DNA from: a virus
Lineage: Duplodnaviria > Caudoviricetes
Length of the DNA: 64,000 nucleotides
Virus record (IMG/VR): IMGVR_UViG_3300035505_000270
Coordinates: 1-64,000 of that record
Strand: one strand, 5' to 3'
Part shown: one piece after another, positions 1-64,000 of the stretch
How the letters are laid out: every line of letters begins with the position of its first letter
How positions within the stretch are numbered: the first letter of the stretch is position 1
Translations under genes and position numbers: made by a program
The notes under the pieces: generated by a model
Seen by the model: only the letters and a program-made list of their open reading frames with translations
What the model was told of the DNA's origin: nothing
Databases searched by the model: none

Positions 1-43
1 AAATTTTTAAAAAGTCAAGTAAAAATTTTTAATTTTTTAATAT

Positions 44-72
44 TTGAAATTTAATAAAAATTATGTTATAAT
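44..72 (+). promoter_or_regulatory. sigmaA/70-type promoter upstream of gyrB
   Basis: TTGAAA-17bp-TATAAT with TG extension, followed by AAGGAG RBS. Confidence 0.75.
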
Positions 73-102
73 ATAATAAAAAATAAAAAGGAGAAATAAA
101 TA

Positions 103-2593
103 ATGTCATATGATATAAATGATATTCAACATTTAACCTTTAGAGAGGGCATTAGACAAAAAGTTCCAATGTATTTAGGTTCTGATGATACAGATGGAAT
201 TTATCAAGCTTTTAAAGAAATTGTAAATAATTCAACAGATGAGGCACTGGCTGGCTATGGCGATGTAATAGAGATTAAAGTAGATGAAGATAAAAATTTA
301 ATTTCTGTTAGGGATTATGGTAGGGGAGTGCCATTTGGTATTAGAGACAATGGAGAAAATGTATTAGTATCTATTTATACAGAATCTCATACTGGTGGTA
401 AATTTACAAAAGGTGCATATGCAAACAGCTCTGGATTAAATGGAATTGGAGCAAGTGCAGTATGTCTTTCTTCTCTATCTTTTGCAGTTGAAAGCTATAG
501 AGATGGAAAAGCGGCTGCCGCAAACTTTACTAAAGGAATTTTAGATAACTATAAAGAATTTGATACAAAAGAAAAAAATGGTACTTTTGTTAGCTTCATT
601 CCTGATAAAGAAGTCTTTAAAAATATGACTGATACTTTTACTTTTGATAGAATAATAAGTGAAATAAAAAATATATCTTATCTTAATAAAGGTGTACATT
701 TTATTATTACTAATAAAAAGACAAAACAGAAAAAAGAATTTTATTCAAAAAATGGTATTGCAGATTTTGTTATAGCAGAAGCAAAATCTCCATTAATGAA
801 GCCTATTATTTGTAAAGCAAAAGATGAAATAGATGAGGTTGAAATTGCTTTCTGCTGGACTGCGGGGAAAGAAGCTGCACACGTTTTTGTTAATGGTTTG
901 TATTGTAATGAGGGCGGAAGTCCAGTTACAGGAGCTAAAACAACATTAACAACACAAATCAAGAAAATGAGCGGACAAGACTTAGATGCAGATTTAATTA
1001 GGAAAGGTTTAGTTTATGCTATTAATTGCAAAGTTGCTGAACCCTCTTTTGCAAATCAAACGAAATCAAAGATAAATAATCCTAATCTTCGTACTCTTGC
1101 TTCAAAAGCTTTTAAAGAAGGACTTGATGAATTTCAGAATAGTACAGACTTTGATAATATTATTAAGATGTTAATTAAAGTTCAAAAGGCAGAAAAAGCT
1201 GCAGATAGAGCTAGACGTCAAATCCTTGAAACTTCAAAAGAAATAGAAAAAAATGCTAGTAAAAAAGTATTTAATTCAGATAAATTAAAAGACGCGGAGT
1301 TCTTAGGACCTGGGTCTACGCTGTTAATAGTAGAGGGTAAGTAATTATTGCCCTAATCCTTTTTACCACCTCATCAGTGGGGTTACTTAATTAAAAATAA
1401 GTAGCTAACGGGGAAAGCTGACCGTTACACTTGTAAGTCAAAACAAGTTTAGGCGAAGTCAATCCCGTGGCAAGATTTTATATTGAAAAATTTTTGGACA
1501 AAACTTGATATTTTAATCATATTCCTTTTAGAACTGTTTATGCAGAATTTAAAGATAAAATTTCTAAAAGAGGGCTGCAAAAAGTATGGTATTTTGAAAT
1601 TGGAAAAATATTCATCCTGAATATAATAATGCAGAAAATAAATATTGGCATTCTCACCAAGCAAAAGCAAATGCTTCTGAAATTGCTGCTAATAATACAA
1701 AAGCTTTTACAAAAGAACAAGTTTTACAAATGAGACAAGATTATGATAATGGTATGAGTCCAAAACAAGTTTGGTTAAAATATGTGCCAGATAAAGCATG
1801 GTTTACTATATATAATATAGTAACACACCAAACTTATAAAGATATAGAATAAGCTGTATCGACTATACAGGGCGAGACCTGTAGTAGAAATATTATTGAT
1901 ACATATTTCGAAATAGAGGACACGATGAAGGTTTGACAAACCAGAGTGAAGAGATAGTCAGTGCCTATAGAAATATAGGAGCACACGGATAGTGCTGCAG
2001 GTGCCATGGCTAATGCACGTGATTACTCCAAGTATGGGATTCTTGCAATCAGAGGAAAAATGATTAATTGCCTTAGTAATAATGAAGAGCGAATTGCTGA
2101 TAATGAAGAAATTAAATTATTACTAAAAGCTATGAATATTGTACCAGGAAAATATAATCCCGCTAAATTGCGCTATGGTAGAATAGGTATATGTAGCGAT
2201 GCAGATAGTGATGGCGCGCACATAGGCTTGTTGATTATGTCCGCTTTGCAATATCTTGCGCCACAATTTATACAAGAGAATAGATTATGCTGGTTAAAAT
2301 CTCCGCTTTATATTGTAAAAAATGGAAAAGAAGAACAGTATTATTTTACAGATGAAGAAATGAATGCAGTACGAGATTCTATTAAAGGGGAAGTTCAGCG
2401 AAACAAAGGCTTAGGAAGCTTATCTACAGAGCAAGCCCAACGTTCAATGTTCTCGGATGAATTTCAAAGAATGGAAGTATTAAAACCTAATCCTAACGCA
2501 ATCCAAATGTTAGAAGAACTAATGGGTGATGATGTAAGTTATCGTACAGATTATATATTTAAAAATGTAGATTTTGCTACAATTCATGAATAA
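103..2593 (+). CDS. gyrB: DNA gyrase subunit B, split by group I intron (exons 103-1338, 1988-2593)
   Basis: GHKL motifs (EIVNNSTDE, DYGRGVP, HTGGKF, GLNGIG). Splicing restores the TOPRIM motif LLIVEG|DSA; DADSDG and RNKGLG are in exon 2. Confidence 0.93.
1339..1987 (+). mobile_element. Group I intron in gyrB
   Basis: Exon ends in U; P1 AGGGU/GCCCU; GCTAACGGGGAA...AATCCCGTG core; P7 GACTA(1861)/TAGTC(1955); terminal G1987; in-frame junction. Confidence 0.92.
1538..1852 (+). pseudogene. Homing endonuclease remnant (C-terminal DNA-binding part only, frameshifted)
   Basis: Fragments GLQKVWYFE / WKNIHPEY...FTKEQVLQMRQDYDNG resemble the C-terminus of the dnaB-intron HEG (FTDEQVMEIRKKY); no catalytic domain. 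Confidence 0.6.
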
Positions 2594-2602
2594 AAATTTT
2601 AT

Positions 2603-2631
2603 TTGATTTTAATTAAAAATAATATTATAAT
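2603..2631 (+). promoter_or_regulatory. sigmaA-type promoter upstream of gyrA
   Basis: TTGATT-17bp-TATAAT. Confidence 0.65.
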
Positions 2632-2662
2632 TATAATAAAGAAAAATAATTAGGAGAAAAAT

Positions 2663-5600
2663 ATGAATATAGAAAGAAATATGCAATCTATTATTGAAGA
2701 TAGTTTTACTACCTATGCGGGAGCTGTACTCCAATCACGAGCGCTTGTAGATGTAAGAGATTGTTTAAAACCCTCTGCAAGACAAATTTTTTATTGTTTA
2801 TATACAGATAAGTTCTTGCCTAATAAACCATTTAAAAAGACTTTGAAAGCTATAGGTTCGGTAGCCCGAATGTATATCCACGGTAGAGTAGTAAAAAATT
2901 AATTTTTAGTTGCCGTGTTAAAATCGCGGAATTAAGCGGGAAGGCTAAATCAGAAATGATATGCTAATCCGAACCGAAGGCTATAGAAACTATAGTCAGG
3001 GGCAACGCATAGAGGGTGAAAAGATATAATCCCTCCACGAGGCCGCGACATCTAATAAAGATGAAAAGATATGCTAAACTGAAATAGAAAAGACTATTTG
3101 ATGAAAATGAGCGAAAGCTCCAGAGCATAGGATAAAAAGCCTATGGTTAATAATTATTGGACGCAAGTGCAGAAGGCGTTATAATGAGATCGGGTCAACC
3201 ATTTGCTATGCGGTATCCGCTGATTGAAATAGAAGGTAATGGCGGAAACTTAATGGAAACTGGTAATTGGGCAGCGCCTCGTTATTCTTCTTCAAGATTA
3301 AGCAATTTTTCACTTAAATTATTTGAAGATATAGATAAGAATACTGTAGAAGAGTGGAGAGATAATTATGATGATACTGAAAAGTATCCATCAGTTCTTC
3401 CGTCTAAAGGTTTTTACAACATCGTTAATGGAACTCAGGGTATTGGTATGTAATAATGCCTGTGTTATTACCTTTCTTGTTCACCACAAGGCTCATATAT
3501 AAAGTATGGGTAACGGGGAAGCCTGCCTAATATTTTTTAGGGCAAAATAGAATAATGCCTCATTTATAATTTAATATTATAATGTAAAATATTAAATGGT
3601 AATCCCGTGGGAAACAATGAAAGGAGACTTTTATGAAGTATAATGAAATTCCGCAACATATTTCTGGTATTTATAAAATTAATTTTCCTAATAATAAAAT
3701 TTATATTGGAAGAGCAATAAATATAAGACGTAGAATATCAGAGCATTTTAGAAAAGAAGATAATACAGCTTGCTATGCAGCTTTACATAAATACTATTCT
3801 AAATGTGAAGATATAGAAAAGAAAATGAAACATATCCTATCAGAAATTTTTATCCAAAAAGAAAAGTCTCCAAGTAATTGTAGCCTGTATCGACTATCCT
3901 CGGAGCGGAGGAGTAGGACTATTATTGGTACATAGTTCGAAATGGTAATCGTTGTCATAAGACAATTAAGATATAGTCAGTGCTTATGGAAACATAAGAG
4001 CGCTACGGTTGGCGCATCTAGTAGCCTCCCTCAGTTTAATATTAAGGATGTTAATAAAGCACTAGAAGTACTATTATTAAATCCTAATGCAGATTTTGAA
4101 GAAATTTATTGTCCGCCAGATTTTGCTACAGGAGCTTATTTAATTAATGAAAATGAAGTCAAAGAAGCTTTAAAATATGGTTCAAAAGTAAACGCAAAAG
4201 ATAATAATGCTGTTGGGGCGTCTTGTAAGTTAAGAGCAAAAATAGATTATAGTAATAAAGAAAATTGTTTAATAGTAAATGAAATTCCTTATGGAGTATA
4301 TACAAATACTATATGTAAGCAATTAGAGGCTCTTCTTGATGATGAAGAGAATAATCCTGGTGTTGATAGGTTTAACGATTTAACTGGCGAAAAGGTATTG
4401 ATTAAAATTTATCTTAAAAAAGGGATTAATCCTGATAGAGTGATTAAATCATTATATAAAAATACCTCTTTACAATATCATTTTAGTATCAATATGACAA
4501 TGCTTGATCAAGGTAGATTTCCAAAAGTATTTGGTTGGAAAGAAATTTTACAGGCACACATTGATCATGAAAAAAGTGTTTATATTAATGGCTTTAAATT
4601 TGATCTAGATAAAATTGAAAGTAGAATACATATTATAGATGGTTTATTAATTTGTTTAGCTTCAATAGAAGAGGTTATTCAAGAAATTAAATCCTCTAAC
4701 TCGACAGCAGATGCAAGTATTAAATTACAATCTAAATTTTTATTAGATGAATTGCAGGCAAAAGCTGTATTAGATATGAAATTATCTCGCTTAGCTCACT
4801 TAGAAGTAAAGAAACTTGAAGATGAAAAAAATGAATTAGAGAATAAAGCAAAAGAGATTGAAACTATATTAAATAGCGAAGAACTTCTTAATAATGAACT
4901 TATTAAAGGCTGGAGAGAAGTTGCTAAGAAATATGGAGATGAGCATAGAACTAAAATTATTACAGTTGAAGAAGATACAGAAGATAAAGAAATTGAAACT
5001 GTAGTTGCAGAAGATGTTGTAGTTATCCTAACTCAGACCGGGGAGATTAAGCGCATTCCCGCATCTAGTTTTAAAGTTCAGCGCAGAAATGGTAAAGGTA
5101 TAAAGACAGAAGAAAGTGCTGTCTTAGAGAGCATCTCTACTAATACTATTGATACTTTGATGTTCTTTACTAATACTGGTAAAATGTATAAATTACTTGT
5201 AGATGATATACCTACTGGAACTAATACTTCAAAAGGTATTAGAATAAGTAGTTTAATTAGCTTAGAAGATAATGAAAAAGTGGTAGCCATGACTTCATTA
5301 CATAGAAAGAGCAAACCTCAATATGTAGTTTTCTTCACAAAACAAGGTTTAATTAAAAAGACTTTGTTAGAAGAATATATGAAGGTAAAGCGCGGAAAGG
5401 GCACCGCCGCAATTAAATTTAAAGATAATGATTCATTAGCTAATGTTTTGTTTATGGATGAAGAAGAAGTCGTGATAGTTACTAAAAAAGGTATGTCAAT
5501 TCATTTTAGCACAAAAGATATAGCAGCAATAGGTAGAGTTACATCAGGAGTAAAAGCAATTAAATTAGAAGCGGATGATGAAGTAGTTATAGGATTACCT

Positions 5601-5897
5601 ATTCATAAATATTCTGATAATTTAGCTATTTTCACCACTAGTGGTTTAGGTAAGAAAGTTTCTCTTGAAGAGATACCATATCAGGGTAGGAGTGGAAAAG
5701 GTGTAATTGTATATAAGACTTCTAACTCTACTGGAGAAATTGCGGGCGCCGCAATGATAGATAAAGATGATAATATTTTATTGGTTGGTAAGCCAGGTTC
5801 TATATGCATTTCTGCTAACGATATTCCTTTACTAAATAGAGTAAGTTTAGGTAATATTATGTTAAAAGGAAAAATTAACTCAGTAGTTAAACTATAA
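2663..5897 (+). CDS. gyrA: DNA gyrase subunit A, split by two group I introns (exons 2663-2884, 3160-3447, 4008-5897)
   Basis: RALVDVRDCLKP, HG|D, catalytic AAPRY, NGTQGIG|VG restored by splicing; C-terminal pinwheel repeats with GyrA-box-like QRRNGKG. Confidence 0.93.
2885..3159 (+). mobile_element. Group I intron 1 in gyrA (no ORF, 275 nt)
   Basis: P1 CACGGU/GCCGUG; P7 GCATA/TATGC; terminal G3159; removal joins HG to DASAEG in frame. Confidence 0.88.
3448..4007 (+). mobile_element. Group I intron 2 in gyrA
   Basis: Exon ends GGU; IGS GCC; GTAACGGGGAA...AATCCCGTG; ATCGACTA/AAGATATAGTC P7; terminal G4007. Confidence 0.92.
3633..3935 (+). pseudogene. Truncated GIY-YIG homing endonuclease
   Basis: GIYKINFPNNKIYIGRA motif; only 100 aa, with apparent internal deletion. 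Confidence 0.7.
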
Positions 5898-5921
5898 AGG
5901 GGGAATAATTCTCCCTTCTTG
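5897..5921 (+). terminator. Intrinsic terminator after gyrA
   Basis: AAGGGGGAA-taa-TTCTCCCTT hairpin then T-rich tract. Confidence 0.6.
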
Positions 5922-6105
5922 TTTTCTATAAAATTTTATGTTATAATATATATAATATAAGAAAGGAAAATAATAAATATATTATTATTATACTTGGTAT
6001 AGGGAGCCTATTTATAATATTAATGGAGCTGCTATAAATACAATTCCAAATGTAATTCCTATAGAAAGATGGTTTATTTTAAAACAAAAGGAAATAAATA
6101 TAAAT

Positions 6106-8043
6106 ATGAATATTACAAATACTATAAGAAATTATATAGATACGTTAAATAAATATATATTAGCATACGATGAAGGACATCCACTTGTTTCAGATGAAGA
6201 ATATGATAATTTATATTTTAAACTTCAACAATTAGAAAATGAAACTGGGTATGTATATGATGATTCTCCTACTCAAACTATTACTTATACTATAGTTAAT
6301 GAATTAAACAAAGTTAAACATAATCATTGGATGGGTTCCCTTGATAAGACTAAAGATTGGGATATTTTTCTTAATTATTTTAGGTCTAAAAATATATCAA
6401 AAGATGTAATAGGTATGCCCAAACTTGATGGTTTAACTTGTTCATTAAGATATATTGATGGATATTTGGTAAGTGCGGAAACTCGCGGTGATGGGGAAAT
6501 AGGCGAAGATATTTTGTACAATGCGCAAGTAATAAAATCTATTCCTAATAGAATAAATTATAAAGATGAATTAGTATTAGATGGAGAAATTATCTGTACC
6601 TACCAAGATTTTGAGCCACATAAAGATGAATATAAGAACCCTCGCAATTTTGCAGCTGGAAGTATTAGATTATTAGATTCAAAAGAATGCGCTAACCGCA
6701 ACTTGACTTTTGTAGTATGGAATATAATTAAAGGATTTAATGGTAATTCTTTTGTGGACAAATTACAAGAGGCAAAAGAATTAGGTTTTATTATTGTGCC
6801 TTACATCTCATCTTTTGATTGGGATGCAAAAGAATATCTTCAAGATACAGCAAAAGAATTAGGTTATCCAATAGATGGATTGGTAGGCAGGTTTGACGAT
6901 ATAGAGTATGGGGAATCTCTTGGCTCTACGGCTCATCATAGCAATGCCGCCTATGCTTTTAAATTTTATGATGAAATTTATGAAACTAGGTTAATAGATA
7001 TAGACTATGATGTATCTAGGAAAGGAGTATTAACTCCTGTAGCTTTATTTGAGCCTATTGATATTGAAGGTACGGAAGTATCAAGGTCTAGTCTGTGTAA
7101 TTTAAGCATAATGGAAGAAAAATTAGGTAATCCATATAAAGGACAGCTCCTTAAAATTAGCAAAAGAAATCAAATAATTCCTTATGTTGAATCTGCGGTT
7201 AAAGCAGACCTTTCTGCTTTATTAGATTATATTCTTCCTTTGGATAAATGTCCAATATGCGGAGGTCAAGTAGCTATTGAAACAAGCGATACTGGAGTTC
7301 AAAATCTTTATTGCTCTAATGATGAATGTCCACGAAAGCTTAATCAAAGAATAAATCATTATTGTGATAGAAAGCATGGATTAGACGTAAAAGGATTAAG
7401 TTTAGCTACAATAGAGAAATTAATAGATTTAGATTGGTTAAATAATATAATTGACCTTTATTCATTAAAAGAGCATCGCTTAGAATGGATTAAATTACCA
7501 GGCTTTGGTGAAAAATCTGTAGATAAGATTTTAAATGCAATAGAAGAAAGTAAGCATTGTAAATTAGAAAGCTTTATTGCTGCGCTTGGTATTCCTCTTA
7601 TTGGAATACAGGTAGCTAAGGTTATTGCTGAACATTATCCTACATGGGAAGAATTTAAAAATGCGGTTGGCGGGAATTGGAGCGCCTTACCTGGGTTTGG
7701 ATATGAAATGGAAAAGGCTTTAAATAATTTTGATTATTCAGAAGCAGATAAGATTGCGGAAATGCTTGACTTCGAGCACCAAGAAGCAAAGACTGCAGGC
7801 GAACATAGCGACACCTCCGCACTTAATATATGTGTTACTGGAAAACTAGGAATTATATGGGCTAAACGCGATGACCTAGTTGCTTTTGTAGAATCTAAAG
7901 GTAGTAAAGTAACTTCTACTGTAACTTCAAAAACAGATTACTTAGTTTGTAATCAAGATAGTAATTCCGCAAAGCACAAGAAAGCACGAGAATTAAATGT
8001 ACCTATAATCAATGAAACCCAGCTTAAGCTGCTACTTAGTTGA
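6106..8043 (+). CDS. ligA: NAD-dependent DNA ligase
   Basis: SDEEYD, KLDG, ETRGDGEIGED, NPRNFAAGS, AFKF, Zn finger CPICG, HhH repeats, C-terminal BRCT. Confidence 0.95.
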   Translation: MNITNTIRNYIDTLNKYILAYDEGHPLVSDEEYDNLYFKLQQLENETGYVYDDSPTQTITYTIVNELNKVKHNHWMGSLDKTKDWDIFLNYFRSKNISKDVIGMPKLDGLTCSLRYIDGYLVSAETRGDGEIGEDILYNAQVIKSIPNRINYKDELVLDGEIICTYQDFEPHKDEYKNPRNFAAGSIRLLDSKECANRNLTFVVWNIIKGFNGNSFVDKLQEAKELGFIIVPYISSFDWDAKEYLQDTAKELGYPIDGLVGRFDDIEYGESLGSTAHHSNAAYAFKFYDEIYETRLIDIDYDVSRKGVLTPVALFEPIDIEGTEVSRSSLCNLSIMEEKLGNPYKGQLLKISKRNQIIPYVESAVKADLSALLDYILPLDKCPICGGQVAIETSDTGVQNLYCSNDECPRKLNQRINHYCDRKHGLDVKGLSLATIEKLIDLDWLNNIIDLYSLKEHRLEWIKLPGFGEKSVDKILNAIEESKHCKLESFIAALGIPLIGIQVAKVIAEHYPTWEEFKNAVGGNWSALPGFGYEMEKALNNFDYSEADKIAEMLDFEHQEAKTAGEHSDTSALNICVTGKLGIIWAKRDDLVAFVESKGSKVTSTVTSKTDYLVCNQDSNSAKHKKARELNVPIINETQLKLLLS

Positions 8044-8068
8044 TTTTTTAAAAATTTTGTGGTATAAT
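8040..8068 (+). promoter_or_regulatory. sigmaA-type promoter
   Basis: TTGATT-17bp-TATAAT with TG extension. Confidence 0.6.
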
Positions 8069-8214
8069 AATTATATAAAGAAATAAAGAAAAAAGACACC
8101 TCTGGGCAGAAGTGTTAAATTTATTATTTCTAAATTTCAATAATAATACACTCCCTTAAACAAAGGAAGGTTTTATTTATATAAAATATATTATTTAGAA
8201 AAATAAAAAATTTC

Positions 8215-8243
8215 TTGACAAATGAAAAATTTTATGATATAAT
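8215..8243 (+). promoter_or_regulatory. Consensus sigmaA promoter
   Basis: TTGACA-17bp-TATAAT with TG extension. Confidence 0.85.
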
Positions 8244-8323
8244 ATATTTATCAAAAATGAGGAATATAATCCTCAATAATAATAATAATAATAATATTTA
8301 ATTAAAAAGGAGAAATTTTAAAG

Positions 8324-8608
8324 ATGGCTTTAAATGAAAAGAACAAGAAAGTATTTGAATTTGTAAAGGAAAATCAGGGAGAAAATATTACAGCAGCAGA
8401 TATTGTTGAGGGCACAGGACTTGAGATTCGTAGTGTAAATGGTATCGTTACAAGTGCGTTCCAAAAGAAAGGACTCATGGAAAGAATCCCAGCTGAGATT
8501 GAAGTAACTGATGCAGAAGGTAAGGTATCTCATAAGGCAGTGAAGTTTATCAGACTGACCGAGGCAGGCCTTGAATTTGATCCTGATTTGACTGATGACG
8601 CAGAGTAA
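8324..8608 (+). CDS. Winged-helix DNA-binding protein
   Basis: ITAADIVEGTGLEIRSVNGIVTSAFQKKGL HTH-like pattern; strong RBS. Confidence 0.6.
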   Translation: MALNEKNKKVFEFVKENQGENITAADIVEGTGLEIRSVNGIVTSAFQKKGLMERIPAEIEVTDAEGKVSHKAVKFIRLTEAGLEFDPDLTDDAE

Positions 8609-8621
8609 TTTATTGAATATA

Positions 8622-8652
8622 TGGGGAGCTAATTTAGCTCCCTATCTTTTTC
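8622..8652 (+). terminator. Intrinsic terminator
   Basis: GGGAGCTAA-t-TTAGCTCCC inverted repeat plus T tract. Confidence 0.65.
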
Positions 8653-8667
8653 AATAAGGTAATTAAT

Positions 8668-9627
8668 ATGATTTTTGAAATAATTTTTTTTATATTTGCA
8701 TTAATTTGTTTAATTATAGGAATTAAATATTATATTAATGCAAATCAGATAAAAGTTACTAAATATAAAGAACAAGAATATTTAGATAACCAATATAAAT
8801 TAACACAACAAAATTGTGAGCATATTAAAAAAGAACACCAACAATTAGTTGAAAAATTTGAGCAAGATAAACATCTTTATGAACAGATAGAAAAAGAAGA
8901 TTTAGCAAAAGTACAACAATTATATACCGCTGAAAAAGATAAAGTTACTGTACAGTTTGAGCAATATAAACAAACTACTTCTTTAGCTAGTGAAAAATAC
9001 TTTGAGAATTTAGAAACGGAATATGAAAATGCTGAAATTGCATATAATAATAAAATAAATAAATTAAATTTAGAATATGCGCAAACTAATCAAGAATTAC
9101 AAAAGATAAAAGATACGTTAGCAGCGAGCATTCAAGCCCGCATCCGCGAGAAGGAAATTCAAGATAATCTTTCTTTCTATTGTTTACAAATATCTGATGT
9201 TGATAAATTAGATATACAAAGGCTAGAACAAGTTAAAAAAACGTTATCTAAGCCTAGAGTTCTTAGTATGTTAATATGGCAGACATGGTTTCAAAAGCCA
9301 CTTAAAGCTTTATGTGCAAATGTACTAGGTACTAATGAAAAGACTGGCATCTATAAAATAACCAATGTTGAGACGGGCGAGTGCTACATCGGTCAGGCAA
9401 CGAATACCGCGTCTAGGTGGACAGACCATGCTAAGTGCGGATTGGGCATCGATACCCCCGCAAATAATAAACTATATAAAGCCATGCAAGAGTATGGTTT
9501 ATGGTCTTTTTCTTGGGAGCTATTAGAAGAGTGCCCAAGAGAGCAATTAAATGAAAAAGAAAAATATTATATTGGGTTGTATGATAGTTATAATTTTGGC
9601 TATAATTCAACTATAGGGAATAAATAA
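8668..9627 (+). CDS. Membrane-anchored coiled-coil protein with C-terminal GIY-YIG nuclease domain
   Basis: N-terminal hydrophobic helix, long E/K/Q heptads, GIYKITN...CYIGQ...R...E...N motif. Confidence 0.75.
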   Translation: MIFEIIFFIFALICLIIGIKYYINANQIKVTKYKEQEYLDNQYKLTQQNCEHIKKEHQQLVEKFEQDKHLYEQIEKEDLAKVQQLYTAEKDKVTVQFEQYKQTTSLASEKYFENLETEYENAEIAYNNKINKLNLEYAQTNQELQKIKDTLAASIQARIREKEIQDNLSFYCLQISDVDKLDIQRLEQVKKTLSKPRVLSMLIWQTWFQKPLKALCANVLGTNEKTGIYKITNVETGECYIGQATNTASRWTDHAKCGLGIDTPANNKLYKAMQEYGLWSFSWELLEECPREQLNEKEKYYIGLYDSYNFGYNSTIGNK

Positions 9628-9628
9628 A

Positions 9629-10303
9629 ATGGGAAAAGTAATTATACAAGTAGACACAACAAGACATCCTCTCCAATTAATGGGAAAAGAAGCGGGAGTT
9701 TGTTGGGGCGCAGATAGTTCAGATAAAGATAAAAATTACAAGCGCGGACTTAGCTGTTTAGAAAGCGGTCATGGGCGCGTAAGCGAGTTCCCGCAAGTGT
9801 ATTTAATTTTAAAAGGATATTCCACAAGGGTTATCCGCGAATTGTATACACACATAGGCGGAGCACCTACTAGACTACAAGCAAGCACAAGATATCTTGA
9901 TTATAGTGCTTTTGATTATATCATTCCATCTTCTATTGAGAATAATGATGAAGCAAAAGAAATTTATCAAGATTGCATGGAGCAAATCCAGCGCTCTAGT
10001 GTTTTACTTAATAGTATTGGTATACCTAGGGAGGATGTAGCAAATCTTTTGCCTCTTGGTATGACAACAGATGTTGTGATTAGAACTAACCTCCGCCAGT
10101 TGATAGATATGTCTCACCAAAGACTTTGTTCAAGAGCCTATTGGGAATTTCGTCAATTAATGAATGATATAATCAACGCATTAAAAGAATATTCTGATGA
10201 ATGGAAAGTAATTATTGAACAAGAGTTTAAACCTAAATGTGAATTATTTGGCTATTGTTCTGAGGCTAAGAGTTGTGGTAGAAAACCTAAAAAAGCTACA
10301 TAA
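9629..10303 (+). CDS. thyX: FAD-dependent thymidylate synthase (variant motif)
   Basis: SGH...SEF, QASTRY, REDVANLLPLG, NLRQL, RLC.RAYWEFR. Confidence 0.85.
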   Translation: MGKVIIQVDTTRHPLQLMGKEAGVCWGADSSDKDKNYKRGLSCLESGHGRVSEFPQVYLILKGYSTRVIRELYTHIGGAPTRLQASTRYLDYSAFDYIIPSSIENNDEAKEIYQDCMEQIQRSSVLLNSIGIPREDVANLLPLGMTTDVVIRTNLRQLIDMSHQRLCSRAYWEFRQLMNDIINALKEYSDEWKVIIEQEFKPKCELFGYCSEAKSCGRKPKKAT

Positions 10304-10312
10304 TAATTTTAT

Positions 10313-10341
10313 TTGATTTTTATAATTTTTTATGTTATAAT
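10313..10341 (+). promoter_or_regulatory. sigmaA-type promoter
   Basis: TTGATT-17bp-TATAAT with TG extension. Confidence 0.65.
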
Positions 10342-10377
10342 ATAAGTATAATAAATAAGGAATGGTAAAAATAAATT

Positions 10378-10749
10378 ATGACTAAAAAAGAAGCTTTTAT
10401 TAAAATGGTAGAAGAATTACTTAACCCTCTTGACACTACAGAATTAGATAAAATGGCACTAGAGTATTTTGAAGAATTAAAAAATAGTGCTGCGCCAAAA
10501 GAAAAAGTTGAACTTACAGAGAGTGGTGCAAAGATATTAAAGTATATGCAAGAGAACGAAGCAAATAAGAGTTTTACTTCAAAAGAAATTGCGGAAGGTC
10601 TATTTACCTCTTCTCGTTCTGTATCTAGTTCAATGAGAAAATTAATTACTGAAGGTTTTGTTGAAAAACTTACATTAGAACCAATTACTTACGGTCTAAC
10701 TGATAAGGGTACTACAAAAGATTTAAGTAATGTAAATATTGAAGAATAA
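10378..10749 (+). CDS. Winged-helix (MarR-like) DNA-binding protein
   Basis: FTSKEIAEGLFTSSRSVSSSMRKLITEGFVEK; similar architecture to 8324-8608. Confidence 0.6.
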   Translation: MTKKEAFIKMVEELLNPLDTTELDKMALEYFEELKNSAAPKEKVELTESGAKILKYMQENEANKSFTSKEIAEGLFTSSRSVSSSMRKLITEGFVEKLTLEPITYGLTDKGTTKDLSNVNIEE

Positions 10750-10773
10750 TGTATTTAAGGAGAAAATGTTTTT

Positions 10774-11721
10774 ATGAAGAAAATGATTAACGTAGAAAAT
10801 ATTATAGGTAGAGTTTATCAGCATGAATTAACAGTTAAGACAGTACAGAATCAAGCTTCTTCAAATTATGGAAAAGAGTTTATTTCTGGTAATCTTGATA
10901 TTGCGACAGATGAAGAAGGTTTAAATGTAGTACAGGTTCATTATACTTATGTTACACCAACTACAAGTAAAGGTGCCGTAAATCAAACTTTCAATGCTTT
11001 GAAGAAAATTATTAGTGAAAATAAGACTTGGCTTGAAGTAGGTAAGGATGAAGCTATTAAAGTTAAAGCTACTCCTTCAATAGATTTAAATGATTTTTAT
11101 AATAACAACAATGAATTAGTTTCTGCAAAAAGAAATGAAGGTGGCTTCCTTAATATTGTATCTGACTTAGGAGAGGAAAATAAAAGAAATGAATTTTCTG
11201 CAGATATGCTTATTACTTCTGTAAAAACAGTAGAAGCTAATGAAGAAAAAAATATTAAAGAAGATTATGTAGTTATTCGTGGTGCTATCTTTAATTTTAA
11301 AAAAGCACTTCTTCCAGTAGAATTTACAGTTAGAAATAAAGCTGGTATGAATTATTTTGAAAATGCGGGTATCTCTCCTTCAGAACCAATGTTTACTAAG
11401 GTATGGGGTAAGATCAATTCCACCACTACTTATATTACAAAGGAAGAAGATTCTGCTTTTGGAGAACCTTCAGTTCAGAAGTATCCTAAGAAAACCAAGG
11501 AATGGGAAGTAACGGGTTCACCAAGAGTTACTTATGATTATGGTGATGAAAGTGTACTTACCGCTGATGAAGTGACAAAAGCTATGCAGGATAGAGAAGT
11601 TTACCTCGCAGAGGTAAAAAAGAAGGCAGAAGAGTGGAAAGCTCAGGTTGCAGCAGGCGGTTCTAGTTCTGCGTCAACAGTAACTCCTTCTCAGGTTGCA
11701 GCAGGTGGATTTAACTTTTAA
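10774..11721 (+). CDS. Probable single-stranded DNA-binding protein
   Basis: Beta-rich sequence with a flexible tail ending in aromatic residues (GGFNF); next to an AAA recombination ATPase. Confidence 0.45.
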   Translation: MKKMINVENIIGRVYQHELTVKTVQNQASSNYGKEFISGNLDIATDEEGLNVVQVHYTYVTPTTSKGAVNQTFNALKKIISENKTWLEVGKDEAIKVKATPSIDLNDFYNNNNELVSAKRNEGGFLNIVSDLGEENKRNEFSADMLITSVKTVEANEEKNIKEDYVVIRGAIFNFKKALLPVEFTVRNKAGMNYFENAGISPSEPMFTKVWGKINSTTTYITKEEDSAFGEPSVQKYPKKTKEWEVTGSPRVTYDYGDESVLTADEVTKAMQDREVYLAEVKKKAEEWKAQVAAGGSSSASTVTPSQVAAGGFNF

Positions 11722-11781
11722 TAAATTATAAAGGGGTAACTCCCTTATAATAATTAAATTTTAAAATAAGGAGAATTAAAC

Positions 11782-12813
11782 ATGGCTATAGATATTTTTA
11801 ATGCCCCCCATTCTGTAATCGCTAATGGATTAGAAGGAAAAGTTATTTTAATATATGGAGGCAATAACTTAGGAAAATCTTATCAAGCAACTCGTTTTGA
11901 GAAACCTTTTGTTGTTGCTTGTGAAATGGGATTAAATGGTATTGATGGTATACCTTATGCTCCAATAACAAGATGGTCTGATTTTAAAAGCGTTATTAAG
12001 CAGTTTACAGATCCTAGGTCTAAAGATAAAGCTAAGGAAATGTATCATACTATTATTATAGATGAAGTTTATGCTTCTTCAATTTATTGTCAAGATTATG
12101 TTTGCTCTACGTATGGAGATGGAGCTTTAACTATGGCAGATGGAGATAGTAAACATAATCTTTATCAATTATATGAAAAAGAGTATTTTCGTCAAATAAA
12201 TTTACTGGTTAGCGCAGGTTACACAGTTGTTTTTATTGCACACGAACAGGTTAATACACAAACAGGTTTTATATCTCCTAAAGGAGATAAACGATGCATG
12301 AATCCTATTATTGATAAGTGCGATTATGTAGTGTATTTAAAAAGCAATGGCGTTGATTCAGAAGGAAGAGTTATAAAATCTTCTGGATATTTGGCTCAGA
12401 CAAAAGAATTTTTTGCAAGAGCTAGAATAGAATATACGCCTACTTTTATTAAAGAATTTACAGCTGAGAATTTAGCACAAGCTATTCAAACTGGTATTGA
12501 CAAAAAGAAAGAAAATGACAATGTTGTTATTGCTACTTTTGCAGAACAACAAAAATTAAATACTGTTGCAGAATTAGATTTTAATAGTTTAAAAGAAGAA
12601 TTTGATAGTTTAATAGGCTCAATTCCAGGTTCTAGTGATGGAACTGAAGCAGAACAAGAACACTTTGGAAAATTTTGGGCACCTAAAATTGTTCAGCTTA
12701 CAGATAAATATCTTGGAAAGGGTAAAAAAGTAGGAGAATGTAATTCAAATCAGGTTGAAGCACTCTCTCTTATTGTAGAGGAATTAAAAGAAATTATTAA
12801 ATTAAATTCATAA
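11782..12813 (+). CDS. AAA-family ATPase (Sak4/AAA_24-like)
   Basis: Walker A GGNNLGKS, Walker B IIIDE, VVFIAHE. Confidence 0.75.
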   Translation: MAIDIFNAPHSVIANGLEGKVILIYGGNNLGKSYQATRFEKPFVVACEMGLNGIDGIPYAPITRWSDFKSVIKQFTDPRSKDKAKEMYHTIIIDEVYASSIYCQDYVCSTYGDGALTMADGDSKHNLYQLYEKEYFRQINLLVSAGYTVVFIAHEQVNTQTGFISPKGDKRCMNPIIDKCDYVVYLKSNGVDSEGRVIKSSGYLAQTKEFFARARIEYTPTFIKEFTAENLAQAIQTGIDKKKENDNVVIATFAEQQKLNTVAELDFNSLKEEFDSLIGSIPGSSDGTEAEQEHFGKFWAPKIVQLTDKYLGKGKKVGECNSNQVEALSLIVEELKEIIKLNS

Positions 12814-12864
12814 TATTGTTGGGCAAGGACGTAAAAGTCTTTGTCCAATTTTTAATTATATAGT

Positions 12865-12893
12865 TTGACTTTTAATAAAATTTATGTTATAAT
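12865..12893 (+). promoter_or_regulatory. sigmaA-type promoter
   Basis: TTGACT-17bp-TATAAT with TG extension. Confidence 0.75.
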
Positions 12894-12921
12894 ATATATA
12901 GAAATTAAAAAGAGGTGTAAT

Positions 12922-13446
12922 ATGGCAACAGCACATTATGTAATCTGTCCTTATTGCGGTGAGAAGTTTAACCGAGATAAGGAGCCTACAACACAGGTTT
13001 CCGCACGTAGATATGCACATAAAAAATGTGCAGAAGAACATGAAAAAAATAAAAGTCAAGAAGAAAAAGACTTAGAAGCATTAGAAAAATATATCAAGAA
13101 TTTATTTGATGAAGAATATGTAAATGCAAGAGTGCGGAAGCAATTAAAAGAATATAAAGAACAATATAATTTTACGTATAGTGGAATATTAAAAACTTTA
13201 ATTTATTGGTATGAGGTAAAAGGCAATTCAATAGAGAAAGCTAATGGCGGACTGGGGATCGTACCTTATATCTATCAACAAGCTTGCCAATACTATTATG
13301 CTTTATATTTAGCGAAATTAGCAAATGAAAATAAAGATATTCAAAACTATCATACTAAAGTTAAGGAAGTGGAAATTCCACCTCCGCAACCAAAATTATT
13401 TAAAATAAAATTATTTAACTTAGAGGAAGAGGAAGATAATGTCTAA
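12922..13446 (+). CDS. Zn-finger protein upstream of helicase (possible loader/initiator)
   Basis: CPYCG...H..C; start reassigned to ATG 12922 after AGAGGT; overlaps the helicase start. Confidence 0.55.
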   Translation: MATAHYVICPYCGEKFNRDKEPTTQVSARRYAHKKCAEEHEKNKSQEEKDLEALEKYIKNLFDEEYVNARVRKQLKEYKEQYNFTYSGILKTLIYWYEVKGNSIEKANGGLGIVPYIYQQACQYYYALYLAKLANENKDIQNYHTKVKEVEIPPPQPKLFKIKLFNLEEEEDNV

Positions 13447-16093
13447 ATATATAGATACAACAGCAATAATAAATGTAATAGGCTCAATTTTTCTTAATCC
13501 TTTACTATTGGATAATGAAAAATATAATTTTTATGAAGAAGATTTTCCGCAAGAGTTTCATAAAATTATTTTTGGTTCTATTTATAATTTACATAATCTT
13601 GGGGCTAAAGAAATTACTATTAGCACAATAGAAGATTACTTAGAGCAACGCCCAAAAAAGATGGCAATTTATAAAGCGAACAAAGGAACTGAATATTTAA
13701 ATAAACTTGCGGAAGTTACTCAATTAGCTACTTTTGATTATTATTATAGTCGAATGAAGAAAATGACTTTATTTAGAATGTATCAAAAAATAGGTTTAGA
13801 CCTCTCTTGGTTGTATGATAATGATAACATTTTAGATACTAAAAAGAAGCAAACTCAAGAAGAATGGCTAGATAATACTTCATTAGAACAGATTGCGGAA
13901 ACCATAGATTCTAAGATATCTGCTATTAAAATGAAATATGCAGATGATTATAATGAACAATCTGCGCAAGCTGGTGAAAATGTATTAGAGTTAATAGAAT
14001 CTTTTAAAAAGAATCCAGAGTATGGATATCCAATGTTTGGTCCTCTTATTAATACTATCACGCGCGGGGCTCGGTTAAAAAAGTTCTACCTACGTTCGGC
14101 CCCCTCGGGCCTCGGCAAAACGAGAGCAATGATAGCGGACGCGTGTAACTTTGCCTGCAGTGAGTTATATGATTATAAAGAACATAAATGGGTAGAGAAT
14201 GGTTCTAAAGAACCTACTTTATATATTACAACAGAACAAGAGATAAATGAAATTCAAACTATGATGATAGCTTTTATATCAGATGTAGATGAAGAGCATA
14301 TTTTGACGGGAGAATATTATGAAGGAGAATGGGAGCGCGTGGTAAAAGCTTCTAATATCTTGCAAAAATCTCCCATTTATATTCAAGAGTTACATGATTT
14401 TTCTTTGCAAGATATTGAGAATACATTAAAACGTGGGATTCATGAGCATGGTGTGCGTTACTTGTGTTTGGATTATCTGCACACAAGTATGAAAATTCTT
14501 TCAGAAATATCCTCCAAATCAAAGGTATCCGGTCTCCGCGAGGATAATATTTTATTTTTAATTAGTGTTAGACTTAAAGATTTAGCTAATGATTATGGAG
14601 TGTTTATTCTCTCTTCTACGCAGTTAAATGGTAGGAAAAAGTAACTGCCAATAAAACCTTATCCTAGAACTCACTAGGGGTATTTAATAAATTTTTGGAC
14701 AAAGTTTATTAAATGCTAACGGGGAACTTTAAAGTATATTGTACAGTAAATAACTAAATGCAATTTACCATGAGAATCCCGTGTGATGCAATCCATTCGA
14801 TTTATTATGATATTTTGCATTGTCATAATAAGGAGAAAAATATGATTGGAATTTATTTAATAACAAATAATGTAAATGGTAAAGTTTACGTGGGACAAAG
14901 TATTAATATTGAAAGAAGATATTCAGAGCATTTAAGATCTGGACAGCCTGAAAAATATTCTTTAAAAAATAAAAGAGATATTAATACTCCAATACACTTA
15001 GCAATGCAGAAATATGGTATAAGTAATTTTTCTTTAAGTATTTTAGAAGAGTGCTTAAAAGAAGAGTTAGATGATAAAGAAAGATTTTGGATTCATTATT
15101 ATAATTCAACAAATAAAGAAAAAGGCTATAATATAGGTTTGGGCGGACAAGAAAGTTTTGCATTAAAAGGAGAAAATCACAGCCAAGCAAAACTTAATCA
15201 AAAAGAAGTTAATGAAATAAAAAAACTTTTAAAAGAAACTGATTTAACCCTAACCGAAATAAATGATAAATTTCCTTTTGTTTCAAAGTCTACTTTATCA
15301 ATGATTAATCAAGGTAAAATTTGGTCCGAAGAAAATGAGTCATATCCAATAAGAATTATGTCAGTTGGAATAAAAGGCTCAAAAAATAAAAAAGCTAAAT
15401 TTACTGATGAGCAAGTTATGGAAATAAGAAAAAAGTATGCAGAAGGTCAAACTCCAAATCAACTTTATCCGCAATATAATCACATTGCTACCAATTCTGC
15501 TATAAAAGCTATAATTTATGGAGAATCATATAAAAATTTGCCAATTTATAAAAAGTCAATCAAAAAATGGATTGAGCCATGTATCGACTATCCCCAAAGT
15601 CTGAAACAAGCTGGGGAGTAGGGACGCTAGCTGAGATGCGTCTGCATTTTAGGAAACGAAGTGCATGAGAACCGAAATAGGTTTTAAGTTATAAAAAATT
15701 TTATAACTTTAAGAGATAGTCAGTTCCTTATAGAAATGTAAGGATTAAACGAGTTGGAAGGAAGAGAAAATTCCGGATCAAAACTTGCTTAGAGGCGCCA
15801 AAGCAATTGCAGACAAAATTGATATAGGGGCCATTATGCTGAAAGCCACAAGCGAAGATATAGAATCACTTCAACCAATCCTTGATAGTAAAACTTTTGA
15901 AGTTCCCGATATGAAAATATCAATTTATAAAAATAGACGAGGAAAATATAATAACCTTTTCTTATGGTGCAAAAGTAATAAAGGTACTTGTAAAATTATT
16001 CCTTTATTTGCCACTGATTACAATTATGAATTTATTGAAATGGAAGATACAAAAATAAATATAAAACCCGCAATTCAAGCAAGTGCTTTTTAA
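13439..16093 (+). CDS. dnaB: Replicative DnaB-like helicase, split by group I intron (exons 13439-14632, 15752-16093)
   Basis: Walker A SAPSGLGKT, CLDYLH, LSSTQLNG|SWKEEKIPDQNLLRGAKAIADKID, KNRRG. Confidence 0.88.
14633..15751 (+). mobile_element. Group I intron in dnaB
   Basis: Exon ends GGU; IGS GCCA; GCTAACGGGGAA...AATCCCGTG; ATCGACTA/AAGAGATAGTC; terminal G15751. Confidence 0.92.
14842..15621 (+). CDS. Intact GIY-YIG homing endonuclease
   Basis: GIYLITNNVNGKVYVGQS, GYN, two C-terminal HTH-like repeats; AGGAG RBS before ATG 14842. Confidence 0.88.
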   Translation: MIGIYLITNNVNGKVYVGQSINIERRYSEHLRSGQPEKYSLKNKRDINTPIHLAMQKYGISNFSLSILEECLKEELDDKERFWIHYYNSTNKEKGYNIGLGGQESFALKGENHSQAKLNQKEVNEIKKLLKETDLTLTEINDKFPFVSKSTLSMINQGKIWSEENESYPIRIMSVGIKGSKNKKAKFTDEQVMEIRKKYAEGQTPNQLYPQYNHIATNSAIKAIIYGESYKNLPIYKKSIKKWIEPCIDYPQSLKQAGE

Positions 16094-16103
16094 GGAGGAA
16101 ACT

Positions 16104-16664
16104 ATGGCATTAAATGTAGGATATTTAACTGCTAAAACAGATAAAGCTTCAGATGAAGTATACACTCCGCAATATGCAGTTACACCTTTAATAAAACATT
16201 TAGATAATTGGTTACATGATGCTAATATTCTAAGTAGAAAGGATATAACTATTTGGTGTCCTTTTGATGAAGAAGATAGCTGGTATGTAAAAACATTTAA
16301 AGAGGCTGGATATAACGTAATAGCTACGCATATTAATAATGGACAAAATTTCTTTGAATATGAGCCGGAACATTATGATGTTATTATTTCTAATCCACCT
16401 TTTAGTATTAAAGATGATATTTTAAAAAGATTAGATGAATTACATAAGCCTTATGCGATGCTATTGCCTTTACCTACTTTACAAGGACAAAAGCGATTTG
16501 ATTATATAAAAGATTGTGAAGTATTAATTTTTGATAAAAGAATTAATTTTTATAAAGACAAAGAAATGAAAGAGGTTCAAAAAGGAGTTAGTTTTGCAAG
16601 TATTTATATTTGCAAAAATTTTCTTTTTAACACATTAATTTTTGAGAAGCTAGAAGTAAAATGA
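16104..16664 (+). CDS. Phage N6-adenine DNA methyltransferase
   Basis: DEVYTP, WCPFD, SNPPFS catalytic motif; AGGAGG RBS before ATG 16104. Confidence 0.75.
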   Translation: MALNVGYLTAKTDKASDEVYTPQYAVTPLIKHLDNWLHDANILSRKDITIWCPFDEEDSWYVKTFKEAGYNVIATHINNGQNFFEYEPEHYDVIISNPPFSIKDDILKRLDELHKPYAMLLPLPTLQGQKRFDYIKDCEVLIFDKRINFYKDKEMKEVQKGVSFASIYICKNFLFNTLIFEKLEVK

Positions 16665-17752
16665 AAATAGACAAAGATAAATTAAAAGAAGAATTAACAA
16701 TAGAACAAATACATGATTTAGTGGCGGAATTGGGCGGGAACCCGCAACCTATTAAAGAAAATTATTTCATATCTCAAACGATATGTCATAATAAACCAGG
16801 TGAGGGTTCTTATAAGCTTTATTACTACAACAATACACACCTGTTCCGGTGCTTCACATCATGCGGCGAAACATTTGATATTTTTAGTTTAGTGCAAAAA
16901 CAAAAATCTATTCAAGAAAATATTGAATGGCCTTTACCAAAAGCTATTGCCTATGTAGCTTCATATTTTGGTTATGATTTTAATGTTTTTGAACCTTTTG
17001 AAGAAGTATCTCTTGAAGATTGGAATTACTTTAAGAACTATAGTAAAATTCAAGAATCTCAAAATAATGACCAGAAAATAGAGTTAAAATTTTATAATGA
17101 TAGGATACTTAATTTTTTGCCAAAGCCCAGGATATTACCCTGGGAACAAGAGGGTATTTCTACAGAAATAATAAAACGTAGAGGGATTTCTTATGATCCC
17201 GTTAATGAAGGTATAGTAATTCCGCATTATGATATAAATAATAACTTAGTTGGAATTAGAGAGCGAACTCTAATAAAAGAAAATGAACAATGGGGTAAGT
17301 ATCTCCCAGCCAAGCTTAACGGGACACTATACCGCCACCCGCTTTCTTTTAATTTATATAATTTAAATAATAGTAAAGATAATATTAAGCTTATTAAAAA
17401 AGCTATTATTTTTGAGTCAGAAAAATCAACAATGCTTTATGCGAGTTACTTTGGAGAGGAAAATGATATTACAGTTGCTTGCTGCGGACAGACAATAATC
17501 AGTTATCAACTAGGATTATTAAAATCTGTAGGCGCAGAAGAAATTATTATTGCTTTTGATAGAGAGGGCGAAAAAGATGATAAAAAGCAATATGTTCAAA
17601 AATTTTATAACTATCAGAAAAAATATGGTGCTTTATATAATTTAAGCTTCGTTTATGATAAAAAAGGAGAATATTTAGACTATAAAGATGCTCCCATTGA
17701 CAAAGGTAAAGATGTGTTTTTAAAATTATTTAAAGAAAGGATATATTTGTAA
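16661..17752 (+). CDS. DNA primase (Zn-binding plus TOPRIM)
   Basis: CHN...CFTSC Zn motif, IPHYD...GIRER, FESEKS, IIAFD.E. Confidence 0.8.
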   Translation: MKIDKDKLKEELTIEQIHDLVAELGGNPQPIKENYFISQTICHNKPGEGSYKLYYYNNTHLFRCFTSCGETFDIFSLVQKQKSIQENIEWPLPKAIAYVASYFGYDFNVFEPFEEVSLEDWNYFKNYSKIQESQNNDQKIELKFYNDRILNFLPKPRILPWEQEGISTEIIKRRGISYDPVNEGIVIPHYDINNNLVGIRERTLIKENEQWGKYLPAKLNGTLYRHPLSFNLYNLNNSKDNIKLIKKAIIFESEKSTMLYASYFGEENDITVACCGQTIISYQLGLLKSVGAEEIIIAFDREGEKDDKKQYVQKFYNYQKKYGALYNLSFVYDKKGEYLDYKDAPIDKGKDVFLKLFKERIYL

Positions 17753-17753
17753 T

Positions 17754-17990
17754 ATGTTAGTTCAAGATTTTACAACAATTGATATTAAGAAACTTGATAA
17801 AGAAATTGATGAATTTAAAACTAAATATAATCGTTTACCTAAATATTTAGTTATGAGTAAAGATATGAGCACAGACTTGGTGCTAAAGACATTTAATAAT
17901 TTTGATGGTATAGCAATAAAACGATATAAAGGTATTCCTGTTGCTATTTGTGATTGCGTTTCATATGGAACAGTAGATTTTATAGAATAA
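17754..17990 (+). CDS. Hypothetical protein
   Basis: ORF in operon. Confidence 0.55.
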   Translation: MLVQDFTTIDIKKLDKEIDEFKTKYNRLPKYLVMSKDMSTDLVLKTFNNFDGIAIKRYKGIPVAICDCVSYGTVDFIE

Positions 17991-18007
17991 TTTAAGGTAA
18001 AATAAAT

Positions 18008-18196
18008 ATGATAACAATTATTAAAAGAGGAACAAAACATCAAATAACTTGTAATTCATGTGGAGCGGTGCTAACATATGAAGATGAGGATATTCTCCGA
18101 ACTAGAACTATAGTTTGTATGGATATTATCAATGATGTAAAATATATTATTTGTCCTCAATGCAACCAAGAAATACATTTGGAGATAAGTAAATGA
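18008..18196 (+). CDS. Small Zn-ribbon protein
   Basis: CNSCG and CPQC pairs. Confidence 0.6.
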   Translation: MITIIKRGTKHQITCNSCGAVLTYEDEDILRTRTIVCMDIINDVKYIICPQCNQEIHLEISK

Positions 18197-20007
18197 AATA
18201 TAAATTAATTAAAGAGATTAATCCTAATTACTCTGCGTTAGAACAGGTATTAACCAATAGAGGGATTGAATATAATAATTTGTATCATTATATAAATACA
18301 ACAGATGCCGATATTAATTCACCTTTAGCTTTTGGTGAAGAAAATATGAAAAATGCGGCGGCCTCTATTATTACCGCAGTCAAGTATAATTTAAAGGCCT
18401 TAATCATTGTAGACAGTGATTGCGACGGTTTTACTTCCGCTGCCCTTCTTATTAATTATCTTTATACTTTATTTCCCGCTTGGACTAAACATTATTTAAC
18501 ATGGTATATCCACGAAGGAAAACAGCATGGTTTAAATGATTGTTATGAGCAAGCCTATACAGATGATTTTAAGTTGGTGATTCTTCCAGATGCAGGTTCT
18601 AATGATGTAGAATTTCATCAGAAATTATATGAAAATGGGATTACTACAGTTTGTTTAGATCATCATATCGTAGATGCAGAAATCACTTGCGGGATTGTAA
18701 TAAATAATCAAAATAGCGATTATCCTAATAAAGAATTGAGCGGAGTGGGAGTTACTTGGCAATTATGTAGATATTTAGATAGCCTTTTAAACACTGATTA
18801 TGCAAATCAATATCTTGACTTGGTAGCTCTTGGCAACACTGCAGATATGCAATCTTTGCAATCAATAGAAACAAAACATTTAATAAATAAAGGCTTTGAA
18901 CCTGAGAATATTCATAATCCTTTTATTTATTATATGTGGCAAAAGAATCAATTTAAATTAGGTGACCACATCACATCATGGGGCGCAGCTTTTTATATTG
19001 CACCTCTAGTTAATGCTATTGTGCGTAGTGGAACCCAAGAGGAAAAAGAATTAATTTTTGAGTCGATGTTAGCTTTTAAGGCTTTTAATTTAATTCCATC
19101 TACCAAAAGAGGGCATTTACCAGGAGAACAAGAAAAATTAGTAGAGCAAGCTGTAAGAACTTGTACCAATGTGAAGAATAGACAATCAAGAGCTCAAGAT
19201 GCAGGGATGGAACTTTTAGAGAATAAAATTATAGAAGATAATATGCTTGAACATAAAGTATTATTATTCTTGCTTGAACCTGGACAAATAGACAAAAATA
19301 TTGCGGGATTATGCGCAAATAAGGTAGCTTCACTTTATCAAAGACCTTGTGCTATTCTTACAAGAGTGGAAGAAATTAGTAAGGTAGAGTTTCCTAATAA
19401 TGATAAAGTAATTGCAGAAATGTATACTAATATATCATATCAAGGTTCTGCAAGAGGATGTGATATAGTTGGTATTACTAATTTTAAGAGTATCTGCGCG
19501 GGAACTGGGTTGACGAGTCTAGCCGCGGGTCATGAAGGAGCCTTCGGGCTAAACATCCCCGAAGAAAACATAAATAAATTCATTTCCGCAACAGATGAAG
19601 CATTAAAAGATATGCCTTCCGAAGCATTATATTATGTTGATTATATTTATAATGGAAATAATGTAAATCCTCAAAATATATTAGATATAGCCTCTATGGA
19701 TTGCTATTGGGGGAAGGATCTATCAGAAAGCATCGTTGCTATTGAGAATTTAACTATAGTACCGGAAATGGTAACTATTTATAATAAATCAAGTATAACA
19801 ATTAAAATTCAACTAAATAATAATGTAACTTTAATGTTATTTAATGCAACAGAAAAAGATTGTGATAAGTTGCAGACAAATAATACAGGCTATGTAAAAA
19901 TAAATTGTGTAGGCAAATGCCATCTAAATGAATGGAATGGAAATGTGTCTCCGCAGATTTTTATAACAGAGTATGAAATTGTTGACTCTAGTAAATATTT
20001 CTTTTAA
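18193..20007 (+). CDS. recJ: RecJ-like ssDNA exonuclease (DHH family)
   Basis: DSDCDG, DAG, DHH, LSGVGV, DLVALGNTAD, GSARG, GHEGAFG. Confidence 0.9.
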   Translation: MKYKLIKEINPNYSALEQVLTNRGIEYNNLYHYINTTDADINSPLAFGEENMKNAAASIITAVKYNLKALIIVDSDCDGFTSAALLINYLYTLFPAWTKHYLTWYIHEGKQHGLNDCYEQAYTDDFKLVILPDAGSNDVEFHQKLYENGITTVCLDHHIVDAEITCGIVINNQNSDYPNKELSGVGVTWQLCRYLDSLLNTDYANQYLDLVALGNTADMQSLQSIETKHLINKGFEPENIHNPFIYYMWQKNQFKLGDHITSWGAAFYIAPLVNAIVRSGTQEEKELIFESMLAFKAFNLIPSTKRGHLPGEQEKLVEQAVRTCTNVKNRQSRAQDAGMELLENKIIEDNMLEHKVLLFLLEPGQIDKNIAGLCANKVASLYQRPCAILTRVEEISKVEFPNNDKVIAEMYTNISYQGSARGCDIVGITNFKSICAGTGLTSLAAGHEGAFGLNIPEENINKFISATDEALKDMPSEALYYVDYIYNGNNVNPQNILDIASMDCYWGKDLSESIVAIENLTIVPEMVTIYNKSSITIKIQLNNNVTLMLFNATEKDCDKLQTNNTGYVKINCVGKCHLNEWNGNVSPQIFITEYEIVDSSKYFF

Positions 20008-20047
20008 CTGCTTGGAGGGTAAACATCCGACATTCAGATTCAAAATA

Positions 20048-20080
20048 GGGGTTTGGATTTTTTCAAACCCATTTTTACTT
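20048..20080 (+). terminator. Intrinsic terminator after recJ
   Basis: GGGTTTG/CAAACCC stem followed by ATTTTT. Confidence 0.6.
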
Positions 20081-20082
20081 AT

Positions 20083-20111
20083 TTGATTTTTATATAATTT
20101 TGTGATATAAT
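20083..20111 (+). promoter_or_regulatory. sigmaA-type promoter for RecD-like helicase
   Basis: TTGATT-17bp-TATAAT, then AGGAGG RBS and ATG 20149. Confidence 0.75.
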
Positions 20112-20148
20112 ATTTATAGAAAAAAAGAAAAGGAGGAAGTAGAACCTG

Positions 20149-21338
20149 ATGAAATTGACTAAAAAACAAGAAGAAGGTTTGAAAATTGCTATAGCCAGAT
20201 ACAGAAACAATAAAAAGTTTACTGTTATCTCTGGCTATGCCTAAAAGCAGGAACCGGGAAATCAACTCTAGTTCGTTTTATCATTGAGGCATTGGATGTA
20301 GAAGAAAGAAAAGTAGCTTATGCAACATATACAGGTAAAGCAGCAGAAGTATTACGCAAAAAGGGTAATCCAAATGCTATGACTTTACATAAATTATTGT
20401 ATGATAGTTTCCCTCGCCCGGATGGAGGTTTCTATCGCAAACCTAAAGTTTCATTGGACTTTACTATTGTTGTTGTAGATGAGGTATCAATGGTTCCTAC
20501 TGAAATGATAGATTTATTATTGAGTTACAATGTTTATGTAATTTTCTTAGGCGATCCATTTCAGCTAGGCCCGATCTCTAAAAAGGATGATAATCATCTA
20601 CTAGACAAGCCTCATGTATTCCTATCTGAGATTATGCGCCAAGCTGCAGAATCTGAAATTATTCAACTTACTATGAAAATACGTGAAGGTGAAGTCATAG
20701 ACTATTTTCAAGGGAAAGATATTTTAGTGATTCCTCCTAGTGAATTAGTTACTGGGCATATGACTTGGGCAGATCAAATTATTTGCGCTACTAATAGCAA
20801 AAGAAGAGCATTAAATGATCAAATGCGCGAACTGCTTGGTTATAGCGGGCTGCCGCAAACGGGCGAACGCATGATTTGCTTATCTAATTATTGGGAAGAT
20901 TTATCTGAAGATGGAGAATCTGCACTAGTAAATGGAACAACAGGTATTATTCAAAATCCTTTTGAAACCTATACTATGGCTCCACAATATATAAAAATGA
21001 AAAATCATCGCATGAATATAATTTGTGGAGAGTTTATTACAGAAGATGGAACAACTTTTCATTCTGTTGACATGGATAAAAAAATGATACAAACTGGAGA
21101 ACCTTGTCTTGATTGGAGAGAATCTTATGCTCTTGGTAAATTAAGAAATAAAATAGGGGATATCATACCTAGGCAGTTTGCGTATGGGTATGCGATTACG
21201 GCTCATAAAGCACAAGGCAGCGAATTTGATAAAGTTTTAGTCATAGAAGAGTCTTTTCCATTTGATAAAATTGAACACGCCCGGTGGCTATACACAGCTG
21301 CAACTCGTAGCGCAGAGAAGCTTGTTTTAGTGAGGTAG
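20149..21338 (+). CDS. SF1B (RecD2/Dda-like) helicase with an 8-nt coding gap in Walker A
   Basis: MKLTKKQ...SGYA (20149-20241), stop TAA, then GTGKST in another frame from 20250; DEVSMV, LGDPFQL, AITAHKAQGSEFD, LYTAATRS intact. Confidence 0.85.
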
Positions 21339-21343
21339 TAGAT

Positions 21344-21568
21344 ATGACACACGACATACGGAATCCAAAAACAAGAAATGAAGCTAAAAATTTTATGGTA
21401 TTTTATAAACCAATTTACACTTTAATGAATAATAAAAATACTGATATTAAATTAATTGCTGAAATGGATTTATTTAATAATTATATTGAATTTTTAATAT
21501 GTGATGAGGCAGAAGAAATTTTTTCAATTCTTCTTTTGAAATATGTGAAGCAGTTGATTTATTTTTGA
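21344..21568 (+). CDS. Hypothetical protein
   Basis: ORF directly after helicase. Confidence 0.5.
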   Translation: MTHDIRNPKTRNEAKNFMVFYKPIYTLMNNKNTDIKLIAEMDLFNNYIEFLICDEAEEIFSILLLKYVKQLIYF

Positions 21569-21650
21569 TGAAGTTGATAAAGAAAATGATAAATAAATTT
21601 TTAATTCTAATAAAACTAAATCTATTTTTAGTTAGAAAATTTGAAAAGAA

Positions 21651-21672
21651 AGAGTGCTTGTCACTCTTTTTT
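21651..21672 (+). terminator. Intrinsic terminator
   Basis: AAAGAGTG-cttgt-CACTCTTT plus T tract. Confidence 0.6.
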
Positions 21673-21699
21673 GACTTTTTATAAAAATTATGTTATAAT
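21671..21699 (+). promoter_or_regulatory. sigmaA-type promoter
   Basis: TTGACT-17bp-TATAAT with TG extension. Confidence 0.75.
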
Positions 21700-21731
21700 A
21701 TATATAGAAAAGAAAAAGGGGTATAAATAAT

Positions 21732-22019
21732 ATGTATTCCAAAAAAGAACAGTTATTAAATCTTATCAACAATATAAACGTAGAAAATAAAAACTATTCA
21801 AAGTCCTATTGGTGGGGAATTAATAATCCTTATGCTGATGAAATGGAAAGTTATCCGTATATAAAAAGTATGTTTATATCTGACAATGCTTTTGAAAGAG
21901 CATGGATAAATGAATGTTGGGAACTTGTAAATGATAAAATCGGTTTTTGGGCAGATAATTTAGATTATATTCAAATATTAGAATCCATACTAAGGAGTAA
22001 AAATGAATTATCCAGGTAG
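21732..22019 (+). CDS. Hypothetical protein
   Basis: ORF with promoter and RBS, overlapping the dnaE start. Confidence 0.55.
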   Translation: MYSKKEQLLNLINNINVENKNYSKSYWWGINNPYADEMESYPYIKSMFISDNAFERAWINECWELVNDKIGFWADNLDYIQILESILRSKNELSR

Positions 22020-25000
22020 TTTACATAATCATACCCAGATGTCGAATTTCAGGATTCGGGATTGTATTATTAAAGAGGAAGATTTAATTAATAAAGCAAT
22101 AGAATTAAATCATTCAGTTATAGCAGTTACAGACCATGAAACTATAGCATCTGCAGTGAGAGTAGAAAAAATATATAATAAAATTAAAGAGAAAAATATT
22201 CCATTAAAAGTTATAATGGGTAATGAGATTTATTTATGTAGAGATGGTTTAAATAATGAAAATTATGTAGCGGGAGAAGATAAATATTATCATTTTATTC
22301 TTTTAGCTAAAGATTTGCAAGGCTATCAACAAATTTGTGAATTATCTACTAGAGCTTGGATGAGAAGTTATGTGAGTAGAGGCTTAAGAAGAGTTCCTAC
22401 TTATTATCAAGATATAGTAGAAATTATAGGAAAGAAGCCAGGCCATGTTATTGGTTCTAGCGCTTGCCTTGGTGGTATGCTTGCAACTCAACTTTTAAAA
22501 TATAGAGATACTCAAGAGCAAGACACAGATTTATGGAATAAAATCTTAAATTGGTGTCAATTAATATGTAACACTTTTGGCGGGAAAGATTATTTTTATT
22601 TAGAATTACAGCCTTCTGCTTCAAAAGAGCAAACATATGTAAATAGAAAATTAATAGAAATATCTAATTTATTAAATATAGATTATATTATTACTACAGA
22701 TTCTCATTATTTACAAAAAGAAGATAAAAATATTCATAAAGCTTTTCTTCATGCCCAAGATGGAGATAGAGAAGTAGATTCATTTTATGCTACAACTTAT
22801 TTAATGAACACAGAAGAATTAGAATCTCATTTAGATTTAACAAGAGAGGAATTAGATAGGGCTTATAGTAATATTACAAAAATTCAAAATTTATGTGAAG
22901 ATTATTCTATTTTAAAACCTTTAAAAATTCCTAGTCTTAAATGGAATGATTATAGTAATATTTCTTTAACTCAAGAATGGATAGATAAAATTCCTATGTT
23001 AGAAACTTTTAATAATTCTTCTTTCGACGGAGATAAAAAATTAGTTAAAGCAATAATAGTAGGTATTAATAAACATGAAGATTTACAAAATCAAGAAGCT
23101 TATAATGAAATTAATAGCAATCTGCAAATGACTTGGGTATCTTCTAACGTAAATAAAGCACATTGGTCAGCCTATTATCTTAATCTTCAAAAGATTATAG
23201 ATTTATGTTGGGAAGCAAATTCTATAGTAGGCCCAGGAAGAGGCTCAGGTGTAGGTTTTATTCTTTTATATTGTTTAGGTATTACACAAATTAATCCTTT
23301 AAGAGAAGAAACTAAAACTTATAGTTGGAGATTAACCCATAGGGTTTAAAGGTCTCCTAGGCATGGTGACATGCCTACAAAAAACCTCGTGAACGCAAGA
23401 AAAAGCGGTGTGAAATTATTAAAATTAATTTTGCTAACGGTGGACAGTTTTAATTAAACTCAATACCGTGCTTTTTTACTTTTCATTGGAAAAACAAGTG
23501 AAAGTAAGGAGTGTATCGACTATTCCTGATGAGTGTAAGGAAGTAGAATAGATTTTATCACTATTCGAAGCGCGAGGACTCTCCTTTATTTTCTTTTAAA
23601 CCGAAAGGAGAAAATAAATGGGACATATTTATAAAATTACAAATTTAATTAACCAAAAAGTTTACATAGGGCAAACTATTAAAACAGTTGAAAAAAAGAT
23701 TTCAACAACATAAAAATAATAGTAATAAAGAGTACTTTTCTCAAATTATTTTATATAAAGCATTTAATAAATATGGTATTAATAACTTTAAATGTGAAGA
23801 AATTGAAGAAATTGATAATGAATATTTAAATGAAAGAGAAAAATATTGGATAGAATATTATGATAGTTATTTTAATGGTTACAATAGCACCTTGGGCGGA
23901 AGAGCTACTCAATTATATAATTGGGATATAGATGATATTATAAAAAATATATGAGATTAAAATCTGCTCGGAAGGTAGCATTAGAAATTGGCTGTGATCA
24001 TTCAACTATAGATAGAATATTGAATGAAAATGGAGTTAAACGATTTACCCCAGGACAGCAACAATCAAAACCATTAATTATAATAGATAAAGAAAATAAC
24101 AAACATAATTTTGAAACGACAAGAGAAGCTGCTGAATGGTTAATTAAAAATAAATACACAAAAATGATAAATCCTACAATAGTAAGGCAAGAAATATGTA
24201 ATAGGATTAAAAATAATAAAAAGTATTTAGGTTTGGAAATATTTTATAAAGGAGAGTAAGAGATAGTCAGCTCCATTGGTGACAATGGAAAAAGTGTTTT
24301 GAACCCAGAACGTGTATCTGTTCTTGATATTGATTTTGATATAGAAGGTAGTAAAAGAGCACAAGTTTTATCAAAATTTAGAGAATTTTATGGTGAAGAT
24401 AGAGTATCAAATGTAATTACTTTTAGAACAGAAAAAACTAAATCTGCTATATTAACTGCAGCAAGAGGCTTAGGTATAGATAATGATGAGGCACAGTATT
24501 TAGCAAGTCTCATTCCCGCAGATAGAGGTCAAATAAGAAGTTTATCAGAAGTATATTATGGTAATCCCGAAAAAGATTTTAAACCAGTTACCGCCTTTGT
24601 TCAAGCTATGGATACAGATTACCAAGAACTGTGGCAAGTAGCTCAAAAAATAGAAGGGTTAATATGCGGAACAGGTATTCATGCGGGTGGTGTTATCTTC
24701 GTGGATGAACCCTTTACCTTATCTACTGGATTAATGCGAGCGCCGGATGGTACAATCTGTACTCAATTTGATCTTCATGACGCAGAGGCCGTGAGCCTTA
24801 TCAAGTATGATGCGCTCTCAGTCGAGGCTATGGATAAACTTCATGTCTGTCTTGATTTAATTTGCAATTATGGATATGAAACAAGAGAAGCTACTTTACG
24901 TGAAACATACGAAAAAATTATAGGTATTTATAAATTAGATAGAACATCTGAAGATATGTGGAAAATGGTGTGGGAACATAAAATTTTATCATTATTTCAG

Positions 25001-26830
25001 ATGGAACAGCAAAGTGGTATTCAAGGTATAGCTTTAGCCAAGCCAAAAAGTGTTAACGACCTTAGTGTTTTAAATTCAGTTATCAGACTAATGGCGCCAG
25101 ATAAGAATAGCGATACCCCTTTGGTAACTTGGTCTAAATATCGTAAAAATATCAATTTGTGGTTAAAAGAAATGCGAAATTATGGATTAAGTCAAGAAGA
25201 AATAGATTGGTTATCTAGCCATTCTGCCATTACAGACGGGATCTGTGAGTCACAAGAGGGGCTAATGTCATTAGTCCAAGAACCTAGATTAGGCGGAAAT
25301 ACCTTAACTTTTGCAGATAAATGTAGAAAAGGTATTGCAAAAAAGCAAGGTAAGCTATTCCAAGAATGCGAAGATATATTTTATGAAAACATTAAAAAGA
25401 ACAATTGTTCAGAAAAATTGGCACATTATGTGTGGGATGTACTGCTTAAAGTACAGCGTGGATATTCTTTTAATAGATCGCATTGTCTTGCATATTCTTT
25501 AGTAGCCTTACAAGAGATGAATTTAGCATATAAATATCCAATTATTTTTTGGAGTTGTGCTTGTTTAATTAGCAATAGTGGTTCTTTAGAAGATAATGGT
25601 ACTACTGACTATGCAAAAACTGCAAAAGCACTAGGGGATATTATTTCAAGAGGAATTAAAGTAACTTTAGTAGATATTAATAAATCTAATTTTAGTTTTG
25701 AACCTGATGTAGAGAATAATCAAATCTTGTTTGGTTTAAAAGCATTAAGTGGTATTAATACAGATGTTATTAATAAAATTATTGCGGGCCGCCCTTATAA
25801 AAGTTTTATTGACTTTTTAAATCGTTGTCCATTAAATAAAACCGCTATGATTTCTCTTATTAAAGCGGGAAGCTTTGATAACCTTGAGGAGCAATGGGCA
25901 AAAGAGTTAAATATTGAACCTAGAGTTTTAATTATGATTTATTATATTTTAAAAGTTAGTGAGCCTAAGAAAAAATTAACTTTACAAAACTTTAATGGTT
26001 TAATACAAAGAAATTTAGTGCCAGAAGATTTAACTTTCACAAAGCGAATATATATATTTAATGATTACTTAAAGAAAAATAAAAAAGTAGGAAAATATTA
26101 TGTATTTGACGAAGCTTGTGATAGATTTTATTCTCAATTCTTTAATATGGAATTATTACAAGTAATTAATGGTTATACTTGTATTTTACAATCTAATTGG
26201 GAAAAGATATATCAGAAAGAAATGGATGCGGCCAGGGCTTGGTTGACAAATAACCAAGATTCGGTGCTTAAAGAGTTTAATTATCTTTTATTTAAAGAAT
26301 CTTGGGATAAGTACGCAGAAGGCACTATATCAGCATGGGAAATGGAAGCATTATGTTTTTATTATCACGAGCATGAATTAATAAATATTAATACATATAG
26401 ATACGGAGTGATAGATTTCTTTAACCTACCTGAAGATCCTCAAGTTGATTATTTCTTTAAGAGAAATGGAAAAGAAATTCCTATTTATAAGTTATACAAA
26501 ATCATAGGTACGATAATTAGTAAAGACGATGCTAAATCATCAGTAACTATTTTAACAACTCGTGGTGTAGTAACAGTAAATTTTACTAAAGAATATTATG
26601 CTATGTATAACCGCAGAATATCAGAAATAGAAGCGGATGGTAGCAAAAAAGTTAAAGAAGAAGGTTGGTTTAAGCGTGGAACCAAGATTATGGTGACGGG
26701 CTTCCGCAGAGAAAATCAATTTGTAGCCAAAACCTATCAAAAAACTGAATCACATCAATTGTATAAAATTGTACAAGTAAATAATGATACAATGATATTA
26801 GAACATAATAGATATGGACAAGGAGAGTAA
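22003..26830 (+). CDS. dnaE: DNA polymerase III alpha subunit, split by group I intron (exons 22003-23332, 24297-26830)
   Basis: PHP domain (HNHT, TDHE, TTDSHY), GPGRGSG, WRF|LNPERVSVLDIDFD, GIHAGG, YSFNRSH, C-terminal OB fold. Confidence 0.93.
23333..24296 (+). mobile_element. Group I intron (IA2-like) in dnaE
   Basis: P1 GGAGAU/GUCUCC; GCTAACGGTG...AATACCGTGC; ATCGACTA/AAGAGATAGTC; terminal G24296; junction T|TT restores Phe. Confidence 0.92.
23618..24259 (+). pseudogene. GIY-YIG homing endonuclease with two frameshifts
   Basis: HIYKITNLINQKVYIGQT from ATG 23618; +1 A at ~23691-23697 and -1 A at ~23942-23947. Confidence 0.8.
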
Positions 26831-26832
26831 CA

Positions 26833-27126
26833 ATGACAAATGATATTGTAAATCATCCAAATCACTATTGCAGAGAAGGGGCTATGGAAACAATTGATGA
26901 AATGCTCCTTCTCTTCGGAGAAGAAGAAGTAAAAAGTTTTTGTAAGCTTAATGCTTGGAAATATAGAAGCAGGGCTTTGTATAAAAACAAAGAAGAAGAT
27001 ATTGCAAAAAGTGATTGGTATTTAAAAAAATATAAGGAATTGCAAGAAAACAATAAAAATAATATTACTATTACTACTCCACACCCAGAGTATATTAGTA
27101 CTACCCTCCTGGGTAATAATAATTAA
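26833..27126 (+). CDS. DUF3310-like phage protein
   Basis: VNHPNHY...N..KY..R...K...EDI.K..WYL pattern. Confidence 0.75.
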   Translation: MTNDIVNHPNHYCREGAMETIDEMLLLFGEEEVKSFCKLNAWKYRSRALYKNKEEDIAKSDWYLKKYKELQENNKNNITITTPHPEYISTTLLGNNN

Positions 27127-27196
27127 TTTATATTAGAAAAAATTTATAATAATTATAAGCCTTAAAATAATAATGAAATAATTAGGAGGATAATTA

Positions 27197-30100
27197 ATGA
27201 TAGTAATTAAAAAAAGAGATGGCTCTTTACAGCAATTTAATCAAAATAAAATTATAAATGCGGTGCTTGCTGCGTTTAAAGCTGTAGATGGGGAACTTGA
27301 TGAATATGCTTATACTAAAAGCGGTAATATAGCTAATTTCATTCAAGAGCAAGTTGAAAATGCAGATCATATTCTCAATGTAGAAGAGATACAAGACTAC
27401 GTTGAAAAAGGTCTTATGGCAACAAAAAGAAAAAACGTAGCGAGAGCCTATATTACCTATCGTAATGAAAGAACTCGCGCAAGAGGTAATTTAACAGACC
27501 ATACATTACTAGAATATTTAAGCGGACAGAGTACTTATTGGAATGAAGAAAATTCTAATAAAGATGCAAAAGTAGTAACAACTCAACGAGATTATATTGC
27601 GGGAATTGCTTCTACAGATATTGCTCGTAGATTTTTATTACCGCAAGACGTATGTGAAGCACATGACCAAGGTATAATTCATCAGCATGATATGGATTAT
27701 ATGGCACAGAACGCCTTAACTAATTGCTGTCTAATAAATCTTGATGATATGTTGCAAAATGGTACTAAAATTAATGGAGTTAGAATAGATCCACAGCATC
27801 GAATTGGTACTGCAACTACAGTAGCTACTCAAATCGTAACAGCGGTGGCTAGTTCACAGTATGGTGGCTCTACTATCACGCTCGCACATTTAGCTCCTTT
27901 CGTAAGGTCAAGCTGGAAAGAGCATTATAATAAATATCTTACTCGTGGGTTAGAGGATAAGCAGTCTCAGCAATTTGCAGACGAAGATTTGGCAAGAGAA
28001 GTAAAAGATGCTGTTCAAACTTTTAATTATCAAATTAATTCAATGAGTACAACCAATGGACAAGCTCCTTTTCTTTCTGTTGTAATGTGGGTTAGTGAAA
28101 ACCCAGAATACGAAAAAGAAAATGCTATTCTTATTGAAGAATTTTTAAAACAAAGAATTTTAGGAATGAAAAATGAAAAAGGTGTGTATGTAACTCCCGC
28201 TTTTCCTAAATTATTATATGTATTAGATGAAAATAATATTAAAGAAAATTCTAAATATTGGTATTTAACTAAATTAGCAGCGCAATGCACTGCAAAAAGA
28301 ATGGTTCCTGATTATATTTCAGCTAAGAAAATGCGAGAATATAAGGTTAACCGTTTCGGACAGGGCGATGTCTATGGATGCATGGGATGTCGTTCGTTCC
28401 TTACGCCAGACCGTTGTACGGAAAATTATGCCAAGGCTCTTAATTATGATCCTACAAAAGGAAAATATTATGGTCGGTTGACCCGAAAGTTAAGCCGACT
28501 TAAAATTGCGTGAACTTAAGAAAAAAAGGTGTGAGCGATATGCTTGCTAACGGTGAAAGCCGAAAGGACAATACCGTGCCAAGTCTTAAATATAATAACT
28601 AATTAAAAAGGAGTTTTTATATGAAAACAATATCTATACAAGGAATTACATATAAACAATTTAAAGATACAAAATATTATTGTAGCAAAGACGGAAAAAT
28701 TTATTCAGATTTTTCTCAAAAGATATTAAAACCATTAATAAAAAACATTGGCAATAAACAATACTATTATATTGATATTAATTTTGGAAATGGACAAAAG
28801 CATTATCCTATTCATAAAATTGTATATGAAACATGGATAGGACAAATAGATAATAATTTATTTGTCTTGCATAAAGATGACAATAGTCTTAATAATAATA
28901 TAGATAATTTATATTTAGGAACTCAACAACAGAATATAAAAGATTGCCAAAATAATAATCATAGAATAGGTAATACTTGGATTTTAACCGTCTATGACAA
29001 AGAAAAAAAAGAAACTGTTACTTTTTGTCCAGCAAAAGAGTTTATAACATATAGTGAACATTCTTGTAAAAATGGTGGCATTAAAAGGGTGTTTACTAGA
29101 AATTGGTTTAAACAAAGATATGATATTATTGATTATTATTTATGTAAATCCTTAGATATAAAGAAAGGTGTAACGACTATGGGTGATGAATGTAGCCCAG
29201 TAGAGTAGATTTTATCACTACTCGAAGCGCGCAACACTTATAAAAGTGAAGAGATAGTCTAATTTAAAATTGTTAACATGGGTGTAACTACCATTAATCT
29301 TGTAGACCTAGCTTTAAGTTCCAAAGGCAACCTCCGCACATTTTGGAAACTCTTTGAACAAAGAACTGAATTATGTCACAAAGGACTTCGTGCAAGAATT
29401 GATAGATTATTAAAAGTAACTTCAGATGTAGCACCTATACTTTGGCAGGATGGCGCCTTTGCACGGCTAAATAAAGGTGAAAGTTTAACTGATTTAATTC
29501 ATCATGGCTATTCAACTGCAAGTTTAGGCTATGCAGGGTTATATGAGTGTGTTAAATATATGACAGGTCATTCTCATACTGATGGTGCAGAAGGAGAGAA
29601 ATTTGGACTTGAAGTTATGCAAGCTTTAAATGATAAATGTAATCAATGGAAAGAAGCGGAAGATATAGATTATAGTTTATATGGTTCTCCTATTGAATCT
29701 ACAACATATAAATTTGCGCAGTCCTTAAAGAAAAGATTTGGGGATGATGTTTTTATTAAGCTCGATGGAAAAGACAGAAACTATATAACTAATAGCTACC
29801 ATGTCCCAGTTTTTGAAAAGATTTCACCTTTTGATAAATTATCAATAGAAGCAAAATTCCAAAAACTCAGTCCAGGCGGAGCAATTTCTTATATAGAATG
29901 TGCAGATTTAACACAAAATATAAATGCAGTTTTAACTGTAATTCAGTTTATTTATGACAATATTATGTATGCGGAATTAAATACAAAATCAGATTATTGC
30001 CAAGAGTGTGGTTTCGATGGAGAAATTCTTATTGATGATAATAATGAATGGTATTGCCCAAATTGCGGAAATCGCAATCACAATACTTTAAATGTAGCAA

Positions 30101-30201
30101 GACGTACGTGTGGATATATTGGCTCCCATTTTTGGAACTATGGAAGAACAAATGAAATTAAAGATCGATACGTTCATTTAGGTGGAGAAGAAATAGTATG
30201 A
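27197..30201 (+). CDS. nrdD: Anaerobic ribonucleoside-triphosphate reductase, split by group I intron (exons 27197-28478, 29273-30201)
   Basis: ATP cone, NCC, MGCRSFL finger loop, YYGRF|NMGVTTINL, C-terminal CxxC-CxxC and RRTCGYI glycyl-radical motif. Confidence 0.95.
28479..29272 (+). mobile_element. Group I intron (IA2-like) in nrdD
   Basis: P1 GGUCGGU/GCCGACU; GCTAACGGTGAAAG...AATACCGTGC; ACGACTA/AAGAGATAGTC; terminal G29272. Confidence 0.93.
28621..29208 (+). CDS. HNH homing endonuclease
   Basis: HKIVYETWIG...VLHKDDNSLNNNIDNL...QNIKD; open frame with AAGGAG RBS. Confidence 0.88.
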   Translation: MKTISIQGITYKQFKDTKYYCSKDGKIYSDFSQKILKPLIKNIGNKQYYYIDINFGNGQKHYPIHKIVYETWIGQIDNNLFVLHKDDNSLNNNIDNLYLGTQQQNIKDCQNNNHRIGNTWILTVYDKEKKETVTFCPAKEFITYSEHSCKNGGIKRVFTRNWFKQRYDIIDYYLCKSLDIKKGVTTMGDECSPVE

Positions 30202-30716
30202 GAATAGCAGGACTAATTAAAAATGATGTAGTAAATGGAATCGGAGTTTGTGTATCTCTTTTTACCCAAGGATGTCCGCATCACTGCAAGGGTTGCTTTA
30301 ATCAAGATACTTGGGATTTTAATGGTGGCTATGAATCAGAAGAAATAAAATGGGATATTATTAAAGCAATAGGAGAAAATGGTATCATAAGAAATTTCTC
30401 TGTTCTAGGCGGGGAGCCTCTCTGCCCAGAGAATAGAGCTGCAGTAAAAGATATAATATCTGCAGTGCGAATGGCATATCCGCATATTAAAATCTTCGTA
30501 TGGACTGGATATACTTTAGCTGAATTGCAAAAGGAAAAAGATAAAGATTTAGATTGCATTTTTTCTAATATAAATTATTTAATTGATGGACAATTTGTTC
30601 AAGAGGAAAAAGATTTATCCTTGTGGTTGCGCGGCAGCCGCAATCAGAATGTCTATCAAGTAACAGAAGATAAACAATTTGTTAAAATAGATAAAGGAGA
30701 TAAGGATAATGAGTAA
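30198..30716 (+). CDS. nrdG: Anaerobic RNR activating enzyme
   Basis: GCPHHCKGCFN radical-SAM motif, GGEP, WTGY, DG.F, RGSRNQ. Confidence 0.95.
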   Translation: MRIAGLIKNDVVNGIGVCVSLFTQGCPHHCKGCFNQDTWDFNGGYESEEIKWDIIKAIGENGIIRNFSVLGGEPLCPENRAAVKDIISAVRMAYPHIKIFVWTGYTLAELQKEKDKDLDCIFSNINYLIDGQFVQEEKDLSLWLRGSRNQNVYQVTEDKQFVKIDKGDKDNE

Positions 30717-31119
30717 CAATGAATCTAAGGATATAGCTGTAGGTACAATGTACCAATTAAATAAAAACTTAGTCATACAGAATGAAAAACCGCTCAAGCC
30801 TTTTGAAATTAAAGATAAAATAAAAGAAATAAAAAACTTTTTCAAAACAAGTAATAATACTTATTTCATGTTATTATGCCATGAACAAAGAGATTATACA
30901 TTATTTAACTTCTTAGAAAAAGATATTGCTGCCATATCGACAAGTGGAAATGACATTCAAGAATGCTTAGAGAATAGAGGTATTATCCTTGGTATTGATT
31001 TAACCGAAGATAAAAATGCTTATGAAATCTGGCTAAGTATCAACGATGAAGCTTTTTGCTATTATCTTTTCCCTTATGACTTAGGTGTCATAGAAATTGG
31101 AGGTTCTTATGAGTCGTAA
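30709..31119 (+). CDS. Hypothetical protein
   Basis: Coupled ORF in operon. Confidence 0.6.
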   Translation: MSNNESKDIAVGTMYQLNKNLVIQNEKPLKPFEIKDKIKEIKNFFKTSNNTYFMLLCHEQRDYTLFNFLEKDIAAISTSGNDIQECLENRGIILGIDLTEDKNAYEIWLSINDEAFCYYLFPYDLGVIEIGGSYES

Positions 31120-31372
31120 AATAGTTGGATTGATTAGACCATTTGATGTGAAACAAAATTTTTATGTTTATGAAGATGGTAATAAATTAGGAGATACTAC
31201 TGCTACTATTGATACTCTTAATGATACTATTTTTTCATTAACTGATGAATATAATGTTACAAAAGTAGATTTAGTAGGTCCTAAGCAATATATCCGCGGA
31301 TTGTCAAAAAAACTTCAAGAGGCGGAAATAGCTAAATACAATGAAAATAAAATTGAAATTAATATAGTATAG
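31109..31372 (+). CDS. Hypothetical protein
   Basis: GGAGG RBS before ATG 31109. Confidence 0.6.
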   Translation: MSRKIVGLIRPFDVKQNFYVYEDGNKLGDTTATIDTLNDTIFSLTDEYNVTKVDLVGPKQYIRGLSKKLQEAEIAKYNENKIEINIV

Positions 31373-31393
31373 ATTAAAAGGAGATAAAAGGAT

Positions 31394-31651
31394 ATGGGAA
31401 AATATTTATTAAAGGTTGAAGAAACTTATAGAGTAGATAATGAAGCAGAAGCGGCTGCACTTATTGAAGAAGCTAAGAAAGATAATCACTTTGAATTAGC
31501 TAAATATACTTCTGTAAAGAGGCAGCGCAAAGTCAAGGGCGAAATCGAAGATGAGTGGGTCCGAACCACGCTCACAAAGATTTTTGATGATGAACGTGAA
31601 CCTATAGGCTCCGCTTCTATTAGCTATAATACTTCAGGAAGTGCATTTTAG
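31394..31651 (+). CDS. Hypothetical protein
   Basis: AAGGAG RBS. Confidence 0.6.
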   Translation: MGKYLLKVEETYRVDNEAEAAALIEEAKKDNHFELAKYTSVKRQRKVKGEIEDEWVRTTLTKIFDDEREPIGSASISYNTSGSAF

Positions 31652-31665
31652 GAGGATTTAACATA

Positions 31666-32103
31666 ATGAAGATGAATATTAAATTAACAGATGATAATGC
31701 ACATATTCCTTCAAGAGGTAGCAAATATAGCGCAGGTTATGATTTATATGCCGCTATTGATGAACCTGTAAAAATTAACCCTCATTCTACAGAAAAGATT
31801 AGTGCGGGAATCGCTATTGCGCTACCAGAAAATACTTTTGGAGCTATCTTTGCACGTAGTGGATTGGCTACGAAACAAGGCCTACGTCCAGCGAATTGTG
31901 TCGGTGTCATTGATGCAGATTACCGAGGTAGTGTGATTGTACCCTTACATAATGATAGCGAAGAGGTAAGAACAATAGAGCCAAAAGAAAGAATTGCTCA
32001 ATTAGTAGTTTTACCTTTTATCCCAGTTGAATTTAATCTTGTAGAAGATTTGGATGAAACAGAGCGCGGGAGTGGAGGGTTTGGTTCAACCGGAGTCAAT
32101 TAA
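31666..32103 (+). CDS. dut: Trimeric dUTPase
   Basis: SAGYDL, ARSGLA, GVIDADYRG, ERIAQLV, RGSGGFGSTG. Confidence 0.96.
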   Translation: MKMNIKLTDDNAHIPSRGSKYSAGYDLYAAIDEPVKINPHSTEKISAGIAIALPENTFGAIFARSGLATKQGLRPANCVGVIDADYRGSVIVPLHNDSEEVRTIEPKERIAQLVVLPFIPVEFNLVEDLDETERGSGGFGSTGVN

Positions 32104-32115
32104 TATTTTAAATAT

Positions 32116-32150
32116 ATAAGAGTAACTTTAATTAGTTACTCTTATTTTTT
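32116..32150 (+). terminator. Intrinsic terminator after dut
   Basis: ATAAGAGTAAC/GTTACTCTTAT stem plus T run. Confidence 0.7.
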
Positions 32151-32162
32151 TACTAAAACTCC

Positions 32163-32191
32163 TTGACAACTGAAAAATTTTGTGGTATAAT
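32163..32191 (+). promoter_or_regulatory. Consensus sigmaA promoter
   Basis: TTGACA-17bp-TATAAT with TG extension. Confidence 0.85.
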
Positions 32192-32217
32192 CTAGGTAAA
32201 GTTAAGGAGGCTTATAA

Positions 32218-32700
32218 ATGATTTTAACATTGGATCTTTCTTCTAAATCTAGCGGTTGGTGCGTTGGAGATGGAAGTAAAATTATAGATTATGGATGTAT
32301 AACTTCTACAAGTACATCTAATTTAAAAAGAATTATTATCATGCGAGATGGTATTAAAGAGATTTTAAATAAATATAATATTAAAGAAATTGTAATAGAA
32401 GAAGTAAGAACCGATTATAAAAATGCTCATACTTATAAAATATTAACTTGGCTTCAAGGAGTTATTGCGGTTGCCGCCTATGAGATTAACCCCAAGATCA
32501 ACATTACCTATATCCAGCCTTCGTCCTGGAGGTCTAAAATAGGAATCCATACCGGCCGCAGTATAAAAAGAGAAGAACTCAAAAAAGCAGATATTGAATA
32601 TGTAAAAAATAAATATGGAATTGAAGCTAATGATGATATTTGTGATGCTATTTGTATCTATGATTCTACTTTAATATCAACAGAAGAAAGTGCTTGGTAA
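32218..32700 (+). CDS. RuvC-like Holliday junction resolvase
   Basis: LTLDLSSKSSG, IVIEE, PSSWR, DDICDAI. Confidence 0.8.
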   Translation: MILTLDLSSKSSGWCVGDGSKIIDYGCITSTSTSNLKRIIIMRDGIKEILNKYNIKEIVIEEVRTDYKNAHTYKILTWLQGVIAVAAYEINPKINITYIQPSSWRSKIGIHTGRSIKREELKKADIEYVKNKYGIEANDDICDAICIYDSTLISTEESAW

Positions 32701-32708
32701 ACAAAAAT

Positions 32709-32734
32709 GGGAGATAGCTTTTACACTATCTCCC
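32709..32734. terminator. Bidirectional terminator between the convergent arms
   Basis: GGGAGATAG/CTATCTCCC stem with A tract 5' and T tract 3'. Confidence 0.75.
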
Positions 32735-32739
32735 TAATT

Positions 32740-32979
32740 TTATTTTGTCACTTTACTTTCCATGCGCGACTCGTGTTCCATGTAAGGCAGAGTATGATAC
32801 TCTACTTCTTCTTTTGATTCCATCGCTTTAGATACATGACAGTAATAGATAGCTTCTTCTATGTCTTTAATCATATCTATTACTTCACCTAACTCAGCGG
32901 TATCGACTGTCCTTAGATCGCTCATATGCGCCATCGCCGCATCTATTAAAGTATTTTTAATATGTCTTAATCTTTCCAT
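32740..32979 (-). CDS. Cassette gene 5: small helical hypothetical protein
   Basis: AGGAGG RBS before ATG 32979; LGEVIDMIKDIEEA.YY. Confidence 0.65.
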   Translation of the reverse strand: MERLRHIKNTLIDAAMAHMSDLRTVDTAELGEVIDMIKDIEEAIYYCHVSKAMESKEEVEYHTLPYMEHESRMESKVTK

Positions 32980-32989
32980 GCGTTCCTCC

Positions 32990-33412
32990 TTATGCGACTC
33001 TTTCAACCAATAAATTTGCATTTTGAATATTAATTGATTGAGTACTAACATTTTTTATAGTAATTTGAGAGCAGCATCCCGCAGGAACGTCTATAAATAC
33101 TGAGCTTGATACATTATTAAATTGACCTACAGTAGTAGTTGTGGATGTCATAATTGAACTATCTAAGGCCTCTCCATTTTCAGCTATAGCGATAGAAATT
33201 GCTCCTGAAGTACCAGTAGTAGGAATAGCTAAATTTCCATTAAAGGATACTTTATATCTTGCGCGGGACTGGCGTGTGAGACCGCGCAAGGTCACTAACC
33301 CACTGCCGCTTCTATGTAAGATTGAACAATTTCCGCCGATAGGTTCATTGGTAAATAATATATCTTGATTTGCGGCTACTGTTTGAACAGCGTTTGCTGT
33401 ATATTCAGCCAT
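32990..33412 (-). CDS. Cassette gene 4: beta-sandwich protein, possibly BclA-CTD/C1q-like
   Basis: Alternating beta-strand pattern (ILFTN, GLVTL, YKVSFNGN, NANLLVER); fold is inference. Confidence 0.5.
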   Translation of the reverse strand: MAEYTANAVQTVAANQDILFTNEPIGGNCSILHRSGSGLVTLRGLTRQSRARYKVSFNGNLAIPTTGTSGAISIAIAENGEALDSSIMTSTTTTVGQFNNVSSSVFIDVPAGCCSQITIKNVSTQSINIQNANLLVERVA

Positions 33413-33431
33413 TGTTTTTCATCCTCCTTCT

Positions 33432-34265
33432 TTAAACTGCACAATCACATCCATAGCCTAATCCATAACCGATATAGGGATTAGCTACTTGGTATGCAGG
33501 AATTGGAGCAGGTCTTAACTGGTTAACAAGATAATTGTTTTGTGCACATTGACTAGCTGCAAATTTAAGATTCTGATTTTCAGCTTGTAAAGTAGAAAGT
33601 TTATCTTGAACAAGGAAATCTAAGATACTTCTTGTTGCACAATTCTGATTATCAATTATATCTCTTGTTGTGCTCTGGATTGTATTCTTTACGTCGCAAG
33701 TGTTGGATGCAATCTGGAACGCAATATCTTTCTGACCGGATTCATTTCGGCAGCAACAATCTGCCATTTGAGATTGAAGAGCATTGGTATTTTGCATACC
33801 AGCTACAACAGTACCATTAATTGCTTGCTGAATTGCATTAGTGTTTTGCATATTTGCAATAGTAGCATTAGTAATCTCTTGCTGGATTGCATTAGTATTT
33901 TGATTTAAAGTATTAGTTAAACCATTAAATCCCGCACACATAGTCTGCTGTCCATCCGCAAATCCATTTAACATTCCAGTATTCATGGCATAGAATCCAT
34001 CACACAGACCTGACTGAACTCCTCTTACTGAACTTTCAAGCTGATTGAAATTCATATCTTGACAAAGGTCTGCTCTTGTCAAAGCGCCTTGCGCCGATGC
34101 AGAGTTAGCACCATATCCATTATTACCCCATCCCATAAACATAAATAAGAATAAGATAATTATCCACCAAGCGGAACCGCTTCCGCCAAATCCACCGCCA
34201 TCTTCTCTACTAGCGGCTGCAATATCAGATAAACTATAACCTTCACCTGAATTAAACATATACAT
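33432..34265 (-). CDS. Cassette gene 3: TM helix plus N/Q-rich coiled coil with CCC motif
   Basis: Gly-rich linker, AWWIIILFLFMFMGWG, N/Q heptads, DCCCRNE, NTCDV. Confidence 0.7.
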   Translation of the reverse strand: MYMFNSGEGYSLSDIAAASREDGGGFGGSGSAWWIIILFLFMFMGWGNNGYGANSASAQGALTRADLCQDMNFNQLESSVRGVQSGLCDGFYAMNTGMLNGFADGQQTMCAGFNGLTNTLNQNTNAIQQEITNATIANMQNTNAIQQAINGTVVAGMQNTNALQSQMADCCCRNESGQKDIAFQIASNTCDVKNTIQSTTRDIIDNQNCATRSILDFLVQDKLSTLQAENQNLKFAASQCAQNNYLVNQLRPAPIPAYQVANPYIGYGLGYGCDCAV

Positions 34266-34293
34266 TTTCCTCCTGTATAAAATATTTATTTAT

Positions 34294-34539
34294 TTAAAGT
34301 CCAAACATACGTTTGAAATCATTAAATTCTTTATCAAAATCTTTTCCTTGCTCTTTACATAAATTTCGAGCAACTTGCTCTATTTCAGCAGTCTGATTAT
34401 TTTTTGCTAAATTAAATAAATTAGTAGCAATAGGATTATTTTGAGATTGCTGTTGTAGTACATTCATAACAAAATTCTGCAGGTTCCCGCATCCTTTTAC
34501 CATTTGTATAAATTGCATGGGATTTACATTAGAAGCCAT
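34294..34539 (-). CDS. Cassette gene 2: small N/Q/M-rich protein
   Basis: NPMQFIQM...QQQSQNNP. Confidence 0.65.
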   Translation of the reverse strand: MASNVNPMQFIQMVKGCGNLQNFVMNVLQQQSQNNPIATNLFNLAKNNQTAEIEQVARNLCKEQGKDFDKEFNDFKRMFGL

Positions 34540-34906
34540 TTTTAACTACCTCTACTTTCTTTGTGTCTTTTGGTTTCAAGAGGGAATCAATTTTATTTTC
34601 TAATCCCTCTATTTTTTGTAATAAAATATCATTTAGGTTTTGTGCGGCGGGCGCTGGCTCGGGGGATGCAGGCTTAAATGTAATAATACTAGTCGTACCA
34701 TTATTATTCCATGACTTAATATATACTTCACTTAAATCTGCTTTTGGAAATACGCCATACCCGCCTATAGGAACTTCAGTTGCTTTTACAACATCTGCGC
34801 TATCAACTATTTTACCATTTAAATATTGCTGTTGTTGTATCTGCGGTTGCTGTGGCATATAATTATACTGATAACCATTCATATAGCCTGGATTATAATA
34901 ATTCAT
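34529..34906 (-). CDS. Cassette gene 1: Y/Q/P-rich N-terminus, C-terminal coiled coil
   Basis: MNYYNPGY...QQPQIQQQQ; AGGAGG RBS. Confidence 0.65.
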   Translation of the reverse strand: MNYYNPGYMNGYQYNYMPQQPQIQQQQYLNGKIVDSADVVKATEVPIGGYGVFPKADLSEVYIKSWNNNGTTSIITFKPASPEPAPAAQNLNDILLQKIEGLENKIDSLLKPKDTKKVEVVKNGF

Positions 34907-35139
34907 TTACTTATTAATTCCTCCTTTTATTTCTTTTGTCCTTCTTGACATATTTATATGAAAATTTCTATAAATGGAATTTAATAAGTTGTCCTAAATT
35001 TTCATTAAAATTTCTTACCGCATTTAAATTTGGCAGGTAGCTAATTTTATTTTTAAAGGGATTATAATTTTATCATTAGAAAAGTTTTTTAAGAAAATAT
35101 CCTAAATAGGATTTAAATAAGACTTGCAAAAATAAAAAA

Positions 35140-35165
35140 TGTGCGTAGAAATTAATCTACGCACA
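35140..35165 (-). terminator. Terminator ending the receptor-binding-protein operon
   Basis: TGTGCGTAGA/TCTACGCACA stem; T tract on minus strand. Confidence 0.7.
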
Positions 35166-35174
35166 ATGTATATA

Positions 35175-35429
35175 TTATTCATTTATTATCCATTTTTTCC
35201 ACTCTTCATCATCCACTTGAGGAAGAGTAGCTTGTAGTTCAGCGATTTCCGCCTCTAACTTATTAATTTGAGCTCTATAGCTAGCTCTTATATTTTTTGC
35301 CTCTGCATATTCTTCTTCAGAAATAGCGCCTTCCGCATACTTAATGGCTTTGTAATCACTCATTTCTAAAGCTTGTTTAAGAGCACGAATTTGACAATTA
35401 TAATTTTCTATTTGTTCATAAGTTTCCAT
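35175..35429 (-). CDS. Small helical protein after RBP genes (tail-fibre chaperone-like)
   Basis: LKQALEMSDYKAIK...R...R.QIN.LE pattern; position at end of tail operon. Confidence 0.5.
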   Translation of the reverse strand: METYEQIENYNCQIRALKQALEMSDYKAIKYAEGAISEEEYAEAKNIRASYRAQINKLEAEIAELQATLPQVDDEEWKKWIINE

Positions 35430-35447
35430 ATTAGACTCCTTTTATCC

Positions 35448-36296
35448 TTATATCATACCACCAATTCTAAAGCAAAGTGGCACACCTAATGAGGTATCGG
35501 CTGCTTCATGACAAGCATACCCATTAGCGTGTACACAACATACTGTAGTATTATCTCCACTTGCTGGCGTATTAAGCCACCAACTAATAGGAGAACCATT
35601 ACTCTTTTTTAATCTAGTTCTAGGTCTAAATTTAAACAAAGGATATTGCGTCTGCTGAACATCTGAGATTTTATCCGTTCCCCAAAGCGCACATCCAAAT
35701 ACCTCACATTCAGTGGGAAGCCACAAATAGCCTGGACTAAAAATACCTGTAGTTTTTGAATCAATCATATCTTTAGACCTTGCTACTTCTGAATAAATAT
35801 ATTTATTAAGAATTATATGTTGAACTTCATCTGGCAAAAGTGTAGTATATATATTATTTAAATCATACCATAAATCTGCTTGTATTATTGGAGTTCCAGT
35901 TGCTCCTTGTTTTTGTTGAAATATAGAATCGCGGTTAGTACCTGCAGCACTCTTACCAGTTGAATCCCACACATAAGTAGAATTTAAACAATTTTTACTT
36001 ATCCAATCAATATGATGATACAAATTAGCATTATTACCATTACTAGTGTATGCATATGAGCCATAATAAGTATCTATCCCCGCAATTTGCATTTCAACTA
36101 CTTCACCATTATTTAATGTTAAAGACTTCCAATCTCCCACCCTTAAATCAAGTAAATCATTATTTAAAATTTTTTGTAATAATTCAGTCCAACTATATTC
36201 AGTTATCTCTCTACCTTCATACATATCTATTTCAAGGCCAGAATCTTCACCAAAAGTATATAATTTACCATCTAAGTTTATACTATTAATTATCAT
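35448..36296 (-). CDS. DUF6273-like protein, paralog 4
   Basis: IAGIDTYYG, HHIDWI, LWLPTECEVFG, QYPLF, WWLNT, CFRI. Confidence 0.7.
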   Translation of the reverse strand: MIINSINLDGKLYTFGEDSGLEIDMYEGREITEYSWTELLQKILNNDLLDLRVGDWKSLTLNNGEVVEMQIAGIDTYYGSYAYTSNGNNANLYHHIDWISKNCLNSTYVWDSTGKSAAGTNRDSIFQQKQGATGTPIIQADLWYDLNNIYTTLLPDEVQHIILNKYIYSEVARSKDMIDSKTTGIFSPGYLWLPTECEVFGCALWGTDKISDVQQTQYPLFKFRPRTRLKKSNGSPISWWLNTPASGDNTTVCCVHANGYACHEAADTSLGVPLCFRIGGMI

Positions 36297-37188
36297 TCCA
36301 TTCTCCTCCTATTCTAAAGCAAATAAGGAAATTAGAATTACAATCCATGTATTTAAGCTTTGTTAAGCTTCCATAATCATCTACATAAAGTATTGCAGTA
36401 TTTTCCTTTCCATCAGTAGTAGCCAATGGCCATACAAGATTAGTATAACGATAACTATCATTCATAAAACTATTAGCTATATGTTTCATTCTACTGCTAG
36501 CATTTCTAAAAATAGGGTACTGTATTGTAGAAGCATAACCTGTAGAAGCATAATATGCTGCTTCATCAGATAATCTAGGTCTAACGCTTCCAAACACTTC
36601 TCCTTCAGTAGGCAGCCATAATTTTCCTATTTCACCGCTATCTAACATTCCTGCTGGATAGCCAGTTGTCATAGGATTTATTTTAGTAGTAATACAAGAT
36701 TGTAATTCCTCTGATAAATAATTAAAAAAAGTATTATTTAAATAAGAATATATATTAGATTTTTTAAATGGAGAATATTGAGTATAAGCAGATATAGACG
36801 AAAAATCTGTCAATGTCCAGTGCGAATCTTCTGTTCCGGCATAGAGAACATCCTTACTAATCCAATCTATATGATGACCTATTTTCCAAAAAGGGTCTCC
36901 TCCTACCCATCCATAGCGCATTCCATAATAAGTATCTATTCCCGCAATCTGCATTTTAATAGTTTTCATAGCATAAAGAACATCATCCCCTCCATCTAAA
37001 ATAATAGTTTTATAATCACCAATTTGTAAGCCTGAAAAGTCATTATCCAAACATTTCTGTTTTAAATCTGACCAAGTAAACTCATTCAATTCTCTTCCTT
37101 GTGTAAATAAAGTAGGTTCTTGATGAATATTAGAAGCAATACTATATTCTGTTCCATTTAAATTTATATTTTTTAAATAATTTGACAT
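36286..37188 (-). CDS. DUF6273-like protein, paralog 3
   Basis: GRELNEFTWSDLKQKC, IAGIDTYYG, LWLPTEGEVFG, QYPIF, CFRI. Confidence 0.7.
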   Translation of the reverse strand: MSNYLKNINLNGTEYSIASNIHQEPTLFTQGRELNEFTWSDLKQKCLDNDFSGLQIGDYKTIILDGGDDVLYAMKTIKMQIAGIDTYYGMRYGWVGGDPFWKIGHHIDWISKDVLYAGTEDSHWTLTDFSSISAYTQYSPFKKSNIYSYLNNTFFNYLSEELQSCITTKINPMTTGYPAGMLDSGEIGKLWLPTEGEVFGSVRPRLSDEAAYYASTGYASTIQYPIFRNASSRMKHIANSFMNDSYRYTNLVWPLATTDGKENTAILYVDDYGSLTKLKYMDCNSNFLICFRIGGEWNDN

Positions 37189-37190
37189 AA

Positions 37191-38066
37191 TTATCCCCCT
37201 ATTCTAAAACAAGGAACTACTAAATATGTATCATGATAAGTAGCTAAACTACGGCCAGGGCAACCATACCAATTAATTTGACCACAAAATCCTGTATTAT
37301 TAAATGCAACGGTTCCTTCTTCTTCGTTATATCCTAATTTTTCACTATAAGGACTCCCGCACACCACTAAATTTCTTAGCCACCAGCGCTGGTCTATTCC
37401 AGTTGCACCATTCTTTTTTACCCTAACTTCCCTACCATAATTCGCAAATAAAGGATACTGAATAGCAGAAATGGCTGAATAAGGTGCTTCTCCATAATTT
37501 ATTGAACCGCATATTTCATATTCAGACAAAAGCCAAATCTTACCTAAATCGCATAATCCATAATCAGAAGTAAGACTTTGACACGCATTAGATTTGCTTG
37601 GATATTTTGTATTTTCACGATATTCTAAATAATCTTTTTTATTAATTATTACATTTCTAACTTCTGTTGGGAACCAATTATATACTGTATTATTTAAAAA
37701 CTTATATATATCACTTTCTAAATAAGAATAACCAGGAAACATATAACATGTATCATTATCTCCCCATATTTGTAAAGTAGATAACCCATTTTTAGGTACC
37801 CAGTCTATGTGATGAGTATATTGCTCACATAATCCATAAAAAGTATCTATTCCCGCAATCTGCATTACTATTTGTTCATTAGTAGCTAAAGTAACAGTTT
37901 TCCAATCTCCTACATGAAGCCCAGAAAAATCATTATCTACACATTTTTGCTTTAGCTCTGACCAAGTAAATTCATCTAATTCATGACCTCGATATAATGG
38001 AGAAGGAGAACTATTAGTAATTCTAAATTTTTCATCATTTAAAGATATATTTGTTAATTGTGTCAT
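37191..38066 (-). CDS. DUF6273-like protein, paralog 2
   Basis: GHELDEFTWSELKQKC, IAGIDTFYG, IWLLSEYEICG, WWLRN, PCFRI; start at ATG 38066 after AGGAG. Confidence 0.7.
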   Translation of the reverse strand: MTQLTNISLNDEKFRITNSSPSPLYRGHELDEFTWSELKQKCVDNDFSGLHVGDWKTVTLATNEQIVMQIAGIDTFYGLCEQYTHHIDWVPKNGLSTLQIWGDNDTCYMFPGYSYLESDIYKFLNNTVYNWFPTEVRNVIINKKDYLEYRENTKYPSKSNACQSLTSDYGLCDLGKIWLLSEYEICGSINYGEAPYSAISAIQYPLFANYGREVRVKKNGATGIDQRWWLRNLVVCGSPYSEKLGYNEEEGTVAFNNTGFCGQINWYGCPGRSLATYHDTYLVVPCFRIGG

Positions 38067-38068
38067 TT

Positions 38069-38962
38069 TTATTCTCCTGAAATTGTAAAACATATTGGAT
38101 GATAGTTAAATGTATTATAAGAGCTATCTGAAATGTATGGACCTTGACAAGTAACAAGAATACCATGAGAATCTACTGCGCAAACTTCTGTAGTTGAATT
38201 TGCAGCTACAGTTGCTAACCACCATTTTACAGCAGAACCCCCATCTCGAGTGCTTTTTACTCTAAAAGATGGATTATTTCTAAATATAGGATATTGTACT
38301 CCAGTAGTAGAAAATTTTGGAGTTCCCGCAATAGTAGAGCCAAAAACCTCGTATTCTGTTGGAAGCCACAAATAATTAGCTGCATTATACCAATAGATAT
38401 TAATTCCATTAGAATTATCTATTGTTATAATACTATTAGCACTATCTCTGCCGCATCGTCTTTCCATTGGAGCTTCTTTACTACTAAGTACGTTTATAAC
38501 TTCAGAAGGCAACCCTGAATTATGAAATGTACTATTGCTCCAATAAGTATACCTATAAGGATAAGGGTTTCCATTATTATCAATACGAGATGAGCTCCAG
38601 GGGCCGGATACCGGTGCTACATTTTTCCCAATCCAATCTATATGATGATAGTCCATTCCAGAGCCATAATAGGTATCAATACCCGCTATACACATACGAT
38701 TAGAATAGCCAAAAGTAGTAATAGTTTTATAATCTCCAACTCTAAGACCTGAAAAATCATTATTTCTACATTTTTGCTTCAAATCTGCCCATGTAAATTC
38801 ATCTAATTCTCTTCCTTCATATAAAGTAGGCTCTGAATAATTAGAATAACCACTTGATTCAATAAATAAAGTGCTATCTGCAACAGAAAATGAAGTGTTA
38901 CCTCCACTTCCCCCGCTTAAATCATATTCATTATTATCTAAAATTAATTTACTAATAGCCAT
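38069..38962 (-). CDS. DUF6273-like protein, paralog 1
   Basis: GRELDEFTWADLKQKC, IAGIDTYYG, LWLPTEYEVFG, WWLAT, ICFTI. Confidence 0.7.
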   Translation of the reverse strand: MAISKLILDNNEYDLSGGSGGNTSFSVADSTLFIESSGYSNYSEPTLYEGRELDEFTWADLKQKCRNNDFSGLRVGDYKTITTFGYSNRMCIAGIDTYYGSGMDYHHIDWIGKNVAPVSGPWSSSRIDNNGNPYPYRYTYWSNSTFHNSGLPSEVINVLSSKEAPMERRCGRDSANSIITIDNSNGINIYWYNAANYLWLPTEYEVFGSTIAGTPKFSTTGVQYPIFRNNPSFRVKSTRDGGSAVKWWLATVAANSTTEVCAVDSHGILVTCQGPYISDSSYNTFNYHPICFTISGE

Positions 38963-38986
38963 TTCATTTCCCCCCTTAGCTATTTT

Positions 38987-39790
38987 TTAAATATATTTAT
39001 TATAAAATTCTTTTCCAGCAATTAAACAATTAGTAGTAATTCCGCTAATATAAGGATCTAAACTCATTAAATCATTTACTTCATCAAGAGTCCATACTTC
39101 AAGAGGAATATCATTATCTATACAAAGTTGAATTTTTTCATCATCACAAACTGTATAATTACTATCAAAGAATACATCGCAACCTTTATTGCGTAAACTT
39201 AATAAATATCCTACTCTTGTTTCTGTTGGTGCTTGTAAATAACCAATTCTCGCAGTATTATCTGTATTGCCAATAGTGTTTAAGTAATCGATATTAAATG
39301 AAATCCAAGTAACTTTGCCTTGCATTCCGTATTCTTTTACATTTTGTACTAACATTTTTAATTGGTCTTTTGTATAAGTTGCATTACTTTTAATTTCAAT
39401 ATAAGGATGTAATCCTAACATTTTACAGCATTTTAAAAATTCTTTAAAATTAGGTATACGCTCTCCCTCATATATTGAGTTTTTCCAACTACCAAAATCA
39501 TAAGCTCTAATGTCTTCATAGCTCATTTCACTTACAGTACCAGAACCATTAGAACATCTGTCAATAGTAGCATCATGAGATAAAACTGGAATACCATCCG
39601 CAGTAAAACTTATATCAGTTTCTACATAATTAAAACCTTGAAATTTAGAAAGGCGGAAGGCGGCGAGTGTATTCTCCGGAGCTACATTACTGTAGCCCCT
39701 ATGGTTGACACTTTTAAAAGTTTTATCAAAATTAATAGCAACTGGAAAGATTGACCTTAAATCATTGTTATAAAAAGTTAAACTATCCAT
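38987..39790 (-). CDS. Glycerophosphodiester phosphodiesterase (GDPD)
   Basis: HRGY...APENT, ETDI.FT.DG.PVLSHD, IEIK, EVWT, ITTN. Confidence 0.92.
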   Translation of the reverse strand: MDSLTFYNNDLRSIFPVAINFDKTFKSVNHRGYSNVAPENTLAAFRLSKFQGFNYVETDISFTADGIPVLSHDATIDRCSNGSGTVSEMSYEDIRAYDFGSWKNSIYEGERIPNFKEFLKCCKMLGLHPYIEIKSNATYTKDQLKMLVQNVKEYGMQGKVTWISFNIDYLNTIGNTDNTARIGYLQAPTETRVGYLLSLRNKGCDVFFDSNYTVCDDEKIQLCIDNDIPLEVWTLDEVNDLMSLDPYISGITTNCLIAGKEFYNKYI

Positions 39791-39801
39791 TTAATCTCCC
39801 C

Positions 39802-42360
39802 TTATGAATATATTGATACTGACTTAATAGTCATATTGTAGAAGCTATCTGCATAGCCGCCAAGACATATAGCTGTACGATTCTTATCAAATGCCCTAGA
39901 TGAAGTATACACTAATTCACCATCTTTATATAAATTAATGTATCCTTTACTATCCGAAACAAATTTTAATGTACAATTATCAAAATAATTTGCATCTGTA
40001 AGTGTTGAATCTGTTGCCCATGCGCCATTCACATAGAAGCTCCAACATTGACTTTGCCATCTGTAAACTAATCCTTCAGATTTATTAGTATCAGTACTAT
40101 AAATCATAAATGTTCTACCATGAGTGCTAGAGTCAAATTGTCTTGACATTTCGCCAGTTACAATTTCTAATGTTCTACCTACTCCAAATACATCTGTACC
40201 TAAAAGCACATTTTGAGAACCTTTAGCAAAAGATAGACCATCTGAACTAAGAGTTGCTCCTGTATTAGTTGCAGAGATTCCTGCTACAGTATCTATTAGA
40301 CTACCTGCTGTAAAATCCCAATTGTAAAGTAAAATACCATGTTCAGTATCATCTTCAGAGCTTCCATCAGAATCTTCTATACCTAAATCTTCATCCGTAT
40401 AATAATCATTTTCATAACCATCTGTTGGAGTTGCTCCAATAGTAAGATTTGAGAAAAAAGCATTTAAATTTAAAGTAATCAAATCTAAATAAGATAATCC
40501 TTTAATACTAAAATCATATTCACCTACGATAGTTAAACCAGAGTTAATTGCAAAAATTTGACCTAAATCATTAATTTGAATTTGTCTCATTTCTCCCACT
40601 GGTGTATAGGAAGTAGCTTCTTTACCTTCCTCGATTTGTAACCATAAACTACCATCTAAATATTTAGAATAATCACTCCTATCACTTAATAGCCATAAAT
40701 AAATATAACCATTTTCGTCAGTTTGCGCGGTAAGCACGCCTCCAGACTCATCTACCCCGATACTTAAAGATTGACCGAAGTATACTGTATTTCCGCTTGT
40801 GGCTTCGGTAGAGCAAGTATAATAGGTATTAGGCTTGAATTGTAATCTCGTACCTCTATATCCCTGGTACGCCCCCTCGGAAACATAAGTTGTAACGTCA
40901 AATAAATTACGACTACTGATAGTCAAAACATTAGGAACTGTACCTTCTACGTATTGAGCATAGCCAGTAGGAGTAGAAGCAATTAGGTTTTTATCACTTG
41001 ATGAAATCATCACAGAGTCATCGATAAGTGCTCCACTACCGGAGCCACCGCCTATGATAGTAGCCGTATCTATACTATAGTCATTTATATTATTATTGAA
41101 AGTACAATTACATATTGTATTATTCTCAGTTCCGCTGCTTGATTCCCAAATACCTATTGCATTATCTTTAAGACTACAACCAGTAATTGAGATATAAGAA
41201 GATTCTTCTTCAATAGCAATACCATATTCTGTATTACCCTCAATAAAACAATTTGCAATAGTAGAATTATGTAAATTAGTAATACCTATGCCACGAGCAT
41301 TATTAGTTGCGGTAACCCCATGAAAAACAAAATCATCATTGTCAATTGTTGCATATCTAACTCCGCAAAAGCTATTATTATAATAATAACCGCCATAAGT
41401 TTTACAATTACTAGAAGCAACAAATTGTAACCCAAAAGTTGAATTTCTACCAATACAATCTTTAACTACAGCTTCTTTATAGCTATCTACACATATCGCA
41501 GCGAAGTTACAATTCCATGCAGTGCATCTTTCTACAAGAGTGGTATAATTATCATAATCAGTTCCACCATCCCAGTAATCTGATACCCAAGGTCCGCACA
41601 CATGAATAGCTTGGAAACAACAATCATGGACTCTAACGTCTTTAATCTCCAAACCGGCGACCCCGCCAATAATGATACCATTCTGAAATAAATCTGTTAT
41701 CCATACTTTTGCATTGTCTCTATTACAATCAATTTCACCACCAGAAATAGATATGTTATATCCGATACCATAATAAGTTGATTGTCTTTGATCTTCAAAT
41801 CTAAAAGCTGAATTTAAAGTACAAATAGTCGTAAATTCATATTGAGGTGCTTGTAAAACTGTAATAGTGTTGTTTTTATCATCTATTGCTGTAACAAAAG
41901 TACCAAAAGCATTTTCCCCTTCTGTTACATAGCCAACTTTACCATTCGTGAAGCCAACTTCCTGACCTACAATTATATTTTTTAATATTTCACCTGTAAC
42001 CGCAATAGTCGCACTTCCTTTAGTTGTTTTTGAAGGAAGAGTAGCTATATATTGATTTGTAAGTTTAATTACTGTATCATAGCACATAACTACTGAAACA
42101 TTACTGTCTAAGTAAACTACACAAGAGAAGGAGTACTTACCTCCTAAAATATAAACTGTTCCTCCTCCTGCGGCAGCTACTTCGTTTATAGCAGCTTGTA
42201 CTTGTATATTATCAGCTGTTCCATCACAAACATAGTCATTGTCTGCGCTAAAGCCAACTGTTTTTATATATGTTAATTTTTTTTCAACGATTGTGGTTCC
42301 TCCCCCACTCCCGCCAAAATCATAAGTGTTATTATCTAAAATAAGTTTAGTAATAGCCAT
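39802..42360 (-). CDS. Tailspike-like protein: pectate-lyase-type beta-helix plus C-terminal lectin/LamG-like domain
   Basis: DGTADNIQVQAAIN...GGGTVYILGGKY, N-rich parallel beta-helix repeats, acidic linker, C-terminal beta-sandwich. Confidence 0.75.
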   Translation of the reverse strand: MAITKLILDNNTYDFGGSGGGTTIVEKKLTYIKTVGFSADNDYVCDGTADNIQVQAAINEVAAAGGGTVYILGGKYSFSCVVYLDSNVSVVMCYDTVIKLTNQYIATLPSKTTKGSATIAVTGEILKNIIVGQEVGFTNGKVGYVTEGENAFGTFVTAIDDKNNTITVLQAPQYEFTTICTLNSAFRFEDQRQSTYYGIGYNISISGGEIDCNRDNAKVWITDLFQNGIIIGGVAGLEIKDVRVHDCCFQAIHVCGPWVSDYWDGGTDYDNYTTLVERCTAWNCNFAAICVDSYKEAVVKDCIGRNSTFGLQFVASSNCKTYGGYYYNNSFCGVRYATIDNDDFVFHGVTATNNARGIGITNLHNSTIANCFIEGNTEYGIAIEEESSYISITGCSLKDNAIGIWESSSGTENNTICNCTFNNNINDYSIDTATIIGGGSGSGALIDDSVMISSSDKNLIASTPTGYAQYVEGTVPNVLTISSRNLFDVTTYVSEGAYQGYRGTRLQFKPNTYYTCSTEATSGNTVYFGQSLSIGVDESGGVLTAQTDENGYIYLWLLSDRSDYSKYLDGSLWLQIEEGKEATSYTPVGEMRQIQINDLGQIFAINSGLTIVGEYDFSIKGLSYLDLITLNLNAFFSNLTIGATPTDGYENDYYTDEDLGIEDSDGSSEDDTEHGILLYNWDFTAGSLIDTVAGISATNTGATLSSDGLSFAKGSQNVLLGTDVFGVGRTLEIVTGEMSRQFDSSTHGRTFMIYSTDTNKSEGLVYRWQSQCWSFYVNGAWATDSTLTDANYFDNCTLKFVSDSKGYINLYKDGELVYTSSRAFDKNRTAICLGGYADSFYNMTIKSVSIYS

Positions 42361-42464
42361 TTTAATCTCCTACTCTTTTACGTCCTTCTCCCCCTTTTTA
42401 TGTTCCTACCTAATTTCTTTTCCATTAAAGGACTTGTAAAAATATTTTATTTTATGCCTTCTCC

Positions 42465-42752
42465 TTATTTTACAATACAGTCAATTTCTGCATCTATATT
42501 TTCATATTGTTCAAAGTATAGCGAACCTATTTCTATATTGTTAAACTCTAATATTCCAGTCTTTCCTATTTCATATTTTTTACCATTAATATTACAAATA
42601 TGAGTAGGCATAGATAATATTCCTAATTTTTGAACATAGGAAAGACCTGAATATTCTTTACGTATTTCTTCCATTAAATCTTGCTTAGCAGAAAAAGGTC
42701 CATGCAATTGAACAAATTTTTTATTTGCCATACCTTTATACCACCTATTCAA
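42465..42752 (-). CDS. Hypothetical tail-region protein
   Basis: ORF coupled to upstream gene; EIGKTGILE resembles 43575-44240. Confidence 0.55.
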   Translation of the reverse strand: MNRWYKGMANKKFVQLHGPFSAKQDLMEEIRKEYSGLSYVQKLGILSMPTHICNINGKKYEIGKTGILEFNNIEIGSLYFEQYENIDAEIDCIVK

Positions 42753-43560
42753 AGTCTATCCAAGTTAATGCGGAAGCTGTAGTTGCTTGACTTAAATAAG
42801 TAGAGTATTTTAGCGCACCAGTATAATCATATGTATCACTAACAAAAATTTCTGTAGTTGCACTTAAATCACTTGGATAATTATTAATAGTATTTTTTTT
42901 ATTTAACTCAGCTACATAGGTAGTTTTTCTAATCCCACCTACATAAGTATCTGTAGTCCTTGGAATATTAAATTGCCATTTATAATAGAATGGATGTTCA
43001 CTATCCCCTCCTGCTAATTTGGTAACAGAAGCTGTAGATGATGCATCAATAATATTAACATTAGCATCAAATACAGTATATGGAAAAGTAAACCCAATAT
43101 ATGCAGTGGTGTCATTTTCATTTTCATCCCTAACAGAACAATAAGAGTATGTAATTGCAGAATTACTATCCCCAGGTACTAGTCCGCCATTACTAGTCGT
43201 TGCTATATATGAACCACTTCCACTAAGAATATCTTCATTATTAGCTTGCGCGGTGCTTAGTGCGGATGCTACACCAGCTTCATTAGTAACTTCAAGTTGA
43301 GGTGCCCTTCCAGATGGTCCTACTATAGTACCTACATAAATAGCTCCACCTAAACTATTAGTATAATCATAACCTCTACGATAAACGCTACCATTATCTG
43401 CATTATTCTTATTTTCAGAATTAATAATTACATATTCATCATAATGAACAGCTGTATAACTTCCCCCTTGCTTAAAGGCGCTAACCATTTCCGCCTTACT
43501 TCCAAAGGATTTTACTAAAACAAAGGAGGCACCTTGTCTGCCTCCATAGAAGCTTTCCAT
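42745..43560 (-). CDS. Hypothetical virion protein
   Basis: AGGAGG RBS; lies in tail operon. Confidence 0.6.
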   Translation of the reverse strand: MESFYGGRQGASFVLVKSFGSKAEMVSAFKQGGSYTAVHYDEYVIINSENKNNADNGSVYRRGYDYTNSLGGAIYVGTIVGPSGRAPQLEVTNEAGVASALSTAQANNEDILSGSGSYIATTSNGGLVPGDSNSAITYSYCSVRDENENDTTAYIGFTFPYTVFDANVNIIDASSTASVTKLAGGDSEHPFYYKWQFNIPRTTDTYVGGIRKTTYVAELNKKNTINNYPSDLSATTEIFVSDTYDYTGALKYSTYLSQATTASALTWIDFE

Positions 43561-43574
43561 ATTTTAATCCTCCT

Positions 43575-44240
43575 TTAATATTTATAATCTACTATAAAAT
43601 AGTCAGTTCCATTTTGTGTTACTAAACTATTTTTTAATACAAAACCTAAATAATTAATAGCTATATTATTATTATATAATTCATAAATTCCACTTCTGCC
43701 AATTTGAATTTCTTCACCATTAACAGTAAATAATAGTCCAGGAGGACCTTGAATACCTATCTTTTTTAAACTATTAACTCCAATAGCATCTTTTACCACA
43801 TTAGTAAGTTTTATAAACTTATCAATAGTAATAGTCATAGCTCTTCCATTAGTAGATTTAAAATCTAAATCACTTCTTTGTAATTCAAATAACATAGAAT
43901 TATAGGAGTTGTTAGGTTGAAAAATAATTTCAAAAGTTACTGTACCAGTTCCTATTGGCGCTGTATAGTTACCTATTGTTTCAGTATTATCAGTATCCGA
44001 ATTATTTTGCAAAATTAATGAAAAATCTTGCACCCCTGAAGTAAGACAACTAACAGTAAATCTTAAATAATAAACTGTAGAATAGTTAATAGGTTTTGTA
44101 AAATTTAAAATTTTATCTGTAAATGTTATACTTGTTAAAGGTATTACTGTTTTTACAGTAGAAAGACTATAATCAATAGCCGTTTCGTATCCACCAACAT
44201 CTAAGTCACTCCTACGGAATTGACCAATATTATAGCTCAT
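43575..44240 (-). CDS. Hypothetical virion protein
   Basis: In tail operon; IGIQGPPG...INGE.I.IG..GIYEL. Confidence 0.6.
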   Translation of the reverse strand: MSYNIGQFRRSDLDVGGYETAIDYSLSTVKTVIPLTSITFTDKILNFTKPINYSTVYYLRFTVSCLTSGVQDFSLILQNNSDTDNTETIGNYTAPIGTGTVTFEIIFQPNNSYNSMLFELQRSDLDFKSTNGRAMTITIDKFIKLTNVVKDAIGVNSLKKIGIQGPPGLLFTVNGEEIQIGRSGIYELYNNNIAINYLGFVLKNSLVTQNGTDYFIVDYKY

Positions 44241-44258
44241 ATCCTTTTTCCTCCTTTC

Positions 44259-46286
44259 CTAAATTCGCTCTAATACTCTTGTACATGATAAAGTCATTGT
44301 ACTAGAAGTATCAAAAGGAATAGAAATACTATTTATCATATAATCTCCATAAATTCCGCATTGAGAGTCTCTTACTGTAATTCTAGTATTAGGCTCTAAA
44401 TAGAAAATTGGAATGGAGCTAATTGTAATTGTTTCATTATAACTTGTATATTGATATAATAATTCTCTAACAGTATTATAAGCTGAATTTTTAGTTCCGC
44501 CTGTAGCAATTGCTTCATAAATCTTAGAATCAACTTGCATATAAGCTTGACCTTTATTTTGACATTCAGTTACTAAAGCAGTAGTATCATTTTGTCCACT
44601 TTCAATAATTACTAAATCTGGTATATCTGGCTCAAATATACAGTTAATGCTATCATCACTTAGCACTTTTGTTCTTCTACCTATGTTAGAAACACTAAGT
44701 TCTGAAATTGCAGCAGATGAATCTATAAAGTCTAAATAAAAATCTATATCTGTTCCATTTAACTCATCTATAAATTTACCATTTTCTACATCATAAAGTT
44801 TTGGCCATTCATTACAAAGTTCAGAATAGTAATAATTAGAATCACTTCCTAAAGGTTCTGCGGCAGCCCCTTGTAAATAGAGCTCGGTCCGCCAATCATC
44901 AGTCGTAATATCTTTTTCTGTTATAGGTAAATGAGTATTTTCATCACAAATTACTACATATTGTAAATTTGCAGTATCCCATTTATATATTATATTATTT
45001 CTATCTTTTGCTTTATAAAATACACCCTCCGTGCCTACCGCAGGAAAGTTTTGATATTTTTCATAGACCATTGAACATTTAGCTTTGGTTAATCCATCAT
45101 CTGGATCCGTATAGAAAAATACTTGATACGTATTTCCAATAGCAGGCTTGCTATCGATAGCCAAATGATATCTAATAGGATAAGTGTATCCTTCAACATC
45201 TTCTCTTACCCCCCAAACAACAAAATCATTTTTAATCATATTAAATTGAGGTGAGTTAGTACAAGAGGTAAACATAGTACAATCATCAAATTGATATACA
45301 GATTTGCCTTTACTATAATCCATTAAGTAATCACCGCTACTCATATTTTGTAATTCAATTGTTGTTTGACTTGTATTTAAATAATTTTTAATTTCTTGAA
45401 AAACAAAATTCCCATTTATATCATAAAAATATTCATAATTACCTAAAGTATTTTTAATTGTATCAAGAATAGTACATACTGTATTTCCCGCATCTCCTAT
45501 TAATTCGCCAGGATAAACAAAATCAGTATAGATATATCCTATATCATCACCATATTCATATTTATTATAAGTTGAATTAATAGGTTTCGTAGTAGAAGCA
45601 CTATATTGTGTAGAACCATTATGATATGTTGTAGTAATATATAAAGGATTACTACCAATCCATCTCATTGTTTGTTTTACTCTAGTATCAACATCACTAA
45701 TAATAATTTTACCTAGCTGCTCTCCGCCATAATGATTAACTAACTCTTGAATAATCTGATAAATAGTAGTTTTAACTGTAATATATTCACCATTTTCATC
45801 AATAGTATCATATTCATGGAAAGTAATAGAGGCGGGAAGGGTGCCCCCGCACTCTCCATTCAATAAGCACATTTTATCTTTTAGCTGCAATGAAATATTA
45901 ACTCCATCGGTAGCATGAGATAAACTAGGTGAAGTAATTACAAATACACCAAGTGGGAACCAAATCTTTTCAAATTCTGTATAATATTTTGTATTATTAA
46001 TAAAGCCAATTTCAACTTCAACTTTTTTATTTATAGAAAATATATTATTAACATTAGTTAAATCATTTTCTGCCTCAGTCGCTACTAAGGACAAGGTACA
46101 CGTTCTTCGGATAGTAGAACTAGCATCTAAATTTAGAGTGCCAGAAGTAACTTGTCCTTGTATTGACTTTATTGGCTTTTCATCAAAAGTTAAAACTGTG
46201 ATATTAACATATTGTTCTTTATTTCTTATTTTATCAAACATTTTTAAGAAAGCAGAGTCTTGTAAATATGGATAATTATATCTCAT
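44259..46286 (-). CDS. Baseplate hub/minor tail protein
   Basis: GQVTSGTLNLD.SS.IRRTC.L, PLGVF.I, YEYFYD.NG.FVF, PIFYLEPN.RI pattern. Confidence 0.6.
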   Translation of the reverse strand: MRYNYPYLQDSAFLKMFDKIRNKEQYVNITVLTFDEKPIKSIQGQVTSGTLNLDASSTIRRTCTLSLVATEAENDLTNVNNIFSINKKVEVEIGFINNTKYYTEFEKIWFPLGVFVITSPSLSHATDGVNISLQLKDKMCLLNGECGGTLPASITFHEYDTIDENGEYITVKTTIYQIIQELVNHYGGEQLGKIIISDVDTRVKQTMRWIGSNPLYITTTYHNGSTQYSASTTKPINSTYNKYEYGDDIGYIYTDFVYPGELIGDAGNTVCTILDTIKNTLGNYEYFYDINGNFVFQEIKNYLNTSQTTIELQNMSSGDYLMDYSKGKSVYQFDDCTMFTSCTNSPQFNMIKNDFVVWGVREDVEGYTYPIRYHLAIDSKPAIGNTYQVFFYTDPDDGLTKAKCSMVYEKYQNFPAVGTEGVFYKAKDRNNIIYKWDTANLQYVVICDENTHLPITEKDITTDDWRTELYLQGAAAEPLGSDSNYYYSELCNEWPKLYDVENGKFIDELNGTDIDFYLDFIDSSAAISELSVSNIGRRTKVLSDDSINCIFEPDIPDLVIIESGQNDTTALVTECQNKGQAYMQVDSKIYEAIATGGTKNSAYNTVRELLYQYTSYNETITISSIPIFYLEPNTRITVRDSQCGIYGDYMINSISIPFDTSSTMTLSCTRVLERI

Positions 46287-49102
46287 TCTGAATAATACTC
46301 TCCTTTCATAGTTTCAACAATGTAATCTACAATAGCAAATACTGGACATTGAACTATATCATCATCTGAAAATTCATACCATGTTTGATGGTAATAAATA
46401 TATCGTTGACCGTTAATAGTATAAACACTATTTTTAGCAGGACTAACAATTTCATCAAAAGAAGTCCAATCTCCCCTAACTTCAAAATATTCAGTATCTC
46501 TAACATATTCATTGTCATTTTTAACTATTAATTTATTATCTTCTATTGTAAAATATTCCGGATTTACTGTAATAATATTTCCATCATCATCAATAGTAAT
46601 AACTCCATCTTTCAGCACAACCATCTTCTCAATAGGTTTGCCATCTTCTTGGGCGGAAATAATTTGTAAGATAGCTTCAACAGCAGAATTTAAATGTAAA
46701 TGAACTCCATGAAAATAAAAACCTGTTAGAATACTATCTTCATCATAGAATCTTAATACCCCCGTCGCTCCTATTTCATGTTTAAAGTATTCATCATCAT
46801 AAGAATCTTTAACATAAATTACTGTACCAGGGTCTGCTTCAATAGTGACTTCATTAAGAGATGCTAATGTTTGATAATAAGCTTGATATTTAAATAAATA
46901 TTTTGTATATATATCAGTAAAGCCATTTTCGTCTAATTTAAACATTTTATGAAGTTGGCCTGCTTTTACATTATAATATATTTTACTATATAACAAACTA
47001 GTATTTTCAGTTTGTTCTAATTCTGCAATATAATCAATAGTTACATCAGTATCTGTTGGAAATGTAATTGAAGTAACATTTGTGTCATCATCAATTAATT
47101 CATAAAATCCTCGCGCACTAACAATAATTGGAGTATTATTAATATTAACAATGTATCCTACCGCAGTATCTGAATCTCCAGTTTTGCTCCAAGGTTGCGG
47201 AACTCCATTAACCGTTTTTATTAAATAAGGTGCTGAATTAAATTGCAATCTTACCCAACTAAGATAAGACAAATTTGTTATATATTTTTCTAAAGTAAGA
47301 TTAGAATATTTATTTCTTATAATATCTATAACATCATCATTTTTTGTAAAAGTATCAATAACTTGACCTATTTTATTATAATCATAATGTAATTCAGTGC
47401 AATAATCACCAATAGTCTGAATACCATACGTGTCATAATTTGCAACAGTACAATTATCCATCTCATATGCAGTTGCGCTAAATGAATATAACATTCTTCC
47501 CAATGTTTCTTGCGGAGAAAAATTAATATCCATTAATCTTACTATAATATTACCCTCTGTATTAGACCTAAATAATTTTAAATCATCTCCATATAGGAAA
47601 TCCATTATCTTTTCTCTAAACATTCGTTCATAGATATAATCATTATATTCAGTAATATATCTTTTTTCATCAAATGGAGAATCTGCGGCGGCCGCTACAT
47701 CTTCATTATATTTTTTATAATAATTATCATACATATCTTGTCCGTAAATTGACTCAGGACTTAAAAAGATATGTTCATCATCACAAAAGCTAGTAATTAA
47801 ACCAGATATTGAAAATGATTTATATTTAACATTTCCATTTCTACGAATAAAAGGAAATTGTGAACCTATCGTATCAGTTTTAGATTCTATATAATTAGTT
47901 TTGAAAGAAGAAATGCTAGGATCGTATTTAACTCTAAACTGCAAGTCTTCTCTTGTTAAAAACATATCCTCTAGTTCTATTACAATAGGATCTTCAATTA
48001 TAGTTAAGACCCCTCGGTCACCTTTACTACTTCTTCTTTGTATCCCATACTTGTACCACACTCCACTTTCTATAGTATAATCATACCATGTATAATCAAC
48101 AATTGTATTATCAGTAAAAGTTAGTTGTTTTACATCATCCCACAATTTAAAATTGCTCTTACTAGAAGTTCTTCTGAAAGTCACATTACCAAAGAAAGGT
48201 ATAGTATCAGTACTCTTAATGTGTAATTTTACTCTGCCATTATCTACATCCGCCTCTGCTTCAATAGATAGTTCTAAGGCGTCAAGCAAATTTGGAATAA
48301 CTGAAAAAGTATATTCAATTGAATTAGAATATTCGTTGTATGTATAATAAGTTAATTCTAATCTATATTCGGTGCCATCTTCTAATAAATAAGGTAAGGT
48401 ATAATTAATTTCATTTGGATTATATATTTCAGTAAAAATTTTATCACTATTAAATACTAATTCATTATTTAAAGTTGAATAAATTTTTACTGTATAATAT
48501 TTTAAATATTCACTTTCATCTTCATCTTCGAAAGATAAAGTACCAATTAAATCTAATATTTCAGTAGTAAAAATAGTAGTCTCTAATGTGGTAGGATCAT
48601 CTTCAAAACCTTTTAACTCTAAAGTCGGTTTAGAAATGCCTTTAATTAAACATACTGTTGACCACTCTGAAAAATATGTTGAATTTGCATTTAACCAAGA
48701 AGCCATACCAGCTTGACTTGCAGGAGTTTCTTGGGCTCCCGCACCAGTAAAACGAACCTGAACTTTATAATATTGATTAACTTCAAATTCACCTTGTTTT
48801 AAATCTTCAGGATTTATTTCAATATAATATTTTTCATCATTGACTACTGTATTATCTATTAAAATATTAGTAACTTTAATATTAGTAGAATAATAAGGCT
48901 TGCTTGTATCTTTTGTATCAGGCGAAGTTCTAAAAGCTGATGTATTACTCTTTTGATAATTGACAATAACTTGTGCATTTTTTATATCTTCATAACTATT
49001 ATAATTAGATAAGGAGAAATATACTTTGCAAGTTTCATTTCTCACAAATGCAGGTTGGTACGTACCCACAATAGGTGGGTATAAATTATTTGTTATTGAC
49101 AT
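46283..49102 (-). CDS. Large tail/baseplate protein
   Basis: DYTIESGVWYKY (FnIII-like), GSQFPFI.RNG, KLFRSNTEGN; start at ATG 49102 after AGGAG. Confidence 0.6.
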   Translation of the reverse strand: MSITNNLYPPIVGTYQPAFVRNETCKVYFSLSNYNSYEDIKNAQVIVNYQKSNTSAFRTSPDTKDTSKPYYSTNIKVTNILIDNTVVNDEKYYIEINPEDLKQGEFEVNQYYKVQVRFTGAGAQETPASQAGMASWLNANSTYFSEWSTVCLIKGISKPTLELKGFEDDPTTLETTIFTTEILDLIGTLSFEDEDESEYLKYYTVKIYSTLNNELVFNSDKIFTEIYNPNEINYTLPYLLEDGTEYRLELTYYTYNEYSNSIEYTFSVIPNLLDALELSIEAEADVDNGRVKLHIKSTDTIPFFGNVTFRRTSSKSNFKLWDDVKQLTFTDNTIVDYTWYDYTIESGVWYKYGIQRRSSKGDRGVLTIIEDPIVIELEDMFLTREDLQFRVKYDPSISSFKTNYIESKTDTIGSQFPFIRRNGNVKYKSFSISGLITSFCDDEHIFLSPESIYGQDMYDNYYKKYNEDVAAAADSPFDEKRYITEYNDYIYERMFREKIMDFLYGDDLKLFRSNTEGNIIVRLMDINFSPQETLGRMLYSFSATAYEMDNCTVANYDTYGIQTIGDYCTELHYDYNKIGQVIDTFTKNDDVIDIIRNKYSNLTLEKYITNLSYLSWVRLQFNSAPYLIKTVNGVPQPWSKTGDSDTAVGYIVNINNTPIIVSARGFYELIDDDTNVTSITFPTDTDVTIDYIAELEQTENTSLLYSKIYYNVKAGQLHKMFKLDENGFTDIYTKYLFKYQAYYQTLASLNEVTIEADPGTVIYVKDSYDDEYFKHEIGATGVLRFYDEDSILTGFYFHGVHLHLNSAVEAILQIISAQEDGKPIEKMVVLKDGVITIDDDGNIITVNPEYFTIEDNKLIVKNDNEYVRDTEYFEVRGDWTSFDEIVSPAKNSVYTINGQRYIYYHQTWYEFSDDDIVQCPVFAIVDYIVETMKGEYYSE

Positions 49103-49127
49103 ATCATTCTCCTTTTCTCTCTTATTT

Positions 49128-49598
49128 TTATTGCGGCGGTTGCTTAGGAAGCGCACGTATCTCTTCCATTAAATCTTTAATAAAAGAGTTCCCGCCTTCA
49201 TCTACGTAATGATTATAACGTCTTTCAATGCAATTTAAACTGTAGTCATCAATCCATCCCTTATCATAGCAAAAGGAATGATGTTCTTTTGTTATATAAG
49301 ATTTGATATCATCTCTATCAGATTCAATTAGCAAATTAATCTTTTGTAGCATATCAGACAATTTATCTTCAACAGCAGCTTGCTCTTTTTCAACCTTTTG
49401 AAAATTATTATTACATTGATTGATTTGTTCTTGCATAACTGCTAATTTTGTTTCTTGTTGTGTTTCTTTATTAAAAGTCTTTCTAAGACGTTCTACTGCC
49501 CAATCCCAAAATGTAAAAAATCCCTTAATTGCTAAACAAAATATAACTAAAAAAGTTAAAATCTCTGAAAGAGAATAATTGTTTAGTAAATCTTCCAT
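49128..49598 (-). CDS. Holin-like membrane protein
   Basis: N-terminal TM helix, coiled coil, YNHY...GGNS motif. Confidence 0.5.
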   Translation of the reverse strand: MEDLLNNYSLSEILTFLVIFCLAIKGFFTFWDWAVERLRKTFNKETQQETKLAVMQEQINQCNNNFQKVEKEQAAVEDKLSDMLQKINLLIESDRDDIKSYITKEHHSFCYDKGWIDDYSLNCIERRYNHYVDEGGNSFIKDLMEEIRALPKQPPQ

Positions 49599-49698
49599 AA
49601 AAAAATACCTCCATTAATAAACAAAAATTCTTTTTCTATAACTTACTAATTATTATGAATTTTTGAATTTATTAATGGAGGTTTTCTGCCCAAGAAAA

Positions 49699-49914
49699 TT
49701 ATTCTTCTTCTTTATTTGCGGCGGTCTCGCTCTGTGCTTTTTTCTCTACGTCTTTCTGCGCCTGAGCAATTTCCGCATTAATTTGAGCATAATAAATTCT
49801 TTCAATATCTGTTAAGGTATCTTTAAGAATGTAATATAGTACTCCCACATCTAATCCACTATTCTGAATTAAACCATTTAAACTTTCTTTAAAAAATTGA
49901 TAATCTTTTACCAT
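49699..49914 (-). CDS. Hypothetical protein
   Basis: AGGAG RBS; small helical ORF. Confidence 0.6.
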   Translation of the reverse strand: MVKDYQFFKESLNGLIQNSGLDVGVLYYILKDTLTDIERIYYAQINAEIAQAQKDVEKKAQSETAANKEEE

Positions 49915-49929
49915 ATTATTTTATCTCCT

Positions 49930-52374
49930 TTATACATTTGTATTTGAATTATTATCCAAATATTCTTTAATTTTATTATTTATATAATCTGATAATGTTA
50001 AATCACCGATATAAATTTCATTCGCATTTAATTTAATATTACCAGCTGTATTATTAATATTTAGTGTTTCAGCATTCTCTGGCGCGGTAATTTCCGATAT
50101 TGTGCCACCTGTAATTGTACTAGAAGTGATACTACCGCCAGCAATAGTAGGATTATTAAAATTAGCAGAATTACTGGATAATACCCAAGAAGAATTGGTA
50201 TCTCTAATTACTCCTTGTTCTGAATCTAAGATAATATCTTTAGCAGATACTTGAGTTTCATCATCGCTTAACTTCCATCCGCCTATTGCTTTAGCAGTGT
50301 TTGCGGTATTTGCAACAGGAATAGTAATTGTTTTTGCAATAGTCCCGCCTTTTATAGTTATATTATTGAAAATAGCAGAACCATCACTCTTAATAGTCCA
50401 TCCCTTTTCTGATTCTATATAATTACCAGAAATAGAACCCTCATTAGATAATTTAATAAAACCTCCATTATCTGAGCTTGTTGAAGTTAAAGCATCTTCA
50501 GAAATGTTCCAACCCGCAATAGTAGCTTTGTTCTTTGCGGGATCCAAAACAATTTCTTTATTTACTCCAAACTCCGCCTTACCAGTTTCCGCATCCAAAA
50601 GTATACTACGTTGTCCATTGTGATATCCTACTAGACCAATTTTTTCTGTTTGAGTATTTTGCTCTGTAACTTTGCCTAAAACTACCCCAGTAAAATTATC
50701 TTCTGTATCATCTCCGGCTTCTATAGTAACTGAAAAATCTGCATCAGGATCGTGCTTATATACTTTAATGCCGGATGAAGTAACTTCTGTAGTTTGTCCT
50801 TCTACCTCTGAAGTGTTGGTAAGGGTAATAGAAGCTGTGCCAAAGTATTGTTCTCGAGTATACCAGCTCTCTCCTCCTATTGCCCCATATACTACGCAAC
50901 TATAAGTACAATACTTATTAAAATCAATATTTGGTACTTCTAAAGCAGAAGTAGCTACTTCGTTACGCTCTAATAATGTATAGTTACCAGTATCATCTAA
51001 CCTAGACCATACCTGTGGATCAGTATACGTACCTTTTGGTGAATTATACCAATTACTATTTAAACCTAATAATGTATTTCCCTTATTAAAAGAAAATTGC
51101 GAACCTTGTTCTGAATAAATGTAAAAATCATAAAATGAATCATAATTAATTATATTTATAATATTATTAATATTTTGATTATTATAAATAGCTGCACATT
51201 TAATTCTATTAATTTTAGTTATTAACTGTTGGCTAGTAATATTTAATATATTTTTACTAGTTAAACTCCAGGTTGAAAAATGAATGTAATTACTTCCTCT
51301 ATATTTTCCTATCCAATCATTAATATCCCACCATCCATTCCCACCATATGAACTATAACGCTCGTTTCCAACCATAACATCAGGTTGTTCAAAAAACCAA
51401 TAAAAATCGCAATCATCAGTTATATCTTTTCCATCATAGTAAACTTTTGCTTGAAGCTGTACAGTTGTTAAATTATCATTCTTGTTTAGGTATGTTCCAT
51501 CAGGAGTAGAAAATATTAAGCAAGGTTCACTTTTATCATAAGTATTAATTCCATATAATTTAATATTACTAATCAAAATATCCACTGGACAATTATCACT
51601 TTCGCTATTAGCACAGTCTTCTTTACTATTAGGAAAATCTTTTACATAAGCTTGGATAGAAGATATTTGTTGGAAATCTGTATTATTTAATTCAAAAGTA
51701 AACTCTTGAGTAGTAGGATTAATAAAATTGTAAGGAGTTCCACTCATTCGAGAAGTATCTATTACATATTGCTGACTATAACTAGTAAAATCATTCTTAA
51801 AATCCAATGTAAATATTAACCCATAGTCGCCTTGATATTGCTGCTCTTCTTCTAAATTAGTTTGCACATCAAAAGAAATTAAGATTTTGTCTGTAGATTT
51901 TATATATAATTTAACATCTGTTGAATTTATATTTAATAAATTATTACTAGTATCATTAACATCATATAAAGTCTTAGTAAAAGTATCTTTATGCCAAGAG
52001 CTAAGCCCACAAGACCAGTTGTCATTGACATCGCTAATTACACTTCTACCTATTTTTTCTATTATATCTGAACTAACATCTATTGCGGCGGCCGCCCCTA
52101 AGCTCGCTACCGGCCCCAATATAGTTTTAATAGTATTCATATTATTTTCTGGTATTAAAACGTATACGTTGGTTCCGTTTTCTAATACCTCATCTTTAGC
52201 TGAATAATAAGCATCAAAAATACCATCTTGATATTTAACTCTATATCTACCAGTTTTTTCATCTTCGTAGCTTATTACAATCGCTTTTACTGTTCTATCA
52301 TAACCCGCATCCTCAACAGCTTTATTTACAATAACTTCAATAGCATCGCAAATATTATTTTCTATGTTGTTCAT
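49930..52374 (-). CDS. Tail protein (central spike/fibre-like)
   Basis: GYDRTV.A.V N-terminal OB-like region; C-terminal beta-repeats (IAGWNI, IGGWKL). Confidence 0.55.
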   Translation of the reverse strand: MNNIENNICDAIEVIVNKAVEDAGYDRTVKAIVISYEDEKTGRYRVKYQDGIFDAYYSAKDEVLENGTNVYVLIPENNMNTIKTILGPVASLGAAAAIDVSSDIIEKIGRSVISDVNDNWSCGLSSWHKDTFTKTLYDVNDTSNNLLNINSTDVKLYIKSTDKILISFDVQTNLEEEQQYQGDYGLIFTLDFKNDFTSYSQQYVIDTSRMSGTPYNFINPTTQEFTFELNNTDFQQISSIQAYVKDFPNSKEDCANSESDNCPVDILISNIKLYGINTYDKSEPCLIFSTPDGTYLNKNDNLTTVQLQAKVYYDGKDITDDCDFYWFFEQPDVMVGNERYSSYGGNGWWDINDWIGKYRGSNYIHFSTWSLTSKNILNITSQQLITKINRIKCAAIYNNQNINNIINIINYDSFYDFYIYSEQGSQFSFNKGNTLLGLNSNWYNSPKGTYTDPQVWSRLDDTGNYTLLERNEVATSALEVPNIDFNKYCTYSCVVYGAIGGESWYTREQYFGTASITLTNTSEVEGQTTEVTSSGIKVYKHDPDADFSVTIEAGDDTEDNFTGVVLGKVTEQNTQTEKIGLVGYHNGQRSILLDAETGKAEFGVNKEIVLDPAKNKATIAGWNISEDALTSTSSDNGGFIKLSNEGSISGNYIESEKGWTIKSDGSAIFNNITIKGGTIAKTITIPVANTANTAKAIGGWKLSDDETQVSAKDIILDSEQGVIRDTNSSWVLSSNSANFNNPTIAGGSITSSTITGGTISEITAPENAETLNINNTAGNIKLNANEIYIGDLTLSDYINNKIKEYLDNNSNTNV

Positions 52375-52395
52375 AATTATCTCCTTTTCTCTCTT

Positions 52396-52424
52396 ATTTT
52401 ATCACAAAATTTTAAAAAAGTCAA
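52396..52424 (-). promoter_or_regulatory. sigmaA-type promoter
   Basis: Minus strand TTGACT-17bp-TAAAAT with TG extension. Confidence 0.65.
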
Positions 52425-52447
52425 GGGGAGGAATTTATCCTCCCCTT
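52423..52447 (-). terminator. Terminator after tape measure gene
   Basis: AAGGGGAGGA/TCCTCCCCTT stem. Confidence 0.7.
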
Positions 52448-52450
52448 ATT

Positions 52451-55400
52451 TTATCTTTTATTATTAAATGCTCTTTGTGAAGCAATATTAGTAAGGTTAT
52501 TAAAAGCGTTCTCAATTTCTTTTGAACTACTTACATTAGGGAATGAAGCTTCAATATGAACATTTTGTTCAAGAGTATCAGATGTTGCGGAAACCGAGCC
52601 TGTAGACGAACTTAATCCAGCCGCCAACGCAAGCAATTTATCTTGAATATTAGAATTAATGTTACTTAATAAGCTAGACATATCGCGCACAATACCAACT
52701 GCCGCAAGCATATTTTCAGTATCAGAGGCATTTAAAACCAATTCCTTTTGATGAAGAACAGCTAGTTTACCATCGTCACCCCAAGAACCAGTATATCCGC
52801 CTGTATCAAAAGCAGGATAATAACCATACTTGGCCGCCCATAGACGAAGGTCATCTTCTGAACCAGCCGTATATCTTAAAGTTGTACCCTGATAAGCGCC
52901 CCATAATGTTACTCCGCTATTTACTTGTCCTTTTGATTTATTAGTAATTTTTGCTGAAGTGAGTCCAGGGCCATAACTGGCTCCTACTAAAGTAAAATCA
53001 TATTTATCTTTATTAGTAGTTTTAAATCTATTATATTCTGAAAGAGCATCTTTAGCACTTCTATTAGTTCGTGTGCTATACAATTTATTTCCAGTATAAT
53101 AACGATAAGTTAATTGATCCGGAGAAACAATAACATACATTTTATCTTTAGTTGTAGTATCAGATGTCTTATCTCCACTGTTTGTTGCCAAAGCTTTAAC
53201 TGTTTCTGTTGCAGCACTAGCAACATCTTTTAATGTAGATGTGATTTTTGAGCTAGATGAGGAACCGCTAGAACTAGAGCTAGATGAGGAACCGCTAGAA
53301 CTAGAGCTAGAATTTCTTGCGGCTGTTGCTGCTTTTTCATTAGTCGCGGTTATGTAATCATAGGCAGCAGTTGTAGCCCTTTGAGCAGCTGCCGCCGCAC
53401 TATTATACTTAGCAATCAGAGTAGTCATATTTGTAATAACTTCTTTTATCTTTGTTATTTCATCATCATAACTATCTAATAATTCTTGATTATCTTCTAA
53501 CAAAGCTTCTGTACTATCAACAGTAGAATCAATACCATTACCTATTGCGGTAAAATCAACATCAGCAGAAGCAGCTACATTATTTAAGCTAGTTTCATAA
53601 TCTTCTGTTGCATCTTTTACATTGTTAGTAGCCTCAGTTGCAATTTGCTCAAAACCGCCCTCTCCCGCAATACTTTCTAGCATAGTCGCAACACCAGACG
53701 TTACTTGTGGAACAATCTCTTCAGTAATAGCTGTTTTTGTTATATCTGATATATTATTCCATACTTCCTCATTCTTTAATGCTAACGAAGCAGCTTGCTT
53801 CTTTTCTTCATCAGTCATGTTTTGATATTCTTCTGTGCTAGTACCAATAAATGATGTGAATAAAGTTTCATTCTTTAAAATCATTGATACAAAATTCTCA
53901 TTATCTGTATCATAACTACTCTTCAATGACTGAATAGTAGAATCTTCAAGATTAGTCTTAGCTTCTTGGTAATTTTCCCAATAGCGATTAAATTTTTCTG
54001 TATATTGAGCATTAATTTCATCTAATTTATCCCAATATGCCTGAGTATTATAAGTACCATCCTCATAAGCTTGCTCTGTATAACTTGTGATAGCATCTTG
54101 CCATTCTTTATAAGCACTTAATGCGTCATCTAAAGTTTCTTGAACTTGATCTTTATCTAAATTAAATAAATTATTTTGAGCTTCCGCCAACTCTTCTTGA
54201 GCCTTAGAAATACTATCTTCATCAGCTACATACTGATAAGTATAATTACCTTGGGAATCACGTCTCAGCCTCATAGAAGATTTATTTTGTTGAGCTTCTT
54301 CTAAAGCAATTTGCTTAACCGCAATTTCATACATTGCATTTGCTCTATCAATATCATACTGAGTTAATTCTTCTTGACTCTCTAAGATATCAAGCTGTTC
54401 ATTCATTACCGCTTTAAGTTTCTTTTGTGCAGAAACACTATCCGTATTATTTATAGCATCTATAAATTTACTCTTAACTTCTTGTGTTTTATATATTGCA
54501 TTAACTGTATCTAAATAAGAATCTGCATTATCATTAATTAAATCCCATTGAGTTTCTGTAAAATCTAATCCCATACCATTAGTCAATTTATCTGCAATAG
54601 CATCAAAAGTCTCATTAATAGCATTTGTATATTTATCAATAATATTTTGAATAGAATCTTCTACTAAACTATTTAAATCTGATACTACAGACTCCCATTG
54701 CTCTTTCCATTCCGCTAGAACTTCTTCGTTTGTTTCTGCAGCCATCATTTGTTCAATATAAGCTTTTTCTTTACTCAAGAAAGATAATTGGTTATTATTA
54801 TTAGTTTCTATCTTATCATAGTAAGTTGACATCTTAGAATATGCTTCATCGCCATAAATCAATTTAACAACTTTCATGTCATGCTCTAATAAATCGCCAA
54901 TATATTCATAAGTATCTACCTGGTCATCAAAAGCATCATTAGCTTTTTTAATAGTATCAACATAATAATCTTGAATATCATCTATTAAATCATTAAAATC
55001 TTCTTGTGATTCTATTAATTTTTCATAATAAGTTTGTAAATCTTCAAGTGCTTGGCTTCTATCATCGCCATAAATGTCAGACCAACCAGTTTTATCCATC
55101 TGCGTAAGTTCTGCAAGAGTGTTATTAACTTGTTCGGTTAATTTTTGAATTGCGGCAGTGCCCTCGCTATTATAATAGGAGTTCATGTCTTTAAGTTTAT
55201 AATTAGCTAATCCTACGTAATCATCATCTGCTATATCATCAATGATTTTTTGTTTAAACTCATTATATTCTCTTTCAGCTTCCGCCATATCTAATCTAAT
55301 TTCAATTTCCATAGTAAATTTAGAAATATTAATTTCAATTTCTTTATCTACTACTTCTTGAATATCATCTTCAAGGTCTGGAATTGTTTCAGATATTAAG

Positions 55401-58400
55401 GTATCATAATTTTCAATTTGTTCTACAAAATCTTCATAATCTTCTTTTGCGGCGTCCACTGTATCCGCGAACTCTTCTTGCTCACTTGCGGACATAGCAT
55501 TATATTGTTCAATTAAACTATTTACATAATTTAATTTAGTTTGCACTACAGAAGCATAATTAGCAATATAGCCATCGTCAGTAAAAGTAACTCCTGCGCT
55601 TGCTAAGCTAGATTTAATTTCACTAGCTTCTTGTTTAGCTAATGCAATTTTGGTTTTGTATGCCGCGTTTTGTTGTTGAAGTATATCTAACTGTTCATTT
55701 AAATTATCAATTAAATCTTGACCATATAATTTATCTTGCTGATTTTGAAGTCGCTCTAAGTTAGTTGAAAGTTTTTCAATCTCAAGGTTAATATCATGAT
55801 ATCGGTCTGCTTCATCTTCGAGGTAATCAAGAACCTCTGGATCTTCCTCTTCATAGGTTCCGCCTAACCCAGCGGCAGCATTTTTAGCTGCATCAGTAGC
55901 ACTATTAGAACCGCTTAATAAGCTACTTAATTCTGCTGTTAATAAAGCCCTTGTCTTCTCGTCTGCCTCTAGCTGAGCAACTGCGGAATCAATCTGTTCT
56001 AAAACGGCTTGTTTGTTAGTATCAGATAAATTTTTATAAGAATTAGCATCAAAATTAGAAGTGTAATAAGAAGCGTTTCCTCCAACAGCCGTTCCTCCAA
56101 GAACTTGATAATCAACCTCTTCACCATTTATAAATCTTTTCATAATTGAAGAAACTTTTGATATACGAGTTCCTACAGCGTCTAAATTTGTTAAAACATC
56201 ATTGGTAAACTCAACATTGGCTTCCATTACAGTATTAATAGCATCTATTTCTTCATTTGTAGCATTTTCACTTACAGTAGTTTTATAAGTAGCTTCTGCA
56301 GCTGCAATTTTTTTGTTAGTTTCACTAGCATTTTGACTTCCTTCAACATAAGCTTGTAAGTTATCAATTATACTTTGCTGATATACCATATCTGCATCTA
56401 ATAAAGCAATTTGACTTCTTAACAGTTCAGCTGTTTTTTCAGTATCTCCTTCAATAACATCAGCATTGCCATTTAATATGGCCGCAACAACATCACTATT
56501 TAATTGAATTTGTCCATCTGCTAATACTTCTGCGTTGTCTAAAATAGAAGGATATGTAGCTGCCAATACTGAAGCATCCTCTGCTGCAACTAAAAACCCT
56601 TCACCAATCATTTCCGCTACAGATTGAATCTGAGTAGCGCCAGATAAAATTTGGTCAATCGCATTGGAAAAAACATCTATAGTAGTTTGATCTATATTAA
56701 TATCAATAGTTATTTCATCTTCTAACTCTTTTTTAATTTCAGCCATTCGATCTTCAATATAATCAAATGATTCAGTAGGAATATAACCATAATTATCTGC
56801 TTCTTTTAAATGTTCTAATTCTGCTTTTAAAGATTCATATTCTTCTTTTAATTCAGAAACCTTAGCTAACCTTTCTTCCTCAGCTTCTTGTACATTAGCT
56901 TGAGCATCATAATTTTCTAATAATTCTTTATTATTTTCAGCTAATAATTCATTTAGCATAGTAATCTGCTCAAGTGGAGTTGAAGCGTCAAAAGCATCCC
57001 AATCAATTAAATCTCCAAAAGTATCTTCTAAAGAAGTTCTAGTATCTTCGGTTAAACCTTCATCTGAGTTAATTTCAGATTGGGCAGTTATAATTGTAGT
57101 AATATTAGCTGTGATATTTTCTAAGTCTAAATTATTTTTTAAATTTTCATAGGTATTTTTTATTGCTTCAAGAGAACTAACTTCATCTAGGTCAATGGTA
57201 GCTAATAAATCTAATCCGCCTTCTTCTTCTACTTTTTGTAAAAAGTCTTGAAGGTCTTTATAACTCATTTCTCTTGTACTTGACCAGTCTTCATTCCAAA
57301 ATCGTGAGGTAAAAGCATCAATAATAGACTGGTCTTCTGAAGTATCCGATAAATTATTAAATCCGGATAAAAATTCATCAGCTAAATCATCAAAATATGA
57401 CGAGGTATATGAACTAACATCATAGCCCGCCGCCTCTAAATCAGATTTCAACTGCGCAATATAAGCATCTCTATACTCTTGTAATTCTTGAGTAGTTGTA
57501 ATTTGTGAAATATCATATTGAGATTGTATTTTTAAGCCCGCTAATTGTAAAATCTGGTCTTCCATTTCGCTTCTAGTTTCTTTAACTTCTGTTAAAGTAT
57601 CAGTAACACCTGTATCACCAAAAATTGCAGTAAATTGCTTATAAGATTCTGCGCTACCTAAATTACCATCATATTCTTGTGCTATAATATAATTATATAA
57701 TTCTTGTAAAATTGATACTGCTTCATCTGTTGATATATCGCTGCCAAATTGTATAACACCACCTTGGAGAATTTCTTCTAAATAAGTATCATAGTCTTCA
57801 GATGTGCCACCAGTATGCGATATAAATTCTTGTTCCGTATCAAAAGAAGAAAAATCTAATTTATCTTTATAATTTTCCATTAGCCAAGACGCTGCTAACT
57901 CTAAAACTTCTTGATCGTTATCCCCAAGAGAGAGTCCTGTTTTTATCTTATAAGTTAATAAGCCATTATCATTAGATAAACTATTTTTAGAAGCAATATT
58001 TACTTTATTAAATAAAACATTTTGACTATCATCAAGAGTATCTTGATTGTTATTAATAGCAGTTTGTAGGCTATCTTTTTGAGCCTGAAGAATAGCTGCA
58101 TCTACATCTTCATATTTTCCTTGTATTTTATCCAAAGCATCCCATTCAATGCCAAGAGCAGTACATAATTCCTCTGTAGCTGATTTTAAATTATCTTTAG
58201 ACTCTTGAGTATCATCTAGTGCAGCTGTCATTTCTATATATGATTGGTATAATTGTGTAAGATTTTCAGCCTCTTCATTTGTACTGTCAGATACTTCTTT
58301 TGTCTTAGTATAGACTTCCTCTTGAAATTCCGCTTGTGCTTCTGCAGCTTTTTCACTTGCTTTGGCTACACCATATAAGATTGCTGCAAGAGCCACTAAC

Positions 58401-61400
58401 GCAACTACAACATCTAAAACAGGATTAGCCAGTAATGAAGCATTCCAAACTTCTTGAGCAGCAGTCTCCTCTTCTGTAGCCTTTAACAACACTTCTTCTG
58501 CTGCGGCCTGCCCTGTTATTGCAATAGCTTGTTCTTCTGTTAGACCTATACTTATTAATTCTTCTTTAGATTTGGAAGATAAAATCGCAATAGTCTCTTT
58601 ATCTGTTAAATTAGCCTGTAATTTTAATTCTTTTTTAATTTTTTCAATGGTTATATTTTTTGTATCTATAGCTTGCTGAGTAAGAGCTATTGAGGTTTCT
58701 TTATCTTGGATTGCCAAACTAGCCTCTTCAACCGCTTTGCTTGCTTTTTTAAGTTGGATATTTGACTTAATACCTAAATTTGTAATATTTAATGTATCTC
58801 CCAACTGCTTCATATTAGAAATTACCATTGGTAATGACATTCCAAGACTCATGACAACTTGTTCAATCTTATCTACGGTGTCGGCAGTATCATCTTCAAT
58901 AGTTTGCACTACAGAAGAAACGGAACTCCATACCATTGTTAACGAAGATATGGCCGCTGTGGCTGTTTGAACCCGTTGCGCAATATCTTTATTTTGTTTA
59001 GCATTTTCTATAGCACCAGAAAATTGATTATCTATATTTGCACTACTGTTTTGCTTAGACTGAATTTCTTCTACTGCTTTTTTATATTTTTCTACAGCTT
59101 CAACCTTTTTTTCCATTTCCGCAGCTGCTTTTTTTTGATTTTTCCATTCTTGATTAGCCTTATTTACATTATCAGAAGAAAGTTCAACATGTTCTTTTAA
59201 CAACTCTATATTTTTATTATGAACTATTAATTCTTGTTGTACAATGTTAACAATCTTTTGTTGGTCATCTTCAATCTCTTCCCAATCTTTTTTAGATTTA
59301 TCTTGTTTATTTAATAATTCTTGAAAATCTTCTATAAATAGTAATAATTCTTCATTTGGAATATCAAAATTATTAACATATTTTTTTACTTCGTCTAAAA
59401 AATTTTGTTTACTATCTATTACTGATTGATCAATATTATTTCCTTCTGATTTAGTATTTTTTGTGCTAGCTTTAGCTTGTTTTATTATTTCATTAGTTTG
59501 AACTTCCAGTTCTTTAGTTTGTTTTTGTTTAAGTATTAATTCTTCTTTATCTGCATCTAATTGTTCTTTTGTTTCATCAAGTTTTTTTCTAGCGAATTCT
59601 GTTGCTTCTTCTGTTTCAGATTGTAGCGTTCCAAATATAATATTTAGTTTATTTAAATATTCATTTTCTTCTAAATTATTTTTTTCAATACCAGTAGCCT
59701 TTTCTACTTCTGCGGCTGCTTGTTTTTGTAATAAAACTGTTTCATATTCAAGCTGGCCTCTTTTTTGTTGCATTTTTACTAATTCAGAATACTGCTCTTG
59801 TGTAATACCCTTTCTAGCTGCTTGAAGCTGTTTAGCATAATTTAATTCAACTTCATATTCTTTTTGTATTGCAATATCGTTAGCGGTAATGGTACCTTTT
59901 CCTGTAGTAGTTTGCGCTTTATTTACATCTGCAATTTTAGCAGAAATTAATTCTAACTGTTTTTCTGCAGTAGCGACATTTTGAGCATATTTTTGAGCAT
60001 TAGAATTGGCAAGAATAATTGCTTTACTAATTTGTTTATTAAAAATATTAGCTATGACTGTACCAAAAGCTATAATGGATTTAGTACCACCGCCAAAAGA
60101 ATCAATAAAGTTATCAAATACTTGAACTAAGTTACTTAATGCATCTATTCCAGTATTTAATTCATCTTCATCTATTAAACTACCATATAAATCTTGCCAT
60201 GTTGTTTTTAATTTTTGTAATTTTGCATCTGTTGATTCCATATAAATGTCTTGTTGTTTTTGTAATGTACCAACAGCATTTGTAGAGGTCTCAACTGCAT
60301 CTGTATACATACTCCAGTTATCGAATAATGACAAGAGGTTGTTGTACTGCATTACTACACTATCTTTCGATAGCCATTTCTGTTGTAGTCTGGACTATAC
60401 CATACTCTATTGCTAGAGGAGCTATTATAGTCTCTGAGCGTCTTTCTTACGACAAACACCTCCAATTAAAACCATGACTTGTACCTTCTCTTATACAAGC
60501 CCCAGATATTAAACTTTGACTGATTCCCGTTTCTCTACTAGCTTCATTAGCAGAATTATAAATTTTAATAAGAATCATTTCTTTATCATACTGACCAACC
60601 TGCCTTGCCTTAGAATTTGTTTTAGTGATATAATAACTATGCTTCATATTTTCACTTTGAGTTGTTAATTCTAAATTTTCTAAGCAATTATTTTGCTTGT
60701 TTCCATCAATATGATTAATAATTAAAGTTCTATCTTATAAATTAAAATTATTATTAAAAGCTTTATATACTAATCTATGTCCAAGAAAAGTTTTTCTTTT
60801 TCCGTCCACTCTTAGCTCATAACGGACATATCCAGTATCTCTTTTTCCGGTTAAGATTCTATTGGTATTATTGTTACGTATCCTTCCTAAATTAGATGCA
60901 GAATACGATGTATTTAGTAAAGGCTTCCATGTTTCATTTTCTAAATTTCCTTCATAATACATAATAGTATTATAGTTTTTAGATCTTAAACCAGTTTCAA
61001 TCGCATGAATTGTATTTTCTTGATTAGTTACCTATTCTAAATTTTCTACATTATTATTTAATTTATTCCCATCTTTATAATTTACAATATTGCATTCTGC
61101 AGATTTTTTTGTATAAAATATTCAGCAACTAATCTATGCGCTCTAAAGCTTTTTGTTGGTTATTAATTTTTAATATATAATCTAAATAACCATTTTCAGA
61201 AACCCTACCTTTATACCAATTATTAGTTTTTTTGATTATATAGTCTTCCAAAAGAAGAAATAAAATAATCTGTAGGATTTCCTTCATAATAAATTTGTTT
61301 TAATTATTCTGACATTTTGATAATCTCCTTTTATTTTTATTTTCTAATATAATTAGAAAATAACCACAGTGTGATTATCTTGTCCTAAGAAATTTCGTTG

Positions 61401-62749
61401 CGTCTGGTTGCCCAATCCTTAGCGATGTTACCATACCTTGGTCGCTAGCCTCGCCACTATTATGTCACCACAATAGCTTGGTTGCTAAGGCTCTAAGGGT
61501 GTTCCCGCAATTTAAACTCTTTTACAAGCGCCATTACTTAACGCTTACCAGCCAGGTCAATAGCTAAAGCTTGTTTCTGCGCATCTGACCATACCCCAGA
61601 GTTCCATTTATTACCAACTTCTTCAATAACTTCTCCAAGGTCACGCATATTTCCTTCTACATCTAAAATAGAGACTCCCATTGAATCAAGAGAAGAAGAT
61701 ACATCACCCAATGAAACTCCATATTCATCTTCTCCATCTAGCTCTAAATCTTCCATACGCGCGAAAATGGTCTTGAGCGCGGTACCTACTGATTCTGGAG
61801 CCTCTCTGGTAACAGAGATAATTGTAGACATCATACCATTCAATTGGTCAATATCTACACCCATATTACTTGCGGCAGATGCTACTTTACTCATACCGGT
61901 AGAAAGTTCTTCTAGGTCTGATGCGGTAGTAGCGGCAACCGCAGCTAATTTATCTACGTATAATTCAGTTTCTTCTGCTGTAACTTTATAACCATTCCAA
62001 ACCGCAGTTAACTCGTCTGATACTTCTTCACCAGTTTGTCCTGTTACGTTTGCAGCCTTTAAGGTTGTTTCAGTTCTTGCGGCAACCTCTGTGTCGTTAA
62101 GGCCTTGCTGGTAATAGATCAAGCTAGCTTCGGTGTAATCTAGCGTGCTGGCGCCTAATGTTTTTGCTGCGCTATTAGCTTGCTCTGCAAAAGTTTTCAT
62201 GCTTTCCGCACTTTTATCTGTTACTATACGAATATCGTTTAAAGTGCTATCTAAATTTTCAGCATAAGATACTGAACTAGATAATGAACTAGTTATTTCC
62301 TGAAAGATGGCAGAGGTGATTCCCCATCTAACCGTATTAGCCATTGTAGTAGCCATTTGGTCTAATAATTTACTAGATTCTTTTATTTGTATATTGGTAT
62401 TTAAAATGCTAGAACCAATTGCATTAAAGGCTGTCGCGCCTTTAATACCAGCTTGCTCTAAACTAGATTTAATTTGTTTTATGTCTAATTCAGATTTAAT
62501 TAACTCTTGATTAAATTTATTAACATTTAATGTTCCTAAATCTACATTATAGGATTTTTGTAAAATTTCCTGTAAAGAAGAGGCGGTTTTTGCTGCTGCT
62601 TGTAAACCAACATTTAACTGTTGGCCTGGCGTAGCTGCGTTAGCTTTGGCTGAAACAATAATTTTTTCCAAAGCGGTTTGCGCAGTTTTTAAGCCACTAG
62701 TATCGGTTGTAAAACCAATTTTAACATTTATATTAGCATTTGATGCCAT
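52451..62749 (-). CDS. Tail tape measure protein (~3035 aa), split by group I intron (exons 62749-61541, 60349-52451)
   Basis: TP901-type core (LDYTEAS.IYYQQG, ELTAVWNG, APESVGTALKTIFAR); junction AGKR|QYNNL; long helical region; C-terminal FDTGGYTG...AVLHQKELVL. Confidence 0.88.
53250..53311 (-). repeat. 27-bp tandem repeat (~2.3 copies) encoding a Ser/Gly linker
   Basis: gagctagatgaggaaccgctagaacta x2 plus partial copy. Confidence 0.85.
60350..61540 (-). mobile_element. Group I intron in tape measure gene
   Basis: P1 AAGCGU/GCGCUU; AGAGACTA/GTATAGTC P7; terminal G at 60350; in-frame junction CGT|CAG. Confidence 0.9.
60447..61315 (-). pseudogene. Degenerate tandem HNH (NUMOD4-like) homing endonuclease
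   Basis: In-frame TAA at codon 4, frameshifts, NLE*VT, VNYKDGNK (His lost) in repeat 1; second repeat WKPL...SNLGRI...HRLVY...INHIDGNKQNN. Confidence 0.75.
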
Positions 62750-62788
62750 CCTTCTATCTCCTTTTCATATTTATATATATAAAAAATA

Positions 62789-62823
62789 AAGTCCTTACTA
62801 CCAATATATGATAGTAAGGACTT
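62789..62823 (-). terminator. Hairpin upstream of tape measure gene
   Basis: AAGTCCTTACTA/TAGTAAGGACTT 12-bp stem with T-rich tail on minus strand. Confidence 0.65.
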
Positions 62824-62847
62824 ATCAATTAATCTATTTTGACCTGC

Positions 62848-63417
62848 TTATTCAGTTATACTCGGCTTTGCATATTTAGCCAATGGAATAGGTTTTCCGC
62901 CATTAGCAGCTTCCGCAAATTTTATAACTTCTTGATATTTCTCAGGATTAAAATTATCCACAATTTTCATAGCTTCAGAAGCATTTATAGGTAAATCATT
63001 AATGACACCTTTAAGCACTCCCGCAGCAGAAAGATTATATTCATTAATATTATCAATAGTTTCAATTATATCACTATATAAACTATTATATTCATCTTCA
63101 TCTATAACCGTTAATAATTTATCTAAAAAGCCATTACTTGATAATTCATCAAATAATTTTCCTTCATCCGCTCTATCTTCATCAGTAAAAGATAAATTAG
63201 TATATAAATAAACTAAATTTAATAGAAAATACATATTTAATTTAACGGGATTATAAATACCATTTTCAAAAGATTTTTGTAATGTAATCATTACTAAATC
63301 ATATTTTGATTCTATAGGTAAATATTTTAATACTTCTATTGTTTTACCATTAAAATCAAAAGTAGTAATACTATTATCTATTTTTAAATTTAAATCTGTA
63401 TAAGATAAATTTCCCAT
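62848..63417 (-). CDS. Hypothetical protein (tail assembly chaperone position)
   Basis: Directly upstream of tape measure gene; own sigmaA promoter. Confidence 0.55.
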   Translation of the reverse strand: MGNLSYTDLNLKIDNSITTFDFNGKTIEVLKYLPIESKYDLVMITLQKSFENGIYNPVKLNMYFLLNLVYLYTNLSFTDEDRADEGKLFDELSSNGFLDKLLTVIDEDEYNSLYSDIIETIDNINEYNLSAAGVLKGVINDLPINASEAMKIVDNFNPEKYQEVIKFAEAANGGKPIPLAKYAKPSITE

Positions 63418-63450
63418 ACCTTTTTCTCCTTTTATTTCTTTCTTATATAT

Positions 63451-63479
63451 ATTATAACATAAAAATTTTTTCTTGTCAA
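63451..63479 (-). promoter_or_regulatory. Consensus sigmaA promoter
   Basis: Minus strand TTGACA-17bp-TATAAT with TG extension. Confidence 0.85.
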
Positions 63480-63489
63480 GTCAAAATTT

Positions 63490-64000
63490 TTAAGAATTTT
63501 TATTTGATAAAATATTTTTTAATCGTTGAGGATAAAATCTTCCATGAATTTTTAAATTTTTAATTAATTTATTTTGATCTCTACTTCTTTTTTGAGCAGC
63601 TATCCAATTGGCTTCTTCAGTTAACGCATTTTGAGTCTTATCAGTAATAGCCTGCAGCCCTTCAAAAGAAATAACTATAGGATCCTGAGAATTTATATTA
63701 CTAAATTCGCTAGTACCCGCCCCAGTATTATAGTGCTCTACCGCATTAATAATATCCCATATTGAGTACATCTCATTTCCAATAGCTATAAATTGTGCAA
63801 AGTCTCCATTAATACCCAAACCAGATAAAAATAAATCAATATTCCTAGCTAATATTGCTTGTTTCAAGGCTTGAATGCCTTCGGCATCTTGATTAGCTAA
63901 GCCTAATGTATTGTATACATACTCACGTTGATTTACATTATACATTTGGTTTATCCTATTTAAGGCAGATTCTCTTGTAATTGAGACGCTACTAATACTA
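63490..64000 (-). CDS. Hypothetical protein, 5'-partial
   Basis: Frame stays open from 63945 to the window edge. Confidence 0.6.
   Translation of the reverse strand, partial: SISSVSITRESALNRINQMYNVNQREYVYNTLGLANQDAEGIQALKQAILARNIDLFLSGLGINGDFAQFIAIGNEMYSIWDIINAVEHYNTGAGTSEFSNINSQDPIVISFEGLQAITDKTQNALTEEANWIAAQKRSRDQNKLIKNLKIHGRFYPQRLKNILSNKNS

Follow-up and report, generated by a model that had tools for sequence, protein, structure and literature searches.

Seven probable mobile group I introns of three structural classes split six essential genes of an SPbeta-like phage

Results

Six genes are interrupted by seven insertions

The stretch of DNA analysed here, hereafter the window, comprises 64,000 nucleotides of a viral metagenomic contig (IMGVR_UViG_3300035505_000270; the record is 53% complete), whose source is best explained as an uncultured phage of ~140 kb that is distantly related to SPbeta. 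The genes and insertions studied are listed below, a slash marking each junction.

gyrB, 103-2593, + strand: exons 103-1338 and 1988-2593; Pfam HATPase_c, DNA_gyraseB, Toprim and GyrB_C; spliced product 613 aa
gyrB intron, 1339-1987, + strand: class A (td-like IA2); in the Toprim motif E-G/D-S-A
gyrA, 2663-5897, + strand: exons 2663-2884, 3160-3447 and 4008-5897; spliced product 799 aa
gyrA-1 intron, 2885-3159, + strand: class B, ORF-less, 275 nt; at IHG/D
gyrA-2 intron, 3448-4007, + strand: class A; at GIG/VG
dnaB-type helicase gene, 13439-16093, + strand: exons 13439-14632 and 15752-16093; Pfam DnaB and DnaB_C; spliced product 511 aa
dnaB intron, 14633-15751, + strand: class A; at QLNG/S, helicase motif H3
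dnaE (YorL-like Pol III alpha), 22003-26830, + strand: exons 22003-23332 and 24297-26830; Pfam PHP and DNA_pol3_alpha
dnaE intron, 23333-24296, + strand: class A, phase 1; at WR/FLNPER, just upstream of the catalytic DIDFD
nrdD, 27197-30201, + strand: exons 27197-28478 and 29273-30201; Pfam ATP-cone, NRDD and Gly_radical
nrdD intron, 28479-29272, + strand: class A, phase 1; at GR/FN
Tape measure gene (TMP), 52451-62749, - strand: exons 62749-61541 and 60349-52451; spliced product 3035 aa; PhageMin_Tail in exon 1
Tape measure intron, 60350-61540, - strand: class C; at AGKR/QYNN

A first-pass annotation of this DNA had already proposed seven insertions, and its coordinates proved exact for all of them, six lying on the plus strand and the one in the tape measure gene on the minus strand. 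It had also described 5' exons that end in U, a terminal intron G and junctions that restore the frame, which holds for 7/7 insertions: read directly, every upstream exon closes with T and every intron with G, and the joined exons of all six genes form open frames without an internal stop. The restored junctions read VEG/DSAAG (gyrB), IHG/DAS (gyrA-1), GIG/VGAS (gyrA-2), QLNG/SWKE (dnaB), WR/FLNPERVSVLDIDFD (dnaE), GR/FNMGV (nrdD) and AGKR/QYNN (TMP), the introns of dnaE and nrdD splitting a codon after its first base. Spliced dnaE and nrdD would encode 1287 and 736 aa, respectively, the dnaE product being 38% identical to SPbeta YorL. Over the second gyrA junction, positions 50-144 and 145-428 of the Pfam DNA_topoisoIV profile are exactly contiguous. 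In every insertion, a stop codon appears in the exon frame 0-11 codons past the junction.

Uninterrupted homologues in related IMG/VR contigs bridge each of the seven junctions. Counting as gap-free those spanning homologues with no gap within 15 residues on either side of the junction, we found 16/17 for gyrB, 13/15 for gyrA-1, 14/15 for gyrA-2, 17/17 for TMP, 14/28 for dnaB, 7/42 for dnaE and 5/26 for nrdD. The closest homologues (up to 86% identity) are gap-free at every junction. The dnaB gene is uninterrupted in relatives with 62-64% identity over the junction, dnaE in contigs L020 (86% identity) and L014 (83%), and nrdD in contigs L044 and L054 (70%), while TMP residues 1-2061 are covered by a single tblastn segment in contig L087.

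Class A introns share a covarying td-like fold

Five introns (gyrB, gyrA-2, dnaB, dnaE and nrdD) form class A. We modelled this class as separate 3' and 5' domains (covariance models R1 and R2, respectively) instead of one full-length model, using 17 ORF-less introns from other IMG/VR contigs and excluding the window. On the window, R1 matches exactly these five introns, and R2 matches the same five plus a short local P4-P5 stretch in the class B intron (2938-2970). The paired matches lie in the correct order and position in each class A intron: gyrB, R2 at 1344-1475 (60.8 bits) and R1 at 1850-1985 (92.5 bits); gyrA-2, R2 at 3454-3615 (53.6 bits) and R1 at 3881-4004 (118.9 bits); dnaB, R2 at 14641-14789 (56.8 bits) and R1 at 15575-15749 (73.1 bits); nrdD, R2 at 28491-28584 (26.5 bits) and R1 at 29164-29277 (40.1 bits). 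In dnaE, R1 matches in two pieces, 23507-23649 (27.2 bits) and 24219-24294 (20.6 bits), and the R2 match at 23371-23476 is marginal (14 bits, E 0.11). As a positive control, R1 gives exactly three matches in the 169-kb genome of T4, namely the td, nrdB and nrdD introns, so that class A shows kinship with proven introns.

The folds are conserved and covary. In alignments that had been fitted to the models, the 3' domain (32 sequences) has 97.1% of cells paired and compensatory changes in 22 of 27 pairs, with a covariation score of 0.754 against 0.204 for shuffled alignments and at most 0.12 for slid partners; the corresponding figures for the 5' domain are 94.1%, 14 of 20 pairs, and 0.497 against 0.145. 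Hairpins P7.1 and P7.2, between P7 and the 3' strand of P3, are present in all five introns, with 4/4 and 7/7 of their pairs covarying in the class A alignments. The P3 pairs covary as well. In a full-length alignment, MAFFT misaligned P1, P3, hp1 and P8, and P3 was therefore counted by searching cognate versus non-cognate helices, which gave 6.1 versus 4.7 bp, a modest separation because many P3 sequences are alike. Two further covarying hairpins, one of them bearing a conserved CUUU..CC...GGGGU, lie between the 5' strand of P3 and J3/4. In subgroup IA2 of the td type, the P3 5' strand should run straight into J3/4 and P4; in class A the two hairpins come between them, and we therefore treat this class as an architectural variant among the IA2-like introns. 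The nrdD intron lacks the P9 hairpin. A blastn search of cultured phages with the class A 5' domain returned no match.

Class B, class C and the shared core

The class B intron (gyrA-1) has a variant P7, GCAUA/UAUGC, and a P7.1 hairpin between P7 and the 3' strand of P3; the fold of its family has 97.5% of cells paired, with compensatory changes in 16 of 41 pairs. Class C, the tape measure intron, has a P5 extension and lacks P7.1 and P7.2. Its family, which also occurs in other genes of related contigs, has 98.8% of cells paired, compensatory changes in 16 of 41 pairs and covariation in 5/5 P3 pairs.

The P7 helix that the first-pass annotation had reported belongs to a core found in all three structural classes: P3, a P4-P5-P6 domain, P7 crossing P3 as a pseudoknot, P8 and J8/7. 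These core helices lie far beyond chance expectation. P7 is invariant in all alignments, and covariation is therefore silent on it.

In 7/7 introns, as likewise proposed by the first-pass annotation, an internal guide sequence forms a helix with the end of the 5' exon and places U.G at the splice site. This P1 helix has 6 bp in gyrA-1 (CACGGU/GCCGUG), dnaE, nrdD (GUCGGU/GCCGAC) and TMP (AAGCGU/GCGCUU), 5 bp in gyrB (AGGGU/GCCCU) and 4 contiguous bp in dnaB and gyrA-2. By itself P1 is weak evidence, because random T positions give 6 bp at 7.5% and at least 4 bp at 35%; the dnaB and gyrA-2 pairings, taken alone, are close to chance. Apart from the seven, motif and model scans of the window detected no core of class A, B or C.

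The public group I model misses these introns

As a check, the first-pass annotation had suggested Infernal with group I models; with the public model, this check fails on the copies in the window. Rfam searches of the whole window and of the isolated introns, at the gathering score and with E up to 10, returned no group I match, and a profile search with the group I model RF00028 (gathering score 50 bits) gave a single match in the window, of 18.7 bits, at 1846-1980 in the gyrB intron. We attribute this failure to the ORFs that sit in the loops and to the divergent P7 of class B. On ORF-less homologues the model also stays below gathering (36.3 bits for class A, 42.5 and 39 bits for class C), and Rfam missed class B everywhere in the loci of phages AR9, phiR1-37 and BpSp and of the Clostridium and Staphylococcus phages. 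A canonical td-type intron of contig L043, ORF-less and without the two extra hairpins, scores 59.5 bits, above gathering. The miss is a limit of the sensitivity of the model and not a structural failure of the introns.

Endonuclease genes and mobility

Six of the seven insertions hold an ORF or its remains. In dnaB, an intact GIY-YIG gene (14842-15621; Pfam 6e-11) with an AAGGAG ribosome-binding site occupies the P6 loop, and in nrdD the same loop holds an intact HNH_3 endonuclease gene (28621-29208; Pfam). The P6 loop of gyrA-2 contains a short GIY-YIG ORF of 100 aa (3633-3935; Pfam), and that of TMP contains decayed NUMOD4-HNH-NUMOD1 remnants with stops, recognized by Pfam on fragments. The GIY-YIG gene of dnaE is located in the P8 loop, in pieces from 23619 to 24259, and is broken by two frameshifts relative to contig L017. 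The gyrB intron retains only a startless 84-codon ORF remnant (1598-1852), not assignable to a family, and the gyrA-1 intron has no ORF.

Over its full 964 nt, the dnaE intron shares 97.2% identity with the intron that L017 carries at the identical site, with flanking exons at 77-79%. This is a signature of horizontal transfer, and the higher identity of the intron than of the exons points to recent homing. This site holds an intron in L017, L027, L052 and L060 but none in L014, L015, L016 and L020; across relatives, dnaE has at least eight different insertion sites. The gyrA-2 site is also occupied in L074, L076 and L085. Both marks of mobile introns are therefore present, an endonuclease gene in a peripheral loop on the one hand, and, at the dnaE site, patchy occupation with an intron more similar than its exons on the other.

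Discussion

Seven probable mobile group I introns in essential genes

Our analysis indicates, with a probability of about 0.92, that six essential genes of an SPbeta-like phage, namely gyrB, gyrA (twice), dnaB, dnaE, nrdD and the tape measure gene, are split by seven mobile introns, all of group I and falling into three structural classes. Every in silico test that was possible supports the assignment of all seven insertions to group I.

We propose that each split gene would be transcribed as a single pre-mRNA, and that the stop 0-11 codons into the intron would release ribosomes, leaving the RNA free to fold. The group I core could then form: P1, placing its U.G at the 5' splice site, together with P3-P8, P4-P6 and the guanosine pocket of P7. 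An external guanosine would attack the 5' splice site, and the freed 3'-OH of the exon would attack after the terminal intron G, ligating the exons and restoring the codons of the catalytic motifs. Splicing of the seven introns would be autocatalytic or protein-assisted. At the DNA level, the introns may spread by homing into intron-less alleles of co-infecting relatives: the loop-encoded endonucleases (GIY-YIG in dnaB, HNH in nrdD), which are intact as genes and may be active, would cut empty alleles, and repair would copy the intron in. The remaining endonuclease genes, mostly decaying or gone, would be in the state expected late in the homing cycle.

Are all seven introns still functional? 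The record is a metagenomic fragment, and it could represent a defective genome copy or contain assembly errors, with at least one group I intron defective in splicing and some of the genes pseudogenes. We consider this improbable. It is true that the dnaE endonuclease differs from that of L017 by two frameshifts, that the TMP endonuclease has stops, that the nrdD intron is without P9 and its domains, with those of dnaE, score lowest, and that a separate frame break is present in a helicase gene at 20242. However, the decay is limited to the endonuclease ORFs, and all core helices can still form. Moreover, 9.1 kb of TMP exons and 3.9 kb of dnaE exons read through without a stop or a frameshift, and near-identical ribozyme cores exist in other contigs.

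Phage genes can also be truly split, as are topoisomerase genes 39 and 60 of T4 and the mobE-split nrdA of Aeromonas phage Aeh1. If endonuclease cassettes had split the genes of the window in this way, the fragments would be translated separately and assemble as subunits, with no RNA splicing. Endonuclease genes or remnants in 6/7 insertions, an in-frame ATG or TTG near some downstream exon starts (2006, 3942, 15785, 24299, 29278 and 60352) and the annotation of such pieces as separate genes in several public phage records would fit this scheme. Nevertheless, we judge it very unlikely: the dnaE and nrdD breaks fall within a codon, the 96-codon middle exon of gyrA lacks its own start, one insertion is entirely ORF-less, and every insertion has a covarying group I fold with a precise terminal G. 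In addition, the breaks, six of which the first-pass annotation had placed in conserved enzyme motifs, run through catalytic motifs and not through domain boundaries.

Inteins occur in relatives of the group and in other phages, as do group II introns and short gaps of a bypass-like kind (PMC12350094), but the chance that the insertions are any of these is negligible, since the sequence refutes inteins (each insertion has an exon-frame stop within 0-11 codons of its junction) and translational bypass (their length lies far beyond what ribosome hopping could bridge), and sizes of 275-1191 nt, no reverse-transcriptase ORFs and no group II match above chance argue against group II. Rfam group II models found nothing inside the insertions; their sole match in the window (21.4 bits, E 1.4) is intergenic, at 21498-21543. 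The gap around this weak domain-V-like match (21338-21732) was considered as an eighth element and rejected, because the helicase gene is whole and the intergenic DNA contains a terminator as well as a stretch resembling a promoter.

Relation to known phage introns

The td, nrdB and nrdD (sunY) introns of T4 belong to subgroup IA2 and are associated with I-TevI, I-TevII and I-TevIII. Class A resembles them in P4 (ACGGGG), P4' (UCCCGUG), P7 (CGACUA/UAGUC), P7.1, P7.2, P8 and J8/7; it also shares with td the endonuclease ORF in the P6 loop, and both GIY-YIG and HNH endonucleases are found in T4 as well. In td, however, P3 abuts J3/4, whereas class A has the two extra hairpins, and R2 gives only 17 bits on td. 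The host genes also differ from those of T4, and the nrdD site lies at about residue 270 in T4 versus 427 here.

Over its last ~100 nt, the class B intron shows ~87-88% identity to the two gyrA introns of Bacillus phage AR9 (the AR9/PBS1 system), and it matches introns of Bacillus phage BpSp, Yersinia phage phiR1-37, a Clostridium phage terminase gene and a Staphylococcus phage tail gene at 70-81%. In AR9, the annotation assembles gyrA from three pieces, and the first site lies in the same HPHGD region of GyrA, but its second site is not site 170 of the window. In phiR1-37, the gyrA insertion lies several codons upstream of that in the window, and the phiR1-37, Clostridium and Staphylococcus phage copies carry an ORF, unlike the ORF-less copy here.

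The first-pass annotation is supported in its assignment to group I and overstated the novelty: gyrA introns are annotated in AR9, and gyrA is split in phiR1-37 and BpSp. The same is true of the tape measure intron: Tourasse and Kolsto (2008, PMC2504315) described tape measure genes interrupted by group I introns in prophages of the Bacillus cereus group, which by that description share with our case a very long tape measure gene, a siphovirus-type phage of Firmicutes and a degenerate or absent endonuclease. Nor is a phage with many introns new. Jug and crAss-like gut phages have many group I introns in nrdD, terL and DNA polymerase genes, accompanied by HNH, GIY-YIG and LAGLIDADG endonucleases, with ~18 introns per genome in published phages; in 37 of 76 predicted cases, metatranscriptome reads confirmed that splicing takes place (PMC12880540). 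Those are Bacteroides phages of 360-402 kb, whose introns are mostly ~206 nt and occur about once per 20 kb (PMC12880540); in contrast, the present phage is SPbeta-like and has at least eight introns in 73 kb (~1 per 9 kb), in genes for gyrase, DnaB, DnaE and the tape measure protein. The novelty is therefore modest, as phages rich in introns had been described before and most of the genes hit here were likewise familiar targets, and this is a well-documented ordinary case that leaves the principles known for phage introns unchanged.

Automated annotation would mis-call the six essential genes as at least 13 fragments. The related contigs form a series of occupied and empty sites and of endonuclease genes from intact to gone, which could be used to study the homing cycle and to build better group I covariance models. 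Moreover, if splicing were conditional, RNA folding would act as a gate on replication (gyrase, helicase, polymerase and dNTP supply) and on tail assembly.

It is tempting to speculate that A (IA2-like, with the two-hairpin module) and B (P7 GCAUA/UAUGC) are undescribed subtypes and that this clade is among the most intron-dense known, a reading that we hold to be doubtful. Under it, class A would occur in this phage clade and in the cultured Enterococcus phage VRE9_3, and class B would be widespread in phages and unseen by the Rfam model. The density would be reckoned from the at least eight introns in 73 kb and the at least eight dnaE sites across relatives.

Intron junctions and interrupted genes

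The first-pass annotation had read seven group I introns in the window, six of them in conserved enzyme motifs, and this observation is confirmed by exact junctions, open joined frames and closest homologues that align without gaps. Read directly in the sequence, all seven pairs of coordinates proved exact; as had been proposed, T ends every 5' exon, G ends every insertion, and the joined exons form open frames with no internal stop. A stop codon lies in the exon frame 0-11 codons inside each insertion, and the dnaE and nrdD junctions lie between the first and second bases of a codon. Pfam places the interrupted genes as GyrB, GyrA, DnaB-type helicase, DnaE/YorL-type polymerase, NrdD and tape measure protein (TMP), and the assignment to conserved enzyme motifs is upheld by conservation in homologue alignments together with established knowledge of these families. 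When the translated joined exons were compared with 91 related loci by tblastn, all seven junctions were spanned by uninterrupted homologues, the closest of them without gaps within 15 residues on each side (for the gyrA junctions, L070 at 68% and L069 at 82%).

Table. Insertions in the window. Class A, td-like IA2 introns; class B, AR9/PBS1/phiR1-37 family; class C, TMP intron. A slash marks the junction; L-numbers are loci in related IMG/VR contigs, with tblastn percentages for uninterrupted homologues.
1339-1987: gyrB, class A; VEG/DSAAG, Toprim; L083, 63%; endonuclease gene vestigial
2885-3159: gyrA-1, class B; IHG/D, GyrA; endonuclease gene absent
3448-4007: gyrA-2, class A; GIG/VG, GyrA; endonuclease gene truncated
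14633-15751: dnaB, class A; QLNG/S, DnaB motif H3; several, 62-64%; GIY-YIG endonuclease gene intact
23333-24296: dnaE, class A; WR/FLNPER, just upstream of DIDFD; L020 86%, L014 83%; endonuclease gene broken
28479-29272: nrdD, class A; GR/FN, NrdD; L044 and L054, 70%; HNH endonuclease gene intact
60350-61540 (-): TMP, class C; AGKR/QYNN, tape measure; 17 of 17 spanning, one segment covering residues 1-2061; endonuclease gene broken

Ribozyme folds

The Infernal check with the public group I model failed: Rfam returned no match at gathering and no group I match at E up to 10 on the window, and the isolated introns gave no group I match at E up to 10 either. Alone on the window, the group I model RF00028 (gathering score 50 bits) reaches 18.7 bits at 1846-1980. 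On ORF-less introns of relatives it scores 59.5 bits for a td-type nrdD intron (L043), above the threshold of 50, 36.3 bits for a class A homologue, and 42.5 and 39 bits for two class C homologues. The failure on the window is a matter of model sensitivity, not of structural defect.

Exact core elements are common to the five class A introns, where their order is the same, and are absent elsewhere in the window. For 17 ORF-less relatives, which a pattern scan picked out of other viral contigs, RNAalifold recovered P4, P5, P6, P7, P7.1, P7.2 and P9, with compensatory changes in 19 of 37 pairs. Covariance models of the 3' domain (R1) and the 5' domain (R2), trained on these 17 external sequences only, match all five introns, R1 in no other place of the window, so that the first-pass reading has covariance-model support for this class. 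Run on phage T4 as a positive control, R1 hits exactly three places, in td, nrdB and nrdD, adjoining I-TevI, I-TevIII and I-TevII, respectively.

Table. Window positions of R1 matches, R2 matches and the two-hairpin module in class A introns.
gyrB: R1 1850-1985; R2 1344-1475; module 1370-1405
gyrA-2: R1 3881-4004; R2 3454-3615; module 3470-3510
dnaB: R1 15575-15749; R2 14641-14789; module 14665-14716
dnaE: R1 23507-23649 and 24219-24294; R2 23371-23476 (weak); module 23394-23434
nrdD: R1 29164-29277; R2 28491-28584; module 28512-28547

Covariation was counted on model-fitted alignments of matches from the window and related loci. In the 3' domain (32 matches), 97.1% of cells are paired and both-sided changes occur in 22 of 27 pairs; in the 5' domain (25 matches) the values are 94.1% and 14 of 20, both domains far exceeding shuffled and slid controls, and P3 covaries as well. 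Whereas in T4 td the 5' strand of P3 is adjacent to J3/4, class A has two covarying hairpins in between, the first with a conserved CUUU..CC...GGGGU frame. This class A-specific module is absent from T4 td, on which R2 scores only 17 bits, and present in the cultured Enterococcus phage VRE9_3, where R2 scores 97.3 bits.

The class B intron, gyrA-1, is 275 nt long and ORF-less, and its 3' end is ~87-88% identical to both of the gyrA introns already annotated in AR9 and PBS1. Further relatives lie in gyrA of phiR1-37 and BpSp, in a terminase gene of a Clostridium phage and in a tail gene of a Staphylococcus phage; Rfam detected none of the family loci in AR9, phiR1-37, BpSp and the Clostridium and Staphylococcus phages. 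Seven homologues back P3, P4, P5, P6, P7.1 and P8 (97.5% of cells paired, compensatory changes in 16 of 41 pairs), and P7 is invariant as GCAUA/UAUGC. R2 has a local match of 26 bits at 2938-2970, the P4-P5 region of this intron; therefore, a P4-P5 module is common to classes A and B, though their P7 sequences differ. Outside the window, a virion gene of 156 codons contains a predicted eighth intron at 68877-70150 (-) of the source record (L011:4877-6150), with a class B core, AAGAUAUGCC as J8/7, P1 GGAUCA/UGGUCC and a terminal G; the P7.1 loop of this intron holds an intact 353-aa LAGLIDADG_3 ORF.

The TMP intron resembles the Rfam consensus in its core, carries a long extension of P5 and lacks P7.1/P7.2. 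In six ORF-less class C homologues, 98.8% of cells are paired, with compensatory changes in 16 of 41 pairs and all five P3 pairs covarying. Its P6 loop holds a decayed endonuclease (60735-61299, -), in which nonsense and frameshift changes have accumulated and TAG replaces the W of the LEWV motif usual in HNH_3 endonucleases. A single TAA disrupts a second copy of NUMOD4-HNH-NUMOD1.

The interpretation of the insertions as group I introns is supported, and one or more of the seven may have lost splicing. A reading as gene fragments translated separately conflicts with the split codons, with the insertion that lacks an ORF and with the covarying ribozyme folds. The sequence itself rules out inteins, group II introns and ribosome hops.

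Known systems, mobility and the phage clade

These seven introns belong to an already known kind. A 2008 paper described group I introns that interrupt tape measure genes (PMC2504315), the phage introns catalogued number more than 100 (PMC11878797), and Jug phages carry a mean of 18.5 introns per genome, with splicing seen in metatranscriptomes (PMC12880540). The nrdD site differs from that of T4. The two-hairpin module of class A and the variant P7 of class B are structural peculiarities that may be worth cataloguing.

The window covers bases 1-64000 of the source record (73,251 bp, IMG/VR), which is estimated to be 53% complete; the closest cultured phages are SPbeta-like Bacillus phages (YorL identity 38%), and related contigs of 130-160 kb number in the dozens in IMG/VR. 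Intron density is high, with at least eight in 73 kb including the one outside the window; class A introns number 0-5 in each near-complete relative.

The dnaE intron and its same-site counterpart in L017 are 97.2% identical over exactly 964 nt, against 77-79% for the exons on either side. The endonuclease gene is intact in L017 (213 aa) and has two frameshifts in the window copy. Same-site dnaE insertions also occur in L027, L052 and L060; for gyrA, both sites are occupied in L076 and L085, and the second is occupied in L074. Across relatives L014-L068, dnaE insertions fall at at least eight sites (residues ~155, 444, 452-454, 566-572, 704, 832, 876-884), dnaB is also interrupted at 342, and nrdD at several sites. 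The clade is a hot spot for invasion by introns and endonucleases.

In L076 (1600-6000 and 12900-13100), gyrB is broken into four pieces and gyrA into three over ~5 kb, with all three intron classes side by side; therefore, the clade has at least one member more fragmented than the phage of the window. A 319-aa ORF that stands alone amid the replication genes of the window (8668-9627) has a GIY-YIG domain at its C terminus and probably encodes a free-standing homing endonuclease. In a RecD-like helicase gene (20149-21338), the Walker A motif is broken by a frame break at 20242-20246, where the frame reads GYA and then TAA; since the -1 frame continues there as GYALKAGTGKST, a 1-nt shift or an assembly indel can account for the break.

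Follow-up and report, generated by a model that had tools for sequence, protein, structure and literature searches.

Eight nucleotides, TAAAAGCA, interrupt a phage helicase gene within the loop of its Walker A motif, and we consider it quite probable that they form a translational coding gap that is hopped by ribosomes and that a homing cassette ends in this gap on its 3′ side. The anatomy of the interruption, its conservation in many relatives, selection on both of its sides, and the structure of the cassette in relatives are all features of the sequences themselves, and it is from these that we infer the hop and its efficiency. More generally, it seems likely that short hops (5 to 8 nt, over a stop codon, driven by a hairpin that re-folds just behind the ribosome) are a recurrent natural strategy that lets HNH elements enter the most conserved motif of essential phage genes while these genes stay functional, and that they make up a second, independent endonuclease-plus-bypass lineage next to T4 gene 60, to date the sole known case, one that would include the first natural in-frame stop-hops.

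An interrupted helicase gene

The window analyzed here, a stretch of 64,000 nucleotides, is part of a 73-kb IMG/VR phage record that is estimated to be ~53% complete and in which the helicase is single copy. A blastn search for close relatives among GenBank phages gave no match. The helicase follows a RecJ-like gene, a terminator-like hairpin, and a promoter-like site (Table 1), and the TGATATAAT block of the latter is common to the window and another interrupted allele (L042). A preliminary description of this DNA had reported a promoter, a ribosome-binding site, an ATG start, and a first reading frame that runs into a stop codon followed by a second Ala codon; each of these elements is present in the sequence, at the same coordinates. 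Three independent Logan assemblies (L043, L044, and L045), made from different sequencing runs, contain the very same 8 nt between the two parts of the gene, and we therefore reject an assembly error as their source.

Table 1. Features of the helicase locus, with positions counted from the first nucleotide of the window
Feature	Position	Strand	Remarks
RecJ-like (DHH) gene	18193-20007		Upstream of the helicase; Pfam DHH and RecJ_OB matches
Terminator-like hairpin with T-run	20049-20070	+	After the RecJ-like gene; 9-bp stem
Promoter-like TTGATT-17-TATAAT, extended −10 TG	20083-20111	+	10/12 matches; consensus match only
19-nt match to the 3′ end of the HNH gene (...EKEEVE)	20126-20144	+	19/19 identical to L049; also L039, L040, and L042
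Shine-Dalgarno GGAGG of the helicase	20132-20136	+	Inside the 19-nt HNH-tail match
Helicase ORF, part 1	20149-20241	+	ATG at 20149; 31 codons; ends ...TVISGYA
5′ hairpin	20188-20240	+	Lower stem ATAGCCAGA / TCTGGCTAT plus GC/GC; upper pairings ACAG/CTGT and AAAC/GTTT
Putative take-off codon GCC (Ala)	20239-20241	+	
Putative coding gap TAAAAGCA	20242-20249	+	TAA at 20242-20244; spacer AA; candidate landing triplet GCA at 20247-20249
Helicase ORF, part 2	20250-21338	+	Resume codon GGA; 362 codons plus a stop at 21336-21338

The first part of the gene has a cassette-type N-terminus (IAIARY), takes in β-strand 1 as well as the first half of the Walker A loop, and closes with the codons TCT GGC TAT GCC. 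The codons beyond the gap, GGA ACC GGG AAA TCA ACT, encode GTGKST, and the Walker A motif is complete only after a hop. Skipping the 8 nt would join 31 and 362 codons into a protein of 393 amino acids (aa), the modal length of the orthologues, and would restore the P-loop GYAGTGKST, the canonical motif that the preliminary description had predicted and that continuous orthologues contain. Orthologues read TVISGYAGTGKSTLVRFII without a break, and relatives are mostly continuous 393-aa proteins of ~75% identity that read TVISGYAGTGKSTLV. The second part matches Pfam AAA_30 (5.7e-16), UvrD_C_2 (4.6e-16), and also AAA_19, and an orthologue (P0003) matches the PDB structures of RecD2 (3e1s; 3.8e-19) and Dda (3upu; 7e-8). 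The second part is the body of an SF1B RecD/Dda-like helicase and, as expected of bypassing, the two frames would jointly encode one conserved, collinear protein.

The spacing from G[YF]A to GxGK is invariant in 177 of 181 protein matches, and the remaining four are TAG-containing inserts rendered as Q by gene callers. In the interrupted gene, callers give ORFs of 31 and 348 aa, and in three alleles (L039 to L041) a GTG stands directly after the TAG. The consequence for annotation would be that functional helicases are recorded as fragments, whether split, given a false GTG start, or read with TAG as glutamine.

Short gaps at a single codon boundary

We scanned IMG/VR with patterns for inserts of 5 to 8 nt that separate the GYA Ala codon from the Gly codon opening GTGKST, a scan whose allele counts are lower bounds, and recovered at least 56 distinct interrupted alleles with at least 30 distinct inserts, all at the same Ala|Gly boundary. 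Longer gaps (9 to 38 nt) were sought in this helicase family and none was found; a crude screen of the 73-kb genome revealed no other hop-like sites. Among the matches listed, the inserts are 5 nt (21 alleles), 6 nt (14), 7 nt (10), or 8 nt (11) long, and the frame change needed is +2 for 5 or 8 nt, 0 for 6 nt, and +1 for 7 nt. Because three frame relations occur, a single frameshift or readthrough cannot serve all inserts, whereas a frame-independent hop can.

The inserts themselves follow a common plan. A stop codon opens 54 of 56 among the matches listed (TAA in 36, TGA in 11, and TAG in 7), and the other two open with CGG; a stop or slow-to-decode codon is what bypassing would be expected to have in the A site, and TAA would take that place in the window. 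TAG never opens an insert in phages that read it as Q (code-15-type, with TAG at glutamine positions elsewhere in the frame). On the 5′ side, every one of the 56 interrupted alleles among the matches listed has GCC or GCT as its take-off codon, versus GCA or GCG in 9 of 20 continuous alleles at the same position (Fisher p = 1e-6). The final triplet of the insert is always GCN (19 alleles), GUN (17), or ACY (20) among the same listed matches, where ACT, with a mismatch at the first position, is the commonest (18/56), and a cognate Ala landing codon is found in about a third (19/56). GUN and ACY landing triplets are one transition away from an Ala codon and place a G-U or A-C opposition against the Ala anticodon. 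Thus, the matched Ala take-off and landing codons of the preliminary description are found in the window (GCC to GCA), while the family as a whole also lands on GUN and ACY. Matched codons would be expected of bypassing, and the near-cognate landings appear to weaken this rule without breaking it. The landing triplet is the first Ala-like triplet in any register in 38 of the 38 take-off/insert/resume combinations listed (null expectation, ~0.18 per insert), the Ala-like class having been drawn up after the data were seen. Such a first-in-class triplet is what a scanning peptidyl-tRNA would find, and we regard this landing rule as suggestive.

Each allele was also assessed for RNA structure 5′ of the gap. 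The stem-loop that had been proposed to end at the take-off codon is real: it folds with −20 to −25 kcal/mol (z = −3.7 versus dinucleotide shuffles, with none of 200 shuffles as good), and its GC/GC pairs involve the first two bases of the take-off codon. Over the 66 nt that end at the take-off codon, the median minimum free energy is −21.6 kcal/mol in interrupted versus −8.1 kcal/mol in continuous alleles (Mann-Whitney p = 4e-10). Compared with synonymous-codon shuffles, z is below −2 in 53 of 56 interrupted alleles among the matches listed versus 1 of 20 continuous alleles, and in 52 of the 56 listed, the 3′ arm ends 0 to 3 nt from the end of the take-off codon, often pairing its first two bases. 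Covariation in the stem is weak, with pair 16-63 alone covarying among alleles found with a search pattern that had a fixed 3′ arm, and the hairpin was for this reason assessed by the synonymous shuffles and the contrast between interrupted and continuous alleles; RNAalifold did not recover the helix from these fixed-arm alleles. The 5′ arm dictates A[VI]AR at positions that are polar in continuous alleles, and it is chiefly at these positions that the N-terminal 31 aa differ from those of continuous alleles. There are exceptions to the common fold: the helix forms in another register in L051 and L052, and L132, L136, and L147 have no 5′ hairpin, L136 and L147 having instead a 3′ stem over the stop codon and landing site. 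Many orthologues have a gap of 5 to 8 nt at this one boundary, and in them codon pair and hairpin alike are conserved. As hairpin and gap share one cassette, their co-occurrence is partly a matter of shared descent.

These features can be assembled into a candidate mechanism. The ribosome would end the 31-codon ORF with peptidyl-tRNA-Ala on GCC and TAA in the A site, at which point the hairpin would be melted, with its 3′ arm lying within the ribosome, immediately 5′ of the P site. The hairpin would then re-form behind the ribosome, pairing the first bases of the take-off codon, and would thereby favor codon-anticodon dissociation and forward movement of the mRNA. The retained peptidyl-tRNA-Ala would re-pair with the first Ala-like triplet downstream, GCA in the window, and decoding would restart at GGA to complete the RecD/Dda-like helicase and its P-loop. 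When the last 15 nt, which would lie inside the ribosome at take-off, are removed from the hairpin, ~−6.5 kcal/mol are left, so that the helix would have to re-form behind the ribosome. This fits an idea put forward for T4 gene 60, in which pairing of the exiting mRNA is proposed to drive forward bypassing (10.1101/2024.12.09.627546), and the hairpin may have a comparable pulling role in the helicase hop.

Probable origin in a homing cassette and alternative explanations

The sequence context of interrupted alleles points to a mobile element. One family of HNH endonucleases (Pfam HNH_2 or HNH; E values of 1e-59 to 1e-106 with its own profile) ends at the helicase start, which the HNH gene mostly overlaps by ~11 nt. 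This gene adjoins the helicase in 18 of 50 interrupted loci examined versus 0 of 20 continuous loci (p = 0.0016). In three loci (L039, L079, and L121), the HNH gene is immediately preceded, on its upstream side, by a relic of the native helicase N-terminus; the relics have a normal sequence as far as ...SG[YF]A, stop precisely at the end of the Ala codon, which is GCG or GCA, and have a weak hairpin. Many continuous orthologues correspond to the empty insertion site. The interrupted allele L042 and the continuous allele L091 are ~97% identical from the insert onward and ~60% identical before it, which places a mosaic breakpoint exactly at the insert. Furthermore, interrupted N-terminal segments are more alike than the helicase bodies predict, and on a tree of helicase bodies, the interrupted state requires at least 13 changes, of which 9 fall on well-supported branches. 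The HNH gene and the relic N-termini together indicate that an element inserted precisely at GYA|GTGK and that the gap is its 3′ end. The element, ~0.8 kb long, is made up of a spacer, the gene for the HNH endonuclease, a second copy of the helicase N-terminus that carries the hairpin, and the gap. The gap would stop the right junction from re-creating an uninterrupted GCN|GGN and, by analogy with T4 mobA-gene 60, may in this way give the element self-immunity.

No HNH gene of the cassette family was found in the 73-kb record that contains the window. The 19-nt match to the end of this gene is probably a tail left after loss of the HNH gene that doubles as the ribosome-binding site of the helicase; it could also be conserved simply as a ribosome-binding site. 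We have filed the window as a putative endonuclease-less derivative of the HNH cassette. An intein homing endonuclease was the driver considered first; it was dropped in this role because the HNH cassette explains the gap directly, and it is kept as a side observation.

We weighed the proposed hop against other routes to a helicase, or to none. A mixture of local recoding events, namely, readthrough of 6-nt inserts and +1 or +2 (equivalent to −1) shifts on those of 7, 5, and 8 nt, would add one or two residues to the P-loop. Removal of 2 nt in the window yields AKAGTGKST (GYA-K-A-GTGKST), which still fits [AG]xxxxGK[ST], the insert-final triplets encode small residues (A, V, or T), and a few gene callers did translate TAG inserts as Q. 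However, three or four different mechanisms would be required at one site, the inserts share no slippery sequence, and a tRNA-Ala in the P site would have no pairing partner once shifted from GCY by +1 or +2. Apart from the four TAG artefacts among the 181 protein matches, no continuous orthologue has an extra P-loop residue, and a tolerated sense insertion would need no stop or CGG at its start, yet every listed insert has one or the other. We therefore judge local recoding to be quite improbable. A −1 frameshift was rejected: where a conserved slippery heptamer (X XXY YYZ) would be expected, the overlap from 20214 to 20244 offers nothing but T AAA AAG, a sequence that other alleles do not conserve, a shift at this site gives the wrong product, with β-strand 1 replaced, and alleles of 6 and 7 nt would need shifts of 0 and +1. 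We also looked for a suppressor or special tRNA and found no tRNA gene in the window.

The gene might instead be broken, yielding no functional helicase, a truncated product (for example, from TTG 20292), or two separate polypeptides. The split annotation and the GTG codons after TAG would suit this explanation, and in a record that is about half complete, a second helicase could lie elsewhere. Purifying selection argues against it, with dN/dS in the 30 codons before the gap of 0.27 in interrupted versus 0.24 in continuous alleles and, in the first 20 codons after the gap, of 0.25, the same as in continuous alleles. The P-loop codons for GTGKST past the gap are intact in all 56 alleles among the matches listed, even though in most interrupted alleles the start codons available to this part of the gene come only after them; in the window, the first start is the TTG 14 codons downstream of the P-loop, which, as the preliminary description had pointed out, would leave the product without Walker A. 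An SF1 helicase product that lacks the P-loop lysine could not bind ATP, and the truncated product, missing this lysine, would not do so. Selection before the gap and intact P-loop codons that have no start of their own imply that the mini-ORF and the P-loop are both translated within a working protein. Interrupted alleles, moreover, persist across lineages down to ~45% identity. A pseudogene under relaxed selection, an outcome that the preliminary description had left open together with uniformly uninterrupted orthologues, is rejected on the basis of dN/dS values of ~0.25 on both sides and this persistence across deep divergence, and we hold any form of broken gene to be highly improbable.

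Removal or alteration of the gap in the RNA, by a micro-intron, editing, or polymerase slippage, with the hairpin as a recognition element, is in our estimation extremely improbable. A hairpin that is conserved and abuts the gap might in principle act as a processing signal. Yet, the inserts share nothing beyond a stop codon and an Ala-like end, slippage would find no homopolymer run to act on (in the window, A4 at most), and a stop codon in first place with tRNA-like landing rules suits a ribosome rather than a nuclease or ligase. A search of Rfam found no RNA family or intron at the site (gathering threshold or E ≤ 0.1), and we know of no bacterial or phage system that excises 5 to 8 nt.

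A different matter is what the hop, if it occurs, is for. It may be kept mainly as a regulator of helicase output instead of being a by-product of homing, and the two purposes can hold together. A hop at codon 31 would be a cheap throttle on expression, HNH-less cassettes such as that of the window persist under selection, and gaps in the Streptomyces phage Hau3 have been proposed to be regulatory (PMC10732093). On the other hand, gain and loss of the gap are frequent (at least 13 changes on the tree of helicase bodies), the gap is associated with the HNH gene, the relic N-termini record arrival by insertion of a mobile element, and most orthologues do without the gap. We consider a mainly regulatory purpose to be rather unlikely. 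The preliminary description had proposed a short stop-hop that controls helicase output; comparison of alleles supports the hop, but nothing supports control, and, to judge from the loci compared, derivation from an HNH homing cassette, of which it is the 3′-terminal piece, accounts better for the gap.

Relation to known bypassing systems

To our knowledge, efficient bypassing has for 35 years rested on essentially T4 gene 60 and its homologues, the mitochondrial byps, and a few candidates in Streptomyces phages. Bypassing in T4 gene 60, with its MobA homing element, was reportedly described by Huang et al. in 1988 and by Bonocora et al. in 2011. Our literature search found no published description of the helicase case.

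If the proposed hop is correct, its natural variation is of use in its own right. The gap length, stop codon, landing triplet, and register of the hairpin vary across dozens of independent natural variants in a constant protein context, and at least 30 natural gap variants would serve as a mutational series, already at hand, from which the rules that govern take-off, scanning, and landing could be worked out. The roles of an exit-side hairpin and of near-cognate re-pairing would become directly testable. The family also suggests a general connection of homing endonucleases with bypassing, as opposed to an oddity of T4.

The closest parallel is T4 gene 60, where the MobA HNH element terminates in a bypass cassette and a stem-loop on the 5′ side favors forward movement (bioRxiv 10.1101/2022.08.31.505936 and 10.1101/2024.12.09.627546) and where the mobA-gene 60 architecture includes endonuclease-less derivatives (10.1101/2022.08.31.505936). 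In both systems, a coding gap lies inside an essential gene of DNA metabolism and closes an HNH cassette at its 3′ end, the HNH ORF runs into the start of the downstream frame, the cassette carries a substitute segment of the host gene, and relatives have lost the endonuclease and kept the gap. The likeness of the helicase HNH cassette to that of T4 MobA is one of architecture. The helicase gap differs from that of gene 60 in its length of 5 to 8 nt versus 50 (20 in one clade), in its codons (Ala GCY to GCN, GUN, or ACY versus Gly GGA to GGA), in the absence of a take-off stem-loop that encloses the stop codon, except perhaps in L136 and L147, and in its target, the P-loop of an SF1B helicase versus topoisomerase II.

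Other systems resemble the helicase family in its short gaps. In Streptomyces phage Hau3, the gene for terminase has two 10-nt gaps that open with UUA, a rare codon (Smith et al. 2013; PMC10732093), and it shares with the helicase alleles a short natural gap in a phage gene, a slow-to-decode A-site codon, a 5′ stem-loop proposed as a stimulator, and contiguous orthologues. The two alleles with the insert CGGTG may be parallel to Hau3 in opening with a sense codon, if CGG is slowly decoded in their hosts. In Hau3, about 3 genes out of 100 are involved, with a fixed 10-nt gap and a proposed regulatory function via a missing tRNA, whereas in the helicase family at least 56 alleles show four different gap lengths and true stop codons, and a homing endonuclease is linked to them. 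“Stop hops” observed in Escherichia coli reporters were low level, as far as the account of Weiss et al. (1987) in a later review goes (PMC5009743). There, as would be the case in the helicase, peptidyl-tRNA passes a stop codon to a matching codon a few nucleotides downstream in a frame-independent manner; the E. coli hops are synthetic and inefficient, and the helicase alleles are natural. According to the same 2016 review, no natural in-frame stop-hop was known, and shorter counterparts of bypassing had long been presumed (PMC5009743). The 6-nt helicase alleles would be natural in-frame stop-hops. The mitochondrial byps of Magnusiomyces capitatus, which span 27 to 55 nt as cited from Lang et al. 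(2014) in that review (PMC5009743), are like the helicase gaps in being many short mobile inserts that are bypassed, with take-off and landing codons that are not always perfectly matched. They differ from the helicase gaps in their mitochondrial setting, with relaxed decoding, in occupying many sites in many genes, and in having no endonuclease.

Bypassing itself is thus known, and the helicase case is most likely a rare, short counterpart of the bypass in T4 gene 60. What sets the helicase family apart is the combination of a very short gap, Ala codons, a hairpin directly behind the P site, a P-loop target, and a gap length that varies naturally across all reading frames.

A second element at the helicase P-loop

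The P-loop of L001, a helicase 94% related to that of the window, carries a second selfish element, an intein, inserted 12 nt 3′ of the hop site (the Ala-Gly boundary at which the gap lies). The same insertion point is used in helicase orthologues P0121 to P0198, and P-loop inteins were found in at least 61 protein clusters; they are of the Ala-1 type with LAGLIDADG domains, and their junctions read GxGK/AQP...THN/TT. Three kinds of allele thus exist at this locus: empty ones, those with the intein, and those with the HNH/hop cassette, a homing element whose 3′ end is the gap. Intein and cassette occurred together in no helicase allele seen here.

Neighboring endonuclease genes

In L007, where the helicase allele is continuous, without a gap, the helicase start is directly preceded by a homing endonuclease of another kind (GIY-YIG with NUMOD3). 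In the window, the gene for DNA polymerase III alpha is interrupted; between its dnaE pieces lies a GIY-YIG endonuclease-like ORF that appears to be broken by a frameshift near an A-run. No Rfam family, group I introns included, was found on either strand of window positions 1 to 64000 at gathering score or E ≤ 0.1.

Coordinates of the intein-bearing helicase and of endonuclease-associated features
Feature	Location	Remark
Intein-bearing helicase	L001:425-2692	
GIY-YIG/NUMOD3 gene	L007:1798-2508	
dnaE piece	window 22003-23349	precedes GIY-YIG ORF; other piece downstream
GIY-YIG endonuclease-like ORF	window 23618-23713 and 23688-23954	two pieces
102-aa ORF	window 23951-24259	follows GIY-YIG ORF

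Stop choice and gene calling

In the helicase genes of 11 phages (L048, L054, L058, L059, L061, L073, L089, L096, L132, L136, and L147), TAG occurs in frame where glutamine is conserved, a code-15-like reassignment. The hop insert opens with TAA or TGA in all 11, and with TAG in none of them. Gene callers wrongly annotated interrupted alleles (public protein predictions P0042, P0061, P0075, P0117, P0108, and P0112), reading a TAG insert as Q (GYAQVGTGKST), starting the ORF at the GTG within TAGGTG (MGTGKST...), or dividing the helicase gene into ORFs of 31 and 348 aa.

Unusual gaps and known systems

In two alleles, L104 and L128, whose insert is CGGTG, the gap lacks a stop: CGG (Arg) stands in the A site, and GTG is the landing triplet. 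Should CGG be a rare or slow codon in the hosts, these gaps would be counterparts of the UUA-triggered gaps of Streptomyces phages. L136 and L147, with the insert TGACT, lack the 5′ hairpin that runs into the take-off codon and have a strong 3′ stem, CTTGACTGGAA paired with ...TTTAGTCAAG, which encloses the stop and landing triplet and recalls the take-off stem-loop of the phage T4 bypass gene, gene 60.
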